NCBI GenBank assembly: GCA_965261395.1
Contig: OZ253462.1
Coordinates: forward strand, 5,760,001 to 5,824,000
Length of the DNA stretch: 64,000 nt
DNA from: Candidatus Latescibacterota bacterium
GTDB lineage: Bacteria; Latescibacterota; UBA2968; UBA8231
Direction of reading: 5' to 3'
Position 1 is the first letter of the stretch. Each line of letters opens with the position of its first letter. Shown piece after piece: positions 1-64,000 of this stretch. The translations under genes were made by a program, and so were the position numbers. Below the pieces are notes generated by a model. The model saw only the letters and a program-made list of their open reading frames with translations, did no database searches and was not told where the DNA came from.

Positions 1-611
1 AGGATTGGCTCGATGCAAAATACGTGCCCGGGTTTGAGCAGAGGACCTTTGCCGGGCGGGCCATAATTGCCGATATAGGGCGACTCGTGCAGCTCGCGGC
101 CAATGCCGTGGCCCCCGTACTCGCGCACTACGGCCAGCCCTTGGCTTTCGGCGTGGCACTGGATGGCGTGCGAGATGTCGGAGAGTCGTCCACCGGACCG
201 CGCTCGGTCAATGCCCTGTGCGAGGCAGGCGAGGGTGCCATTGATGAGGTGCTGCGCCTGCGCGCTGATCGCCCCGACCGCGACGGTAAAGGCTCCGTCG
301 CCATAGTAGCCGTCGAGATAGGCACCTACGTCAATGCTGACGATGTCGCCCTCTTGCAGCGGGGTTTCGTCGGGGAATCCATGCACGATTGCGGCATTTA
401 CTGAAGTACAAATCGAATAGGGGAAGCCGTGGTATCCCTTGAAGGCGGGCACAGCCCCTAATGCGCGGATTTCGGCTTCGGCGACTTGGTCCAGCTCGAG
501 GGTGCTGATGCTAGGCACGATGAGCGCTTCGAGCTTCTGCTGAACGGCGAAGACGATCTCGCAGCTAGTGGCAATGTGCTCTATTTCGCTTGATTTCTTG
601 CGGTGGATCAA
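1..611 (-). CDS. map: Type I methionine aminopeptidase (3' end runs off window)
   Basis: Manual translation of the minus strand from TTG at 611: ...PAFKGYHGFPYSICTSVN..HGFP..GDIVSIDVG..GYYGD..GGHGIGRELHE..FCIEP, the MetAP metal-binding motifs. Not in the supplied ORF track. Confidence 0.93.
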   Translation of the reverse strand, partial: MIHRKKSSEIEHIATSCEIVFAVQQKLEALIVPSISTLELDQVAEAEIRALGAVPAFKGYHGFPYSICTSVNAAIVHGFPDETPLQEGDIVSIDVGAYLDGYYGDGAFTVAVGAISAQAQHLINGTLACLAQGIDRARSGGRLSDISHAIQCHAESQGLAVVREYGGHGIGRELHESPYIGNYGPPGKGPLLKPGHVFCIEPI

Positions 612-770
612 GGTCCAAACCCCAGAGAATGCGGCGCGCAATACCGGCTGCGTTACAAAAAGGCTGCGGCTCTGGTTTGTCAAGAGCGCGTCTTGCTATT
701 GTCTGAGGGCGTCTATATATTCAGGAAATTACACAACTTACGACTTAAGCACTATCAACCGAGGGGGCAG

Positions 771-3062
771 ATGAGCAAGTCATTGGTGGTTGTCGAGTCA
801 CCGGCTAAGGCCAAGACAATCAACAAAATCTTGGGCAAAGATTTTGTGGTTAAACCCTGTATGGGGCACGTGCGGGATCTGCCGCCGAAAGAACTGGGCA
901 TCGACATTGAAGACGGCTTCAAGCCGCGCTACGTAACGATTCGGGGCAAGGGCAAGATCCTCAGCGGCCTCCGCAAAGCAGCCCAAGCCGCCGATACTAC
1001 CTACTTGGCCACCGACCCCGACCGCGAGGGCGAGGCGATTGCTTGGCACGTGGCCCAAGCCATCACTCGCAAGGACGACAACGTCAAGCGAATTCTCTTC
1101 AACGAGATCACGCCTAAGGCAGTGCGCGATTCGCTGGAACACTCGGGCGTACTGGACCTTCACAAGGTCGATGCCCAACAGGCGCGACGCGTGCTTGACC
1201 GCTTAGTCGGCTATGAGATCAGCCCGCTCTTGTGGAAGGTCATACACTCCGGGCTCTCAGCCGGCCGAGTGCAGTCCGTAGCCGTGCGGTTAATCTGCGA
1301 CCGCGACCGCGAGATCAAGGCATTTGATCCTCAGGAGTACTGGTCAATCGAGGCCCTTTTGGGCCGAGAGAGCCGAGGTTCGTTCTGGGCGCGCCTGTTG
1401 GCCAAAGACGGCGAGAAGCTCGACATCGTCAATCAGGAGCAGGCCGATCGCATCGCCGCTGAGCTAGCCGAGCAGGACATAGCGGTCAAAGAGGTCAAGC
1501 AGCGCGACCAAGTGCGCCGCCCGGCCCCGCCCTTCACGACCAGCACCTTGCAGCAAGAATGCGCTCGGCGGATGCGCTTTTCGGTTAAGCGCACTATGGC
1601 GGTAGCTCAGCAGCTATACGAAGGCATTGAGGGCGAGGGCGAAACCCGTGGTCTGATTACTTATATGCGCACGGATTCGGTGCGCGTTGCAGCCGATGCC
1701 ATCGCCGAGGTGCGTGAGCAGATCGACGCCCTCTACGGCCGCGAGTACGTACCCGAGGCTCCCAACCACTACCGGACCAAGAGCAGCGCCCAAGACGCTC
1801 ACGAGGCCATACGCCCCACCTCTGTGGCTTTGCATCCAGACGAGATCAAGCACTTGCTCAAGCCGGATCAGGCGCGGGTGTACTCCCTGATCTGGAAGCG
1901 ATTCGTGACCTCGCAGATGAAGCCGCAGGTGCTCAGCATCACCACGGCCAATGTCGATGCCGGCCCCTATTTACTTCGAGCCACGGGTAGCGTCGTCAAG
2001 TTTCCGGGCTTTACCCTGCTCTACAGCGAGAGCAAGGAAGAAGAGGACAAGGCGCAGACCGTGTCTAATGGCACGGACCAGAGGGAAGAAGGGGACGCGT
2101 CGCGGGCTATGCCCGCTGACATTGCCGCGGGCGAGGTGCTGAAGTTAGAGCAACTCGCTCCCGAGCAGCACTTTACCAAGCCGCCGCCGCGCTTTACCGA
2201 GGCCTCTCTTGTTAAAGAACTAGAATCCGAGGGCATTGGCCGTCCCTCGACCTACGCGCAGATCATCACTACCATCCTCGACCGCAAGTACGTCGAAAAG
2301 GTCGATAACCGCTACTTCGTGGCCACCGAGCGCGGCCAGACCGTCAACAAACTTCTCGTCGATACCTTTCCACACCTCTTTAACGTGACTTTCACGGCCC
2401 ACATGGAGGACAAGCTCGATCAGGTCGAAGATGGAGGTACCAATTGGGTGGAGATCGTGCAGCAGTTTTACGACTCGTGGAAGGGCGATTTGGACACGGC
2501 CAACAGCCGCCGCAAAGAACTAAAGCGCGCGCTGCAAGAAGTGTCGGAGGAAAACTGCGAGGAGTGCGGGGCCGACATGGTCGTCAAGTGGGGCCGCAAC
2601 GGCCGCTTCCTCGCTTGCTCTGGTTATCCCAAGTGCAAAAACACCAAGCCCCTCGAAGAGCAAAGCGAGGTGGAGACCGACGAGGTTTGCGATCAGTGCA
2701 GCGCGCCCATGGTCGTCAAGACAGGCCGCTATGGCCGCTTTTTGGCTTGTAGCGGCTATCCAGATTGCAAAAACGTCAAGCCCTATGTCCTCGGGATCCA
2801 ATGTCCAGAGGACGGCTGCGAGGGCCAGATCGTGGAGAAGCGGTCGCGCAAAGGCAAGGTCTTCTTTGGTTGCAGCACCTATCCCGAGTGCAAGTACGCC
2901 AGCTGGGACCGCCCCATAGACCGCAAGTGCACGCATTGCGACGCTGCCTTGCTCTACGAAAAAAGTAGCCGCTCGGGCCCTTCTTCCATGTACTGCCGAG
3001 TATGCGGCACTGAGTACGAAAGTGAAGAGGGCGAAAAAGACAAAAGCGTCCAAGCTGCCTAA
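771..3062 (+). CDS. topA: DNA topoisomerase I with C-terminal zinc ribbons
   Basis: VVVESPAKAKTI, ATDPDREGEAIAW, SAGRVQS, LITYMRTD and repeated C4 zinc-ribbon motifs; ATG 771 follows GAGGGG. Confidence 0.97.
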   Translation: MSKSLVVVESPAKAKTINKILGKDFVVKPCMGHVRDLPPKELGIDIEDGFKPRYVTIRGKGKILSGLRKAAQAADTTYLATDPDREGEAIAWHVAQAITRKDDNVKRILFNEITPKAVRDSLEHSGVLDLHKVDAQQARRVLDRLVGYEISPLLWKVIHSGLSAGRVQSVAVRLICDRDREIKAFDPQEYWSIEALLGRESRGSFWARLLAKDGEKLDIVNQEQADRIAAELAEQDIAVKEVKQRDQVRRPAPPFTTSTLQQECARRMRFSVKRTMAVAQQLYEGIEGEGETRGLITYMRTDSVRVAADAIAEVREQIDALYGREYVPEAPNHYRTKSSAQDAHEAIRPTSVALHPDEIKHLLKPDQARVYSLIWKRFVTSQMKPQVLSITTANVDAGPYLLRATGSVVKFPGFTLLYSESKEEEDKAQTVSNGTDQREEGDASRAMPADIAAGEVLKLEQLAPEQHFTKPPPRFTEASLVKELESEGIGRPSTYAQIITTILDRKYVEKVDNRYFVATERGQTVNKLLVDTFPHLFNVTFTAHMEDKLDQVEDGGTNWVEIVQQFYDSWKGDLDTANSRRKELKRALQEVSEENCEECGADMVVKWGRNGRFLACSGYPKCKNTKPLEEQSEVETDEVCDQCSAPMVVKTGRYGRFLACSGYPDCKNVKPYVLGIQCPEDGCEGQIVEKRSRKGKVFFGCSTYPECKYASWDRPIDRKCTHCDAALLYEKSSRSGPSSMYCRVCGTEYESEEGEKDKSVQAA

Positions 3063-3095
3063 GTATTCACTCTTTCCTCCTTGGCTCGCTACGCC

Positions 3096-4052
3096 ATGGC
3101 CGATGCACCGCAGAGCGCTCTGCACGCCGGATCTAGCCTTGAAGAGGGCATTGCCCGCTTCTTGGAATACCTGCACAAAGAGCGCAACTGCGCCGAGTAC
3201 ACCCTCAGTTCATATCGCTGCGACTTGCAGCAATTCGCCCGCTTTCTCTACCCCCGAGTCGATAATTTGCAACTGCCGCTCCGAGTGGTGCAGCGCGAGC
3301 AGGTGCAGTCCTTTGTCTCCGATCTAGAAGAAAAGGGTCTCAAGGCCAGTACCGTCGCTCGCAAATTGGCGGCCCTGCGTTCGCTCTTCCGCTATCTCTG
3401 CCGCGAGGGCGCGCTCGTCGCCAACCCGGCTGGTGCGGTGGCATCGCCCTTGGTCGAGCGCGCATTGCCGCGGCACTTGCCCGTAGAGCAAGTCGCCGAG
3501 GCCATGGAGGTGCCTACGACTGAGCGGTTCAGCGGCATGCGGGATCGGGCCATTCTAGAGGTATTCTACGGAGGGGGCATTCGCCTCGGCGAGTTGGTGG
3601 CACTTAACCTCTCGTCGCTGGATTTGGCCGAAGGCACCATCAAGGTGATGGGCAAGGGCCGCAAGGAGCGCATCGCCCCCATTGGTGAGAAGGCGCAAGA
3701 GGCACTCAAAGCGTACCTGCAACGCCGCGCCGAGGTTCTGCTCGAATGCGATATGTCGCAAGTAGAAGCGGGTGCCATCTTCCTCAACGGGCGCGGCAAG
3801 CGCTTGAGCCGCCGCACCGTGCAGCGCATCGTTGAGCGCCATCTGCGCGCAGTCTCAGAAGACGATTCGCTCAGCCCGCATCGCCTGCGCCACTCCTTTG
3901 CCGCTCATCTCCTCGACGCTGGTGCCGATTTAGTGGCCGTCAAGGAGCTCCTCGGGCACGCGACGTTGGCCGCGACTCAGAGTTATACCGAAGTGAGCTT
4001 GGAGCACCTGCAAGCCATCTACGCCGAGGCCCATCCGCACGGTGCCGATTAG
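3096..4052 (+). CDS. xerC: Tyrosine recombinase XerC/XerD family
   Basis: RDRAILE..GIRLGE, GKGRKER, HRLRHSFAAHLL, LLGH..TQSY; adjacent to topA; lacks the IntI-specific insertion. Confidence 0.85.
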   Translation: MADAPQSALHAGSSLEEGIARFLEYLHKERNCAEYTLSSYRCDLQQFARFLYPRVDNLQLPLRVVQREQVQSFVSDLEEKGLKASTVARKLAALRSLFRYLCREGALVANPAGAVASPLVERALPRHLPVEQVAEAMEVPTTERFSGMRDRAILEVFYGGGIRLGELVALNLSSLDLAEGTIKVMGKGRKERIAPIGEKAQEALKAYLQRRAEVLLECDMSQVEAGAIFLNGRGKRLSRRTVQRIVERHLRAVSEDDSLSPHRLRHSFAAHLLDAGADLVAVKELLGHATLAATQSYTEVSLEHLQAIYAEAHPHGAD

Positions 4053-5607
4053 CGTCTTGGTCGCGCTGTTGTTGGGTTGCGCCAAAGTCGGGCCGCCCAC
4101 CGGAGGGCCGGTGGACAAAGAGCCGCCCCGCATTCTTTTTCACTACCCGGAGCGCGACGCCTTGGAAGTGGCGCGGGATACCGAAGTAGAAATCGCCTTC
4201 AGCGAACCCATGAATCGCGAGCAGACCGAAGCCGCTATTTTTACCTCGCCGGCCGGGCCGCTGCAACTGTCGTGGCGCGGCCCGCGACTGCGCATTGCCA
4301 TGCCCTTGGCCGAGGAGCGGACCTATGTGCTGACGGTGGGTACCGGAGCGCGAGATTTGCGGGGCAATGCCTTGGCGAACTCCTTTACCTTGGCTTTTGC
4401 CACCGGCTCGCAGCTCGATCAAGGCTTGGTGCGGGGCCGGGTGTACCAAGAGCATCAACCCGTGGCCGGTGCCCATGTTTGGGCCTATGACTTGGGAACC
4501 TTTGGCGGGGAGGTGGGATTGGACGAACCATCCTATCAGACTCAGAGCGGTGCCAATGGGGGCTACGAGTTTGCCCGCCTCGCTCCAGGCCACTATCGGG
4601 TGCTGGCCTTTAGGGACAAAAATCGCAACGCCCTGCCAGACGCCGACGAGTGGCTGGCCTTGCCAGCGTCTCCTGTGGAAGTGGGGGAGGAAGAGGTGCA
4701 GGCTGGCGATTTGGCCCTCGTGCGCCGACAGAAGATGTCCGCGCCCGTACTCAAGCGGGTCCAGGCCATACACACTGAGCGGCTGATGTTGCTGTTTGCC
4801 GAGGCTGTAGATCCACAAGATTTAGAGTTGGAAGTTGCTGGGCTGGCGGTGGAGTCTCTGTACGCGGCCCCTGACGCAGAGGAGAAAATTTACGTCGAGA
4901 CGGCAGCACAAGAGCCGGGTCGGCGCTATGCCGTACAGCTCGCATTCGCCGGTGTGCCCGTGCAGTGGGACGCGCCTGTTCGAGGCAGTACGCAACCCGA
5001 CCGCAAGCCGCCCTCTTTCGTCGCGCTGGCTAGGAATCGACTGGTCCCAAGAGATGCTTTGGACTTGCTTTTTTCTGAGGCCATGCAGCCGGCCGCGTTG
5101 GAAGGGTTCTGGGCGGAGAGCGATTCGACGCAATCACTAGCCGGGGATTGGCTGTGGCCGGTGCCCAACTGCGCCCGTTTCACGCCCACCGAACCGCTGG
5201 CACCGGGTGCGTATCGGCTCGTGGGGCCGGCCGCTCGGCTCGTGGACCGGGCCGGCAATGGCCTCGCCGACAGCTTGCTCGCGCTCTCGTTTGCGGTCGG
5301 CGTAGAGACCGCGGCGATTCGGGGGCAGGTGCAGGCCGGGGAAATGGGTCCCGTCCGGGTCGCGGCCATCAACGAGGACGGGCGGACGTACGCCGAGTGG
5401 GCCGATGAAGATGGGCAGTTTGCTCTGGAGGGCCTGCTGGCTGGTACCTACTCGCTATGGACATTTGTAGATCGCGACGGCGACGGCGAACGCGGCAGCG
5501 GCTCGCTCAGCCCCTTTCGCTATGCTGAACCTTATGGACGCTATGGCGAGCCGATTGACTTAGACGCGGGCCAAATCGTCGAGGAGGTAGTTATCCCATG
5601 CCGCTGA
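4042..5607 (+). CDS. Ig-like (Big_5-type) domain lipoprotein
   Basis: Lipobox LLGC followed by AKVGPPTGGPVDKEPP; repeated FSEPM/FSEAM and DLRGN/DRAGN Ig-like motifs. Confidence 0.7.
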   Translation: MPISVLVALLLGCAKVGPPTGGPVDKEPPRILFHYPERDALEVARDTEVEIAFSEPMNREQTEAAIFTSPAGPLQLSWRGPRLRIAMPLAEERTYVLTVGTGARDLRGNALANSFTLAFATGSQLDQGLVRGRVYQEHQPVAGAHVWAYDLGTFGGEVGLDEPSYQTQSGANGGYEFARLAPGHYRVLAFRDKNRNALPDADEWLALPASPVEVGEEEVQAGDLALVRRQKMSAPVLKRVQAIHTERLMLLFAEAVDPQDLELEVAGLAVESLYAAPDAEEKIYVETAAQEPGRRYAVQLAFAGVPVQWDAPVRGSTQPDRKPPSFVALARNRLVPRDALDLLFSEAMQPAALEGFWAESDSTQSLAGDWLWPVPNCARFTPTEPLAPGAYRLVGPAARLVDRAGNGLADSLLALSFAVGVETAAIRGQVQAGEMGPVRVAAINEDGRTYAEWADEDGQFALEGLLAGTYSLWTFVDRDGDGERGSGSLSPFRYAEPYGRYGEPIDLDAGQIVEEVVIPCR

Positions 5608-5954
5608 GACTGATCGAGTTGACGTTTTTGGTCTTGGTGCTCATAGGGTTAGGGCTTGTGCATTTTTCTCGCTTGACCCCTGATGAGCGACGCTTGATCC
5701 AATTGGAGGCGCGATTAGAGCAACTCTACTTGGTCGAAAAGGCCTATTTTGCCGAGCACGGCCGCTACTTTGACCCGAATGACGAGAAGGTGCGGCGCGC
5801 TTGGTGGCGGGTAGGGGGTTACGATTGGGAGTTATGGCCCGTCACCGAGGGGTTCTGGTTGGTGGTGCGGGCCGACTTGGACGGGGACGGGCAGATTGGG
5901 GCTTGGACCATAGATTCTGTACATTCGCAAGTGAAGATCCTGAACCGAGACTGA
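5598..5954 (+). CDS. Small membrane-anchored hypothetical protein, pilin-like
   Basis: N-terminal LIEL plus hydrophobic helix; ADLDGDG..WTID near the C-terminus. Confidence 0.55.
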   Translation: MPLRLIELTFLVLVLIGLGLVHFSRLTPDERRLIQLEARLEQLYLVEKAYFAEHGRYFDPNDEKVRRAWWRVGGYDWELWPVTEGFWLVVRADLDGDGQIGAWTIDSVHSQVKILNRD

Positions 5955-6023
5955 GCAAAGTAGTATCCGCCGGCCGCTTCACCGTGCCCAACGGGCACGA
6001 TAGGGGTCGATGCAACAGACCCG

Positions 6024-6815
6024 TCAGATGGCGATTTCCATGGGGATGGAGGGATGGGGATGGTAGTTGAGCAGTTTGAAGTCGTCGTAGCGGAAGTCGG
6101 AAATCGACTGGCCGCGATTTTTAATGGTCATCACCGGCTGTGGCCGGGGGGTGCGAGCGAGTTGTTGCCGCAGCGCGGCGACGTGGTTCTGATAGATGTG
6201 GACGTCGCCGCCAGTCCAGACGAATTCCCCGGGCTGCAAGTCGCAGACTTGGGCCATCATCATGGTCAGCAGGCTGTAGCTGGCGATATTGAATGGCACG
6301 CCCAGCCCCACGTCGCAAGAGCGTTGATAGAGCTGACAGGAAAGCCGACCGCGGGCGACGAAAAACTGGAACAGGCAGTGGCAGGGCATGAGGGCCATTT
6401 GCTCCAACTCGCTGACGTTCCACGCGCTGACGAGGATGCGGCGCGAATCGGGATTGGTCTTAATCAGATCAATGGCGCGTTGAATTTGGTCGATGGGGCC
6501 GTCTGGGCTCGACCACTCGCGCCACTGCTTGCCGTAGATGGGGCCGAGGTCGCCGTTTTCGTCGGCCCATTCGTCCCAGATGCTGACGTTTTCCTTTTGC
6601 AAATAGGCCGTGTTGGTGTCGCCCTTGAGGAACCACAAGAGTTCGTGGATGATGGAGCGCAAATGCAGCTTCTTGGTGGTCAGGCAGGGGAATCCATCCG
6701 CGAGATCAAAGCGTATCTGATAGCCAAAGATGGCGAGGGTGCCGACGCCCGTGCGGTCGGCTTTGGCCGCGCCGTGGTCGAGGCAATGGCTTACTAGGTC
6801 GAGGTATTGTCGCAT
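6024..6815 (-). CDS. thyA: Thymidylate synthase
   Basis: [51 protein letters not shown]; 263 aa from ATG 6815. Confidence 0.97.
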
Positions 6816-6953
6816 GGTGAAAGCTCTTTTTTCTTTTAGCGGTTTTTCGCACCCTGTCAAAGGCGCTTGTGCGATCGGCAAAGGCCGCGCCGTGGCCGAG
6901 GTGTACCCTATTCTTGGCTCAAAACACATGGCGCAAGCGGGCGGCAGGCAGAG

Positions 6954-6982
6954 TTGACAGGGGTCTGCCCGCCCCGTACTTT
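6954..6982 (+). promoter_or_regulatory. Sigma70-type promoter for tRNA-Cys/tRNA-Leu
   Basis: TTGACA-N17-TACTTT ending 15 bp before tRNA-Cys. Confidence 0.7.
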
Positions 6983-6997
6983 CAAACATTTGTTTGA

Positions 6998-7071
6998 GGC
7001 GACGTGGCCAAGTGGTAAGGCAGGGGCCTGCAAAGCCCTTATCCCCGGTTCGATTCCGGGCGTCGCCTCCA
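6998..7071 (+). tRNA. tRNA-Cys(GCA)
   Basis: GGCGACG acceptor stem, anticodon loop CTGCAAA, GGTTCGATTCC T-arm, encoded CCA. Confidence 0.96.
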
Positions 7072-7086
7072 TTTTTTTATCTGTGC

Positions 7087-7174
7087 GCCGGGGTGGCGGA
7101 ATTGGTAGACGCGGTGGACTTAAAATCCACTGTCCGCTTAGGACGTGCCGGTTCGAGTCCGGCCCTCGGCACCA
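7087..7174 (+). tRNA. tRNA-Leu(TAA)
   Basis: GGCGGAATTGGTAGAC D-arm, anticodon loop CTTAAAA, long variable arm, CCA end. Confidence 0.96.
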
Positions 7175-7195
7175 CGATTCCTTTACTCCTTCCCG

Positions 7196-8167
7196 CTAAT
7201 CCAGTAATTCCAGTGCCTGCATTCCGGCGCGAATGTACCCTAGGGCGAACGCTCTGCCCCGGTGTCCGTACGGTTCGTCGCCGATTACGCGGGGTGTGTG
7301 GTCGGGCGTGATGACCCCGTTGTAGCCAGCGTCGCGATAGGCTTTGAGCGCGGCGATCATGTTGACGTCGCCCTCGTCGATAAAGACCTCGTCGAATTTG
7401 GGGAAACCGCCGCGCACATTGCGGAAATGCACGTAGAATATCTTGCCCTGTGCGGCGAAGCGGCGCACGGCTGAGATCGTCTCGTCCGGCCCCATCTCTG
7501 CCACCGTTCCCTGACAAAACTCCAGCCCATTGCTAGGACTGGGCACGAGGTCAATCAACCGCTGCATGGCGTCGTGGTTGGTCAAGAGCCGGCCCGTGCC
7601 GAAAAGGGTTTCGGCCGGGGGGTCGTCTTGGTGGGCGGCGAGTTTGACCCCGGCGTTTTCGGCGACGGGCACTACTCGCTCGAGAAAATAGGCCAATCGC
7701 TCCCACATCTCGGCGACCGAGACCGACTCATCAACAATCGGCGGCGCGTCCTTGACTAAGCTGTAATCAAAGCTTTTAAGTCCAGCCCCACCGCGTCCGC
7801 CGCCGCTGTCGTACGCGCGCCAGTGGCCGGAGACGCCGGCCAAGCTGAAGTAGTAGCCGAGGACCGGGATGCCGATTTTTCCCATGTTTTCAATGGACGT
7901 GCAGACTTTCGCCAACTGGGCGTCGCGCTCTGGCGTCGCGTGGGTGATGGGGTGCATGTGGTCGCCGGGCAAGTTCTCGATGGCGCATAGCTCCAAGCCG
8001 AACGAGTCGATGAATTTTTTCATCCGCAACAATTCGAAGTAATCGAGGACGCCCTCGTTGCCGAGGCGGGGGCTGTGGACGACGATGTGCGTGACGCCCA
8101 TCTGTTGGGCGAATTGCAGGTTTTCTTTGCTGAGCGCGTCGAGGCTGAACTTGAGGCCGAGCTTCAC
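7196..8167 (-). CDS. Mannonate dehydratase (UxuA) family protein
   Basis: VVPVAENAGVKLAAHQDDPP, NGLEFCQG, IFYVHFRNV, FIDEGDVNM, TPDH. Confidence 0.85.
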   Translation of the reverse strand: MKLGLKFSLDALSKENLQFAQQMGVTHIVVHSPRLGNEGVLDYFELLRMKKFIDSFGLELCAIENLPGDHMHPITHATPERDAQLAKVCTSIENMGKIGIPVLGYYFSLAGVSGHWRAYDSGGGRGGAGLKSFDYSLVKDAPPIVDESVSVAEMWERLAYFLERVVPVAENAGVKLAAHQDDPPAETLFGTGRLLTNHDAMQRLIDLVPSPSNGLEFCQGTVAEMGPDETISAVRRFAAQGKIFYVHFRNVRGGFPKFDEVFIDEGDVNMIAALKAYRDAGYNGVITPDHTPRVIGDEPYGHRGRAFALGYIRAGMQALELLD

Positions 8168-8268
8168 GGCAGGTTTTCCTTTCCAACGGAATGAACTACT
8201 GACATGGTGCCTGCACAGTACGCACAACGCCTGCGATAGGCAAATTTCGCTGCGGCCAGCCCTTTCCC

Positions 8269-8297
8269 TTGACGCGCGTTATTTTGGCCGCTACTAT
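8269..8297 (+). promoter_or_regulatory. Sigma70-type promoter (possibly leaderless transcript)
   Basis: TTGACG-N17-TACTAT ending 7 bp before ATG 8305. Confidence 0.55.
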
Positions 8298-8304
8298 CCG
8301 CTTC

Positions 8305-9327
8305 ATGCGAGCCTTTTACCTACACGGCGCTCGCGACCTGCGAGCCGCGGAAATCGACCGGCCGCAGATCGCTGAGGACGAGGTCCTAGTGCAGATTCGC
8401 GCTACTGGCATCTGTGGCTCGGACCTGCATTACTATGTACACGGCAGAAACGGCGATTTCGTCCCGGAGCGCCCCTTTGTCCTCGGGCACGAGTCGGCCG
8501 GGGAAGTCGTCGATGCGGGGGCTTTCGCAGACGTGCTGCCGATGGGCAGCCGAGTGGCCATTGACCCGTCCCACCCCTGCCGCAGATGCGCTCACTGCCG
8601 TCAGGGCCGCTACAACCTCTGCCCGCAGATGCGCTACTTCGGCTCTGCTGCCTGTAGCCCGCCCCAAGACGGCTCGTTCCGCGAATACGTGCAAGTCCAT
8701 GCGCACAACTGCCATCCGCTGCCCGCCGCAATGAACTATCGCCAAGCGGCCCTACTCGAACCGCTATCCATCGCCGTCCACGGCGTCGGCCAAGCGGGGG
8801 GCATGGCTGGCAAGTGCGTACTGGTGACCGGTGCTGGTCCCATCGGCCAGCTCATCGGCCTAGTTGCCCGGCACTACGGAGCGGCCCATCTCGCCGTCAG
8901 CGATATTCGCCAAAGTGCACTCGACTTGGCGGCGTCGCTGTGGGCCGATCAGCCCGTGCGCGCCGACGATCCAGCCGCAATCGCCAGAGCAGCAGGCGCG
9001 GGATTCGACGTCGTCATGGAAGCCTCCGGTGCCCCAGCCGCCTTGCAAGCTGCGTATGCGCACTGCAAAGCCGGTGGCACCATCGTGCAGTTGGGCGTCC
9101 AGGGCGGCCCGATTGAACTACCGGTCAACTTGGTCATGCAAAAGGAATTGACCGTCCGTGGCTCCTTCCGCTTCGCCCACGTATTTCCCCAAGCCCTCGA
9201 CCTCTTGGCGCGGCGGCAATTAGACCTCGTCCCCCTCATCTCACAGTGCGTCACCTTTCCCGACTTGGTCACCGGTTTCGACGCAGCGCTCCAGCCTCAA
9301 ACCATAAAAGTGGTGGTTGATTACTAG
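8305..9327 (+). CDS. Zn-dependent dehydrogenase (L-idonate/sorbitol dehydrogenase-like)
   Basis: GICGSDLHYY, VLGHE, CxxCxxC...C structural zinc site, GAGPIG, GSFRF. Confidence 0.88.
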   Translation: MRAFYLHGARDLRAAEIDRPQIAEDEVLVQIRATGICGSDLHYYVHGRNGDFVPERPFVLGHESAGEVVDAGAFADVLPMGSRVAIDPSHPCRRCAHCRQGRYNLCPQMRYFGSAACSPPQDGSFREYVQVHAHNCHPLPAAMNYRQAALLEPLSIAVHGVGQAGGMAGKCVLVTGAGPIGQLIGLVARHYGAAHLAVSDIRQSALDLAASLWADQPVRADDPAAIARAAGAGFDVVMEASGAPAALQAAYAHCKAGGTIVQLGVQGGPIELPVNLVMQKELTVRGSFRFAHVFPQALDLLARRQLDLVPLISQCVTFPDLVTGFDAALQPQTIKVVVDY

Positions 9328-9398
9328 GCACCCCGCCGCTTGTTGACCACGCTAAATGGGGACGCTTTCTTATGTCGCCGACACCATCGGGAGCCTAT

Positions 9399-9758
9399 AT
9401 GCACGAAGCTGTAAAAGACTGGTTGGCACACTGCCGAGACAAGCTCCGCACCGAGGCGATTACCGCCGCGGATCTCGACCGCCTCGGTGACTTGCTCGCC
9501 GAACCTCGCCAGCAGATTCTCTACCTCTACGCCAAATCGACCAATATGCGCTCGCCGCTCGCTAGCTGGGCTTTGTACGACCCCACCCAGCCGCAAGGGC
9601 CGACCCTGCCCAGCGCCGAACCTCCCTATGAGTCGGTGCTCGCGGCCGTGGCCGATGGCTGGCGCGTGGTGCAGTTTCCCATCGCCAAACTCTACGCGTA
9701 CGAGGGCCAGGACAACGACTACCTCGGCTATGAGTTTGTGCTCGAAAAATTCGTTTAG
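9399..9758 (+). CDS. Hypothetical protein
   Basis: ORF with host-like codon usage, RBS GGGAG, co-oriented with the downstream PhyH gene. Confidence 0.65.
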   Translation: MHEAVKDWLAHCRDKLRTEAITAADLDRLGDLLAEPRQQILYLYAKSTNMRSPLASWALYDPTQPQGPTLPSAEPPYESVLAAVADGWRVVQFPIAKLYAYEGQDNDYLGYEFVLEKFV

Positions 9759-9767
9759 GAGGAACAG

Positions 9768-10556
9768 ATGTCTCTAATTAAACCGACGCTAGACGACGAC
9801 GGTGTCATGGACTTTGTCGCCTCCGGCTTGGTCGTCCTCGAAAGCGTCATCGACGAGAGCTTCAACCGCCGCTGCGACGATCTCGATCCCGGCAACTGCG
9901 ACGCCTTTATCGCCGCGGACGACTTCACCCAGCAGGTGCTCCTGCATCCCCAAGTCGCCGGGGTCGTACGCTCGCTTTTGGGCGAGGACTTCTTGGTGCC
10001 CCGAGGCGGCCACCACCACTTTTTCAAGGAGCCGCACCTCGGCCAGACCTGGCATTCGGACGGGCTTTCGGGCAGCGGCTATGATGTCGTCGAGCTCCAG
10101 TGCTACTACTACCCGCACAGCGTCGCGCTCGCCGACGGGCCGACCATGGTTCTGCCTGGCTCGCATTGCCGCGCCGTCGATCGCGAGGCCATCGCTCACT
10201 ACGGCGATATCCGCGGCCAAGTCTCGCTGACAGTGCCGGCCGGCACCGTGGTGCTGACCCGCTATGGCATCTGGCACAAGGCCGGCCCCAAAACCAACGA
10301 CCGCGCCCGCAGCATGATCAAGTTTTCCTATCACCGCACGGCCGCGCCACAGCGAGACTGGCTCTGTGATGCGGTGGAGATTCCCGCTTACCGCGATCGC
10401 TCGCGTGTGCCCTACGCCACCGAAGTTGAATCCTACCGCGACCGGGTGCGGCGCATCCGCACTTGGCACTGGCTCTGCGGCATTGACCAAGAGATCGAGC
10501 TGCGCTGGGAAAGGTCGCAGCCGGTCTCAGAACTGATAAAGGAAGGCACACCATGA
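9768..10556 (+). CDS. Phytanoyl-CoA dioxygenase (PhyH) family protein
   Basis: QTWHSD (HxD), GPTMVLPGSH, GIWH; RBS AGGAGG. Confidence 0.85.
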   Translation: MSLIKPTLDDDGVMDFVASGLVVLESVIDESFNRRCDDLDPGNCDAFIAADDFTQQVLLHPQVAGVVRSLLGEDFLVPRGGHHHFFKEPHLGQTWHSDGLSGSGYDVVELQCYYYPHSVALADGPTMVLPGSHCRAVDREAIAHYGDIRGQVSLTVPAGTVVLTRYGIWHKAGPKTNDRARSMIKFSYHRTAAPQRDWLCDAVEIPAYRDRSRVPYATEVESYRDRVRRIRTWHWLCGIDQEIELRWERSQPVSELIKEGTP

Positions 10557-11611
10557 CCGCCGCCAATAGACCCTATGCACTGCGCGCTGTTTCCGGCTTG
10601 TACGCCAGCGAGCCGGGAATCCAAGTCGCCGTCCAGACCTCGCACAAAGCCAGCGACGAGGATTTGCAATTCTTCCAACAGCTCGGCGTCGAATGGGTCA
10701 TGCTCGGGGTTGATGATCCGGCATTGCATAGCGTCGAACACTACAAGCAGTTTGCGGCGCGCTTTGCCGCCTATGGGCTGGAGATCTATCGCATCGCCAA
10801 TCACGCGGTCCACAACGTCCCCGAGATCACCCTCAACCTGCCCGGCCGCGACGAGAAAGTTGAAGAGCTAATCCAATTCATCCGCGACCTCGGTGCCGCT
10901 GGTATCCGCTATCACACGTACGCCCACATGGGCAACGGCATCTGGAGCACCGGTCGCACCATTCGCCGCGGCGGCATGAGCGCGCGGACCCTCGACATCA
11001 AAAACGCCAAAGGTCGCTGGATCGGCGAGACGTTTGAAGGCGACTTGACCCACGGCCGCGCCTACGCGGAAGACGAGCTGTGGGAAAACTACGAGTACAT
11101 GATCCGCAAGGTGGCTCCGGTCGCCGAGGAAGCCGGAGTCTATATCGGCATCCATCCCGACGACCCGCCGGTCTATGCCCTAGGCGGGATCCCGCGCTGC
11201 ATATTCGGCAACTTCGCCGGGTACAAGCGGGCCATGGACATCGCCGATAGTCCCAATATCGGCGTCTGTCTGTGCGTCGGCTGCTGGTTGGAAGGGGGCA
11301 AGCAGGGCATGGGGGCGTCGGTCGAAGAGGCGATACACTACTTTGGTGCGCGCAACAAGCTCTTCAAAATTCACTTCCGCAACGTCTCCAACCCCATGCC
11401 CGATCCGTGGACCGAAACCCTGATGGACGATGGCTATCAGGACATGCACCGCGTGATGCAGGCCCTGCGCGCCGTCGAGTTCGACGGAGCCATCATCCCC
11501 GATCACATTCCCGATATAATCGGAGGCAGCCGCGCCGGCATCGCGTACTCGATCGCCTATATGCGGGCGTTGGTACAGGCCGTCAACAACGAAAGCGGCG
11601 GTCCGGCCTAG
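10553..11611 (+). CDS. Mannonate dehydratase (UxuA) family protein, second paralogue
   Basis: VAPVAEEAGVYIGIHPDDPP, IHFRNV, MDDGYQDM, IIPDHIP. Confidence 0.85.
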   Translation: MTAANRPYALRAVSGLYASEPGIQVAVQTSHKASDEDLQFFQQLGVEWVMLGVDDPALHSVEHYKQFAARFAAYGLEIYRIANHAVHNVPEITLNLPGRDEKVEELIQFIRDLGAAGIRYHTYAHMGNGIWSTGRTIRRGGMSARTLDIKNAKGRWIGETFEGDLTHGRAYAEDELWENYEYMIRKVAPVAEEAGVYIGIHPDDPPVYALGGIPRCIFGNFAGYKRAMDIADSPNIGVCLCVGCWLEGGKQGMGASVEEAIHYFGARNKLFKIHFRNVSNPMPDPWTETLMDDGYQDMHRVMQALRAVEFDGAIIPDHIPDIIGGSRAGIAYSIAYMRALVQAVNNESGGPA

Positions 11612-11623
11612 CCGTGAGTCGCG

Positions 11624-11652
11624 TTGACTTTGCACAGGATAGCCCCTAATAT
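11624..11652 (+). promoter_or_regulatory. Sigma70-type promoter for tRNA-Arg/tRNA-His
   Basis: TTGACT-N17-TAATAT upstream of the tRNA pair. Confidence 0.55.
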
Positions 11653-11714
11653 CTTTGAATGCTTGTACCGCCCATGCGGTCGGCGAGTAAAACGTTTTAG
11701 CTGCTCGCGGCGAT

Positions 11715-11791
11715 GTGCCCATAGCTCAGTTGGATAGAGCATCTGCCTTCTAAGCAGACGGTCGTAGGTTCGAGTCCTACTGGGCACGCCA
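11715..11791 (+). tRNA. tRNA-Arg(TCT)
   Basis: Cloverleaf with anticodon arm TCTGC-CTTCTAA-GCAGA, GGTTCGAGTCC, CCA. Confidence 0.96.
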
Positions 11792-11811
11792 TGCAGCCCT
11801 CAAGACCTAGT

Positions 11812-11889
11812 GGTGGGTGTAGCTCAGTTGGTTAGAGCGCCAGGTTGTGGCCCTGGAGGGCGCGGGTTCAATTCCCGTCATCCACCCCA
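11812..11889 (+). tRNA. tRNA-His(GTG)
   Basis: G-1 residue, anticodon loop TTGTGGC, GGTTCAATTCC, C discriminator plus CCA. Confidence 0.95.
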
Positions 11890-11911
11890 TCTTTTGACCT
11901 CGTCTTTGCCC

Positions 11912-12427
11912 ATGCAGTCGCCCGACGCACAGCCGGCCTTGGCCGGTCCCGCCAAAATCATTACGTGCGACCAGTTGCTTGCCGTCCGCAGCCAATTGAG
12001 AACAGCGCGGCAGACCTTCGTCTTCACCAATGGATGCTTTGATTTGCTACACCGTGGCCACGTCGAGTGCCTGCGCGCGGCGCGCGCCTTGGGCGATTGC
12101 CTCGCAGTGGGATTAAACGACGACGACGGAGTCCGCGCCCTCAAGGGGCGGGGCCGGCCCCTGTGCCCACAAGGCGACCGCGCCGCCGTGCTCGCGGCCT
12201 TAGAATGCGTTTCGCATGTGTGCATTTTCTCGGGGGAGAGTGTCGAGAGTCTCGTGGCCGCGCTTGCGCCCGATGTCTTAGTAAAGGGTGGCGATTACGC
12301 TCCGGTCGCCATCGTCGGCCGTGAACACGTCGAAGCGCGCGGCGGCCAAGTTCGCGCCCTGCCGCTGTGGCCGGGCATTTCCACCACTCAATTAGTCGAG
12401 CGCATCAAGGCGCTGCCCAGCGCGTGA
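11912..12427 (+). CDS. rfaE2: ADP-heptose synthase adenylyltransferase (RfaE domain II)
   Basis: VFTNGCFDLLHRGH, PDVLVKGGDY, ISTT. Confidence 0.88.
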   Translation: MQSPDAQPALAGPAKIITCDQLLAVRSQLRTARQTFVFTNGCFDLLHRGHVECLRAARALGDCLAVGLNDDDGVRALKGRGRPLCPQGDRAAVLAALECVSHVCIFSGESVESLVAALAPDVLVKGGDYAPVAIVGREHVEARGGQVRALPLWPGISTTQLVERIKALPSA

Positions 12428-12512
12428 CACCCCTTGCGCGCATTTGGTTTGGGAGGGGGATTGTGCTATATTCGTCGAAGATGGTTCACTTGTGTTTCCG
12501 ATTAAAAGTGCG

Positions 12513-13241
12513 ATGAAAAGCGCGTTGGTTTTGACCTTGGGCCTTGGGGCTTGCGCTGCGCCGCCGCAAGTCGAACAACCCCTCGTCCAGTGGGAAGAGG
12601 CTCAGCCAGAGGAAGGCGAAGCTCTCCAAGCCCTCGAACACGCCGTTGCGGCCGCGTACGAGCGCGAGCAGGCCATGGCCGAGCGCGTGCGCCAGCTAGA
12701 AACATCCAACGCCCAGTTGCGGCAGGCACTAAGAGTCCTCCAAAGCCAGAGCCGCATCCTAAGTGCGCGGCTGGATTCTTTACCCAGCCGCGCGATGCCG
12801 CCGCGCGTCGCCGCTAAAACTAGCAACCGCGATACACGGGCCGATACAACGGCTGACGTCGACAACAGCAATGCGTTCAACACGTACCAAGGTGCGCTTT
12901 ACTACTATCGACACGAACAATACGACCGTGCCTTGGTGGAGTTTGACCGCTTGCTGCAGGAAGCACCCATGAGCAAATGGTCCTACAACGCCCAGTACTG
13001 GAAGGGCGAGTGCTATTACGGACTGCGCAAATACCAGCAGGCACTCATCGAATTCACCAAGGTGTTTGCCTTTAGCAACACGGGTAAGGCCGACGACGCC
13101 CAGCTAAAAATCGCCCGCTGCCACCTCGCCCTGAACGAGCGCGAGCGAGCGCTTGCGGCCTTCCGCAAGCTGCTCGACGAATATCCAGACAGCGAATACG
13201 CGCCCGTTGCTCGCGAACAGATAAAGCACCTCGGCGGTTGA
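12513..13241 (+). CDS. CpoB/YbgF-like TPR lipoprotein
   Basis: Lipobox LGAC, coiled coil, NAQYWKGECYY, ADDAQLKI, YPDSEYA. Confidence 0.75.
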   Translation: MKSALVLTLGLGACAAPPQVEQPLVQWEEAQPEEGEALQALEHAVAAAYEREQAMAERVRQLETSNAQLRQALRVLQSQSRILSARLDSLPSRAMPPRVAAKTSNRDTRADTTADVDNSNAFNTYQGALYYYRHEQYDRALVEFDRLLQEAPMSKWSYNAQYWKGECYYGLRKYQQALIEFTKVFAFSNTGKADDAQLKIARCHLALNERERALAAFRKLLDEYPDSEYAPVAREQIKHLGG

Positions 13242-13864
13242 TGCGAACGATCTTGCTCCGATCCTGTTATCTCCTTTTGGCCGCGCTGATGATTTGTGCC
13301 ACCGCGTCGGTCGCCGTTCCTTTTCCCACCAATATGGACTTGTTGGTCGAGACCGTGGCGAGTGCGGTCGATGAGAGTTTGGCGCGCATTGATATGCCAG
13401 ATGACGCTGCGATGGCCCCCTTGTTGGTCGCGGCGCAGAGCAAGCACGACGCCAATTGGATGGTCGAGCACCTGCTGGCCAACCGGCTGCTGACGCGCGG
13501 CTTTAGCGTGACCTTGGATTCGACTGCGGCCCAACCAACGAGTATGCGCCTGTCCTACCGAGTGCTCGACCTCGGCGTCTCCGCGCATTCGGGATTGCGC
13601 GGCAGCGCGGCCAGCCGCCAGGGTCGGGTAACGCTTGCCCTGCGCTTGAGCGACGAGCGCGACGACGTGGTCCACTGGCAGGACGAAATCACCCGCACGC
13701 AGCGCGATCGAATCCCCAAAAAGCAGCTAGAAATGCTTCAGCACGATCAGTTCAAATTCGCCAAGACCGAATTAGAGGAACAAACGTGGAGCAAATTTGT
13801 CGAACCTGTTATCGTGTCCACCGTGCTCGGTGGGCTTATCTATTTGTTCTTTTCTAATCGCTAG
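13241..13864 (+). CDS. Hypothetical exported/membrane protein
   Basis: Signal peptide and C-terminal TM segment (VEPVIVSTVLGGLIYLFFSNR); lies in an operon. Confidence 0.7.
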   Translation: MRTILLRSCYLLLAALMICATASVAVPFPTNMDLLVETVASAVDESLARIDMPDDAAMAPLLVAAQSKHDANWMVEHLLANRLLTRGFSVTLDSTAAQPTSMRLSYRVLDLGVSAHSGLRGSAASRQGRVTLALRLSDERDDVVHWQDEITRTQRDRIPKKQLEMLQHDQFKFAKTELEEQTWSKFVEPVIVSTVLGGLIYLFFSNR

Positions 13865-13870
13865 CTATCT

Positions 13871-14617
13871 ATGAAATACCTCGCTCTTCCGCTCGCCCTG
13901 TGGGTCGCCGCCTGCGCCAGCACGCCGTCTGAGAAACTCCAAGGCGCGGATTACTACTTTGAAGAAGGCCAAAAGGCCATGGAGAAGAACCGCTGCCTGG
14001 AGGCCTCCGAGCACTTCAAGCGGTTAGTCAGCAATTTTCCCGGCTCGCGCCGGGTCGCCGAGGCGCAATTCCTCCTTGCCGAAGCGTACTTTTGCAATCG
14101 CGATTGGGTCAACGCAGCCTTTGAGTATCAGCGCATCGTCGATATTTATCCGTCTAGCGAGTGGGCGGTCGAGGCGCAGTTCAAGATAGGCGAGTCGTAC
14201 TTCAAGCAATTGCGCCGTCCGGAACTCGACCAGAAGGAGACCTTTGAGGCTCTGACGGCCTTCCGCAATTTCATCGAGGACCATTCCGACTCGCCCTTGG
14301 CTGAACAGGCTCGCCAGCGCATCGTCGATTGCCGGAGCCGCTTGGCCCAAAAGCAGTACTTAAGTGGCCGCCTGTACCACAAACAGGGCCATCTCGACGC
14401 GGCCAAAATGATCTACGAGGAAGTCCTGCGCGAGTACCCGGATGTCAACGAGTGGTATTACACTACCCTCTTCCGCATGGGCGAAATCGCCCGCGCTCAA
14501 GGCGATGTGGATCTAGCGGTGCGCTACTGGAAGGAAGTGCTGCAAGACAGCGGCGACCCCAAGCTGGTCGAGAACGTACAAAAGCACCTGTCCGGGCTGA
14601 GCCAATCGCCGGGCTAA
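13871..14617 (+). CDS. bamD: Outer membrane protein assembly factor BamD
   Basis: Lipobox VAAC, TPR repeats, ELDQKET..AL..F..FI...DS, LAQKQY..GRLY. Confidence 0.85.
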   Translation: MKYLALPLALWVAACASTPSEKLQGADYYFEEGQKAMEKNRCLEASEHFKRLVSNFPGSRRVAEAQFLLAEAYFCNRDWVNAAFEYQRIVDIYPSSEWAVEAQFKIGESYFKQLRRPELDQKETFEALTAFRNFIEDHSDSPLAEQARQRIVDCRSRLAQKQYLSGRLYHKQGHLDAAKMIYEEVLREYPDVNEWYYTTLFRMGEIARAQGDVDLAVRYWKEVLQDSGDPKLVENVQKHLSGLSQSPG

Positions 14618-14619
14618 AG

Positions 14620-15207
14620 ATGCGGCGCATCGGCGTCATCGGCGGCACCTTTGACCCCATCCACCACGGCCACCTGCTCTTGGCCCGTTTCGCCTTAGAG
14701 AAAATTCCCCTCGACGAAGTTCTCTTCATTCCAGCGGCCGATCCGCCGCTCAAGCAGGGCGCGTGCGCGCCGGCCGAGGAGCGCTGGGCCATGGTCGAGC
14801 TGGCCGTGGCTGGCTGCGCCGACTTTGCGGCCTCGCGCTTGGAGCTAGACCGTCCGGGCAAGTCCTATACCGTCGAAACCCTGCGCCTGCTGCACCAGCT
14901 TCATCCCCATGCCGCGCTGTTCTTCATCATCGGCGCGGACAACACTGCCCAGCTCGACGCTTGGCACGATCTCGAGGGCATTTTTGCCCGGTGTACGGTG
15001 GTGGCGGGTACGCGTCCGGGCGAGGTGACGGGCGGCGACCCCAAGCTGCTGTCGCACCTGCACTTCATAGATACCCCGCTCATTGAACTGTCCTCGACCG
15101 AGATTAGGACGCGCCGGGCCGCTGGCCTGCCCATCCGCTACATGGTGCCCGAAGCGGTCGAGGCCCACATACTTGCGAAAGGATTGTACGCCGCCCCGTG
15201 TTCCTGA
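14620..15207 (+). CDS. nadD: Nicotinate-nucleotide adenylyltransferase
   Basis: GGTFDPIHHGH, SYTVETL, FIIGAD, LSSTEIR. Confidence 0.93.
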   Translation: MRRIGVIGGTFDPIHHGHLLLARFALEKIPLDEVLFIPAADPPLKQGACAPAEERWAMVELAVAGCADFAASRLELDRPGKSYTVETLRLLHQLHPHAALFFIIGADNTAQLDAWHDLEGIFARCTVVAGTRPGEVTGGDPKLLSHLHFIDTPLIELSSTEIRTRRAAGLPIRYMVPEAVEAHILAKGLYAAPCS

Positions 15208-16373
15208 CGCATTTAGAGTGCGCCCGCACGGGCGCGCGCTACGACGCCGACGCGCTGCACAACCTCTCGGAGGTTGGTGCGCCCCTCCTCGCCCGCTACG
15301 ACCTGGACCGGGCTGGCCACGCGCTGGCCCGTGCCGCGCTCGGCACCCGCCCGCCGACGATGTGGCGCTATCGGGAAGTCATGCCCATCCGCACACCTGC
15401 GGAAATCGTCTCCCTCGGCGAGGGTTTCACCCCGTTGCAGCGCCCGGAGCGCTTGGGTCGCTGGACGGGTTTTGACCAGCTCTACATCAAAGACGAATCG
15501 TCCAACCCCACTGGTTCCTTTAAGGCCCGCGGCCTCTCGGCTGCCGTCACTTGCGCCCGCGCACGGGGCGCGAAAAAGCTGGCCATTCCCACGGCGGGCA
15601 ACGCCGGTGGTGCGTTGGCGGCCTACGCGGCCGCCTGTGGCCTGCCGGCAATTGTCTTTATGCCCCGCGATACGCCGGTGGCCTTTATCGTCGAGTGCCG
15701 GTCTTGCGGTGCCGAGGTCGAATTGGTTGACGGGCTAATCAGCGATTGCGGCCGCATCGTCGGCGAGCGCAAGGAAGCCGAGGGGTGGTTCGAGGTATCG
15801 ACCCTGAAGGAGCCGTACCGCATCGAGGGTAAGAAGACCTTGGGCTACGAGCTGGCCGAGCAGATGGATTGGTCCCTGCCCGACGTGGTGATTTATCCCA
15901 CTGGTGGGGGCACGGGACTGATTGGGATGTGGAAGGCATTCGCCGAACTGGAGCAACTCGGCTGGATTGGCCGGCACAGGCCGCGGATGATTTCGGTGCA
16001 GGCCGAAGGCTGTGCGCCGATTGTCCGGGCTTTTGCTCGCGGCGATGAATCTGCCCAGATGTGGGAAGGTGCCCACACGGTGGCCTCGGGCCTGCGCGTC
16101 CCCAGCGCGGTCGGCGACTTTCTGATGTTGCAGGTGTTGCGGGAAAGCGGCGGCCAAGCTATCGCCGTCAGCGACGAGGAGTTGCTTGCGCATTCGCACA
16201 GCATGGCGGCGCACGCGGGCATTTTCCCCGCGCCCGAAGGCGGGGCGACGCTAGCGGCCCTAATCAAGCTCAAAGAGCAGGGACTAGTGGCCCCGGACGA
16301 GCGCGTGGTGCTCTTCAATACGGGGTCGGGCTACAAGTACTTGGAGGCGCTGTCCAAGGGGCTTGTGCCTTGA
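15198..16373 (+). CDS. thrC: Threonine synthase
   Basis: SLGEGFTPL, NPTGSFKARG, EGKKT, PTGGGTG, FNTGSG. Confidence 0.88.
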   Translation: MFLTHLECARTGARYDADALHNLSEVGAPLLARYDLDRAGHALARAALGTRPPTMWRYREVMPIRTPAEIVSLGEGFTPLQRPERLGRWTGFDQLYIKDESSNPTGSFKARGLSAAVTCARARGAKKLAIPTAGNAGGALAAYAAACGLPAIVFMPRDTPVAFIVECRSCGAEVELVDGLISDCGRIVGERKEAEGWFEVSTLKEPYRIEGKKTLGYELAEQMDWSLPDVVIYPTGGGTGLIGMWKAFAELEQLGWIGRHRPRMISVQAEGCAPIVRAFARGDESAQMWEGAHTVASGLRVPSAVGDFLMLQVLRESGGQAIAVSDEELLAHSHSMAAHAGIFPAPEGGATLAALIKLKEQGLVAPDERVVLFNTGSGYKYLEALSKGLVP

Positions 16374-16398
16374 CGAGGGTGGGGGTTGCGTCTATTTT
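16370..16398 (+). promoter_or_regulatory. Sigma70-type promoter for tRNA-Arg(ACG)
   Basis: TTGACG-N17-TATTTT. Confidence 0.55.
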
Positions 16399-16418
16399 AT
16401 AGCACCACATTTTGCTAT

Positions 16419-16495
16419 GCGCCCATAGCTCAATTGGATAGAGCACCTGACTACGGATCAGGAGGTTTGGGGTTCGAATCCCTATGGGCGCGCCA
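16419..16495 (+). tRNA. tRNA-Arg(ACG)
   Basis: Anticodon arm CCTGA-CTACGGA-TCAGG, GGTTCGAATCC, CCA. Confidence 0.96.
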
Positions 16496-16503
16496 TTAAA
16501 AAC

Positions 16504-16540
16504 AACGGGTTACGTCAAGAGGCGTAGCCCGTTTTACTTT
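16504..16540 (+). terminator. Rho-independent terminator after tRNA-Arg
   Basis: 13-bp stem AACGGGTTACGTC / GGCGTAGCCCGTT (two G-U pairs) with AAGA loop, followed by TTACTTT. Confidence 0.65.
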
Positions 16541-16561
16541 GGCGAGAAAGGGGAACTATTC

Positions 16562-17515
16562 ATGGAGAATATACCTGTCGGATTAATTGGCTGTGGGGGC
16601 CGCGGTCGAGGCCACGTACGCGCCCTGCACTCGCTGGCAGACGTCGAATTGGTCGCCATCTGCGATCCCGTTGCGGCAAATCGCGAACAGGTGGGCGACG
16701 AGTGGGGCATTGAGCGCCGCTACGCAACCATAGAGGCTATGCTCGACGCCGAGGAATTGGCCGCCGCGATCGTTGCTACCCCGGCTCATCTCAACGCCGA
16801 GGCGGCCCTGCCGTGCTTGGAGCGGGGCATCGACACCCTGCTGGAGAAGCCTCCGGGCATGAGCCTGGACCAGACTCGTGCGCTCAAAGCGGCCGCCGAG
16901 GCCAGCGGTGCTCGTGGCATGGTCGGCTGGAATCGCCGCTTCGATCCGCTGGTGCGGCAAGTGCACAAGGAGATCGCGGCTCGCGGCCCGATCTACCAGC
17001 TAGTCGGCGAGTTCCACAAGAGCATGAGCCGTTTTGTCGCCGCCGGTCGCTTTCCCGCAATCGTCATGGACAACATGCTGCTCGAAAGCCCGATCCACGC
17101 GATTGATCTGGTGCGTCACTTGGGGGGATCCCCGGTTGCCGAAGTCCACAGCTTCGTCCGGCGCGCATCCGCCTACAAGGATGTCCACGCCGCTTTGGTC
17201 GTCTTTGAGAATGGTTGCGTCGCCCAGATCTGCGCGAATTACACCACTGACGCCCGCTTAGAGCGCTACGAGATCCACGGCCGCGACATTTCGGCCTACT
17301 TAGAGGGGATTTCCACCTGCGAGTTGGTGTGCGACGGGGAGCGCAAGCAGTTGCAAAAGGCCGGCCCGGACAGCACCCTAGCCCAAGCCGCCCACTTCTT
17401 TGACTGCATCAAGGCCGATCGTCCCATTGGCCCGCCGGCTGCGGACTTGGACGAGGCCATCGCTACCATGGAGCTTGCCACGGCGATTTTGGCGGGGCTG
17501 CGAGACGACGCTTGA
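16562..17515 (+). CDS. Gfo/Idh/MocA family oxidoreductase
   Basis: GLIGCGGRG, LLEKP, GWNRRF, IHAID. Confidence 0.88.
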   Translation: MENIPVGLIGCGGRGRGHVRALHSLADVELVAICDPVAANREQVGDEWGIERRYATIEAMLDAEELAAAIVATPAHLNAEAALPCLERGIDTLLEKPPGMSLDQTRALKAAAEASGARGMVGWNRRFDPLVRQVHKEIAARGPIYQLVGEFHKSMSRFVAAGRFPAIVMDNMLLESPIHAIDLVRHLGGSPVAEVHSFVRRASAYKDVHAALVVFENGCVAQICANYTTDARLERYEIHGRDISAYLEGISTCELVCDGERKQLQKAGPDSTLAQAAHFFDCIKADRPIGPPAADLDEAIATMELATAILAGLRDDA

Positions 17516-18200
17516 TCGTCCCCCAAGACACCTCTGCCACGACCGTCGCTAACCGCACGGCTTCGATGGTGAAATTACAGGCGATGTCGTAGAAGAGCTG
17601 GTCTTCCTCGACGCGCACATTAGTCCACACCGCCGGCAACCCGACGACTCCGGCGACGTCGGCTGTGGTCGGCCAGTGGACCACGCCCGACCCCGCCCGC
17701 GACCACACCCCGCTGTGCCCGACGCCGCCCAATTCTAGCTCGTAGGTTCCATCCGCCCGGAAGACCACGTGCCCGGCCAGCGTCCCATCGGCAAAGTTGA
17801 CGATTCCCCATCGACCCAACAGTTCGTCGCCTAGGTCCTGCGCTCGCGCCAAGGCGATTGCGGGTTCGGCTCCCCAATGCAGGGTGTCGCCCTCTAGCTG
17901 GAAGGACACGGTCTCACTTTGTTCTGTTAGCACCCCGCCGACGGCTGCGGTGTAGTGCAGGGTCACAACGCCGCTGTCGGCCTCGTACTGGCCTTGGTCT
18001 TCTGCCACCGGCCGCTCGGGATCATCCCGGAGTGCGACGCGGCGGAAGCTCCCATCGCCATTGAACTCGATATAGAAATGCTCTACGAAGGTGCCGAACT
18101 CGCTCCGGCAGCCCTCCCAGGCCCCTACCAGATTCGCCTGTGCCTCAGCGCTGCCGAACAGCAGGGCAATCGAGAAGATGCTTGTGCGTACCATAATCAT
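17463..18200 (-). CDS. Secreted protein with repeated lipocalin-like units and a C-terminal SWGxIK motif
   Basis: Signal peptide; LVGAW..FNGDGSF and LLGRW..FRADGTY repeats; TVVAEVSWGTIK. Confidence 0.6.
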   Translation of the reverse strand: MIMVRTSIFSIALLFGSAEAQANLVGAWEGCRSEFGTFVEHFYIEFNGDGSFRRVALRDDPERPVAEDQGQYEADSGVVTLHYTAAVGGVLTEQSETVSFQLEGDTLHWGAEPAIALARAQDLGDELLGRWGIVNFADGTLAGHVVFRADGTYELELGGVGHSGVWSRAGSGVVHWPTTADVAGVVGLPAVWTNVRVEEDQLFYDIACNFTIEAVRLATVVAEVSWGTIKRRLAAPPKSPWQAPW

Positions 18201-19621
18201 CAGACGATCTCCACGCCCCAGAAGCCCAACATGGGCAAGAATCGCTCCATATCCGCTGGCACGGTCGCCGGGGCCTTGCCGTAGCCGCCGTGGACTTTGG
18301 CCGCTCCTTGCAAGGGACGCTCCAAGACCAGCTCGACGCGGTGGTCCTGGGGATAGACTACCGCTGCGACTGGCACCTCGCCGGCCGCATCCTCAACCCG
18401 GAAGCTGTTGGCCTCTAAGTCGATGGCGTCCATCCGGCTCTCGACGGCAGCAAACTCCAATTCGACGCGGTCTCCCCGCTGCCGGGCCGCCGCCAGATCC
18501 GGTGCCTGCCAAGCTACCGCTTGGCCATAGACCAGCCCCAAAGCCGCCTGCGCCAACCGCTCCCCCAAGAGCATGTTGCCGGCGGGACTGATGTGGATCA
18601 GATCCGAAAGCGGCAGGTCGAGCGCCGGCACCACGCCTATGCCCGGCGTCTGTTGCGCCACCTGCCGCTGCGCCTCGCGCACTTGGCTCCAGCGCCGATC
18701 AACATCCGGGTCGGCGGGTTGGTACACGCGGTTTAGCTGCACGGTGAGCACCGGCAACTCCGCGTCTGCAAGGGCCTCTCGCCAGGCGGAGACCGCTTGA
18801 TGGAACCGCTGCGCATAACTGGTCGCGTCCGCGTCAGTCCCCGTATCGCTTTCCCCTTGGTACCACACAATCCCCCGGACCTTTCCTCCTACCTTTTCCA
18901 CGCACTGCACCATATTGTCGAACAGGTCCGCCGCCCCAGGCTCGCCGGGATTCCACCGAGTGAGCGGGGAGCCTCCCAATGATGTCTGTACCAAACCCAC
19001 CGGGCGCGAGAGCGTCCTTTTGAGCGTGCGCCCAAATTGCAGGTAGGGCGAGTGTCCTGGATTGGCGGTCTCTCGGTTCACCGCGTGTTGGGTATCCGTC
19101 GATTCATTCATCGGATGCGTCGCCAGTGCCCAGTGCTCGCTATTTCTGAACAGATGCACGCCCAACTCCACGGGGTCTTCGTAAGGCCCGCGCCCGTAGC
19201 CCGCCGAATTGCTCTGCCCGGCAATCACCCACAAATCGCCTACTCCCCAAAAGTGCCGCATATCTCCCCTCGGCGACCACTCCCCAGCCGGATTCTCCGC
19301 CGTCCGCAATCGCGTCTCTAGCCGGTAAAGCCCTCCCGCAGGGATGTGTTCCAAAACAGCTTTCCAAGCACCATCTTCCGCTGTTTGAACCGCCTGCCAG
19401 TCCAAACCGGCCGCAACAGCCACCCCTGTATCCTCCCATACCAAGCGCACCTCCACTTGGCCGGGGGTCTCAAACCTCCACCGGCCCCCCAACTCAATCC
19501 GTCCCTCCCCACGCTCGTCCTGCTGTATGATCTGCCAGTCCTCTGGCCCCTGTTCAATGATTGCACCGATTTGCTCTTCCATTCGATCTCTTTCTGCTAG
19601 GTAGCGTTTACTCGTCAGCAC
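18200..19621 (-). CDS. Sialate O-acetylesterase (SASA/SGNH) family protein
   Basis: VGDLWVIAGQSNS, GIVWYQGESD, DLIH; true start may be about 12 codons downstream (MEEQ). Confidence 0.85.
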   Translation of the reverse strand: MLTSKRYLAERDRMEEQIGAIIEQGPEDWQIIQQDERGEGRIELGGRWRFETPGQVEVRLVWEDTGVAVAAGLDWQAVQTAEDGAWKAVLEHIPAGGLYRLETRLRTAENPAGEWSPRGDMRHFWGVGDLWVIAGQSNSAGYGRGPYEDPVELGVHLFRNSEHWALATHPMNESTDTQHAVNRETANPGHSPYLQFGRTLKRTLSRPVGLVQTSLGGSPLTRWNPGEPGAADLFDNMVQCVEKVGGKVRGIVWYQGESDTGTDADATSYAQRFHQAVSAWREALADAELPVLTVQLNRVYQPADPDVDRRWSQVREAQRQVAQQTPGIGVVPALDLPLSDLIHISPAGNMLLGERLAQAALGLVYGQAVAWQAPDLAAARQRGDRVELEFAAVESRMDAIDLEANSFRVEDAAGEVPVAAVVYPQDHRVELVLERPLQGAAKVHGGYGKAPATVPADMERFLPMLGFWGVEIV

Positions 19622-19706
19622 CTAATCTGCCAAACGCTCCGCTTGCCATGCAAGTTTTTTCCAATTCCCCTGGCCCTTTGTTGGTTGCCGACGACCGACC
19701 ACGCCT

Positions 19707-20156
19707 CTACTCCTCGGGCCGTCTGATGCGCGCTACGAGCCTCATCAGGGCGAGCCGCCCAAAGTCACGCGGGTCGTCGGTGCGAATTAGAAAATCTCCC
19801 TCCACGCGTTGCTCTTCTCCGGCACTGAGGACTACCGGCTGCCCAAGCGGTATGTACGCGTCGATTAGAAATTCCTCTTGGTCAAAAAACCGCAAGTCGT
19901 AGCGCACCCACACGGTGTCTGCGCCGACATTGCGAAACACGGCCACAAAGACTCCCTCGACTTCTGCTGTTCCCCCGAATCCCGGCTGCGGCAAAAACGG
20001 CCACCAAGTCAAGCTGTCGATCGACACGCTGCCCTCCAGCCCCTCGTCCTCGACAAACTCCACCTCGCTGCGCAGCGCGTCCACCACGCCGCTCGGCACG
20101 TCCTCTGAAGCAAAACACCCGCCCAGCAACAGCACCAGTGCGATCCCCATGCTCAT
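19707..20156 (-). CDS. Hypothetical lipoprotein
   Basis: Lipobox LGGC after a hydrophobic stretch. Confidence 0.6.
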   Translation of the reverse strand: MSMGIALVLLLGGCFASEDVPSGVVDALRSEVEFVEDEGLEGSVSIDSLTWWPFLPQPGFGGTAEVEGVFVAVFRNVGADTVWVRYDLRFFDQEEFLIDAYIPLGQPVVLSAGEEQRVEGDFLIRTDDPRDFGRLALMRLVARIRRPEE

Positions 20157-20214
20157 GGCTTGGTCCCAACTCTCGGTTTGCGTCTGTATTTCTTCGTGGT
20201 GTTCTTTAAATGCT

Positions 20215-22311
20215 ATGAAAAAAAACCAGTTAATCCAGTGCCTAGCGCTAATTCTGATCGCCGCAGTTGCCCGCGCCGACGATCCTGAGCCCCGCTACCA
20301 AATGCCCCCGACCGAAGTCACGGCGACGCGTGCGCCCCGCGAGGGATTTGATCTGCCGCTTGCCACGACCGTGGTCGCGGATGTCGGGCGCGCGCGGCCC
20401 GGGCTCTCGCTGGCCGAGTTGCTGCGTCCGGTGCCCGGGCTGTTCATCGCCAACCGTAACAACCTCTCCCAAGGCGACCGGCTTAGCGTGCGCGGCTTAG
20501 GCGCGCGCGCGGCCTTTGGCGTCCGCGGGATCAAGGTCTTGCTCGACGGCATCCCCCTGACCATGCCCGACGGCCAGAGCCAGCTCAACAACCTCGACTT
20601 GGGGTCAACGGGCCGCATCGAGATCTTGCGCGGCCCCAGTTCTTCGCTGTACGGCAATGCGGGCGGCGGCGTGCTGGCGGCCCATACCCAAGCTCCGGCA
20701 GAGGCTGCTTGGCGCGTGGAGCCGCGCTTGATCGCTGGCAGCAATGGTCTGCTCCGCGCGCAGACGAGCTTTTCGGGTCGCGTCGCTAAAACCCACGTGT
20801 TCGCCAGCTTGTACGACCTGCGCAGCGAGGGCTACCGCGACTACGCCGACGCCCGCGCCCGCGGCCTCAACGCGCGCGTCGGCCACGCCCTCACTACCCA
20901 TACTGAGTTGACGCTCCTGCTGCATTTATACGATGCCCCTTATTTGTTCAATCCGAGTTCGCTTGCTGCGGAACCCGCGCGGACCAGCCCGCGTAGCGTC
21001 CGCGGATTCGTGGTGGGGCAGGGGGCATCCAAGCAGGTTCACCAGGGCCAAGGCGGCATCCGCCTCGAATATCGCCCGCCGCATGCGCCGCACCACCGCG
21101 CGTCGAGTCTCGTGCTGTACGGCGTTGGCCGCGCGCTCAAAAACCCCATCCCAGGCCGCATCGTCGAGCTCGACCGCCGCGCCGGCGGCCTGCGCACTGA
21201 GCATCAATTTGCTTGGGCCAGTACGCGCCTTGTGACCGGCCTCGACTTGGACTTCCAGCGCGACGACCGCCGCGAGTTCATCAACGAGGGCTTGCCCGAG
21301 GACGTGCGCGTGGACGACGAGCGCGTATTCGAACTCGTGCAATACGGTGAGGAGCAAATAAATCAAGAGGAACAAGTGCAGAGCTTCGGCCCCTTTGTCT
21401 CCTTGGAACAAGACTTGGGTACTGCGCTGACTGCGACTGTGGGCGGCCGCTATGACCGCTATCGATTTGCCGTGGATGACCACGCGCGCGACATGGGCCA
21501 GTTCAGTCCGATGGCGGGCGTGGTGTACCGCCTCGACCCCTTCTCCCGCTGGTACGCCCATGTGGCCACGGCCTTCCAGACGCCCACCACCTCTGAGTTG
21601 GGCAACCGGCCCAGCGGCGAGGGCGGCTTTAATCCGGATTTAGGCCCTGAGCGCGTCCTTGGGTTGGAGACGGGCTTGCGCCGCCACGTGCGCCGGGCGC
21701 GCGTGGATCTGGAGGTGGCTCTGTACCAGCTACAGATCGCCGATGCGCTGATTCCCTTTCAGATCGAGAGTGAAGACAGCGAGGAGATTTACTTCCGCAA
21801 CGCCGGCCAAGCGCGCAATCGAGGGTTGGAGCTCTCGCTCTCGGCAGTGCCGCATCCCGGACTACGGACTACTCTCGCGTACACTTTTGGCGATTATGTT
21901 TTTGAGGACTACGAGGTTGAGACCGCCGGTGAACTTGTTCAGCTTGCTGGCAACGAGGTTCCCGGCGTGCCGCGCCACCGGCTCTTCGCCGCGCTGAGCT
22001 ACGACAGTCCGCAGGGCCTGTTTAGCGAGGTCGAATTAGAGCGGGTCGGCCGCTACTGGGCCAACGATTTCAACGGCCCTCCGTCCGGAAGCGACGCCTC
22101 GCCCGACGAGTTTTTCAACCGCGAGTACCTGCGGGTCGATCTGCGCTTGGGGATTGACTATCGCGCTGCGAGGGCCTTTGTCGCGGTCGATAACTTGTTT
22201 GGTGCCCAGTACAACGGCTCGGTGGTGCCCAACGCCTTTGGAGGGCGCTTCTTTGAACCCGCTCCGGGCCGCACTTGGCGCTTGGGGATTGGGGGCTGGA
22301 TTGGGGGTTGA
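20215..22311 (+). CDS. TonB-dependent receptor
   Basis: VTATR, plug motifs SVRGLG..GIKVLLDGIP and IEILRGPSSSLYGNAGGGV, C-terminal PAPGRTWRLG. Confidence 0.93.
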   Translation: MKKNQLIQCLALILIAAVARADDPEPRYQMPPTEVTATRAPREGFDLPLATTVVADVGRARPGLSLAELLRPVPGLFIANRNNLSQGDRLSVRGLGARAAFGVRGIKVLLDGIPLTMPDGQSQLNNLDLGSTGRIEILRGPSSSLYGNAGGGVLAAHTQAPAEAAWRVEPRLIAGSNGLLRAQTSFSGRVAKTHVFASLYDLRSEGYRDYADARARGLNARVGHALTTHTELTLLLHLYDAPYLFNPSSLAAEPARTSPRSVRGFVVGQGASKQVHQGQGGIRLEYRPPHAPHHRASSLVLYGVGRALKNPIPGRIVELDRRAGGLRTEHQFAWASTRLVTGLDLDFQRDDRREFINEGLPEDVRVDDERVFELVQYGEEQINQEEQVQSFGPFVSLEQDLGTALTATVGGRYDRYRFAVDDHARDMGQFSPMAGVVYRLDPFSRWYAHVATAFQTPTTSELGNRPSGEGGFNPDLGPERVLGLETGLRRHVRRARVDLEVALYQLQIADALIPFQIESEDSEEIYFRNAGQARNRGLELSLSAVPHPGLRTTLAYTFGDYVFEDYEVETAGELVQLAGNEVPGVPRHRLFAALSYDSPQGLFSEVELERVGRYWANDFNGPPSGSDASPDEFFNREYLRVDLRLGIDYRAARAFVAVDNLFGAQYNGSVVPNAFGGRFFEPAPGRTWRLGIGGWIGG

Positions 22312-22425
22312 GTCGCGGTCTGCGGATTGACTCAGACAAGGTAAATAGCTTGATTTTAGAATACTCCGGGAACAAAATTTGGCCGTATGTGTCAGTTCAA
22401 TCCGTTGACCTAAGTAGGTGGCATC

Positions 22426-23583
22426 GTGATCGAGGTGTACCTCGACTACAACGGCTCCTCCCCGCTCGATCCCCGCGTGAGCAAGGCCATGTGGCCTGCT
22501 CTCGCCGAGTGGTACGGCAATGCCTCCTCTACGCATCGGTTCGGTCGGCGGCAAGCTGCTGCGGTTGAAGATGCTCGCGCGCACGTCGCGTCACTAGTCG
22601 GGGGTAGGCCATCGCATGTCGTTTTCACGGCCGGGGCTACCGAAGCCAACAACCTCGCCCTCAGCGGAATTGTTGCTAGCCGGCCAGCGGATCGGGGACG
22701 AATTCTTGTGTCCTCGGTGGAACACGCCTCGGTACGGGAGACGGCTCGGTGGTTGAGTGATCAATTGCTCGCCGAGGTAGATGCGATCCCCGTGACCTGC
22801 GGTGGGGCCATTGACCTCGACGCGCTTGAGGCTCTGCTCGGCGACGATGTCCTGCTCGTGTCGGTTATGGCCGCTAATAGCGAAACCGGCGTGCTGAATC
22901 CGGTGGCGGAGATCGCCGAGCGCGTTCATGCCGCCGGTGCCTTGTTCCACTGTGACGCGACCCAATACGCGGGCCGACTCCCCTTCGATCTCTCCGACAT
23001 AGGTGCTGATTTGGTGTCACTTAGCAGCCACAAAATCTGTGGTCCCGGCGGTGTCGGTGCCCTCGTCACCGTGAAATCCAGCGGGCGGCTGCGCCCCATC
23101 ATCCACGGCGGCGGCCACGAAAGAGGCCTGCGTTCCGGGTCGTTGAACGTAGCCGGTATCGTTGGATTCGGAGCCGCCGCTGAGATTGCCGTCGAGGAAC
23201 GGATGCAGGAGACGGATCGGATACGCCCCCTCCGCGACCGCCTTGTCGCTGAGTTGAAGGGCCGCCTGACCGGGGTCGATGAGAATGGGGACATTGACTG
23301 CCGCCTCCCCAACACGGCAAATATCCGCTTCGCTGGTGCCGATGCCGAGGCAGTAGTCGCCAGCATGGACCCGGTGGCAGTCTCGACCGGCAGCGCGTGT
23401 AGTGCCGGTGCGATTGAACCCTCAGCGGTACTGCTGGCGATGGGGCTGTCGCGGGAAGCAGCCTTTGAATCTGTGCGGTTTAGCTTGGGTCGGTTTACCA
23501 CGGCGGAGGAAATCGAGATCGCAGCTCAGAAAACTGTCGCTGCGGTCGAGTACGTGCGGGCTATGAACGGAGGAGAGGTGTAA
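22426..23583 (+). CDS. sspA: Cysteine desulfurase (SspA/DndA-like)
   Basis: YLDYNGSSP, TAGATEANN, HCDATQ, SSHKICGP, STGSACS; stop overlaps the start of the DUF4007 gene. Confidence 0.85.
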   Translation: MIEVYLDYNGSSPLDPRVSKAMWPALAEWYGNASSTHRFGRRQAAAVEDARAHVASLVGGRPSHVVFTAGATEANNLALSGIVASRPADRGRILVSSVEHASVRETARWLSDQLLAEVDAIPVTCGGAIDLDALEALLGDDVLLVSVMAANSETGVLNPVAEIAERVHAAGALFHCDATQYAGRLPFDLSDIGADLVSLSSHKICGPGGVGALVTVKSSGRLRPIIHGGGHERGLRSGSLNVAGIVGFGAAAEIAVEERMQETDRIRPLRDRLVAELKGRLTGVDENGDIDCRLPNTANIRFAGADAEAVVASMDPVAVSTGSACSAGAIEPSAVLLAMGLSREAAFESVRFSLGRFTTAEEIEIAAQKTVAAVEYVRAMNGGEV

Positions 23584-24584
23584 TGCGATTGGTCGAGGCG
23601 GCCAAGCCGACTTTCGCTCGGCACGAGACGTTCCATCCCCGCTATGGCTGGTTTCGCAAGGCGTACGCCGTGACGAAGCGCGACTCTCAGATATTTACCC
23701 GTGTAGATGCCCCGGTCTTGATTGGGGTCGGTAAGAACATGGTCCGGTCCATTCGGTTTTGGGGCCTCGCCGCCAAGCTGATCGCCGAGGATCAGCAAGG
23801 ACCGGGGTTGACTCCGACGGAGTTTGGCCACGCGCTGTTTGGTGAGTCGGGCTGGGATCCATATATGGAGGATCCGGGTACGCTCTGGTTGCTGCATTGG
23901 CAGTTATTGGCACCGCCGTCACTTCTACCTGTGTGGTGGATCATATTCAATGAGTTCCACCCGGTCGAGTTCACTGACGAAGTGCTTGACCACGCCGTCG
24001 CTGTGGGGCTGGAATCGGTAGGGGAGTGGGCGAAGCAGCCTCATCCTTCATCCGTAAAGAAGGACGTCAGTGCTCTGTTGCGGACCTATGCACCAGCCGA
24101 GCGCTCAAAACGCTCGGGAAACAGCATTGACGACCTCCTCGATTGCCCCCTGCGCGAACTGGGCTTGATCAGACGATCCCAAGCCACCGGCAGTTACCGA
24201 TTCGTCCTCGGAGCGAAACCAACGCTGCCGCCGGAGATTGTGACCTATGCCGTGCTCGATTACCTCGCTCGCACTGACACCGGAGGGAACACGGCCACCC
24301 TCAGCCGCCTAGCGCACGAGCCTGGGGCACCGGGCCATGCTTTCAAGCTGGCGGAAGCGGATCTGTTCGCCGCGCTTCAACAGACGGCGACGACCACGAA
24401 TGCGCTGGAACTTGCCTCGCCGACCGGCGCGCCTCAACTATCTTGGTCCAGCGACCCAGCGGCTGTGGCTAATGAGGTGCTTTCGTCCTACTACGACATT
24501 ACCCCAGATACCGAAGACAGCGAAGGCAAGCAACTTGAGTTGTTTGACCTAGAGGAGAATGCCGCCACCGTGGGGCCAAGCTGA
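23583..24584 (+). CDS. sspB: DUF4007 family protein (SspB-like nickase)
   Basis: FARHETFHPRYGWFRK, GVGKNMVRSIRFW, WDPYMED..TLWLLHW, LDCPLRELGLI. Confidence 0.85.
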   Translation: MRLVEAAKPTFARHETFHPRYGWFRKAYAVTKRDSQIFTRVDAPVLIGVGKNMVRSIRFWGLAAKLIAEDQQGPGLTPTEFGHALFGESGWDPYMEDPGTLWLLHWQLLAPPSLLPVWWIIFNEFHPVEFTDEVLDHAVAVGLESVGEWAKQPHPSSVKKDVSALLRTYAPAERSKRSGNSIDDLLDCPLRELGLIRRSQATGSYRFVLGAKPTLPPEIVTYAVLDYLARTDTGGNTATLSRLAHEPGAPGHAFKLAEADLFAALQQTATTTNALELASPTGAPQLSWSSDPAAVANEVLSSYYDITPDTEDSEGKQLELFDLEENAATVGPS

Positions 24585-27500
24585 TGGTAGCACTAGCAGA
24601 CTATATTGCCGTTGTCGGGCGATTTGCTCGCTCGGCCAGCCTAGAGCGCGACATCGCCCGGCGCGAGCCACTCGATGGGTATGTGGTCACCGCCCGAGCG
24701 CTCGATGTGGTGGAGCGCATCGCCGCCACGGCTGCAAACGGCGCTGCGGGTGGAGCGTGGTCGTTGACCGGCCCTTACGGTTCGGGCAAATCATCGCTCG
24801 CTCTGCTTCTCGACGCCGCATTCGGCGAGCGCGATGCCACGCGAGCCGCTGCGACCGAACTCATTGAAGCGACCTCGCCGGCCGTAGCCGACCTCCTCGT
24901 TCGCGCACATCAAGCTCGTGGAACCGATGAGCGGGGGTTCCACCGCGCCGTAGTCACCGCGAGCCGCGAGCCGCTGCACTACACTCTCCTGCGAGCGCTT
25001 CAGTCCGCCGTCATCCGGGCCTATGGAACCATCCCCTCGACGCGCACATTCCGAGCGGCTAAAACGCTCAAGACTGCACTCTCCGACGCCGAATCCGATG
25101 ATCCGCGTCGAATCGGCCCCTCACCGGCGGACTTGCTCGAAGTGGCCCGCTGCTTGGCCGAAGACGCCCCGTTGCTCCTCATCATCGACGAATTCGGCAA
25201 AAACCTCGAAGCGATCAGCGATGGCTCGGATGCCGACCCCTATCTCCTGCAACAACTCGCCGAAGCCGGACAGGGAGCCGGTCTCCCGATCTTCGCGCTA
25301 ACGCTACAACACCTGTCCTTCGAGGATTACCTCGTCGGTATTGATGGCCCGCGACGGCGGGAATGGGCAAAAGTCCAGGGCCGGTTTGAAGATGTCGCGT
25401 ACATCGAGTCTGCCGCTCAGACCCGCGCCCTGATCGGAACGGTTTTCGAGATTGACGACGATCTGCAACCCCGCATCAGACGATGGGCCGAGACCCATGC
25501 TAAAGAGATGCGTGCCCTCGGAGTAGCCGACCTCGCCACCGCCGCTACGGTTGAGGCGTGCTATCCGCTGCACCCACTTGCCGCCCTAGTGCTCCCGGAA
25601 CTTTGCAGCCGCTACGGACAGCACGAGCGCACTCTCTTCTCGTTCCTGACCGGCGCTGACTCGGCCACTGCCGCTTCGTTCTTGTCCGCTACCTCCTTGC
25701 CGGATCGGGGCGTGTTGCCATCGCTCGGCTTAGATGCTGTCTATAACTACTTCGTCGCGGGTGGAGCGGGCGTGGTTGGCTACTCGCAGCGGTGGTCGGA
25801 GATCGCCACCCGGCTGCGCGACGCCCATGGCCTGACGGAGAGCCAAACGAAGCTGGCCAAGTCGATCGCCATCCTCAACCTCGTATCCGCTGGCGGAGCC
25901 GCCCGCGCCTCCGCCCAAGTACTCGACATCGCTCTCAACGGCGCAGCAAAAGCCCTAACAAGCCTGCAAGACGCCGGTATCGTCACCTATCGCGATTTTG
26001 CCGACGAGTTCCGAATTTGGCATGGCACGGACGTTGACATTCGCGGGCTTATCAAGGCCGCTCACGCCAAAGTGCAGCGTCAACCGCTAGTGGAAATCCT
26101 CGCTGCAATCCATGAACCCGAACCCGTAGTCGCGGCCCGGCACAGTGCCGAACACGACATCCTGCGCGTGTTTGCCCGCCGCTACGTTGACGGCACCGAG
26201 CCGGTCGCTCCGCTAGACCCGTTCTCGCCCTACGATGGGGAGGTTCTGCTGACGGTCGCGCCGGACGCCATGCCAGCGCTCGCCCAAACTGGCGAAAATG
26301 CAAAACCTGTCGTCACGGCCATCCCGGACGATCTTTCCCTCCTCGACGATGCGGCCCGCGAGGTTGCAGCCGTTGCCGATGTCCTCGACCACGATGGCGT
26401 AAAAGACGACTGGGTTGCGCGGCGCGAAATCGGCGAACGACTCGCCCAAGCTGAGGCCGCGTTGGGCCATGCTATAGAAGCCACGTTCAACGCCAAGGTT
26501 TGCCGCTGGGTCCTGCTTGGTCCGGAAGGGCCAATTAAGCTTCCAGCCGGACGGGGCAGTGCCGCGCTCTCTGCGGCAGCCGACCAAGCTTACTCAGCGA
26601 CGCCGACTGTGGGCAACGAGATGCTCAATCGCACGGTCGTCACCTCGCAGGGGGCCAAGGCTCGGCGCATGTTGCTCGAAGCGATGATCGAATTCGGTGA
26701 TCAGATCGACCTTGGCCTCGAAGGACATGGCCCCGAAGTCGCTATGCACCGTGCGTTTCTCAAAGAGACCGGGATGCACGGTCGTGATCAGCGCAATGAG
26801 GTCATGGTCTTCCGCTCGCCGACTGATAAGAAACTGCGGCCGGCATGGGACCTTCTCGAATCCGAGTTCAACCGCGCCCGCACCCGTCGAATCAATCTTG
26901 CAGACATTTACGCAGCCCTGCTGTCGCCGCCGATTGGGATGAAGGCCGGGGTGATTCCCGTCTTCGTCACGGTTGGGCTGCTAGCGTCCAGCAACGAAGT
27001 CGCAATCTACGAGCACGGCACGTTTAGGCCGCTTCTCACCGATGATCTCTCCGAGCGGATGGTTCGCAACCCCAAGCATTTCGACATCAAGCACTTTGCC
27101 AACACGTCCGGTGCGCGACGCCAAGTCATTGACGCGCTCGCCTCCCGGCTTGAGGTCCGCCCGCGCTTCCGCAAGCACCGCGTCTCCAATGTCCTCGCTG
27201 TCGTCGGCGAACTCGTGTCGCAGGTAAGACAGCTCGACAACTATACGCGGCGCACGCGCAACCTTTCGGACGCCGCTGTCGCCTTCCGCGAGGTCCTCTC
27301 CACCGCTGTGGAACCCGACGAATTGCTCTTTGCCGCGATCCCCGAGGCCCTCGGCTACCATCCCGTCCCGGCCGAGACCAAGACCTACAGCAAGGCGAAC
27401 GAGTATGCGGACGCAGTAGCTGGTGCGCTAGAAGAATTGACCGGCTCCTACCAGCGCCTTGTAGATGAGATGCTCGAAGAATTGTTTTCTGTCAGTGGAG

Positions 27501-28015
27501 AAACCTCCCGCTTCACTATTGCGGAACAAGCCGCTGCACTTGATGGCGAGGTACTCGATCCTACGGTGCGCGCATTCGTTCTCGCGCTCGCCAACGATGG
27601 CATTGATTCCGATATTGATTGGATTCAGACCATTGCGACCGTCGTCGCCAAGAAAGCCCCAGCCGAGTGGACGGATGCCGACCGCGATCGCTTCTGCCAA
27701 GAGTTGTCTTATCAAGTCGCGTCTTTCCAGCGGCTAGTCGCTCTCCACGCCGACCGCCGCGCTGCTGGAGTTGCCGACGCTATGCGGTTGACCGTCACTC
27801 GCGCTGACGGCACTGAGTACGTCCGCCTCGTCGGGGTTGACCAAAATCAGCGAGACGCCTGCGAGGGGGCTCTCGACGCTACGCTTGCGCGCCTTACTGA
27901 CCTTACCGGCTCCCCAGCCCGTGCCCAGCAAACACTCCTTGCGTTGCTCGGCGAACGGCTCCTACCCGCGCCCGAACAGGACGCACCTACTGAAAAGAGG
28001 AGACAACATGGCTGA
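24584..28015 (+). CDS. sspC: Large P-loop ATPase (SspC-like)
   Basis: Walker A GPYGSGKS, Walker B IIDEFGK, EWAKVQGRF, YPLHP, QHERTLFSFL; lies between DUF4007 and PAPS reductase genes. Confidence 0.82.
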   Translation: MVALADYIAVVGRFARSASLERDIARREPLDGYVVTARALDVVERIAATAANGAAGGAWSLTGPYGSGKSSLALLLDAAFGERDATRAAATELIEATSPAVADLLVRAHQARGTDERGFHRAVVTASREPLHYTLLRALQSAVIRAYGTIPSTRTFRAAKTLKTALSDAESDDPRRIGPSPADLLEVARCLAEDAPLLLIIDEFGKNLEAISDGSDADPYLLQQLAEAGQGAGLPIFALTLQHLSFEDYLVGIDGPRRREWAKVQGRFEDVAYIESAAQTRALIGTVFEIDDDLQPRIRRWAETHAKEMRALGVADLATAATVEACYPLHPLAALVLPELCSRYGQHERTLFSFLTGADSATAASFLSATSLPDRGVLPSLGLDAVYNYFVAGGAGVVGYSQRWSEIATRLRDAHGLTESQTKLAKSIAILNLVSAGGAARASAQVLDIALNGAAKALTSLQDAGIVTYRDFADEFRIWHGTDVDIRGLIKAAHAKVQRQPLVEILAAIHEPEPVVAARHSAEHDILRVFARRYVDGTEPVAPLDPFSPYDGEVLLTVAPDAMPALAQTGENAKPVVTAIPDDLSLLDDAAREVAAVADVLDHDGVKDDWVARREIGERLAQAEAALGHAIEATFNAKVCRWVLLGPEGPIKLPAGRGSAALSAAADQAYSATPTVGNEMLNRTVVTSQGAKARRMLLEAMIEFGDQIDLGLEGHGPEVAMHRAFLKETGMHGRDQRNEVMVFRSPTDKKLRPAWDLLESEFNRARTRRINLADIYAALLSPPIGMKAGVIPVFVTVGLLASSNEVAIYEHGTFRPLLTDDLSERMVRNPKHFDIKHFANTSGARRQVIDALASRLEVRPRFRKHRVSNVLAVVGELVSQVRQLDNYTRRTRNLSDAAVAFREVLSTAVEPDELLFAAIPEALGYHPVPAETKTYSKANEYADAVAGALEELTGSYQRLVDEMLEELFSVSGETSRFTIAEQAAALDGEVLDPTVRAFVLALANDGIDSDIDWIQTIATVVAKKAPAEWTDADRDRFCQELSYQVASFQRLVALHADRRAAGVADAMRLTVTRADGTEYVRLVGVDQNQRDACEGALDATLARLTDLTGSPARAQQTLLALLGERLLPAPEQDAPTEKRRQHG

Positions 28016-28856
28016 CAACACGCGCCACATTTGTGGCATCTCAGGGGGCAAGGACTCCAGCGCTCTCGCTGTGTACATGCGCCGCGAGGTTCCGGACATG
28101 GAGTACTTTTTCTGCGACACCGGGGCTGAGCTGCCCGAGACCTACGAGTACTTGACCCGGCTTGAGGTCGTACTCGGCAAGCCGATAGCTAGGCTCAATG
28201 CCTCGCGTGGCTTTGACCACTGGTTTGAGGTGTTCCGAGGTGCGCTGCCGTCCCCGCAGATGCGGTGGTGTACCAGAAACATGAAGATCAAGCCGATTGA
28301 GGAGTGGGTCGGCGATGAGCCGGTCGTCTCGTACGTCGCCATTCGCGCCGACGAGGCCAACCGCAAAGGCTACATCTCCACCAAGCCCAACATCAAGACT
28401 CGCCTCCCGTTTGTCGAAGACGGCGTGACGCACGACGATGTCCTCCGCATCCTCGAAGATGCTGGCATTGGCCTTCCCGAATACTATGAGTGGCGGACTC
28501 GTTCTGGGTGCTACTTCTGCTTTTACCAGCGCAAAGCCGAGTGGGTCGGCCTTGCCGAGCGCCATCCCGAACTTTACGAGCGCGCTATCGCCATCGAACA
28601 GAAAGTGCTGCGCGACGCCGGTGTTGACGGCGACGCCGACTTCTCCGACCGAGCTATGCGCGGTCGCCAATACACATGGTCGGGTGGCGAAACGCTCGTT
28701 CAACTTCTCAAGCGCCGCGAGGAAATTCTCGCACGTCACAAAGATGCTATGGACCGCGCCGGCAAGAAGAAGACCAACGTCCCGTTGGTTGAAGCACTCG
28801 CTGAAGCACTGGACGATGAGGACGATACTGAGGCTTGTACGGTGTGTTCGCTGTGA
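28008..28856 (+). CDS. sspD: PAPS reductase family protein (SspD-like)
   Basis: PP-loop GISGGKDS, FCDTG, RWCT..MKI, RSGCYFCFYQ, terminal CxxC. Confidence 0.85.
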   Translation: MADNTRHICGISGGKDSSALAVYMRREVPDMEYFFCDTGAELPETYEYLTRLEVVLGKPIARLNASRGFDHWFEVFRGALPSPQMRWCTRNMKIKPIEEWVGDEPVVSYVAIRADEANRKGYISTKPNIKTRLPFVEDGVTHDDVLRILEDAGIGLPEYYEWRTRSGCYFCFYQRKAEWVGLAERHPELYERAIAIEQKVLRDAGVDGDADFSDRAMRGRQYTWSGGETLVQLLKRREEILARHKDAMDRAGKKKTNVPLVEALAEALDDEDDTEACTVCSL

Positions 28857-28895
28857 GGAATTGTTGACGCCGATCTGTAAGGGACTGGAGGAGAG

Positions 28896-29141
28896 ATGCC
28901 GTTAAACGAAAGAAAAATAATCGAGATTATCTCTGAAGAATGTGCCGGAATAGACGAACGGTACAACGGCTACAGGGAAGATATCGGCGATGTGATTACC
29001 GACATTCTTATGTATGAACAGGGCCATCGCGTCTCGAAAACGAATATCCAAAAGGATATAAATGAAAGATTCGATAAAGCCGCTCGGTCCCTTGTCAAAA
29101 AACGCGACTCCCATAAGAGTTCGGAAGAATTGGACTTATGA
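28896..29141 (+). CDS. Small helical protein associated with CxC ABC-ATPase DNA-modification systems
   Basis: 81 aa, RBS GGAGGAG, stop overlaps the ATPase start; family assignment comes from context and recall. Confidence 0.6.
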   Translation: MPLNERKIIEIISEECAGIDERYNGYREDIGDVITDILMYEQGHRVSKTNIQKDINERFDKAARSLVKKRDSHKSSEELDL

Positions 29142-30230
29142 AGCTGATTCGTGCGAAGTTTCAAAACTTTCGGTTGCTCCGGGATTTGGAGCTTGAGTTT
29201 GCTAGCGATCCTGACAAAAATCTGACGGTCATCCGAGCGGCAAACGAGTCGGGTAAAACGACGATTCTCCATGCCTTGCAATGGGCACTCTACGGAGACG
29301 ATGCATTGCCCAACAATGGCAACGGGTTCCGCCTATATCCCATTGACTGGGATACAAGATATGATACGCGCGTTTCAATCACTGCGACAGTCGAATTTAA
29401 GGTCTCAACCTATAGGCGGGTGGGTAGTGAAACACGTGAGACTGAACGGCATTACATACTTGAGCGATCCGCGTTCGAGGTTGTGGACAGTCAGTCGCCC
29501 CGTCCCAGCTCGACCGTGAAACTGTTCGAGGTGGACGATAAAGGGGCGCATTCCTTTGAAGAGCCTGAAACGATTATTAACGAGGAAATGCCGTTCGAGT
29601 TGCGCGATGTCTTTTTCACGGATGGCGATAGGGCGCTAAGATTTATTGAAGCCCATGGCAGCCCAGCAATCAAGCGTGAGCGCGTGGCAAACGCCATTCG
29701 CTCTCTTCTCGGTCTAGGTATCATTGAGAACGCGATCGGCCATGTCAGAAAGTCGGAAGCCTCGGCAACAAAGGAATCGAAAAAGGTCAGTGGCAGTGAT
29801 GAGTTGACAGCTATCGCTTCGCAGCTCGAAAAACTTGAAGAATACTCAAACAAACTGGAATGCAGACTCAAAGACGCGAAACAGCAGTTCAATGCGAATA
29901 GCGAGAAGGTGAGTGAAACCGAGAGCAAGATCATGGTAGCACTTCAGAAAGGCGATGAGGAAAAGCTAAAAAAAGATATTGAAAACACGCGGAGCGAAAT
30001 CAAAGAACTCGATAATAAGTTAGTTGATGCGAAAAAAGAGCATTCGGAATTGTTCCGCAGCCATTCTATTGCGAGAGACCTGCTCGACCCCCTTCTCAGC
30101 CGAGCTCATGAGAGACTCGAGGAGTATGACCAAGTTAAGATTACGGATGCGACGATTCCGGTCCTTCAGGAGCGACTCTCGGAAGAGATCTGCATTTGCG
30201 GCGAAGCACTGAAGTCCGATAATCCAGACG
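29138..30230 (+). pseudogene. DndD/SbcC-like CxC-hook ABC ATPase, C-terminal half lost at the IS insertion
   Basis: FQNFR, Walker A ANESGKTT, Q-loop FFTDGD, coiled coil, CICG hook; reads into the IS inverted repeat at 30231; no signature or Walker B motif. Confidence 0.8.
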
Positions 30231-31415
30231 GGCTTTGGTGCATGAATTGGTGTTTTTTTCGGTTGATCGGTTGAATAAAAACAGGCTCCTCAGTAGATTG
30301 AGCACGACTTTCGCCAAAAAACCCATGCTTTCTCGTCCAAGGAACCTGTCATGGCCAACCTATCGTCTTGCCCCTCTTCCGTCAAGCCTGGTCGCTCGCC
30401 TCGCCGTCGCTCCAACGTCGTGTACCGGGTACGTAATTGGGCCGACTATGAGGCCGGGCTGCAACAGCGCGGTAGTCTGACGGTGTGGTTCACGCCCCAG
30501 GCCGTCGAAGCTTGGTATTATCAAGGGCCGCCTCAGCGGGGGGCGCAATATACCTTTTCGGAGGTCGCCATCCAAACGGCGTTGACGCTGCGTCTTTTGT
30601 ATCACTTGCCCCTACGCCAAACCGAGGGGTTTGTCGCTTCGGTGTTGGCCCTGATGGGCTTGGATCTGCGGGTGCCCGATCACACGACCCTGTCGCGCCG
30701 TCAGGCGGGTTTAGCCGTGGCGTGGCCGCCCCAGCGGGGAGACCAACCGATGCACTTGGTGGTGGATTCGACCGGGCTGAAAGTGTATGGCGAAGGCGAA
30801 TGGAAGGTGCGTCAGCACGGCTGGAGCAAGCGGCGCACGTGGCGCAAATTGCACCTCGGGGTTAATGAAGCCACCGGCGAGATCGTCGCGCAGACCTTGA
30901 CGACGAATAGCCACGATGATGCGGGGCAGGTGGAGCCGTTGCTGGCACAGATCGAGGCCCCCGTGGAGGCGTTGGGCGGCGATGGGGCCTATGACAAACG
31001 CAAGGTGTTCAAGGCGTTGGCCGCGCCCGAGCAGGGGGCACCTATTCATCCGATCATTCCGCCGCGCAAGGACGCCAAAATCGAGCAACATGGCAACACC
31101 AACGCCGAGCCGTTGCCCCGCGATGAGACGATTCGAGCCATCCGCAAACGGGGCCGTCGAGGTTGGAAACACGAGAGCGGCTATCATCGACGCTCGGTAG
31201 CCGAAACGCAGATAGGCCGCTACAAACAGATACTTGGTGACACCTTGCGCACCCGAACCCTAACCAACCAACAGACCGAAGCGCGGTTGGGCTGTGCCTT
31301 GCTCAACCGGATGCGGGCGTTGGCGAAACCTGAGTCCTATCCGCTAACCAAAAAAGCGTAAATCACACGCGAAAGAAGCCAACACGGCCCCGACCGGTTT
31401 TCATGCAACAAAGCC
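30231..31415 (+). mobile_element. IS5 family, IS903-group insertion sequence (1185 bp)
   Basis: IRL GGCTTTGGTGCATGAA (30231-30246) and IRR TTCATGCAACAAAGCC (31400-31415), 15/16 match; flanks are not duplicated. Confidence 0.92.
30351..31361 (+). CDS. IS5 family transposase
   Basis: NWADYEAGL..RGSLTVW, PDHTTLSRR, VDSTGLK, WRKLHLG, GDGAYD, GYHRRSVAET. Confidence 0.95.
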   Translation: MANLSSCPSSVKPGRSPRRRSNVVYRVRNWADYEAGLQQRGSLTVWFTPQAVEAWYYQGPPQRGAQYTFSEVAIQTALTLRLLYHLPLRQTEGFVASVLALMGLDLRVPDHTTLSRRQAGLAVAWPPQRGDQPMHLVVDSTGLKVYGEGEWKVRQHGWSKRRTWRKLHLGVNEATGEIVAQTLTTNSHDDAGQVEPLLAQIEAPVEALGGDGAYDKRKVFKALAAPEQGAPIHPIIPPRKDAKIEQHGNTNAEPLPRDETIRAIRKRGRRGWKHESGYHRRSVAETQIGRYKQILGDTLRTRTLTNQQTEARLGCALLNRMRALAKPESYPLTKKA

Positions 31416-31686
31416 ACTCCTCGTGGTCGCTTACGGCCAGCCGATACCAGAAGAATGGACTGTCAGTTGGCCTGCGTCGAAGGAAGAGCTTCTTGACCGG
31501 CTGAAATCAAGGATTCTCCGCGGGTACAAGAAGGAGTGCCGACCGCGACTCAGACCGGAACACCCGGAGGGCGGCAAACCACTGACAGATGCAGTGAACA
31601 GGGAAGCAGAAAAACTGACAGGAAGGCAACACCGCCGATTCGAACGGGAGTTGGAAAAGATTGAGGACGCGGCGAAGGCCGACTGA
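31416..31686 (+). pseudogene. 3' remnant of a hypothetical gene whose 5' part was removed next to the IS
   Basis: Open frame begins right at the IS boundary with no RBS and ends 29 bp before the DGQHR gene. Confidence 0.55.
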
Positions 31687-31715
31687 GTTTACGGACAACG
31701 GGAGACAAGGAGACG

Positions 31716-33071
31716 ATGCAACTCTATCCGGCAATCAAGTCGCGCATGGGCGACTGGGACTATTATATCGTTCGCATGACCATGCGCGAAGTGGCACGCG
31801 AGGTACAACTCGCGAGCGATCTGTGGGAGGACAAGACGTTGAGCGACGCCATTCAGCGAGTACTCGACGAGTCACGAGTCAAACAACAGATTGTGAATTT
31901 CCTGTCGCGCCGAAGCGATCGCTTTTTTTCTTCTTTGGTCGTGGCAGCTATCGGCGGTAATCCGACTTGGACACCCCACCAGTCCCGATTCCGAGACACT
32001 TTTGGAGAGTTGTCTTTCGAGACCGACCCTCGATACTTTGCTCTCGATGGGCAACATCGCCTGAAAGCCATTAAGGAGTTGATGGAGGATCCGGCGGGTG
32101 CACCGCCGGGTTTCGCAGACGAACAGTTATCGGTGATCGTCGTGGTGCGCGAAGATCAGGATATGGACGACGACTTGTGGTTGCAACGCTACCGGCGGCT
32201 CTTCTCAAGCTTGAACCGGTATGCGAAACCGACTGACGCGGACACGAACATCATCATGGATGAAGATGACGTCTTCGCTATCGTCACGCGGCAGCTGATT
32301 ACTGATCATGAGTTTTTCCGTTCACCGCATCCGGAACAGAAATCCTTCCGAGTTCAGACTAAGGGAAAGAATCTGAGGCCGGGTGCTCCCCACTTCATCA
32401 GCCTCCAGACGCTCTATGAGGTAAACAAAACCCTATTGATGACAACCGAACGTCGCCGACAGTGGGGCAAGGCGAAAGACCTCAAGATTTTCTTGCAATT
32501 CAGACCGGATGAGAACGAGATTGACCGCTACTATCAGTCGCTTTCCAATTATTGGGACGCGCTACTGCTCGCGGTTCCGGTTCTACGTGAAGACCCGGAG
32601 ACCATGCGCACGCATGATCTACCCGACCCCAATCCGGACGGCTACCAGGACCTATTGCTGTTCTGGCCAATTGGGCAGGAACTATTTGCTGAAATCGCCC
32701 GCTCTCTGCTCGACGGGGCGGAGCTCGGCGACGATGCTGAGGTTTCCGTAATGAAGGCCGCCCTACAGCCATTGGCTGAAGTGCCGTGGAATCTCCACGG
32801 AGCCCCTTGGCTTTATCTTCTGCTCGTACCGGCGATGCCCGAAGACAACTCTTGGCGTATGCGCAATGAGGATCGGAAATCGGCCCTAGAGATCGCGGGG
32901 CGTTTACTCCGGTGGATCGTGGGGCTTGATGCTCTTGATGAAGACGATACAAAGGTCCTGCGTACGGACTGGCAAGGCCGGCTATACCCTGAACCTCCTG
33001 AAGAGCATCGAGTCGAGGAAATGTGGCAGGAGATCGTGGATGCCCGCACGCGCATAGTGACCCGTGCTTGA
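31716..33071 (+). CDS. DGQHR domain (DndB-like) protein
   Basis: MGDWDYY, IQRVLDESR, RFFSSLVVA, FALDGQHR, LFSSLNRYAKP. Confidence 0.88.
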   Translation: MQLYPAIKSRMGDWDYYIVRMTMREVAREVQLASDLWEDKTLSDAIQRVLDESRVKQQIVNFLSRRSDRFFSSLVVAAIGGNPTWTPHQSRFRDTFGELSFETDPRYFALDGQHRLKAIKELMEDPAGAPPGFADEQLSVIVVVREDQDMDDDLWLQRYRRLFSSLNRYAKPTDADTNIIMDEDDVFAIVTRQLITDHEFFRSPHPEQKSFRVQTKGKNLRPGAPHFISLQTLYEVNKTLLMTTERRRQWGKAKDLKIFLQFRPDENEIDRYYQSLSNYWDALLLAVPVLREDPETMRTHDLPDPNPDGYQDLLLFWPIGQELFAEIARSLLDGAELGDDAEVSVMKAALQPLAEVPWNLHGAPWLYLLLVPAMPEDNSWRMRNEDRKSALEIAGRLLRWIVGLDALDEDDTKVLRTDWQGRLYPEPPEEHRVEEMWQEIVDARTRIVTRA

Positions 33072-34788
33072 GCCACGTGAGCACCGGACTATGTCGCAAC
33101 ACTCCCTTGATTGCTCGATACGCTTCGAGAATGAGGAAGACGCCGAGCGCGGCGCTTTGGTTCTGCGTCTCCGGCCAAGTCCGGAATGCGAAAACGAAAC
33201 TGACGGTTCGGTCGCTGACCGGCTCGCACGTGCGGCCGATTGGGCACTAGACCTCGACGCACAGTATCGAAAACTGATCCGAGCGGGTGGTAGTCCGCAG
33301 GTGACCGTCCCCGCCGGACGAAGGATTGTTGCCGGGCGCGTCGAGCGCGAGACTCCCGCCAATTACCGGAAACTTCAGCTCAGTGTTGGCGCACTGATCC
33401 GCCCCCTGTTGCTAGATACGCCGAAGCTAGAGCAGCTATATCCATTCCAGCACCAAGGCGTAGAGTGGCTCATCAACCGAAGCGGCGGTATTCTGGCTGA
33501 TGACATGGGGTTGGGGAAGACTGTGCAGGTGATCTCAGCTATGCGCCTGCTTTTCAACCGAGCAAAACTCCGAACTGCCTTGGTTATATGCCCTAAAGGT
33601 TTGATTGCAACTTGGGAGCGTGAGTTTAGTCGCTGGGCTCCCGAACTAGGCGTGGCGGTACTAGTCCCTCCAGCGCGTCTTCGCGAGGATGCTTGGAAAA
33701 CGGTGGCTGGACGGCGGCATGTGTTATTGACCAATTACGAACAACTCCGCACGCCTCCCGAAATCCTGCGACGGACGCCGCCGGATTTAATCGTCACGGA
33801 CGAAGCTCACCGACTTCGCAAACCTGGAGCACAAGTGACTTCGGGGGTTTTTGAACTGCGACCAAAGCGTTTCTGGGCACTCTCTGGCACTCCATTGGAA
33901 CGCGATCTTGAGGATATGGCCACGTTATTGTCCCTGGTCGCCCCTAACCGTTTTGCACCTACCGACGCGAAGCTTCACCCGTCGTCGTTACGCAGCCGGG
34001 CGAAACCATACGTGTTGCGGCGTCGCAAGAAGGATGTCTTACAGGAATTACCGCCCGTACTCGATACCACCGAGACGCTAGATTTGTCGGAGGCACAGGA
34101 ACGGACCTATCGAGCAGCAGTTAATGAGTACCGCCGGGTGAATGAAAAGGGAATGGAGTTAGCGCTCCTGACCAAGTTGCAAATGCTGTGCGACATTGAC
34201 CTTGAGAGCCGAGAGAGCTGCAAAGTGGACCGCATCCTCTACCTGCTTGGGCGCATTCGCGAACAGGGGGAGAAAGCAGTCGTGTTTTCGTATCGGCTTG
34301 AACCGCTGCGAGAATTGCAGGCTAGAATTGCCAAACGTTGGGGACAGGAATCAGCAGAGCTCTTGTTGGGGGAAATGGATAGCGATGAACGGAATCACGC
34401 CGTGACCCGTTTTCGGGATAACAAGCGAGTGCTTGCGCTACTTGCTTCAAGTCGTGTTGGAGGCGAAGGGCTCACGCTAGTGGAGGCTAACCACGTCTTT
34501 CTGTTCAACCAATGGTGGAATCCCTCGGCCAACGACCAAGCTCGCGACCGCGTGGTACGGATCGGTCAGCGCCGCAAGGTGCGTGTTTATCGCTTCTGTT
34601 GCCGTGGGACGATCGAAGAAGCGCTAGAGCGAATCTTAGAAACCAAGCGAGAGCTTTTCAACAACGTCGTGGAGCATCTAGCACACAGCGAAGATGCTAT
34701 ATGGGATCAAGTACTGAGCGAGGTGGGGATCGGTCGTCTGCTACCAGGTCAGGCGAGTGACCCAAAACAGACCTCCGCCCGACCATAA
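33064..34788 (+). CDS. SNF2/SWI2 family helicase
   Basis: LADDMGLGKT, DEAH, SGTP, GGEGLTL, WWNP..QARDRVVRIGQ; start overlaps the DGQHR stop. Confidence 0.9.
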   Translation: MLEPREHRTMSQHSLDCSIRFENEEDAERGALVLRLRPSPECENETDGSVADRLARAADWALDLDAQYRKLIRAGGSPQVTVPAGRRIVAGRVERETPANYRKLQLSVGALIRPLLLDTPKLEQLYPFQHQGVEWLINRSGGILADDMGLGKTVQVISAMRLLFNRAKLRTALVICPKGLIATWEREFSRWAPELGVAVLVPPARLREDAWKTVAGRRHVLLTNYEQLRTPPEILRRTPPDLIVTDEAHRLRKPGAQVTSGVFELRPKRFWALSGTPLERDLEDMATLLSLVAPNRFAPTDAKLHPSSLRSRAKPYVLRRRKKDVLQELPPVLDTTETLDLSEAQERTYRAAVNEYRRVNEKGMELALLTKLQMLCDIDLESRESCKVDRILYLLGRIREQGEKAVVFSYRLEPLRELQARIAKRWGQESAELLLGEMDSDERNHAVTRFRDNKRVLALLASSRVGGEGLTLVEANHVFLFNQWWNPSANDQARDRVVRIGQRRKVRVYRFCCRGTIEEALERILETKRELFNNVVEHLAHSEDAIWDQVLSEVGIGRLLPGQASDPKQTSARP

Positions 34789-34812
34789 ATTCCGCCGCTG
34801 TTCGTGTTCCCC

Positions 34813-35760
34813 CTACCCCGTACTCGCCGTCTTCCGCAACCGGCACACGAAAAACCCTTCCATCCCCCCCAGCGGCAGAATCCGCTTGGCCTGCTGCACT
34901 TGGGAGTTGAACGCCTTCCCTCGCCACTCGCTCAAGCCCGGTGCCACATTGGCAAAAGGCAGTGCGATCTCCTCGACGGTTAGGGCACCGGCGAACTGCC
35001 GCAGCACTCGGTTAATGATGGCCTCGTTTTCTTCGGGCGCGAAGGTACAGGTCGAATAGACCAACACCCCGCCCGGCTTGAGGCATTGCACGGCCGAGTA
35101 GCAGAGCCGCCGCTGTTTGCGGCTGGCCTCGGCGATCTTCTTCTTGCTCCAATAGGCATAGGTTTTAGGCGCATCGGCGCGGAATCGTCCTTCGGATGAG
35201 CACGGCGCGTCGAGGAGCACGCGGTCGAAGCGCTCTGGGTGGCGACGCCAGATGCGGGTTCCGTCGGCGAGATGGGCTTGCACGTTTTCGGCGCCGTGCC
35301 GCGCCAAATTGTCCCGCAGGCGAAAGAAGCGGCCGCGCACGGACTCCACAGCCCAGATGGACCCTTGATTGCCCATCACCTCGGCGAGCTGCAAGGTCTT
35401 GCTGCCCGGAGCGGCCCCGAGGTCGAGAATGCACTCCTCGCTTTGCGGTGCCAAGAGCATCGGCGGCACCATGCTGGAGGGGTTTTGGATGTAGAGCCGG
35501 CCTTCGCGGTAGGCCGTGCATTCGGTGAGGGCGCGGCGCTGGTCAGCCGGGACGACAAAGGCGTCGGCCTTCCAACTCAATGGCGTCAGCGCGAAGCCCG
35601 CAGCCGTTAGATCGGCAACGAGAGCGTCAGGCGTGCCTTTGAGAGAGTTGACGCGGAAAGCCGTAGGTTGCTCGGCGGCCAAGCTCTGCCAGCAGGCGGC
35701 AAAGTGCTCGGCTGGGAGTATAGTCTGCAAGCGGGCGCGAAAGGTTTCCGGCAGGGGCAC
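34813..35760 (-). CDS. RsmB/NOP family RNA m5C methyltransferase (RsmF-like)
   Basis: YIQNPSSM, LDLGAAPGSKT, VLLDAPCSSEG, VYSTCTFAPEENE. Confidence 0.9.
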   Translation of the reverse strand: MPLPETFRARLQTILPAEHFAACWQSLAAEQPTAFRVNSLKGTPDALVADLTAAGFALTPLSWKADAFVVPADQRRALTECTAYREGRLYIQNPSSMVPPMLLAPQSEECILDLGAAPGSKTLQLAEVMGNQGSIWAVESVRGRFFRLRDNLARHGAENVQAHLADGTRIWRRHPERFDRVLLDAPCSSEGRFRADAPKTYAYWSKKKIAEASRKQRRLCYSAVQCLKPGGVLVYSTCTFAPEENEAIINRVLRQFAGALTVEEIALPFANVAPGLSEWRGKAFNSQVQQAKRILPLGGMEGFFVCRLRKTASTG

Positions 35761-35765
35761 GGAAG

Positions 35766-36593
35766 CTACCTCGGCGGCATCTCATCGCCGGTCGGCACGG
35801 GGAGCTCAATCCAGTAGCCGCTCGGGTCGGTGCCACGGCAGATATAGCCGTGGGCGTGCTTCTCTTCACGGGTGTGCACCTCGGGCGGCATGTAACGTAG
35901 CGTCAGGCCGCAGCGGCGGCGCGTGGAGCGGTTGGGGGTCGAGCCGTGCAAGAGCAGATCGGTGTGCAGGGACATCTGGCCGGCGCGCATGGTAAAGGCC
36001 ACCGGCTCGCCGCCCCACTTGAGCGGATCGCGCACGCTCTGTCCCAAGACGTTTTGCTCCTCGGCGGTGCTGTGCTCAAAGGGAATCTGCCCGTGCAAAT
36101 GCGAGCCGGGGACGACGGTCATCGGCCCGTTTTCCTCATCCACATCGTCGATGGCCAGCCAAGCGGTCACCACCTTGCTCGGGGTCAGCGGCCAGTACGA
36201 GGCGTCTTGGTGCCAGACGACTTGTTTTTGTTCGCCCGGCTCCTTGCAAAAGTAGTGGGTCATAACGCTGACGAGGTTGGGGCCGAGGAGGTCTGCGACG
36301 TAATCGAGAATGCGCGGCTCGTGCAACAAGTCGTAGATGCCCCGGCAGTGGCGATGCCAGCCGTTGATCGAATAGCTATTGTGCCCGCTGGCCTTGGCTT
36401 GGTCCATGAGCGCGTCGAAATAGCGGCGATTGACCGCGGCTTCTTCCGGCGTGAATACGTCTAAGGGACAGATGTAGCCCTGTTCGTTGAACTGGCGGAT
36501 CTGGGCGCGGGTGAGCTTTTGGGGGTTGTCGTTGGCCGCGCTGAAAAATTTGAGTTCGCGCTCCATGTCGGGAAGGGCGTCGGTGATGGGCAT
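35766..36593 (-). CDS. Phytanoyl-CoA dioxygenase (PhyH) family protein
   Basis: FCKEPG, VWHQDASYW, VTAWLAIDD..NG, LLHGS.PN. Confidence 0.88.
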   Translation of the reverse strand: MPITDALPDMERELKFFSAANDNPQKLTRAQIRQFNEQGYICPLDVFTPEEAAVNRRYFDALMDQAKASGHNSYSINGWHRHCRGIYDLLHEPRILDYVADLLGPNLVSVMTHYFCKEPGEQKQVVWHQDASYWPLTPSKVVTAWLAIDDVDEENGPMTVVPGSHLHGQIPFEHSTAEEQNVLGQSVRDPLKWGGEPVAFTMRAGQMSLHTDLLLHGSTPNRSTRRRCGLTLRYMPPEVHTREEKHAHGYICRGTDPSGYWIELPVPTGDEMPPR

Positions 36594-36680
36594 GGCGTTC
36601 TCCTGTTGCGTTTGATGGCGAGGCGATGGAAGCTCTATTTTACAACGCGCAATTTTACGCAAACCCAGACGGAGCACAAA

Positions 36681-37703
36681 ATGACTCAGTACAAAGTCGG
36701 TGTAATCGGCTGCGGCAATCGCGGCTGCCGCCACGCCGAGGGCTACCAAGCCTCCGCTCAAGTCGCAATTGCCGCCTGTGCTGACCCAGTGGCAGCGGCC
36801 CGCACGTCCTTTGCCGAGGACTTTGCCGTAGCATCCCCGTACGAGGATTACCGCGCCATGCTAGAGCGTGAAGCCCTCGATGTGGTGAGCGTCTGCACGT
36901 GGACTGGCCAGCACCGCGAAATGGTCGAAGCCGCGGCCGCCGCTGGCGTCAAAGCCATCCACTGCGAAAAGCCCATGGCCAGCACGTGGGGCGATGCCAA
37001 GGCGCTGGCTCGGGCCTGCGCCGACCGCGGCGTGCTCCTCACTTTCAGCCACCAGCGCCGCTTTGGTGCCCCGTTTGTCAAGGCCAAACAATTGCTCGAC
37101 GCAGGGGCCATAGGCGCGCTCCAGCGGCTCGAAGGGGCGTGTTCCAACCTGTTTGATTGGGGCACGCATTGGTTTGACATGTTCTTCTTTTACAACGACG
37201 AAGTGCCGGCCGAATGGGTCATGGGCCAGATTGCCGTCGAATCCGAGCACGCGGTTTTTGGCGTGCCCTTAGAGAGCAGTGGTCTGTCGTGGATACGCTG
37301 GCAAAACGGCGTCGAGGGTCTGCTCGGCACGGGGGCCGCGCACGTGCAAGGCCCGCGCAACCGCCTCATCGGCAGCGAGGGTATCATTGAAGTTGGCGGC
37401 GCGGAGCGGGCACCGCTGCGGCTATTGCGCGCGGGTGCGGCGTGGCAGGACTTCGCGGATAAAGAGATCGCCGATGTCGTCCCACCGGGCGGTGACACCG
37501 TGCTGTCGGTGCTCGATCTGATCGCCTGTCTCGCAAGCGGTGCGGAGCCGCGCTTGTCGGCGCGCAAGGCCCTGCAAGCGACCGAACTGATTTTTGCTAC
37601 CTATGAGTCGAGCCGCCGCCGTGGCCGGGTGTTGCTCCCCCTTGAAGCGGAGGACTCGGCCCTGATTACCATGCTGGAAGAGGGGCAGATCGGGCGGGGC
37701 TAG
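36681..37703 (+). CDS. Gfo/Idh/MocA family oxidoreductase
   Basis: VIGCGNRG, IHCEKPMA, HQRRF, GTHWFD. Confidence 0.88.
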   Translation: MTQYKVGVIGCGNRGCRHAEGYQASAQVAIAACADPVAAARTSFAEDFAVASPYEDYRAMLEREALDVVSVCTWTGQHREMVEAAAAAGVKAIHCEKPMASTWGDAKALARACADRGVLLTFSHQRRFGAPFVKAKQLLDAGAIGALQRLEGACSNLFDWGTHWFDMFFFYNDEVPAEWVMGQIAVESEHAVFGVPLESSGLSWIRWQNGVEGLLGTGAAHVQGPRNRLIGSEGIIEVGGAERAPLRLLRAGAAWQDFADKEIADVVPPGGDTVLSVLDLIACLASGAEPRLSARKALQATELIFATYESSRRRGRVLLPLEAEDSALITMLEEGQIGRG

Positions 37704-38887
37704 TCGTTGCCGTGCCGGATGGCCGAGGCCGCAAAGCGAACCTGAAAGCGATAGACGCGCTTTTGCTGGCAGATGATTTCGTGCGTGTGGGGGTCGATGC
37801 GGTGGGGGACCTCGACGTGGTTGACATCGACGAGGGCCTGATAGCCGCGCTCAGAAAAGATGTCGATTAGCATGGCCAAGGCCAAAGGGTCGTTAAAGAG
37901 TGAGTCCTCGGAGTTGACGAGCGTCATGCCGGTAATGGCATAGCGGGTGACAATGGGCATGAACTTGGAGTTGACTTTGTCGATGACCCGCTGGAACAGC
38001 TCGGGATGATCCTCGTTGTAGATCTCTAGCCGCTTGACCAGCTCTTGGCGGGCGTAGAGCACGAGGCGGCTGGCCGGCATGATGGTGCGGACGCGGTCGA
38101 AGGTGTTGTGCGAAAGCTCTAGCGAACTCTGGTAGGAAAATTCCTCTTCAATCTCCTGTTGCACCTCGACGAGCGGCTGACTGGCGTCGATGAAGCGAAA
38201 GTGAAAAATGGCGCGTAGCGAGCGCAGCGCCTCAAAGGTCGTCTCCTTGAAAACTTGGTAGCGCTTGCGCGCAGCCGCTGGCTCGAGGTCGGTGGCGCGG
38301 ATCTCGGCGAACTGGCCGACGCCTGACTCCGTGGTCTTGCGGTTTTGCTCTTGGGCTTCCCGGCCGCGGTGGAGTTGGCGCTCGACGCTGACATCTTCAT
38401 CGACGAAGAGCAACACGCTGCGGAAGAGGGGGCGCGGGAAGTTGTGGTCGCGGAATTCCTCGCGCAATTCGGTCATCTTGTCGTAGAACAGCTTGAGGCA
38501 CTCGACCTGCACTTGGGTGCGCGGAAAGCCATCGACGATCACGCCGCGCTGGTATATCGGGTCGAGCAGCTTGTGCAAGAGCAGGTAGGTGACCTCCTCG
38601 TCGCCGACTAGGCTGCCGGCGTTCTTGGTCTGTTGGGCGCGGGGGCTGTCGAGCAAGTCGCTGATCACTACGGCTGCGGCCGTAATACCTCGCGCCTCGA
38701 GGATGAAGGGGGTATTGGTGCCCTTGCCGGCACCAGGTGCGCCGCCGAGCCAGATGATTTCCCCGGGAAAGCAGAGCTTGGCGCGGCCGAACTCTTGCTC
38801 TAGGTCGCTCCAGACGCTGTCGAAGATCAGACTGGCGTCCTTGATCTCTAGATCGATGTGTTTGGATTTGGATTTGCTGCTCGCCAT
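37700..38887 (-). CDS. Adenylate kinase-like protein with long C-terminal extension
   Basis: GGAPGAGKGT P-loop, VDGFPRTQVQ; 395 aa. Confidence 0.8.
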   Translation of the reverse strand: MASSKSKSKHIDLEIKDASLIFDSVWSDLEQEFGRAKLCFPGEIIWLGGAPGAGKGTNTPFILEARGITAAAVVISDLLDSPRAQQTKNAGSLVGDEEVTYLLLHKLLDPIYQRGVIVDGFPRTQVQVECLKLFYDKMTELREEFRDHNFPRPLFRSVLLFVDEDVSVERQLHRGREAQEQNRKTTESGVGQFAEIRATDLEPAAARKRYQVFKETTFEALRSLRAIFHFRFIDASQPLVEVQQEIEEEFSYQSSLELSHNTFDRVRTIMPASRLVLYARQELVKRLEIYNEDHPELFQRVIDKVNSKFMPIVTRYAITGMTLVNSEDSLFNDPLALAMLIDIFSERGYQALVDVNHVEVPHRIDPHTHEIICQQKRVYRFQVRFAASAIRHGND

Positions 38888-38922
38888 GCGCTTTTGTGGC
38901 CGGCTAAGGGTTCCTGTGGGGA

Positions 38923-39279
38923 CTACAGGCTGCGGAACGGCTCGCGGTTGACCAGATCTTCTACGACCTGTCCGCCAATCAAGTGCTCTTGGATGATGCG
39001 CTCTAGCTTTTCGACGGTCATGGAGTGGTACCAGACGCCCTCGGGATACACCACCACCGTCGGCCCGACCTCGCAGACGCGCAGGCAGTCGGCCTTGGTG
39101 CGGTGAATGCCGCCCTTGCCCGGATGGCCGTGGCCCAATTCGGACAACCGCTTTTTCAGGTACTCCCAGCAGTCGGCTCCGGTGCCGTCGCTGTGACACT
39201 TGGGCTTGGTGGGAGTGGCGCAGAGAAAGATGTGGCGCTCTACAGGAGTATAAGTCGGATCTGTGGTGTGCTCGCTCAT
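38923..39279 (-). CDS. Thioredoxin-like [2Fe-2S] ferredoxin
   Basis: RHIFLC...[19 protein letters not shown]. Confidence 0.88.
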
Positions 39280-39280
39280 G

Positions 39281-40594
39281 TTAGGCCTGCCAGTGCTGGT
39301 CGAGGGGGCGATGGGTGAAGGGGCGCTGCTGCTGGCCGTCGTACATATCGACGATGTGGCCGTCCCCTTGGAGAATGTACTTGTAGATGACGAGGCCCTC
39401 TAGGCCCACCGGGCCGCGGCTGTGCAGGCGGTTGGTGCTGATGCCGACCTCGGCCCCTAGCCCGTATTTGAAGCCATCGGCAAAGCGCGTCGAAGCATTG
39501 TGAATCACTGAGGCTGAATCCACCTCGCGCAAAAAGATGCGCGCGGCCTCTGGGTCCTCGGTCACAATCGCGTCGGTGTGGTGGCTGCCGTATGCGTTGA
39601 TGTGTTCGATGGCCTCGGTCGTGCTATCGACGACTTTTACCGCTAGCATCAAGTCTAGGTATTCGGTGGACCAGTCGGCTTCGGCGGCTGGTTTGACTTG
39701 CCCGTTGGCGTTGGCGAGGGCGATGGCGCGCTCGTCGCCGCGCAGTTCCACGTTCCTTGCGAGCAACGCCGGCACGGCCCGCGGCAAAAAGGCCGGGGCA
39801 ATGCCACTGTGGACGAGCAGGGTCTCAGCCGCGTTGCACACGGCCACGTACTGGGTCTTGGCATCGACGGCGATCCGCACGGCTTTGTCTAGGGCCGCGC
39901 TGGCATCGACGTACACGTGGCATATTCCGTCGGCGTGGCCCATAACCGGGATCTTGGTGTTGTGCATGATGTATTGCACAAACTCGTTGCTGCCGCGCGG
40001 GATGATGAGGTCGATCAGGTCCTCCTCGCCGAGCAGGGCGCGGACTTCCTCGCGGCCGGGCAAGAGCGTCATCCACCCCTCTGGCAGGATGCCATGCGTG
40101 GCTTGGCACATTATCTCGGCGAGGGTTTGATTCGTTACGGTGGCCTCGCGCCCTCCCTTGAGCAGGGCGGCATTGCCGGACTTGAGGCACAGGGAGGCGA
40201 TCTGCACCAAGGCGTCGGGCCGGGATTCAAAGATCACGCCGATCACGCCGATGGGCACGGTCACTCGGTAGAGGTGGAGCCGGTCGTCTAGCTCGGTCGC
40301 GCTCTGGGTCTGGCCGAGGGGATCGGGCTGGGCGCAGACGCCGCGCACCATCTCCACTGTGCTGGCGAATTTGTGTCCGCTCAGGTCGAGCCGCTTGAGC
40401 AAGGGCGGGGCCAGCCCATCTTGCTCACCGGCTTTTAGGTCTTCGGCGTTGGCGGCCAAGATGCGCTCGCGATTTGCTTCGAGGGCCGCGGCAATGGCTT
40501 CGAGGGCTTGGTTGCGCACTTCTTCGGACGTTGCGGCGAGGACGCGCGACGCTGCGCGGGCCGCTAGGGCTTGTTGACGCACTTGATCGGACAT
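39281..40594 (-). CDS. proA: Gamma-glutamyl phosphate reductase
   Basis: [48 protein letters not shown]. Confidence 0.96.
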
Positions 40595-40596
40595 GT

Positions 40597-42495
40597 CTAA
40601 CTCTCCTCGGCGGCGTGCGCGGTGGCCGCGCCCATGATGGACTGCAAGCTCTGGCCCAGCCGCTGCGGATCTTCGATCGTGCCCTCGCCCAGCAATACGA
40701 AATCAACCAGAAAATGCGCCCAGCTCGCCAATTGCTCGGAGTCGCGGTCGCGCTTGAGCACCGCGGCCATATTGCGGATGATCGGATGTTGGCGATTGAT
40801 TTCCAGCGTGCGCAACGAGCCTTTGAACTCGCGATCGGTCATTTTCATCAGCCGCTCCATGTTGCGGCTCAGGCCGCTCTGGCTGGCGACCAGCAGGCAA
40901 GGGCTGTCGGTCAGCCGCTTGGACTCGACCACGTCTTCGACCCGGCCGGCGAGCTTCTGCTTGAGAAAGGAAATCAGCTCGATAGCTTCGGCCTTCTGAT
41001 CGTCGATCCCTTCTAACTCGACCGCGTCCTCTTCCAAGTTCAGCTCGGCCGCATCTACGCCCACGAACTCTTTGTCGGCGAACTTTTGCAGCCCTTGGAC
41101 GACCCATTCATCGACCGGCTCGTCGAAGTAGAGCACCTCTATGCCGCGCTTGCGGAAGGCCTCCAACAGGGGGCTTTGGGCGATGACTTCTTTGCTCTCG
41201 CCGGCGAGGTAGTAGATCTTGTCCTGCTCGCTCTGCATCCGATCGACGTAGTTTTGCAACGAGATGTAGGGTGTATCGTCGTCGGCCAGCGAGGAGCGGT
41301 AGCGCAGGAGTTTGGCGAGCTGGGCTTGGTGCGCGGCATCGGTGGCCACGCCCTCTTTGAGGATGGTGCCGCAGGCGTGCCAAAAGGCCATGTACTGGTC
41401 CTCGTCCTTCTTGGCCATGCCCTCTAACATGCCCATGATGCGCCGGACTAAGGTGGCGCGGATTTTGGCGATGATGGGATTTTGCTGGAGGGTTTCGCGC
41501 GAGACGTTGAGCGGCAAGTCGTCGCAGTCAACCACGCCGCGCACAAAGCGCAGCCACAGCGGCAGAAGCTCCTTGCAGTCGTCTTGGATAAAGACTCGCG
41601 CGACGTGCAGGTTGAGCGAGATCGTCGGCTCCGCGTGCAGCCATTGGGCCGGTGCGCGCTTGGGGATGTAGAGCACGGCGTAGAATTGGATCGGCACGTC
41701 CACGACGATGTGCTCGTGCGCGAGCGGCTCGTCGGGGTCGCCGGTCAGGTGCGTGTAAAACTCATGGTACTGCTCGGGGGTAATTTCGTTGCGCGGCCGG
41801 GTCCACAGCGCGGCCGTGTCGTTGACTTGTTTGCCGGCGACCTTGATGGGATAGGCGACAAAATCCGAGTGCTTGCGGATGATGGCCTCTAGCTGGTGGG
41901 CGTCGAGAAATTCCTCGCAGTCCGAGCGGATGTAGAGCTTGATCTCGGTGCCGCGTTCGGCTTTGTCGGCTTGGGACAGGGTGTAGGCCCCGTCGCCGGT
42001 GGATTCCCACAGCACCCCGTCGGCTTCTGGGTCGGCCGAGCGCGTGGTGAGCACCACTCGGTCGGCTACCATGAAGACCGAGTAGAAGCCCACCCCGAAC
42101 TGGCCGATCAGCTTGAGCTTTTCTTGCTCATCGCCGGCATCGGCCAGCTTGGCGGCAAACTCGGCCGAGCCGGAGCGGGCAATGGTGCCGATATTTTCAT
42201 TGACCTCGTCACGGGTCATGCCGATCCCCCGGTCGCGGATCGTCAGGGTCTTGTTGCTGCTCGACACCTCAATCTCAATATCCAATTCGGCGTCTGGGTC
42301 GAGGATATTGCGGTCGGTCAGCGAGCGGTGGTGGATTTTGTCCAGCGCGTCCGAGGCGTTGGAAATCAGCTCGCGCAAGAAAATTTCTTTTTGGGTGTAC
42401 AGCGAGTGGACCAGCAGGTGCAGTACCTGTTGGACCTCGGTTTGAAAAGCCCGTTTTTCGACTTGTGGTTTTTCGGTGTGGACGTCTTCGGACAT
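40597..42495 (-). CDS. htpG: Chaperone HtpG (Hsp90)
   Basis: IFLRELISNASDALDK, IGQFGVGFYS, LPLNVSRE. Confidence 0.97.
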   Translation of the reverse strand: MSEDVHTEKPQVEKRAFQTEVQQVLHLLVHSLYTQKEIFLRELISNASDALDKIHHRSLTDRNILDPDAELDIEIEVSSSNKTLTIRDRGIGMTRDEVNENIGTIARSGSAEFAAKLADAGDEQEKLKLIGQFGVGFYSVFMVADRVVLTTRSADPEADGVLWESTGDGAYTLSQADKAERGTEIKLYIRSDCEEFLDAHQLEAIIRKHSDFVAYPIKVAGKQVNDTAALWTRPRNEITPEQYHEFYTHLTGDPDEPLAHEHIVVDVPIQFYAVLYIPKRAPAQWLHAEPTISLNLHVARVFIQDDCKELLPLWLRFVRGVVDCDDLPLNVSRETLQQNPIIAKIRATLVRRIMGMLEGMAKKDEDQYMAFWHACGTILKEGVATDAAHQAQLAKLLRYRSSLADDDTPYISLQNYVDRMQSEQDKIYYLAGESKEVIAQSPLLEAFRKRGIEVLYFDEPVDEWVVQGLQKFADKEFVGVDAAELNLEEDAVELEGIDDQKAEAIELISFLKQKLAGRVEDVVESKRLTDSPCLLVASQSGLSRNMERLMKMTDREFKGSLRTLEINRQHPIIRNMAAVLKRDRDSEQLASWAHFLVDFVLLGEGTIEDPQRLGQSLQSIMGAATAHAAEES

Positions 42496-42616
42496 CGCGT
42501 TGTGGCTCCTTTGGCGATTGCGTTGACAGACCCGAAAAGGTAAGGAAGATCACCTACAAAGCAAGTTCGGCCTGCGCCCTTGTAGCGATGGCCGGACGAG
42601 CTATTTTCTGAGCCAC

Positions 42617-43858
42617 GTGCAAACTTACGACCTAATCATCGTCGGCGGCGGTCCGGCCGGTGCCACAGCCGCGCTGTATGCGCAGCGCCACGGGCTGGCG
42701 GCTCTGCTGCTGGACAAGCAGTGCTTCCCCCGCGACAAGATCTGCGGCGACGCCCTCTCTGGCAAGACGGTGGCCATCCTCCACGAGCTGGGGCTTTTTG
42801 AGGAGGTGCGCAACCTGCCTGGGGCGGCCGTTGCCCGCATTGTCTTCGGCAGCCCAGACGCAACCGCCGCGTCCATTGACCTGAGCCGCTACGATCTGCA
42901 CAACGCCCTGACCGGCCGGGTGCTGCCGATGGAGGGATTTGTCATCCGCCGCGAGGTTTTCGACGACTTTCTCTTTGCCAAGGCGCGGGCCGCAGCCGCC
43001 CACACCCTAGAGGGTTTTGCCGTGCGCGAGCTTCTGAGAGACGGCGAGCAGGTCTGCGGGGTGCGGGGGCGTACAGCCGATGGCACGCGCTTGGAATTTC
43101 GCGCGCCCTTGGTGTTGGGATGCGATGGCTTCAATTCGATCGTCGCCCGCAAGAGCGGGTTGTACCGCCATGAGAGCCGCGATTGGATGGTGGCCCTGCG
43201 GCAGTACTTCGAGGGCGTGGCGGACCTGAGCGATCAGATCGAACTGCACTTCATAGACGAGGTGCGGCCCGGATATTTTTGGATTTTCCCCCTAGAGGGC
43301 AACCGCGCCAATGTCGGCATCGGCATGGATCACCGAGACATTAAGGCGCGCGGCATTGACCTCAAGGACGCGCTTGCAGCCGCGGTGGCGAGTGCGACCT
43401 TTGGCGCGCGCTTCCGCGACGCCCGTCCCCTCGAAGCCCCAGTCGGCTGGAATTTGCCGGTTGGCTCGCGGCGGCGACCGGCGCACGGCAACGGCTTTCT
43501 GCTGTTGGGCGACGCAGCCGGCCTGATCGACCCGTTTACGGGTGAGGGCATTGGCAATGCCCTGTACTCGGCTCGCTTTGCCGTGGAGACCGCAGTTCAA
43601 GCCCGGGAGGCTGGAGATTATTCGGCTGGCTTTTTGCGCTGCTACGAGGATCGGCTGTGGGATGCGCTGGGCAGCGAGCTGAAGCTGAGCACCAAGCTGC
43701 ACAATTTGGGCCGCTGGCCCTACCTGATGAACTTAGTCATTCGCAAGGCCGCCAAAAATGCCGCGGTCAGCAACCTGATCTGCGGCATGATGGCCGACGC
43801 CGTGCCGCGCAAGATGCTGACTAACCCGCTGTTTTACCTCCGGCTGCTATGGAAGTAG
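42617..43858 (+). CDS. Geranylgeranyl reductase family FAD oxidoreductase
   Basis: GGGPAG, FPRDKICGD, GYFWIFP, LLGDAAGLIDPFTGEGI. Confidence 0.9.
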   Translation: MQTYDLIIVGGGPAGATAALYAQRHGLAALLLDKQCFPRDKICGDALSGKTVAILHELGLFEEVRNLPGAAVARIVFGSPDATAASIDLSRYDLHNALTGRVLPMEGFVIRREVFDDFLFAKARAAAAHTLEGFAVRELLRDGEQVCGVRGRTADGTRLEFRAPLVLGCDGFNSIVARKSGLYRHESRDWMVALRQYFEGVADLSDQIELHFIDEVRPGYFWIFPLEGNRANVGIGMDHRDIKARGIDLKDALAAAVASATFGARFRDARPLEAPVGWNLPVGSRRRPAHGNGFLLLGDAAGLIDPFTGEGIGNALYSARFAVETAVQAREAGDYSAGFLRCYEDRLWDALGSELKLSTKLHNLGRWPYLMNLVIRKAAKNAAVSNLICGMMADAVPRKMLTNPLFYLRLLWK

Positions 43859-43863
43859 GCGGG

Positions 43864-44008
43864 CTAGATCGTCGTCGCCAAACCTCCCCGTCAACGCGGA
43901 TATCTGTGCCGGTGAATCTGGCCGCTCGTTGCGATTGCGACTGTGCATCAAGAGACGTACCTTCGTTTCGCATAAATAGCATCTAGCGGCCGTTACCCGG
44001 ACTAATTG
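43864..44008 (+). repeat. Unit A: SDR 3'-end copy, promoter and partial attI-like site
   Basis: 43864-43915 matches the reverse complement of the last codons of SDR 58431-59237; TTGCGA(43935)-N17-TACCTT(43958); ends TTACCCGGACTAATTG. Confidence 0.9.
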
Positions 44009-44035
44009 AATCAGGAATGCAGAGGATAATGTGAT

Positions 44036-44650
44036 ATGTCGCTGGGAAAGGTCACTTGTTTTATAACGCGTAGCTTGGACGGTCGAAAGCACTTTCTCCT
44101 ACTAAAGCACCCCTACGCCGGCAATCAAATACCTGCCGGGACGGTGGAAAAGGGAGAATCCTTTGTCGCCGCGGCACTCCGGGAGGCCCGCGAAGAAACG
44201 GGTCTAGCCGCATTGAATGTTGTCGCGGAACTTTTGTCGGAACGGGAGAAGCTACCTCCCAACACAGCCGTCATCCAGAAGACTTCCACTGTATACTCTC
44301 GTCCAGACACTGGCAGTTTCGATTGGGTCACGATTCGAAGAGGTATTCGCGTTGACACCCGGGAAACTGAAAACGGTTTCGTGCAAATCAATTATGCAGA
44401 AAAAGAGTCGCTCGGTTCGGATAGGATCTCGTTTCAAATAACTGGCTGGATACCACAAGATGCTCTGACGACCGCTGTTGAGCGTAAGCACTATCACTTA
44501 AGTTGCGCAGTAAGTGATGAGCTTGAGTGGGAAGTCTTTTCTGATCACCACAAGTTTGTCCTAATGTGGCATCCGTTGACCGAAGATCCCAAATTGCAGG
44601 AACCATTTGGGGAGTGGTTCGGCTCCATCAAGGAGCATCTCGTTGATTAG
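44036..44650 (+). CDS. NUDIX hydrolase (gene cassette)
   Basis: Nudix box GTVEKGESFVAAALREAREETG; followed by an attC site. Confidence 0.85.
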   Translation: MSLGKVTCFITRSLDGRKHFLLLKHPYAGNQIPAGTVEKGESFVAAALREAREETGLAALNVVAELLSEREKLPPNTAVIQKTSTVYSRPDTGSFDWVTIRRGIRVDTRETENGFVQINYAEKESLGSDRISFQITGWIPQDALTTAVERKHYHLSCAVSDELEWEVFSDHHKFVLMWHPLTEDPKLQEPFGEWFGSIKEHLVD

Positions 44651-44667
44651 CTAGACAGATCAACTTC

Positions 44668-44750
44668 AGCTAACACGGCACCCCCGGCTCGGGCCTGACG
44701 ACCCTCGACCCAACCTGCTTTGCAGGTTCGTGGATCGACAGCCGTTAGAA
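44668..44750 (+). repeat. attC site
   Basis: AGCTAAC ... GTTAGAA ends with internal inverted repeats (AACCTGC/GCAGGTT), just after a stop codon. Confidence 0.75.
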
Positions 44751-44815
44751 GAAATGGGGGAAAAGCATCAGCGTATAAGCAACATATCACCGCAATGAAG
44801 TAGAAGGAGTCTTCC

Positions 44816-45924
44816 ATGAATAGCAAGACTAGTATCGTAGATGAGTTTTTGCTTAAAGGGCTTATTGGTATGAGCCGAGCAACCAGTAAGAATCGTATGT
44901 CCGGCCATCCAGCGGCTGCGATGCTGGCTGCATATTTTTTTTGTGCTGAGAATGCCCTCTCAACCGAAGTTCAGGTCAAAGTCTATGATCTCGTGAAACG
45001 CATGGTCAACTCAGAGTCGATGTGGTTCAGCCGGGATGGGGAATCTTCAACCAATGAGATTCTTTTTTCGACCGAACTAGATCAGAGACCAAACGCGGAT
45101 CTAATACCATCTGTTGCCGCTGCACTTGAGCCAAGTATCACCGAATGTCGGGATTCAGGACACAATACTATCTTCGCGTCCTTAGAAGCCGTCTGAAAAC
45201 CCCCTGTCGGGCTGTTTTTCGGGTGGTCAAGCGATCTAGGCGTCGAGCGTTTTTCATAGGGCGAGACGCCCTCGATCCCAGCGGCTTGGAGTCAAAGCAG
45301 AGATCGAAACCCTAGTTTTCAGACGGCTTCTTAGCTCTAAAGGCACTACATGCTGCACCACAGTATGCATTTCCTGCGATTATAGAAGGTATCAATGACT
45401 TGCTCAAAGCTTTTGAGGGACAGGGACCGGGATGGGCACCTGTACCAGGTAATGAGAAATTAGCAGACCCTCGTGAGTTGTCAGTGGCTCAAGAACTGGT
45501 CGATCATCCCTATGAGAGCTATGTCGATATGATCGATGCGATATCCCGCTATGTCGTACCAGACAACTTCACCAAAAGAGGCGTTGGTGGACCGATCCAT
45601 GTCATAGATCATGCCGTAGCTCTATTGGATCTGCAGACATTGGGGTATACTTCATTGGCGCATAAAGGGATGGCAGCTCATCAGCAACATATTGAGTTGT
45701 GGTTGAGCCTTCCGAAATTTCCGCAAGCTGAAAACAGTTACTCCGTGAAATCGGAGCACGATCCTCGCACAGCGGACTACTGGCGTGAGGAAATAACCAT
45801 AAAAGATGGCGGTGGCGATGAACATCGGTTGAAGATTCTCTATGGCGCTCATCGTTTTGCAGATTGCATTACAGACGTAAACAAACGTCGTAGTTTTCTT
45901 GAAAGTGCGGCATACCTGTTTTGA
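44816..45924 (+). pseudogene. Hypothetical cassette gene (about 319 aa) split by a MITE
   Basis: Removing 45185-45333 gives the continuous frame ...GHNTIFASL|ALKALHAAPQY...LLKAFEG, joining ORFs 44816-45196 and 45400-45924. Confidence 0.85.
45185..45330. mobile_element. 146-bp MITE
   Basis: Perfect 16-bp TIR GAAGCCGTCTGAAAAC / GTTTTCAGACGGCTTC, TTA target duplication, no coding capacity. Confidence 0.9.
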
Positions 45925-45969
45925 AAATGTGCCTAACTTGCGTGGGCGACAGACCTGATTGATTCAGGA

Positions 45970-46305
45970 GTGCTGGATGGTCAGATCCCCAAAGGCGGCA
46001 CTAGAAATGTCCTGCGGGATGAACTGGCAAGCATACGAGCCGACCTGCCACCAGAAGACGTGGTGTTCACCCACGGGGATTATTGCCTTCCCAACGTCAT
46101 GATCCTCAAAGGCCACCTGAGTGGCTACATTGATTGGGGCTATGCAGGAATAGGAGATCGATATCTCGACTTTGTCGCCGCGTACAACACCATTCGCAGA
46201 AATCTGGGCGGAGAGTGGGTTCCCTTGTTTTTCCGGGAGTATGGGCAAGAATTGGATCAGGCCAAGTTGAGCGTGTATCAAAGGATCCATGACCTCGTAG
46301 ACTAA
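45970..46305 (+). pseudogene. C-terminal fragment of an APH(3')-like aminoglycoside phosphotransferase
   Basis: VFTHGDYCLPNV, GYIDWGYAGIGDRYLD; N-terminal lobe absent. Confidence 0.8.
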
Positions 46306-46311
46306 GAGGGA

Positions 46312-46535
46312 TTGAGACAAATCGCAAATTGTGACATTTTTTTTCACTGTAAAGCGTGGCGTCTCGCCGCCCTTTAGATCGTCGTCGCCAAAACCCCCCC
46401 GTCAACGCGGATGTCCGTGCCGGTGACATCTGGCCGCTCGTTGCGATTGCGACTATGCACCAAGAGACATACCTTCGTTTCGCATAAATAGCATCTAGCG
46501 GCTTGTACCCGAACTAATTGTTCGGGTACAAGCAG
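46312..46535 (+). repeat. Unit B: copy of 58367-58484 (SDR 3' end and downstream DNA), promoter and attI-like site
   Basis: 46312-46427 aligns with 58367-58484; TTGCGA(46447)-N17-TACCTT(46470); palindrome 46501-46533; G/TTACAC at 46535. Confidence 0.92.
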
Positions 46536-46601
46536 TTACACGAAAGCGGCGTGCCGGGTTTGCACCATTCTTAGATCCCGTGCCCCAACGGGACTGATAC
46601 C

Positions 46602-47366
46602 ATGGGAATCAATGAGGTGGCAGATTCTGAATATGACAAGATAGGTGATTTCTATCTCAACTGGCTGGATAGGAATGTTCCGGATAGGAATAGGCGTATC
46701 CAGCCCTCGGTAGAAATCATGCTGACTATGCTGGGCGATGTCCAAGGGATCAGTATATGTGACTTGGGATGCGGTGAAGGGTATCTGTCTCGCATCCTAG
46801 CGAGCCGAGGTGCTCTCGTTACGGGTGTTGATATTTCACAGATGCTGCTGCGGCATGCAAAGGAGCATTCTGATGACCACGGCATCACCTATGTCCTGGA
46901 CGATGCACAATCGCTGAATCAGGTGTCCGACGCCAGCATGGATGCCGTTATTTGCAACATGGCACTCATGGATATCCCTGACCTAACGGCAACATTGTTT
47001 AATGTCCGTCGGGTACTTGTCGACAATGGCAAGTTCATCTTCACAATTCTTCATCCGTGCTTTTTCACTCCGTTCAATGCAGAGAATCCACCGGAGGAGT
47101 TTGACGAAGAGGGAAATTTCAAGGCATTGCGTGTTTCAAGGTATGGCCTTGAAGGCAAATGGTACTCCGATGGAATCGGGATGTGTGGCACGCTTGGTAG
47201 CCACCACCGAACGCTTTCAACGTACTTCAATACCTTGACCAGAAGTGGATTCCAACTTGTCGAGATCTCTGAACCGCTTGATTCTGTAGCAGACGCGGTG
47301 GAGAGGCGTCGAGAAAGCATAGTGCCGACACTCTTGATTGCCAAGGCAATCGCCCTGCCATCATAG
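46602..47366 (+). CDS. Class I SAM-dependent methyltransferase (gene cassette)
   Basis: CDLGCGEG, GVDIS, DDAQ, NMALMDI, HPCF. Confidence 0.88.
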   Translation: MGINEVADSEYDKIGDFYLNWLDRNVPDRNRRIQPSVEIMLTMLGDVQGISICDLGCGEGYLSRILASRGALVTGVDISQMLLRHAKEHSDDHGITYVLDDAQSLNQVSDASMDAVICNMALMDIPDLTATLFNVRRVLVDNGKFIFTILHPCFFTPFNAENPPEEFDEEGNFKALRVSRYGLEGKWYSDGIGMCGTLGSHHRTLSTYFNTLTRSGFQLVEISEPLDSVADAVERRRESIVPTLLIAKAIALPS

Positions 47367-47406
47367 GCGTTTTCGTGTATATTTCGGGCGTTGCAGAGCC
47401 GCAATT

Positions 47407-47495
47407 GTGTAACAGCACGGTTTGCGCTGCGGCGCTGACGCGCCTTGGCCTTCGGCAACCTGCTGCACGGGTCCGCAAGCCGTAAAACGTTATGT
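47407..47495 (+). repeat. attC site
   Basis: GTGTAAC ... GTTATGT; R'' is the exact complement of GTTACAC at 46535. Confidence 0.85.
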
Positions 47496-47532
47496 GCAAT
47501 TGCAGTCCCGGAGCGCTGCCTAAACCCAAATC

Positions 47533-48317
47533 ATGGGAACTCTAATGCCCCGCCCTGATCTCAAAACTACTTTCAATACCATTGCCTTGCTCTACGACGA
47601 AGTGAGGCCCGGATACCCTGATGAGCTTGTCAGGGATGTTTTGGACCTCTCCGGAATGGATAGAAGCGGAAAAATCCTGGAAGTCGGATGTGGAACCGGA
47701 CAGGCTTCGAGATTATTTGCCACCCTCGGTTGCGAAATGACCTGTTTGGATATTGGCCAAGATTTGATCGAGGTTGCGAAGGCGCGACTCAACAATTACA
47801 AGAACGTTCGCTTCGTCCTGTGCCCTTTCGAAGATTGGGACTCGGCTAGCAAGTTTGACCTTGTAATCTCCGCGACTGCATTTCGCTGGGTGGTCCAAGA
47901 GTCAGATTCATTAGAGCCCGTGACACCCTGAAGGCTAGGGGATCATTGGCCATCTTCTCCAACTAGCACGTAAGAAGAGACGAAGGTTTCTTTGCGGAAG
48001 TCCAGGAAGTTTATAGCAAGCATTATGTAGTTTCAGATTCCCCTCGGGATCCCAGTACTCCGACGACATCAGAGTCCCCAGAACCCGGAACTACCGCTTT
48101 TGCCGATCCTATCCACCGAGTGTACGCGTGGACAGCGAACTATTCTGCGGAACAGTACATCAAACTCATTGGCACCTATTCTGACCACATCGCGCTGCCC
48201 GAATTCAATCGCACGCACCTATTTGACGGTATAGCTGACCTGATAAACAAGAACTACGGAGGATCGATCACCAAGCACTACGAAACTGCTTTAGCATTTC
48301 GCAGGAAGAAAGCCTGA
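47533..48317 (+). pseudogene. Class I SAM methyltransferase, frameshifted or with stops
   Basis: YDEVRPGYP, LEVGCGTG, FDLVISATAF then a premature stop; C-terminal part (YIKLIGTYSDH) at 48120-48317. Confidence 0.75.
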
Positions 48318-48392
48318 TTGAAGTTTAGAGCGAACCCAAGAGTTCTTCGCCAAGCGCGCAGCCAGATGGGAGTATTTCGGGAGTTGATTTGA

Positions 48393-49373
48393 GTGGATAA
48401 GCGATCTCTGCAAACTCTGTCAAAAGACGAAAGAACAGCAGCATTGCACGAGCTGGCCGAAGCCAGTCTTGCTGACTTCGATTTGACGGGAGGCTCACTC
48501 ATGTTGCTGCAGGACTTAGTGAATAGCTCATTCCGGGTTCAACATGACAGTGGACAGTGGTATCTGCGTATTTACAATCCCGACAGGCATAATACATCAG
48601 CTATCGAGTCTGAACTCTTGTTCTTGGAAGCTCTCACCAAAGGTGGCTTTCCAGCGCCTCGGCCGTTGCGTAAGCGCAGTGATGGGATGCTTTGGGTGGC
48701 GTCACAGAGCCCGGTTGTGGACGCAATCCGAATATCAGTATGCTCTTGGCTCCCGGGTGAGATATTGCAGCATGACAAGACACCACGGCACTATGCCAAC
48801 TTAGGAACCGCGTTAGCAGGACTCCACGAGTTCTCCGCCAAATGGAATCCATCCGAGGGGTTCGTACGTCCCCGTTGCGATAGTGAAGGTGTATACGGCA
48901 ATCACGGTGCTTCAGGATCGAAAGTCATGCGAGGCTGGGACAACATTGACAGTCCTCTTCGCTCGGATCTCGAAGATGCGAAGAGAGCACTTGAACAGGC
49001 CGAGAACGCTATTGGAACAGATTGTGGTCGCTACGGTTTGATCCACGCTGATCCAAGTTTCGGCAACGTCCTGTTTGATGGCGAAATACCATACCTGATC
49101 GATTTCGATGATTTCGGGTACGGCCACTATGTCTTCGATCTCGCAGTTGTTCTTGCTGGCGCCTGGGGCAAGCCTGATTTCGCAGAGAATCGCGCGGCTT
49201 TGTTCGAAGGATACGGGCAAATACGAGAACTGTCGCAGGCAGAAATGGGGGCATTGCCCGCAGCCATGGCAGCGCGAGTGGCATCGCTCATTTTCTGGGC
49301 TGCGGCTCAGGCATCACAGCATCCATGGATTGAAGGGCAGTGGCAACGCCTCAAGGAATACATGGAATCGTGA
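48393..49373 (+). CDS. Phosphotransferase (APH/type II homoserine kinase fold)
   Basis: LGTALAGLH, GLIHADPSFGNV, LIDFDDFG..HYVFDLA. Confidence 0.85.
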   Translation: MDKRSLQTLSKDERTAALHELAEASLADFDLTGGSLMLLQDLVNSSFRVQHDSGQWYLRIYNPDRHNTSAIESELLFLEALTKGGFPAPRPLRKRSDGMLWVASQSPVVDAIRISVCSWLPGEILQHDKTPRHYANLGTALAGLHEFSAKWNPSEGFVRPRCDSEGVYGNHGASGSKVMRGWDNIDSPLRSDLEDAKRALEQAENAIGTDCGRYGLIHADPSFGNVLFDGEIPYLIDFDDFGYGHYVFDLAVVLAGAWGKPDFAENRAALFEGYGQIRELSQAEMGALPAAMAARVASLIFWAAAQASQHPWIEGQWQRLKEYMES

Positions 49374-49384
49374 TGGAAGAAAGG

Positions 49385-49443
49385 CACTAAAAGCCAGACG
49401 CACTCGTCGGGCTTACGGCCGAGCGCGATCTGCAGCCTTAGGA
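49385..49443 (+). repeat. Possible degenerate short attC
   Basis: CACTAAA ... CTTAGGA ends enclosing an imperfect hairpin CAGACGCACTCG / CGAGCGCGATCTG. Confidence 0.4.
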
Positions 49444-49492
49444 GCCGGTGGAGCGGCACTTCCAGCCCGAAGTAGAGGTAGAAATCCACATC

Positions 49493-49578
49493 GCTTAACA
49501 CCGTGTTTTCGCTGCTCCGCCTACGGCGGCTTGGCCTTGGCAATCCCTTCGGGGTTCGCAAACCCTGAAACGTTACAG
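49493..49578 (+). repeat. attC site
   Basis: GCTTAAC ... GTTACAG; shares the CTTGGCC..GGCAA core with the other copies. Confidence 0.85.
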
Positions 49579-49601
49579 GAACATGAAACCATAAAGCACA
49601 G

Positions 49602-50864
49602 ATGCTTATTAGGAACGGAAACGGTCATAAGGAAGGGCGGCAACGGGGTATTTATAGATATATAGTTTCAATAATATCTATTTTGTGCTTCACCAGCGGC
49701 GTTATGGCCGATGCTCCCAAGATTGGCTTTTGGGAAAAGCAGCGTAAGGGAGCTAATCAGCAAAACGAGCGACATCGTCCTGAGTGGTACAGGGCGGCAG
49801 GTGAACTGGGATTGGATTATGTGCGGATTTTACCCGATGCATGGCCCGCCGATAATAGAGACTTCCTAATCGGCAACGCAGATAATTTCGAAGCAATCAA
49901 TGAGACCGATCTAGCCCTGTTGATAGAAGCACTCAATGAAGCCGAGAGCAATGGTATCAAAGTTGTCCTTGCGATGGCCAGCTTGCCCGGTGGACGCTGG
50001 AAGCAGCTGAATGAGAACCAAGATGATGGCCGGCTCTGGCGTGACGAAAGCTACCATAAGCAAGCCTTCAATTTCTGGCGTCAGTTAGCAATGCGTTTGG
50101 AAAAGCATCCTGCAATCGTAGCTTACAACCCTCTCAATGAACCACATCCAGAGAAGGTATTCGGTTTTGCAGAACCGGACGAGAATTTCAGCCAATGGTT
50201 TCAGGGCATCCAGAATACGCCAGCTGACCTCAACCGATTTAACCAGCGGATGGTCGAATCCATCCGTTCAGTAGACGCAGATACGCCCATCATGCTCGAT
50301 GGCTGGTTCTATGCCGCTCCTCAAGCGTTCGACTTCAATCGCCCTGTAGATGATGACAAAGTGTTGTACGCTTTTCACAACCCCGGTCCGTGGCAGATGG
50401 TGACTTATCGAGCCAATAAGGACCGGTACGCCTATCCAGACCGAGTTCCGAAGTGGTGGAACGGTCCTGTAGAGTCGTGGACTATCGATCGTCTTGCGGA
50501 GGAGATCAACGCGGTGCAGCGGTTTTCTGAGCGATATGAGATACCTTCTCACCGAATCATAGCTTCAGAATTCTGGTACGACCGCCGGCTCGAAGGCGCT
50601 GCGGCCTACCTGAGCGACCTAATAGAAATCTATAACAGCCAAGGTTGGCATTGGTCGTTTTACGCCTTTCGCGGTGATGGATCATGGTCGGGGTTAGATT
50701 ATGAAATCGCATCGAGTCACAAGATGGGTTGGCATTATTGGCAAGCTGTCGAACAGGGCAAAGATCCCGAGCAATTCAAGCCACGAGGAATGAACCCCTT
50801 GTGGAAAATACTACAACGCCAGTTTCGCAAAAACAGTAAGAGTCATGACTTCATTCCCCCGTGA
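49602..50864 (+). CDS. Glycoside hydrolase family 5 (cellulase-like), probably secreted
   Basis: GLDYVRI, AYNPLNEP (acid/base), YAFH, IIASEF (nucleophile), WSFYAF; start codon uncertain. Confidence 0.82.
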   Translation: MLIRNGNGHKEGRQRGIYRYIVSIISILCFTSGVMADAPKIGFWEKQRKGANQQNERHRPEWYRAAGELGLDYVRILPDAWPADNRDFLIGNADNFEAINETDLALLIEALNEAESNGIKVVLAMASLPGGRWKQLNENQDDGRLWRDESYHKQAFNFWRQLAMRLEKHPAIVAYNPLNEPHPEKVFGFAEPDENFSQWFQGIQNTPADLNRFNQRMVESIRSVDADTPIMLDGWFYAAPQAFDFNRPVDDDKVLYAFHNPGPWQMVTYRANKDRYAYPDRVPKWWNGPVESWTIDRLAEEINAVQRFSERYEIPSHRIIASEFWYDRRLEGAAAYLSDLIEIYNSQGWHWSFYAFRGDGSWSGLDYEIASSHKMGWHYWQAVEQGKDPEQFKPRGMNPLWKILQRQFRKNSKSHDFIPP

Positions 50865-50883
50865 TCGAGAATCTACGTCACCG

Positions 50884-51682
50884 ATGGTGACGACTGAGGA
50901 AGCTTCAGACATTCTCTGGAAGCACTGGGGTGTCGCAGCCATTCAAGTAGAAACGCCCACTTCCAGGAACGTCCATTTTGTGCGCAGCGCGCAAGGAAAT
51001 TCTGTTCTTCGGACCAATCCGGGGAGGGATCTATCCGAAGAAGGCGGGCAAGGTTCTTGCGAGCATTCATAATGCTGCCGGATTATTTCAGGAACAGCCA
51101 GTGCGCGAGCAATCTGTCCGTCGCTGGGCGCAAGATCGACTTTCCAGCGCGCTCGGTCGGCTTGATACGGAAATCGCACAGCCAGTGCACGAATTGGCGC
51201 AACTGCTGGAAAGCAGCCATGCAACGGCTCTTGACGCAAGCGTCCCTTGGATCCTTTGCCATTGGGATGTTCGTGCAGCTAATGTGGTCGGGGCCGGCAC
51301 TGGCAGCATCGCGTTCACGGATTTCAGCAGCGGGGAGTTTTCTCCAGCTTTGGTGGATCTTGTCATGACGCGTCACCAGTGGTTAATGGGGGATCTTATG
51401 GGTAAAGCTAGACCGCTGAATGTTGCGGAAGCGAGGGAGATATTGCTTGGCTATCACGAGGGGAGAGCTCTATCTCAGTCGGAAATAAGAGCGTTTCCGG
51501 TGGTTTGGGCAGCCTACTATGCAGATAGACTCAGCTTCCTCTACCGAAAGTGGGGTTCTAAAGTCACAGATCCTCCATTCTCGACTTTTGATATCCACGG
51601 TGAGTTGACGCGCCTACCACACCGAGGAATCGAGATGGGAGACGAATTGCTGGAGAGTGCCGGGATCTCCCACAGCCTATAA
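50884..51682 (+). pseudogene. Phosphotransferase with internal frameshift or deletion
   Basis: N-terminal part in one frame (to about 51040); AGKVLASIH, CHWDVRAANV and FTDF in another. Confidence 0.65.
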
Positions 51683-51770
51683 CACCGTGTTTGCACTGTG
51701 GCGCTTCGCGCCTTGGCCTCCGGCAACCCCTCGACAAGCTTGGGGTTCGGGCACGGCGAGAACGTTATCC
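51677..51770 (+). repeat. attC site
   Basis: CTATAAC ... GTTATCC; overlaps the upstream stop codon; same repeat family. Confidence 0.85.
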
Positions 51771-51822
51771 GCAATGGAAAAAACCAACTCATAAAAGCCT
51801 CTGAGGGAATGCCTTGATCGAC

Positions 51823-52686
51823 ATGAATGGCCCTGCATACGATAGTGGGGCCCCCAACGAAGTGCTGAATGCCGCCAGCAAACACCATCTGTGGACGGGC
51901 AAGGGAGGTCTGTCGGTCAAGTCATTCTCAAATGGCACGGCAAAGTATGAGATCGACAACCACGCGATCGAAGTCGATGAGCATTCATATCTGATTCTGA
52001 ATTACGGACAGGAATACACGGTATCTATCGACTCTCCTTCGATTGTTGGGTCATTTTGTGTCTTCTTCAGGGATGGATTTGCTGAGGAGGTCTACGCATC
52101 CATCAATTCTAGAGCTATCAAGCTTCTTGATGATCCAGCACGTCAGTCGCGCCGGTTGGAATTCTTCCAGACCACTCGCCCGCAGGATCGCGTTCTGACT
52201 CCGACTCTGAGCCGGTTCAGATCAGAGTACTCACTGCGAAGTGAAGAGCTTGGATGGGTCGAGGAGCAGATGCACGCGGTGATGGTTGGACTTCTGAGTG
52301 CACATCATCAGGTTTTGAAGGAAGTAGAGACAGTTGAGGCCGTTCGTGCGGCGACGCGAAAGGAGCTTTACCGTCGCATCCACATGGCTCGCGACTATAT
52401 CTGTTCCTCCCTCTCGGAGCCGATCTCCCTCGATGCGATGGCTAAGGTGGCGTGTCTCTCCTCGAATCACTTCCTGCGGACATTTCGCCAGATAGTCGGT
52501 CAGAGCCCACACCAGTATCTTGTTATGAAGCGACTGGAGCGAGCCGCCAGGCTATTGGAGACTACAGATCGGACTGTGACAGAGATTGCCCTAGAAATCG
52601 GATTCGCAAGCCTTGGTTCATTCAGTTGGCTTTTTCGGCGGCACTATGGTCTCTCGCCGAGACAATTCCGCAGAACAAAAAGGTGA
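51823..52686 (+). CDS. AraC family transcriptional regulator
   Basis: ACLSSNHFLRTF, SPHQY, VTEIALEIGFASLGSFSWLFRRHYGLSP. Confidence 0.92.
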   Translation: MNGPAYDSGAPNEVLNAASKHHLWTGKGGLSVKSFSNGTAKYEIDNHAIEVDEHSYLILNYGQEYTVSIDSPSIVGSFCVFFRDGFAEEVYASINSRAIKLLDDPARQSRRLEFFQTTRPQDRVLTPTLSRFRSEYSLRSEELGWVEEQMHAVMVGLLSAHHQVLKEVETVEAVRAATRKELYRRIHMARDYICSSLSEPISLDAMAKVACLSSNHFLRTFRQIVGQSPHQYLVMKRLERAARLLETTDRTVTEIALEIGFASLGSFSWLFRRHYGLSPRQFRRTKR

Positions 52687-52770
52687 TTTCAGAGAAGTCT
52701 GCGGCCGAGGAATTCTGTAGTTTAGGTTCGGTAGGAGCAGCTATTGAACCCACACCACAGGAGGTCCAGA

Positions 52771-53163
52771 ATGACGCAGCATAGTGGATTCGGTCTATCG
52801 ACCATAGGGCAAATATCTGTCACCGTGAAGGAACTCGACAGGGCAGTTATCTTCTACCGAGATCAACTGGGAATGCAGTTCCTGTTTCGGGTGCCGAACA
52901 TGGCGTTCTTTGATTGCTCAGGCGTACGCCTCATGTTGAGTATCCCGGAGGGGCAGTCTGACGATATCCATTCCTCTGTTCTGTATTACAGAGTTGACGA
53001 CATCCATGACGCCTACCGGGTTTTGAAGGGTAGGAACGTGCCGTTCGATGGAGGGCCTCACAAGATTGCTGATCTTCAAGACCACGAGTTGTGGATGGCG
53101 TTCTTTCGAGATAGCGAGATGAACATCCTTGCACTCATGGCTGAGAGGCCCCACGACGAATAG
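52771..53163 (+). CDS. VOC/glyoxalase family protein
   Basis: IGQISVTVKELDRAVIFYRDQLG, MAFFRDSEMN; RBS AGGAGG. Confidence 0.9.
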   Translation: MTQHSGFGLSTIGQISVTVKELDRAVIFYRDQLGMQFLFRVPNMAFFDCSGVRLMLSIPEGQSDDIHSSVLYYRVDDIHDAYRVLKGRNVPFDGGPHKIADLQDHELWMAFFRDSEMNILALMAERPHDE

Positions 53164-53181
53164 CCTCAGATGAGGTGCTGA

Positions 53182-54000
53182 TTGGATCGAATAGCGACCT
53201 ATTACAACAGAAAGAACGAGAGCCAACGTCTCTTCAGTGGCCGGGGCGAGCTAGAATTCCTCCGCACTAAACAGATCATAGAGCAGTTTCTCCCCGATGA
53301 AACTGGTTTGTCGATAGTAGACGTTGGTGGAGGATCTGGACCGTACGCGTTCTGGCTTGCCGAGAAGGGGCACAAGGTCGCCTTGTTTGATTTGATGCCT
53401 AACCACGTTGAAGAGGCCGTGTCGATCAACAAGAAAGCACCAAATCCGCTCTCTCGGATCGAAACTGTCGATGTACGATCTCTCGAACTTGAGTCTCAGC
53501 AGTATGATGTAGTCCTACTTTTGGGACCCATGTACCATCTCACCGATGCAAACGAGCGCAGCCTAGTGCTACGGAAGGTCGCCGATTGGCTTGCCCCCAA
53601 CGGTGTCGGGTATGTGGCATATATCTCGAGGTTTGGGTCGATGTTCGATGGTTTCATAAGTGGCTTATTTGAGGATCCGGAATATCTGGATATTGTGCGG
53701 CAAGATTTAGCAACAGGTGTCCACCGTCCCAACAAGGACAATACCAGATACTTTACTGATGCCTATCTCCACCACCCGGATGAGATCGAACGGGAAGCTG
53801 AGGAGGCACATTTACAGATCGTGGATCACATCGCCGTCGAGGGTGTGGCGTGGTTATGGCAGAATTTTGATCAGATTTGGTCGGATCCGCGACAACGGTC
53901 TATCATGCTCGAGATGATAGACCGAACCGATCGAGATCGCTCTCTCTTGGGTGCGAGTGGCCACATTCTTCTTGTCGTGAAGAGGCGAGACATCGAATAA
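53182..54000 (+). CDS. Class I SAM-dependent methyltransferase
   Basis: VDVGGGSG, YDVVLLLGPMYHL. Confidence 0.88.
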   Translation: MDRIATYYNRKNESQRLFSGRGELEFLRTKQIIEQFLPDETGLSIVDVGGGSGPYAFWLAEKGHKVALFDLMPNHVEEAVSINKKAPNPLSRIETVDVRSLELESQQYDVVLLLGPMYHLTDANERSLVLRKVADWLAPNGVGYVAYISRFGSMFDGFISGLFEDPEYLDIVRQDLATGVHRPNKDNTRYFTDAYLHHPDEIEREAEEAHLQIVDHIAVEGVAWLWQNFDQIWSDPRQRSIMLEMIDRTDRDRSLLGASGHILLVVKRRDIE

Positions 54001-54083
54001 CAGCACGGCTTGTGCTGCGACGCATTCGCGCCTTGGCCTTCGGCAACCTGCTACGCTGGTTTGCAAACCGTGAGACGTTATGA
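53995..54083 (+). repeat. attC site
   Basis: GAATAAC ... GTTATGA; near-identical to the 47407 copy; overlaps the upstream stop codon. Confidence 0.87.
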
Positions 54084-54161
54084 GGCATGGGAGCTTTAGG
54101 GACGATTGGTGGTGCCAGAGGGCACTAAGACCGTGGTAACTACACAGAGGATCAACCATCG

Positions 54162-54542
54162 ATGGAGACTGAACTTACTGCCGAAGATCGGGAACTCTTA
54201 CAGCGCTTAGAAGAAGAGTTGTGGCGAGAGGAAACGCGTTTCGACGTATCGAGAATGGAGGAAATCATCGCCGAGGACTTCTTCGAGTTTGGCAGGTCTG
54301 GGCGTATCTACCAGCGCGCCGACACGCTTGCGGTACCTTCAACACCCATAGAAGCGGTGATTCCACTTCCAGCCTTTGATGCGCGTCTTCTTTCTGAAGG
54401 TGTCGCCCAGGTAACGTACAATAGTGTCGTCACCTACGGCGAAAATATCGAGGAGGCACGAAGGAGCTCAATCTGGACGCGGTCGTCTGGTGGTTGGAAG
54501 CTGAGATTCCATCAAGGGACCCCATTTTCGAGTGACGATTGA
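54162..54542 (+). CDS. DUF4440/NTF2-like protein
   Basis: DFFEFGRSG, RSSIW....WKLRFHQGT. Confidence 0.85.
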   Translation: METELTAEDRELLQRLEEELWREETRFDVSRMEEIIAEDFFEFGRSGRIYQRADTLAVPSTPIEAVIPLPAFDARLLSEGVAQVTYNSVVTYGENIEEARRSSIWTRSSGGWKLRFHQGTPFSSDD

Positions 54543-54592
54543 GCGGGCTTCTCAATTTGTTCTCAATCTTCGGTAAAAGTGCAGAAGTATAG

Positions 54593-56140
54593 ATGAGTGA
54601 ATCACTGAAACAGTCTCTGGGGGCCTTATGCAGTGGGCTGGCTGCCCTTTGGAAGGAGAGTTCGTTCTCAACAGGCTACAGAAGTCCGTTCGAGACTCCT
54701 TATGAAGTAATTACGAGGGCCGATGACAACGCGGCCCTGATGCCAGTCAGTGGTCGCGCCATTCGAGGTTCCACCGGAGTTGAGGTGTCGAGGAGGGAGA
54801 AGAGGCCGTCAAAGGAAAAGGCCACCGAGGATCTGATCACCGACTCTTATGGGCAAGAACAGTCGTTTCACCCGGAAGGGTTAAATCAACGCCTTAGAGA
54901 AACCCGAGACGCAGTTGCAGCCTTTGGTAGAGCAGTCGATGCCGACGTGCCCCTCGGCTACCGACTGCGCCAATCTTTGGGTTATAAGACATGGTCGGCG
55001 AGTCAGTTCGCCGATCTAGATCGAGCAGGGTGGAACTTGGAGCTTGGATGCCTCTTTGCGCTGAGAAAGAGGCTGGCTCGGAGTCTAGTTGCACATGGGT
55101 TCGATCCTGCCAGCCGAGACCAGTTCGAAGGGTGGTTGGCAGTGGAAGAGGAGATCATTCAACATCTTCAAGACCTTCGAACTCTGGACCGCTATGAGTA
55201 CGAAGTACAGATCTTTCTAAATGGACCGCCCGCTGATTTCGAGGGCGAAGCCTCGCTCGTTGATCTTGTGCAAGGTGAAGAAACCATTTCGGTGAGAGTC
55301 TGCTATGCGTCAGATCAGCTTGTGAGCCATCTCGTCGAGTACGAGCACCAGAAAGTTCCTGGTTACGAAAAGATCAATACTGTCTTGCGCTACAGGATTT
55401 CGCTCCCGGTCGAGGTCGGGGAAGAACCGTATCTTCAGGCCTATCCTAAAGCATCGGAGGTAGGAGCTCTCCTCTTGGACGGCCTGAGGCTCCTGCGCCC
55501 AGGCGATGACATTGGAATACTGGCACTGGAAATCGTGGCGGTAGATGACTATGCTCCGACGATTCGTAAAACGTGGGCCGATAGGTTCCAGACCGAACTC
55601 GCTAGGTTCTATCCAAGGAGATTCGACTTCAGGCCACCACAGTGCTCGGTCCTTCAAGAGAAAGAAGTGACAAACCTAGGGACACTCGTGTCGCTTCTAG
55701 TAGGAAAAAGTGGTCGTTCCCGGTCCATCCTCCAAGCACGCAGGAGGCTAGCAAATAGCATCGACCGGTATGCACCTGATGATCCGGAGAAGCTCATCGA
55801 GTACGCGATAGCGCTGGAGTCTCTTTTTCTTGACGATTCTGATAGTAGAACCGAGCTTTCTTACAGACTTGCTCTTCGCGCTGCACGGCTCTTGGAGGAG
55901 GATCTCGAATCGCGCCGCTCTTGTTTCCATACCATACGAGATCTCTACAAGTTTAGGTCCCGCATAGCACATGGTGGTAGTCTGGAAGAGCTGAAGCCCG
56001 TCGAACAGAAACGGCTCGAGAGCGTTCTACTCAGATGCCCCAGTATTGTGTCGAGGTCGATTCGTGCCCTATTGGAACGTGGCCCGAGTGCTGTTGGCAA
56101 GAAGCCTGTCGATTATTGGCAGGAGCTCGAACTGGGGTGA
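54593..56140 (+). CDS. HEPN (Apea-like) domain protein
   Basis: C-terminal IALESLF..ELSYRLALRAA..LYKFRSRIAHG (RxxxxH). Confidence 0.7.
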   Translation: MSESLKQSLGALCSGLAALWKESSFSTGYRSPFETPYEVITRADDNAALMPVSGRAIRGSTGVEVSRREKRPSKEKATEDLITDSYGQEQSFHPEGLNQRLRETRDAVAAFGRAVDADVPLGYRLRQSLGYKTWSASQFADLDRAGWNLELGCLFALRKRLARSLVAHGFDPASRDQFEGWLAVEEEIIQHLQDLRTLDRYEYEVQIFLNGPPADFEGEASLVDLVQGEETISVRVCYASDQLVSHLVEYEHQKVPGYEKINTVLRYRISLPVEVGEEPYLQAYPKASEVGALLLDGLRLLRPGDDIGILALEIVAVDDYAPTIRKTWADRFQTELARFYPRRFDFRPPQCSVLQEKEVTNLGTLVSLLVGKSGRSRSILQARRRLANSIDRYAPDDPEKLIEYAIALESLFLDDSDSRTELSYRLALRAARLLEEDLESRRSCFHTIRDLYKFRSRIAHGGSLEELKPVEQKRLESVLLRCPSIVSRSIRALLERGPSAVGKKPVDYWQELELG

Positions 56141-56194
56141 GCGAGCCCTCCACCGATCGGAATGGGCACGGACGACCACTCGACGGCAATCAGC

Positions 56195-56352
56195 TCAGAT
56201 CGTCGTCGCCAAAACCCCCCGTCAACGCGGATGTCCGTGCCGGTGAGAAGCTGCTCGTTGCGATTGCGACTATGCACCAAGAAACCTACCTTCGTTTCGC
56301 ATAAATAGCATCTAGCGGACGTTACTCGAACTACTTGTTCGAGTACAAACAG
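56195..56352 (+). repeat. Unit C: SDR 3'-end copy, promoter and attI-like site
   Basis: Same unit as A and B; TTGCGA(56264)-N17-TACCTT(56287); TACTCGAAC-N5-GTTCGAGTA. Confidence 0.9.
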
Positions 56353-56467
56353 ATATGTGAAACAGAAAAAGAAACGGAATATAGACGGCATATCTGCCTG
56401 TATACTAGAGGTTGGCTACATATTCGTTGTTCAATCACGAGTTATGCAATGAGACGGAGGTCTAAAC

Positions 56468-57388
56468 TTGAACGCTACCCGGTGGGAATTTGGTTTCTTG
56501 CCAGAATCTACTTCCGCCAACTTTGACGGATGGCGGATAGAACCCCTTGATGATTTCGAAGGGACTCTAGAAAAGTGGAACCAGTTGTCTGATCCCCAAG
56601 GCTGGGTTCTTCCTCCGATCATCGAGCGGGTCAAGGTCAAACGAATTTCCGAGGGAGAAGAGGTCGAGGACGTTGTACCCAATACACGTCGTTCGGTAAA
56701 ATTCTGGCGTATTCCTCCGAGCCACTCTCTCATATATGAGGGTAGGGAGCCACCCGCTCAGGAACCCACCAAACCTGGAGCACCCTACTTCATCGTCCAG
56801 TGCTTGGGAGCGATCAAAGGCTGTGAGCTTCAGCTCTCTAATTGGTGGGTGAGTGGGAAAAAACGTCTGAAGCCACTAGGCTTCCTTCATCCCGTTGACG
56901 GTGCTCTGAACCACTGCCTATCCATGGCCTATGCTTGGTACGATGGACAGGACGATCATAGTAGAAAAGTGATCAGCAGTAGCCTCTTCATACATTCGCA
57001 CAGCGAGTCCTACGAATTCACATGGGAACGCTTCCTGTGGCAACACGCAGCCTTCGAGGGGTGTTGCCACTTGGCGAAGAAAGTGCATGGGATGAAAGCC
57101 GGAGGTCGAAGGAACCGTTTTCAGGTCTTTGCGGATCACTTCGGCCTCCAATCCGACCCAGACCAATTCAGGATATTTAGCCAGATCAGGAATGAGCTCG
57201 TTCACGAAGTAATGTGGGGAAATCAAGTGCCAGGATTTGGTGGCGAGGGTCAACCTTGGAACCAGACCATCTACTTGAGCCACTTCACAACTCTTGCTCT
57301 TTTAGCCGTGATGGATGTAAAGACACCAAGTCTCCATGTGAATTGGAATACAAGAAGTCGCATGGTCCTTGAAACTCCGACCAGATAG
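56468..57388 (+). CDS. Hypothetical protein with HEPN-like RxxxxH motif
   Basis: ERFLWQHAAFE ... IRNELVHE. Confidence 0.6.
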   Translation: MNATRWEFGFLPESTSANFDGWRIEPLDDFEGTLEKWNQLSDPQGWVLPPIIERVKVKRISEGEEVEDVVPNTRRSVKFWRIPPSHSLIYEGREPPAQEPTKPGAPYFIVQCLGAIKGCELQLSNWWVSGKKRLKPLGFLHPVDGALNHCLSMAYAWYDGQDDHSRKVISSSLFIHSHSESYEFTWERFLWQHAAFEGCCHLAKKVHGMKAGGRRNRFQVFADHFGLQSDPDQFRIFSQIRNELVHEVMWGNQVPGFGGEGQPWNQTIYLSHFTTLALLAVMDVKTPSLHVNWNTRSRMVLETPTR

Positions 57389-57403
57389 GAAACGATGTCT
57401 GTC

Positions 57404-57531
57404 AACCAAGCGGCCTTCTTGCAGCAGCCGAGCCCCAACAAGGCGTCGCTCTTCTAATTGGGCACGGGTCAAATGAGTAGGAGCCCAAATCATAAGCGCA
57501 AAACGTAAACCAATTTTAGTGAAAGTCAATA
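57404..57531 (-). mobile_element. IS630-family left-end remnant
   Basis: Begins TA-TTGACT on the minus strand; ATG 57493 encodes MIWAPTHLTRAQLEERRLVGARLLQEGRL, resembling an IS630 transposase N-terminus, then breaks off. Confidence 0.6.
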
Positions 57532-57557
57532 AGAGCCACCTTGCGCGAGGGGTCGTG

Positions 57558-58055
57558 CTAAGTGAAGTTAGAGTTGGCTGTCTCCTGCTCCATGATTTTC
57601 TCTCTCTTTTTTATAATATCTTTTTCTATTTCTGTAAGCGCCAAATGGATTAGATCCCTCATTCTTATTATCCATTCTTTTTTCCACGCAACCTCGGACA
57701 CAGACAAAATAGAATATGCTTCACACATATCAAAAGAGGCACGCATTTTTTCTGGGCAGGAATGGGCATAAAATTTATGCCTAAAATCGCGCACAACTAT
57801 CTTATGCATCTCCTTTTTTCTCTTTATATAGTTTTCACTAAGTCCCTCAAGGGCACGATAATAAGAAACAACTGAGGCAGTTATCAATGACTCAAAAATG
57901 ATCCGATCCTCTTCCGTCCCACAGTAAAGTACATTGTGATCCATTCCTCTTTTTAGTATGACACTTATATAAGAGTGCGCTTTCCTCAGATTCATGATTG
58001 CCATTTCAAGACTAAATATACTTTCTGCAATCTTGGATTTATTTGCTTCGCCCAT
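57558..58055 (-). CDS. AT-rich hypothetical protein, HEPN(AbiU2)-like
   Basis: SVVSYYR ... RHKFYAH; visibly much lower GC than its flanks. Confidence 0.6.
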   Translation of the reverse strand: MGEANKSKIAESIFSLEMAIMNLRKAHSYISVILKRGMDHNVLYCGTEEDRIIFESLITASVVSYYRALEGLSENYIKRKKEMHKIVVRDFRHKFYAHSCPEKMRASFDMCEAYSILSVSEVAWKKEWIIRMRDLIHLALTEIEKDIIKKREKIMEQETANSNFT

Positions 58056-58173
58056 CTAATTGTCCTTGCTATTATAAGCGCGGGAGACCAGTCGCCCAGC
58101 CTCCCGCCACAGATTAAGCAATCCGATTGGAGTGCGCGGATGTCCGAGACCATATTCCTAGCCGCCTGACGAC

Positions 58174-58404
58174 TTAGTGCAGAGCAGCGTCTAGCGTTGC
58201 TTCAACCGGCGGTGGGAATTCGACTTTGTAAAAGCGGTCGGCATCAAATGCGTAATCTTCGCCACTTTCATCCACCATGCGAATGTACCCGTGAGCAGCC
58301 GCCTCCTGATCGGGAAGTACGCGATACACTTTTCCGACTTCGAGCGAAGCCTCATAGCCTTCATTGTTGAGACAAATCGCAAATTGCGACGTTTTTTTCT
58401 TCAC
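58174..58404 (-). CDS. Small conserved hypothetical protein
   Basis: FAICLNNEGYEASLEVGKVY..IRMVDESGEDY. Confidence 0.65.
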   Translation of the reverse strand: MKKKTSQFAICLNNEGYEASLEVGKVYRVLPDQEAAAHGYIRMVDESGEDYAFDADRFYKVEFPPPVEATLDAALH

Positions 58405-58430
58405 TGTAAAGCGTGGCGTCTCGTCGCTCT

Positions 58431-59237
58431 TTAAATCGTTGTCGCTAAAAATCCCCCGTCAACGCGGATGTCCGTGCCAGTGACGAAGCCGCTGGCTGCG
58501 TCCGACGCGAGGAACACCGCCGCGCCGACTAGCTCTTCGGGGCGGCCAAAGCGATCCATGGGCGTGTGGGAGAGGATTTGTTGGCCGCGCTCGGTTGGGG
58601 TGCCGTCTTCCTCAAAGAGCAAGCGGCGGTTTTGCTCGGCGGGGAAAAAGCCCGGGGTGATGGAGTTGACCCGTACGCCTTGGTCGGCCCACTCGCGCGC
58701 GAGGAATTGCGTCAGGTTCACGACGGCCGCTTTAGCCGCGGAGTACGCCACCACCCGCGAAACCGGCAGGTGGGCGGCAACCGAGGCGATGTTGATGATG
58801 CTACCCCGGCCCCGTGCGACCATGGCCGAGCCGAATTCTTGGCAGGGCAACAGCGCGCCAGCCCCCAAGTTCAGGTCGAAACAACGCTGCCAATCGTCGG
58901 TTGTTATCGCGGCAAAGTCTAGGTCGTCGTTCAGGGTCACCTGCGGCTGATTGCCGCCGGCTGCGTTGAGTAGCACGTTGACGGGACCCAATGCCGCGAC
59001 GACCGCTTCATGGGCTGCCTTGAGCGATGCTTTGTCCGTGGCGTCGCAGGCGGCGAAAACGCCCGTGCCTCCTGCTGCCTCTATTGCCGCTACTCGCTTA
59101 TTCCCCCGGTCGTGGTCCCGCCCCAACACTGCTACAGAGGCTCCGGCCTCGGCCAATCCCTGGGCCATCGCCCCGCCCAATACGCCGGTCCCACCGATGA
59201 CTGCCGCTACTTCGCCGCGCAAATTCCATTGACTCAT
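58431..59237 (-). CDS. SDR family oxidoreductase (mannonate/gluconate dehydrogenase-like)
   Basis: GGTGVLG, NAAGGN, YSAAK, VNSITPGFFPAEQN, VTGTDIRVDGGF. Confidence 0.9.
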   Translation of the reverse strand: MSQWNLRGEVAAVIGGTGVLGGAMAQGLAEAGASVAVLGRDHDRGNKRVAAIEAAGGTGVFAACDATDKASLKAAHEAVVAALGPVNVLLNAAGGNQPQVTLNDDLDFAAITTDDWQRCFDLNLGAGALLPCQEFGSAMVARGRGSIINIASVAAHLPVSRVVAYSAAKAAVVNLTQFLAREWADQGVRVNSITPGFFPAEQNRRLLFEEDGTPTERGQQILSHTPMDRFGRPEELVGAAVFLASDAASGFVTGTDIRVDGGFLATTI

Positions 59238-59238
59238 T

Positions 59239-59946
59239 TCAATACCCCAGTGCTTTAGATAACAGTCCAATAGTGCCGCCGAACACATTGCCCCAGACGA
59301 TTAGCCAGCCCAAGTGCTCGCGGATTACTTCCTCCATCATCTCCTTGACCCGGTCGGGCGTCAGCTCCTCTAACTTGGTCTCCAGCAGTCCGTCAACCTG
59401 CGCCCGCATCGCTTTGACTTCTGTGCCCGCTCCGCCGGCCAAAAGCGGCGCGATCTCGCTCCCGACCCCGACCACGAACTGCTTGACCAGCGGCTTGACC
59501 GTCTGCGTCCCTACCAGTTGGATCATCATTCCCTGCGGCGATTCCGCCAACTCTTCCAGCTTGCGGTCAATGATTGCGTCCACCTCGTCGGACGCCAGCA
59601 CCGTTTGCACCTTTTCTCCCACATCCTCTCCGGCCATCTGCTCGGCGAGGAATCGCTCCAGATACTCCTCGTCGAAGAAGTAGCGCATGATGGCATCTTT
59701 GACCGCTTCCCTGATGGCGCGAAACCGCGCCGGAATCACTCCCGACCCGTACAGCAGGGGCACGCGGTCGAAGAGCATCTTTACTGCCAACCAATTGGTC
59801 GCTCCGCCGGCAAAGCCAAACAACCCAACCGCCAACACCCACTCGCTGCCGCCGACGCCCTCAACGCGCCCCCAGAGGCCCGCCACCAGCAGGGCGAGCG
59901 AAATCAGGTTGCTGACGTTGCCCTTTTCCCAACGCGCTTTCTGCAT
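59239..59946 (-). CDS. DUF445 family membrane protein
   Basis: GGATNWLAVKMLF, GVIP, HLGWLIVWGNVFGGTIG. Confidence 0.82.
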   Translation of the reverse strand: MQKARWEKGNVSNLISLALLVAGLWGRVEGVGGSEWVLAVGLFGFAGGATNWLAVKMLFDRVPLLYGSGVIPARFRAIREAVKDAIMRYFFDEEYLERFLAEQMAGEDVGEKVQTVLASDEVDAIIDRKLEELAESPQGMMIQLVGTQTVKPLVKQFVVGVGSEIAPLLAGGAGTEVKAMRAQVDGLLETKLEELTPDRVKEMMEEVIREHLGWLIVWGNVFGGTIGLLSKALGY

Positions 59947-59951
59947 AGAAG

Positions 59952-61046
59952 TTACCGCGCCGTCTTCGTCTTCTGCTTGTCTTCGTGCCGTTCGATCCCC
60001 AACTGAATCAACCGGTCAATCAACGCCCCGTAGCTCACCCCGCTCGCCTCCCACAGCTTGGGATACATACTGATGGGCGTAAACCCCGGCATGGTGTTGA
60101 TCTCGTTGAGAAAAATCGCCTCGTCGCTTTCGCGCACGAAAAAGTCCACTCGCGCCAACCCCCAGGCTTCCACCGACTGAAAGGCCCGGATGCCCATCTC
60201 GCGCACGGCCTCTTGGGTGGCGGGCGAGATGCGCGCCGGAATGATTAGATCGGAATTGTCGTCGATGTATTTGGCGTTGTAGTCGTAAAAGTCGTTGCCC
60301 GGCACGATCTCACCGGGCACGGACGCCTCTGGCGACTCGTTGCCTAAGATCGCTACCTCGACTTCGCGGCAGCCGCTAGCTTCGGCCTCGACCACGATCT
60401 TGTAATCGTATTGCGCTGCCTCGTCGATGGCCTGCTCCAGTTCGGCACCATCGCTGGCCTTGCTCACCCCGACGCTCGAACCAAGATTCACCGGCTTGAC
60501 GAAGACGGGATAGGCCAGCGCGGCTTCGACCTCGGCGCGTACCCCGGCGCGGTCCTTTTCCCAACGGCTGCGCCGCACCACTTGGTAGTCCACCTGCGGC
60601 AATCCCTCGGCCTTGAAGACCCGTTTCATTAGCTCCTTGTCCATGCCCACGGCCGAGCCGACGACCCCGGCTCCTACATACGCAATATTGGCCAGTTCCA
60701 TCAGGCCCTGTATGGTGCCGTCCTCGCCATAGGGGCCGTGCAGGAGGGGGAAGATCACGTCGAGGGTTTGGTCCTGCACATCGCCTTGCTGCGCCACTAG
60801 CGTGCGCGTCCCCAGATAGTCCAGCGCCACCGGTGTTAGCCCATCCTCGCGGACTTGACTAGACGCCAGAAGCTGCTGCGTGTCCGCTGCGGACAGCCAG
60901 CGTCCTTCCTTGGAGATGCCGATCATCACCAGTTCGTACTTGTCCTTGTCGATGGCTTCCAACATCGAGCGCGCCGAAATCACCGAGACTTCGTGCTCGG
61001 CCGAGCGCCCACCGCAGAGCACTCCGAGGCGTATCTTGCGACCCAT
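59952..61046 (-). CDS. ddl: D-alanine--D-alanine ligase
   Basis: GGRSAEHEVS, LHGPYGEDGTIQG, GSSVGVSK, FYDYNAKY, NEINTMPGFT. Confidence 0.97.
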   Translation of the reverse strand: MGRKIRLGVLCGGRSAEHEVSVISARSMLEAIDKDKYELVMIGISKEGRWLSAADTQQLLASSQVREDGLTPVALDYLGTRTLVAQQGDVQDQTLDVIFPLLHGPYGEDGTIQGLMELANIAYVGAGVVGSAVGMDKELMKRVFKAEGLPQVDYQVVRRSRWEKDRAGVRAEVEAALAYPVFVKPVNLGSSVGVSKASDGAELEQAIDEAAQYDYKIVVEAEASGCREVEVAILGNESPEASVPGEIVPGNDFYDYNAKYIDDNSDLIIPARISPATQEAVREMGIRAFQSVEAWGLARVDFFVRESDEAIFLNEINTMPGFTPISMYPKLWEASGVSYGALIDRLIQLGIERHEDKQKTKTAR

Positions 61047-61210
61047 GTATTGCTATTCCTTTGGTTAAGTTGCGAGTAGAGTTTCCCCTTCCAAAATATA
61101 GAAGGGATGCTGAAAACTGTCGAGGAATAGCAACTTGCCCCTGCTGCGCGAATTGCGTACCTCTTTCCGCGTCTCCATATCTAACCCTACTGCTGTGAGG
61201 AGCGAAACCC

Positions 61211-62023
61211 GTGAAATACCGCTATGCCGAAATGATTTGGAACGAGACTCGGGACGCCGCCGCCGCGGGCCGCGTCGCCGTGTTGCCCGTCGCCACTCAC
61301 GAAGACCACGGCCCGCATCTGCCGGTGGATACGGACGTGGTGCTGTGCCACGGCATCTGCGAGCGCGCCGTGGCCCGCATCCCCGAAGAGGCGGTGCTCG
61401 CCCCACCCGTCACTCACGGCTACAGCCCGCACCACATGGACTTCCACGGCACCCTGACCATTACGTGGGATACTTTTATCCGCTACGTCAAGGACGTGTG
61501 TTGCAGCTTGGCCCACCACGGCTTTGAGCGCATCCTCATCGTCAATGGCCACGGCTCCAATACCTCGCCGCTCGACCTAGCGGCCCGTCTCACCGTCCTT
61601 GAATACGAGGGCCAGATCCTCTGCGCCTCGGTCAATCACTGGGATATACGCCGCGCCAAGACCGTGGGCAACGAACTGCGCGACTCGGACTACGGCGGCA
61701 CCTCGCACGCCGGCGAATACGAGACTTCGCTCTATCTCGCGCTCAAGCCGGAGCTGGTGGAAATGGACAAGGCCGTTGACGAGCGCTCGCCCCTGTCGTC
61801 CAGCTTCCGCACCGATCTGTTGGCTGGTACGCACCCCGAGGGGTCGGGTGCGCGGCTGATACCCTATTGGAGCCAGCAGACGGCCAGCGGGGTTATGGGC
61901 GACGCGACCAAAGCCACTAAGGAAAAGGGTGAGAAATTTTTAGCAGCGGCGACCGAGGGGCTTGTAGAGCTAATCCGCGAGCTGAAGAATCAGCCGATCC
62001 TGCCGCGCCGCGATCAGCATTGA
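61211..62023 (+). CDS. Creatininase family protein
   Basis: EDHGPHLPVDTD, NGHGSN, HAGEYETS. Confidence 0.9.
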   Translation: MKYRYAEMIWNETRDAAAAGRVAVLPVATHEDHGPHLPVDTDVVLCHGICERAVARIPEEAVLAPPVTHGYSPHHMDFHGTLTITWDTFIRYVKDVCCSLAHHGFERILIVNGHGSNTSPLDLAARLTVLEYEGQILCASVNHWDIRRAKTVGNELRDSDYGGTSHAGEYETSLYLALKPELVEMDKAVDERSPLSSSFRTDLLAGTHPEGSGARLIPYWSQQTASGVMGDATKATKEKGEKFLAAATEGLVELIRELKNQPILPRRDQH

Positions 62024-62065
62024 CGCGAACAGTATCCTTTCCCATTACCCAATCAGGAGCCTTCA

Positions 62066-62794
62066 ATGACCGAACAAGAAATGCTCGACGAGCTGAAAAA
62101 CTTTGACACGCCCTCGATTACCAACGTCGTCGCTACCTACCCGGGCGACCCCTTGTGCTTGGGGCTATACAATCCCTGGAGCGAAAACTGGTACACCGAC
62201 CAGTCGCTGCGCTGCATGTATCCCGAGCTCGGCCCTACCGTCGGCTACGCGGTCACCTGTACTTACGGCCTGCCCGATCCCAATTACAGCGGCGTTAGCT
62301 TCATGGACGTTCTCGACGCCCTCGACGCCTCGCCCAAGCCGACGATCTTCGTCTTCCAGCAGAAGTTTCCGCCCGAAATCGAGGGCAAGATCGGCTTGGC
62401 TGGCGGCAATATGACCACTGCCATGCAGGCTGTCGGCTGCGTCGGCGCGATTTCCAATGGCCCCTCGCGCGACATCGACGAGATTCGCCCGATGAAATTC
62501 CAGTACTTGCTTAGCGGCATCACCGCCGGTCACGGTGCCATGGCGGTCCACGCGGTCAATGTCCCCGTCTCGGTTGCCGGTATGGACGTGGCTCCAGGCG
62601 AGATCATCCACATGGACGAAAACGGCGCGGTAAAATTCCCTGCCGACAAGCTCAGCGCTGTGCTGGAAAACGTCCACGCCTTGCAAAAACACGAGGCCGA
62701 GCGCATGGCCCAGATGCGCCAAGCCACATCCGCGGCCGAACTGCGGGCTATTTTCGGCGGGCACTCGTACGGCGACGAGGAAGAGGAATCGTGA
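62066..62794 (+). CDS. RraA/HMG aldolase family protein
   Basis: VGYAVT, GGNM, NGPSRDIDE, PGEIIHMDENG. Confidence 0.85.
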   Translation: MTEQEMLDELKNFDTPSITNVVATYPGDPLCLGLYNPWSENWYTDQSLRCMYPELGPTVGYAVTCTYGLPDPNYSGVSFMDVLDALDASPKPTIFVFQQKFPPEIEGKIGLAGGNMTTAMQAVGCVGAISNGPSRDIDEIRPMKFQYLLSGITAGHGAMAVHAVNVPVSVAGMDVAPGEIIHMDENGAVKFPADKLSAVLENVHALQKHEAERMAQMRQATSAAELRAIFGGHSYGDEEEES

Positions 62795-62806
62795 TTAGAG
62801 GTAAGG

Positions 62807-63838
62807 ATGGGTGAAGCTCCTCACAAAATCGCCTTCGCCGGCTTCCGCCACGGCCACATATTCGACCTCTACTCACTGGCCTGCGCCTCGGCTGCGCTCG
62901 AAGTGGTAGCTGCATGCGAGGAGCACGCTGAGACGCGCGCCGAAATCCACGCAAAGGGCCGCGCGGCAATCACCCACGACCGGATCGAGCAAATGCTCGA
63001 CGAGGTGGACTGCGATATCGTCGCGACCGGCACCTATTTCGCCGGTCGCGGCCCGGTGCTGATCGAAGCCCTCGCGCGCGGCAAACACGTCATCAGCGAC
63101 AAACCCCTGTGTACCAAGATGGCCGACCTCGACCGCATTGAGACGCTGGCGCACGAGAAAAATCTCAAGGTCGGCTGCATGTTGACCATGCGCGATGCCG
63201 CCCCGGTTATCGGCGCGCGCAACCTGATCCAAGCCGGCCGCATCGGCGAAGTCCACGCTATCGCCTTTGGCGGCCAACACCCGCTGCTCTTGGGTTCGCG
63301 ACCCGGCTGGTATTTTGAACAGGGCAAGCACGGCGGCACCATTGCCGATATTGGCATCCACGCCATCGACGCTTTGCCTTGGGTCACTGGCCGCGAGTGG
63401 GCGAAAATCAACGCCGCGCGCTGCTGGAGGGCCTTGGCCCCCGAGGGTCTCCACTTGGAGGATGCCGGGCAGATGATGCTGGAGATGGACAACGGCTGCG
63501 GGGTCTTGGGCGATGTGTCGTACTTCGCACCCGATAGGGCCGGCTACGCGATGCCCTACTACTGGCGGACTACGTTTTGGGGGCGGGATGGAGTAATCGA
63601 GACTTCGACTACGGCCAAGGACATTCAAGTGCTCGGCAGGGAAGACGCCACCGTGCAGATTGAGCCGCTACCCCCGGCCCAACGAGGCAGCTACCTGCGC
63701 TCCTTCCTCGACGACATCGCCGGCGAAGTGCCCGCCAACGGCCTCGACACCGCTGCCGTGCTGCGCTCGACGCGTAACGTCCTTCGCATTCAGGAGGCAG
63801 CCGACAGGGGGGAGCGCGAAGTGGGGTTCAGTAGCTGA
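62807..63838 (+). CDS. Gfo/Idh/MocA family oxidoreductase
   Basis: GKHVISDKP, GGTIADIGIHAID. Confidence 0.88.
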   Translation: MGEAPHKIAFAGFRHGHIFDLYSLACASAALEVVAACEEHAETRAEIHAKGRAAITHDRIEQMLDEVDCDIVATGTYFAGRGPVLIEALARGKHVISDKPLCTKMADLDRIETLAHEKNLKVGCMLTMRDAAPVIGARNLIQAGRIGEVHAIAFGGQHPLLLGSRPGWYFEQGKHGGTIADIGIHAIDALPWVTGREWAKINAARCWRALAPEGLHLEDAGQMMLEMDNGCGVLGDVSYFAPDRAGYAMPYYWRTTFWGRDGVIETSTTAKDIQVLGREDATVQIEPLPPAQRGSYLRSFLDDIAGEVPANGLDTAAVLRSTRNVLRIQEAADRGEREVGFSS

Positions 63839-63902
63839 CGAGGTGAAAGTGGGGAGAAAAACCTACGGCGAGCGAGGATGCTTGTGCTCCAAACTATAGC
63901 TG

Positions 63903-64000
63903 TCAAGGCGCGTCGAGCAGCGTGTAGTCGAGGTCTGCGACGTGGCGATAGTCGCTATCGAAGGTCAACAGGCACCCGCGGCACTCCATCGTCGCTGCTG
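63903..64000 (-). CDS. C-terminus of a PIN-domain (VapC-like) protein, 5' part off window
   Basis: Manual translation AATMECRGCLLTFDSDYRHVADL..*, matching the PIN-terminal LxTxDxD motif. Confidence 0.6.
   Translation of the reverse strand, partial: AATMECRGCLLTFDSDYRHVADLDYTLLDAP

Follow-up and report, generated by a model that had tools for sequence, protein, structure and literature searches.

The locus raises the question of how three promoter- and attI-like units, each preceded by a fragment of a host gene and followed by cargo, came to stand in one array, and whether any integrase serves them. It lies in a window of 64,000 nt (the whole stretch of DNA analysed) of a 6.55-Mb, single-contig genome (G000), which was compared with the 30 other genomes of its genus (31 in total; about 17 of the 30 are single contigs) and with relatives from sister genera. 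We consider it probable that the region represents CALINs (cassette arrays that lack an integrase) at a position that is variable throughout the genus and flanked by two convergent host genes, where orphaned, lineage-specific integron heads sit atop integrase-less cassette arrays, were stacked via fragments of an SDR gene, and are now decaying.

Borders, units and junctions

The 3' end of the FAD gene on the left border was present in nine of ten relatives' loci, 0.46–11.4 kb from the SDR gene, and 16 of the 18 genus genomes sampled have an ortholog (80–99% identity) of the latter, which forms the right border. The region of a 76-aa ORF is conserved beside the SDR gene in seven of ten relatives; in G018 and G006 a copy lies to the left of the FAD gene, G006 having none beside the SDR gene. 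The borders, the SDR copies and the units are as follows:

42617–43858, plus strand: FAD-dependent oxidoreductase gene (geranylgeranyl-reductase-like; Pfam FAD_binding_3, GGR_cat), conserved host gene and left border of the hotspot
43864–43915, minus strand: SDR 3'-end copy A (last ~17 codons), 5 nt after the FAD stop codon, frame broken by a 1-nt deletion
43916–44008, plus strand: unit A, promoter-like boxes intact, palindrome cut after its loop
46312–46427, minus strand: duplicate of the right end of the array, comprising the start of the 76-aa ORF, a terminator-like hairpin and SDR tail B (in frame); 90–94% identical to 58367–58484
46428–46535, plus strand: unit B, intact; boxes 46447–46452 and 46470–46475, hairpin 46505–46529, junction G46535/T46536
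56195–56246, minus strand: SDR 3'-end copy C, frameshifted
56247–56352, plus strand: unit C; boxes 56264–56269 and 56287–56292, hairpin 56323–56345, junction CAG/ATA, not CAG/TTA
58174–58430, minus strand: 76-aa ORF (58174–58404) and palindromic terminator-like hairpin (58377–58389), downstream of the SDR gene
58431–59237, minus strand: intact SDR gene (Pfam adh_short), from which the tail copies derive; right border of the hotspot

The initial annotation had described a unit of ~145–160 bp at 43864, 46374 and 56195, with the SDR 3' end in each copy. Repeat analysis bore this out and resolved each copy into an SDR 3' end and ~110 nt of further sequence, with a 50-nt SDR-tail repeat at 43866, 46377 and 56197 (58434 in the real gene) and an ~113-nt repeat at 46433–46545 (B), 43921–44033 (A, 75% to B) and 56250–56362 (C, 87%), each then followed by co-oriented cargo. 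Chance does not account for the three units, and an assembly artefact that placed strain variants of one locus in tandem is extremely improbable. Such an artefact would fit the co-occurring variants, the DNA contigs with alternative joints (e.g. one of depth 43.8 linking 45937 to 58376), and the breaking of contigs at units, but the pairwise identity among the units is only 76–86%, their cargo is wholly different, and tandem units recur in the independently assembled G063, G065, G009, and G012 and at 1489–1499 kb in G000. Furthermore, DNA contigs from two runs, each of a different study, which break inside repeats and do not bridge units, match 46473–56240 (a second-study contig that begins within unit B and reaches tail C) and 56289–58188 without a difference.

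The TTGCGA-N17-TACCTT arrangement was likewise recovered as annotated: the boxes are identical in unit A (43935–43940 and 43958–43963), B, and C, with spacers that differ at a few positions. Across 44 copies, TTGCGA is exact in 37 and TACCTT in 31, the variants being single-base differences, and the boxes, unlike the flanks, are conserved in six genera. The palindrome of unit B reads GTACCCGAAC-TAATT-GTTCGGGTAC, that of unit C contains a compensated C>T/G>A pair, and the attI-like palindrome of unit A, previously noted as partial, consists of the left half only and ends at 44008. Stem positions 2–10 pair in 23–26 of 26 distinct copies, in the states C-G, T-G, and T-A. Comparison with G009, G011, and G012 shows that a ~30-nt deletion between two AATTG repeats fused unit A to the NUDIX cassette; in G010, tail A and unit A are both lost. 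Unit B is nearest to units of G009, G065, G063, and G004 (88–89%, vs. 81% to A and 86% to C).

This conservation makes it conceivable, if tentative, that the unit is mainly kept as an expression element (a putative promoter plus a 5'-leader hairpin) serving the genes downstream and that its recombination role is historical only. A terminator-like hairpin ahead of unit B and RNA-library contigs covering 46497–48265 and other cassettes fit this reading, and the conservation of the unit across genera and its retention in 21 integrase-less genomes of the genus, is better explained by a recombination-independent function than by a dead relic. However, a generic sigma-70 consensus scan did not pick up the boxes, the −10-like box matching three of six consensus positions; contigs cannot reveal a transcription start, DNA can contaminate RNA libraries, and one RNA-library contig stops before it reaches the boxes, at 46428. 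A promoter alone would also leave the attC arrays and the sharp G/TTA boundary unexplained. In 35 aligned copies, conservation extends to AAGCAG and ends after GTTA, the usual end being AAGCAG/TTA with cassette sequence from there on; the G/TTA boundary is found in 27 of 44 copies and a GATA variant in six. At unit B, G 46535 is followed by TTACAC (46536–46541), which together form the exact complement of GTGTAAC (47407–47413) in the R'' box of the first attC, as had been stated. The sequence after the junction resembles that following the R' box of attC sites; for example, TTATGTGCAATTGCA occurs both after a core site in G009 and after the attC at 47489.

Distribution of the unit and its recombinase neighbours

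The unit is present in 22 of the 31 genus genomes and also occurs in five sister genera; across the family, 28 of 76 genomes contain it, and G000 has nine copies at five loci. A search for intI beside the unit elsewhere, as the initial annotation had proposed, identified a divergently oriented gene for an IntI-like tyrosine recombinase 75–135 nt from the unit in eight sister-genus genomes (G039–G046; eight of nine ortholog loci examined). Co-oriented attC arrays follow the unit at 13 of 14 sister-genus loci (10/10 and 3/4), the 14th reaching a contig end. Together, the adjacent recombinase and the arrays after the unit suggest that the unit is an integron head of the Pc/attI type, specific to this lineage, its position and boundary pointing to a putative attI role. 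Two G000 units (at 568780 and 1489653) retain ~100 nt of the sister-genus intergenic region between recombinase and unit. The heads in this genus would thus be the former attI/Pc of the sister-genus recombinase, whose gene was probably lost here, with several copies of the head remaining per genome.

The sister-genus enzyme is a short form without the IntI-specific insertion of ~40 residues, and scores 231–240 bits on TIGR02249 (cut-off 265); its gene is broken in G040, G041, G042, G043, and G045. As two studies treat this insertion as necessary for attC recombination (PMC4889954; 10.1101/2022.02.06.479319), the recombinase might not be a cassette integrase. No canonical IntI was found in G000, where the best TIGR02249 score is 82 bits (cut-off 265); PF00589 gave four matches, three of them over the cut-off and all Xer-like or weak, and tblastn with the short integrase returned Xer genes only, with no short IntI-like gene or remnant. 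Neither the canonical nor the short gene is present in 28 of the 30 other genus genomes, the exceptions being one split canonical intI and one 51%-identical short paralog without a unit.

The earlier proposal of integrase-less integron heads anchored on the SDR gene and served in trans is therefore upheld in part: the head is homologous to the sister-genus units and stands here without an integrase, but its SDR anchor does not hold (see below), and an integrase acting in trans is unsupported in the single contig of G000. That each head also counters a fall in expression along its array, as the same proposal has it, would presuppose active promoters. A trans-service architecture may exist in a sister genus, as G046 has one intact integrase gene plus five further unit matches, and the match examined (L111) has no recombinase within 1.5 kb upstream.

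Cassettes, stacking and decay

The cargo between the units comprises the following segments:

44009–44744, plus strand: NUDIX cassette; ORF 44036–44650 (Pfam NUDIX), attC 44669–44751 (E 4.6e-11), G/TT at 44744/44745
44745–45962, plus strand: cassette with an ORF split (44816–45196, 45400–45924) by a MITE at 45179–45334; truncated attC from 45931
45964–46305, plus strand: C-terminal fragment of an APH-family phosphotransferase gene (Pfam APH, profile positions 147–237 of 239)
46536–47489, plus strand: cassette B1; methyltransferase 46602–47366 (Pfam), attC 47405–47496 (E 2.3e-21)
47490–49571, plus strand: cassette B2; broken methyltransferase (47533–47931, 48120–48317), APH-family gene 48393–49373, attC 49494–49579
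49572–51763, plus strand: cassette B3; GH5 cellulase-family gene 49602–50864, APH-like gene 50978–51682, attC 51678–51771
51764–54077, plus strand: cassette B4; AraC-family regulator, glyoxalase-family gene, methyltransferase, attC 53995–54084
54078–56194, plus strand: DUF4440 gene 54162–54542 and 515-aa ORF 54593–56140, no attC found
56353–58173, plus strand: module C cargo; 306-aa ORF 56468–57388 (plus) and A+T-rich 165-aa ORF 57558–58055 (minus), no attC found

Searches with profiles built, for attC and unit alike, from G000's own copies gave five attC matches in the window, none of them in module C or in 54078–56194. The attC sites are canonical: in an alignment of 12, the R''/R' plus L''/L' scheme gives 74.9% paired cells, compared to 29–39% with the partner slid, and the L helix is 82% paired, with both sides changing in seven of ten pairs. 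The split ORF 44816–45924 has no Pfam or NCBIfam match, and the MITE interrupting it is an inverted repeat with other copies elsewhere in G000. The module C ORFs have no family match and, except for a 126-nt repeat, no match in the 30 other genus genomes.

Cassette order varies among genomes at 90–99% identity. The NUDIX cassette also follows a core site in G009, G011, and G012; ~177 nt are added within B3 in G011, G063, and G065 (at 51030/51031); the AraC–glyoxalase segment of B4 is missing or located elsewhere in G063, G011, and G002; and in G010 the DUF4440/515-aa-ORF segment directly joins the 76-aa-ORF region, without unit C. One RNA-library contig contains an extra A after 47892 in the B2 methyltransferase, and an RNA-library contig joins the attC at 44747 to the cassette starting at 47490 exactly at GTTA. 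The differences in order and this joint indicate integrase-type exchange somewhere in the population and count against a decay-only reading. They would also agree with live, non-autonomous platforms at whose heads an off-chromosome or other-cell integrase (plasmid, phage, other strains) still shuffles cassettes, as would the intact unit B with a first cassette whose start is complementary to its own R'' box, the layout in G046, and the units conserved in the 21 integrase-less genomes. Nevertheless, we regard this as unlikely, given that neither the 6.55-Mb contig nor most of the genus holds an integrase gene, that the sister-genus orthologs are often broken, and that heads and arrays carry deletions; homologous exchange of whole segments can also yield cassette differences. 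Signs of decay include the truncation of unit A, its deletion in G010, and a replaced segment with the loss of one attC in G065. Under the preferred reading of orphaned heads, each sub-array would begin with a head that combines promoter-like boxes directed toward the cassettes with a conserved hairpin or palindrome and with the insertion point AAGCAG/TTA; the arrays would today undergo nothing but decay, with boxes that may still be transcriptionally active. Core sites on the 3' side of cassette-like segments in G009, in G012, and at 1493603 and 1499033 in G000 are not predicted by plain attI x attC insertion and also count against the preferred reading.

The SDR tail, taken by the initial annotation as an integral anchor, is missing from six copies of the unit or core, which lie at four further loci of G000, and where an SDR fragment is attached, its length varies between genomes from ~10 to 320 nt. 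It is very improbable that the units act as att sites for integrative islands that are directed at the 3' end of the SDR gene, restore it each with its own tail copy, and accrete in tandem by a dedicated integrase. Tail copies do flank each module, the leftmost abuts the FAD gene like the original gene end, and insertions at this position in other genomes are flanked by target direct repeats (G003 ~29 nt, G006 ~70 nt, G012 ~98 nt). Yet the modules and their surroundings contain no integrase, the variable repeat lengths and breakpoints are unlike a site-specific crossover, and at four other loci of G000 the unit stands without any SDR sequence. Homologous recombination has left footprints instead: the 118-nt copy of the right end before unit B (46312–46343 is 94% identical to 58367–58398 and 46337–46427 is 90% identical to 58394–58484, including 65 nt downstream of the SDR gene), SDR fragments of 270–320 nt ahead of the units in G063 and G065, and a partial duplication of the SDR body in G011. 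The three heads were thus probably stacked when duplicated 3' fragments of the SDR gene recombined homologously, through unequal crossing-over or single-crossover insertion of other lineages' DNA, and not by site-specific capture.

Comparison with known integron types

Sedentary chromosomal integrons have the layout intI – Pint/Pc – attI – cassettes, and their attC sites form one sequence-related family. Similarly, the sister-genus unit has a divergent IntI-like recombinase gene on one side and the first cassette on the other, cassettes start after G/TT, and the attC sites here form one sequence-related family; in contrast, the sister-genus recombinase lacks the IntI-specific insertion, the head is multi-copy, and the recombinase is absent in G000. 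With tandem accretion at the 3' end of a target gene, the array shares gene-3'-end copies that separate modules and an intact gene, but there is no element-borne integrase, the repeat lengths vary, and units at other loci lack the repeat. The attG/SALIN cassettes, as described in a preprint by Loot et al. (10.1101/2022.09.11.507474), also reside at chromosomal sites without a neighbouring integrase and are perhaps expressed from nearby promoters. However, attG sites are given there as very diverse, unlike att sites, whereas one conserved ~40–110-nt site recurs at every array start here.

The closest resemblance is to CALINs, which in the text of Cury et al. 2016 (PMC4889954) have at least two co-oriented attC sites and no intI nearby, half of them lying in genomes that lack IntI, as does this one. 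The cargo of methyltransferase, APH, glyoxalase, NUDIX, and unknown genes is also CALIN-like. According to the same text, attI is unknown for most integrons and was hence not searched for in the CALIN survey. The arrays here differ in keeping a recognisable head of promoter-like boxes and an insertion point, which is multi-copy and occurs three times in one array. Judged by their sequence, they are probably CALINs that retain multiplied attI-type heads.

Probable integron heads in the window, the genome and the family

The unit of about 110 nt, with TTGCGA-N17-TACCTT boxes, a hairpin and an insertion point at AAGCAG|TTA, is part of the repeat that the initial annotation had read as an integron platform. 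It was recovered by a repeat finder as a 113-nt family with three copies (A, B and C), in agreement with alignment and whole-genome BLAST. The copied 3' end of the SDR gene (the SDR tail) upstream of each unit likewise forms a 50-nt repeat family, with a fourth copy in the gene itself. The features of the window are:

Left border: FAD-dependent oxidoreductase gene, convergent with the SDR gene
43866, 46377 and 56197: SDR tails upstream of units A, B and C
43921-44033: unit A
46433-46545: unit B
56250-56362: unit C
58431-59237, minus strand: SDR gene, the right border, with the fourth tail copy at 58434 within its 3' end
Cargo between the FAD and SDR genes: NUDIX, three methyltransferases, APH-family genes, a GH5 enzyme, an AraC regulator, a glyoxalase, DUF4440 and several family-less ORFs

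As described initially, the two boxes are the same in all three units and the spacers vary. The palindrome of unit B, GTACCCGAAC-TAATT-GTTCGGGTAC, is perfect and that of unit C is compensated; unit A is cut after the loop, which comparison with three relatives (G009, G011 and G012) traces to the loss of about 30 nt flanked by two AATTG words. G010, whose SDR gene is the most similar among the relatives, has lost both tail A and unit A through deletion. An Rfam scan of the window returned five tRNAs only, with no match at the units or the attC sites.

Elsewhere in G000, the genome to which the window belongs, units without an SDR tail lie at 2860996, 1489653, 1493603, 1499033 and 568780, together with a core at 1520465 and a fragment of the promoter part at 2752971. 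The tail, which had been proposed as an integral anchor of the platform, is thus incidental to it. The unit is present in 22 of the 31 genomes of the genus and in 28 of the 76 genomes of the family (genera g1 and g11-g14), to which a profile search adds G039 of genus g10. In public collections, the core pattern, exact or degenerate, was found in seven stretches, all in MAG records titled like those of the relatives (Candidatus Latescibacterota or Gemmatimonadetes), and in none of the metagenome contigs. At one G000 locus, an IS982-family transposase gene (C1 1488611-1489615, L101 4611-5615; 151 bits against a cut-off of 130) stops 37 nt short of the unit at 1489653, and three stacked unit or core copies follow one another at spacings of 3.9 and 5.5 kb, with multi-gene segments in between.

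Thirty-five aligned copies are conserved through the hairpin to AAGCAG, and conservation ends after GTTA, leaving a conserved left side and a variable right side. Among the 44 copies reaching the junction, 27 read GTTA, six GATA, four ATTA and seven otherwise, so that the unit has the fixed G|TT joining point of an attI site. The sequence to the right of the junction resembles that to the right of the attC R' boxes. The promoter-like boxes are conserved, with TTGCGA in 37, TACCTT in 31 and the exact N17 spacing in 22 of the 44 copies; they were not among the promoters listed by a consensus scan. The hairpin is maintained, stem positions 2-10 being paired in 23-26 of 26 distinct copies (states C-G, T-G and T-A). 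Since wobble intermediates are about equally frequent on the top (12) and bottom (9) strands, the folding strand cannot be read from them.

A divergent recombinase beside the unit in sister genera

The initial annotation had asked whether the unit stands next to an integrase-type gene elsewhere, and it does, in the classical Pc/attI position, in eight sister-genus genomes. We fetched ten unit loci from four sister genera (G040-G042 and G044-G046), and all ten units are followed by co-oriented attC matches, mostly three to six, with two at L112 and one at L111. A tblastn search with the canonical IntI of the family revealed a gene immediately adjoining the unit and encoded on the other strand in G040, G044, G045 and G046, and orthologs of this recombinase at five further loci extended the same layout to G039, G041, G042 and G043. 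The gene diverges from the unit at eight of nine ortholog loci, the exception being a partial second copy in G046. The homologous unit therefore occupies the attI position beside an integrase gene in G039-G046 (eight of nine recombinase loci), with some 75-135 nt between the start codon and the first aligned position of the unit. Overall, eight genomes of five sister genera have the gene in divergent orientation to the unit and the attC array behind it. In seven of them the array comprises four to six attC sites, and G039, the eighth, reaches its contig end immediately past the unit. No SDR or FAD homologs adjoin the sister-genus integrons. Two G000 units, at 568780 and 1489653, retain about 100 nt of the intergenic region between unit and recombinase. 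The gene, hereafter the short recombinase, was located at:

L106 6213-7148, plus strand: short recombinase, intact ORF
L110 217-1104, minus strand: short recombinase, intact ORF
L104, L107, L113, L114, L115 and L117: further copies of the short recombinase

The best family match of the short recombinase is the integron-integrase model TIGR02249, at 230.7 and 239.7 bits, below the cut-off of 265. The match falls into two stretches, the first listed one ending at model position 177-179. Aligned with seven canonical IntI of the family, the protein has gaps (31 and 10 residues) exactly opposite their ..RKYP..W.WQ.VFP.. stretch. The protein thus shows neither of two marks of IntI, a TIGR02249 match above the cut-off and the additional domain close to patch III. 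Its identity is 40% with canonical IntI and 33% with the G000 XerD, and a tree of 28 proteins groups it with canonical IntI against three Xer proteins (97/99), with the branching order inside this group unsettled and the Xer proteins on long branches. It also belongs to a very large family, mostly named XerD or tyrosine recombinase, with at least 7,900 proteins at E <=1e-30 among 8,000 scored. The gene is whole in G046 and G044. Breaks or truncations affect it in G040, G041, G042, G043 and G045, and in one further genome it is cut by a contig end.

The initial annotation further supposed that an integrase serves the heads in trans, and for G000 this lacks support, since neither an IntI nor a short recombinase gene was found there. 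In its single 6.55-Mb contig, TIGR02249 yielded no more than 82 bits (cut-off 265), and PF00589 only an XerC-like, an XerD-like and a third Xer-like gene plus one weak match, none of them near the arrays; the nearest is the XerC-like gene at 3063-4052 of the window. Nowhere in G000 does an intI gene with the IntI-specific additional domain stand beside an array, and in the window the SDR fragment occupies the place beside the unit where intI would be expected.

Other readings of the unit and of its partner were considered and rejected. Canonical IntI exceeds the cut-off in nine of the 76 family genomes, and eight family loci around canonical or IntI-like genes contained no unit or attC-profile match. 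None of the 10 genomes with a canonical IntI match is among the 27 other genomes that match the unit, a comparison that is descriptive only, as the genomes are related and not independent. Among the 30 other genomes of the genus, the sole canonical intI is that of G014, which is split over two contig ends (L091, the end of C19, and L051, the start of C156) and looks frameshifted. The G014 integron shares only a 10-nt word with the unit and was probably acquired separately, as its array is A+T-rich and carries a different type of attC. The third Xer-like recombinase (G000 4226085-4227056) occurs as one copy per genome in 29 of the 31 genomes of the genus and in 60 of the 76 of the family, also where units are lacking, and is missing from genus g12, which has units. 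A dif-like sequence at C1 4223058, 3 kb from this gene, coincides with the cumulative GC-skew maximum, and the gene may encode a recombinase dedicated to the terminus, in addition to the XerC- and XerD-like ones. Finally, a reading of the unit as an IS200/IS605-type end finds in G000 just a 34-position Y1_Tnp fragment, distant from all units.

Cassettes, their turnover and the stacking of modules

Five attC profile hits lie within 44669-54084 of the window and more elsewhere in G000, all belonging to one family of 85-100 nt elements, so that the window holds clustered attC sites with no integron integrase nearby. Twelve aligned sites show the canonical scheme of outer R''/R' boxes, an inner L''/L' stem and a variable centre, which identifies the cargo as an integron cassette array. 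The AAC/GTT pairs are retained in 9-12 of the 12 sites, the L helix is 82% paired with changes on both sides in seven of ten pairs, and overall 74.9% of cells are paired vs 29-39% with a slid partner. A shuffle control was less decisive, the covariation score being reached by 33 of 500 shuffles. As had been noted from the sequence, the first cassette after unit B begins at G46535|TTACAC, the complement of GTGTAAC at 47407-47413, and this cassette, B1, matches its own R'' at 7/7 positions. Over six cassettes, a small sample, the start agrees with the cassette's own R'' at 10 of 18 variable positions, compared with 13 of 36 for non-cognate neighbours.

Several cargo genes have features of their own. 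Pfam, NCBIfam and PADLOC gave no family match for ORFs of 515, 306, 165, 76, 126 and 174 aa. The second methyltransferase gene is broken into two frames (47533-47931 and 48120-48317), and an RNA-library contig of a related strain has one additional A after 47892, within this gene. An element of about 155 nt at 45179-45334, with 20-nt terminal inverted repeats that are 95% complementary, interrupts an ORF and looks like a MITE; copies at 97-99% lie at G000 4106816, 4861736, 6364167 and 6523829, with weaker ones in other genomes of the genus. The cargo of unit C (56353-58134) consists of the 306-aa ORF and, on the opposite strand, the A+T-rich 165-aa ORF, neither matching a family; in 30 other genomes of the genus it was unmatched except for a 126-nt repeat, present also at G000 6146069.

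The array shows both decay and turnover. Its cassettes are found in other genomes in different orders, and G065 carries a nearly identical module B (unit B with its cargo; 97-99% identity) in which a different 266-nt segment replaces unit B and the attC at 47405 is missing. Sequencing runs were compared as assembled contigs. Those of two DNA runs from different studies match unique segments without differences and break in the repeats. Several cassettes are covered by RNA-library contigs, whose source strains are related (90-99% alike). One contig spans 46497-46829, from the hairpin into the first gene, and another links the attC at 44747 to the cassette beginning at 47490, exactly at GTTA. 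Such contigs give no transcription start and may derive from DNA in the libraries, and stretches they leave uncovered were not counted as silent.

The gap between the FAD and SDR genes varies within the genus from 458 bp (G003) to 11.4 kb (G009), with different contents, and the inserts are flanked by direct repeats of target sequence of varying length: some 29 nt in G003, some 70 nt in G006, and in G012 the end of the FAD gene together with the tail. The SDR sequence attached to the unit measures 54 nt in G000, G009 and G012, about 10 nt in G001 and G002, and 270-320 nt in G063 (twice) and G065. At unit B, 65 more upstream bases match the sequence just downstream of the SDR gene (46312-46427 against 58367-58484, about 90%), a left-flank duplication for which we found no counterpart at the other unit loci of G000. 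Units A, B and C are only 76-86% identical, and the closer counterparts of B are units of other genomes rather than A or C. We infer from the variable fragment lengths, the left flank of unit B, which repeats the right end of the array, and the divergence of the units that stacking proceeded by homologous recombination. An SDR 3' fragment would once have come to adjoin a head, and modules would later have been stacked through recombination between such fragments, probably with DNA of other lineages.

The sequence around the right border has peculiarities of its own. A palindromic hairpin with a T-run on the plus strand (58377-58389), between the SDR gene and a conserved downstream 76-aa ORF (58174-58404), is copied before unit B at 46322-46334 and could act as a bidirectional transcription terminator. 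The 76-aa gene has been moved or duplicated, as copies lie beyond the FAD gene in G018 and G006 (L031 12609-12845 and L035 5939-6175); G018 also retains one beside the SDR gene and G006 has none there.

Heads that probably outlast their integrase

Comparison between genomes supports the initial view of the units as integrase-less Pc/attI heads, and by its sequence the region is best described as a CALIN, an attC cluster without an integrase, with recognisable and multiplied heads. Tentatively, and with more doubt than confidence, we propose a family-specific integron lineage in which a domain-less relative of IntI would act as the integrase and heads of about 110 nt would have multiplied as satellite platforms, several to a chromosome and each with its own cassettes, served in trans by one integrase. 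In the genus of G000, the integrase would be gone and the platforms would persist, stack and perhaps act as promoters. That one integrase may serve several platforms in trans is suggested by the layout in G046.

In the accessible part of the literature, we met with no account of multiple or orphan attI sites, of integrases that lack the insertion at the head of attC arrays, or of integrons in this lineage. Supplementary Figure S1 of PMC4889954 gives the placement of 21 recombinases that lack the domain and were found close to attC sites; it may bear on whether relatives of the short recombinase have already been seen.

CALINs are usually described without heads, because attI sites are, to our knowledge, known for only few integron classes. 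The head described here can be recognised by comparison between genomes, occurs in multiple copies and appears to outlast its integrase, which offers a concrete path from a complete integron to a CALIN and a sequence handle for locating the starts of arrays. The more surprising lead lies outside the window, in the domain-less IntI relative that occupies the integrase position of the same system. The IntI-specific domain is held to define integron integrases; if the short recombinase is the cassette integrase, this domain would not be universally required, and profile-based surveys would undercount integrons.
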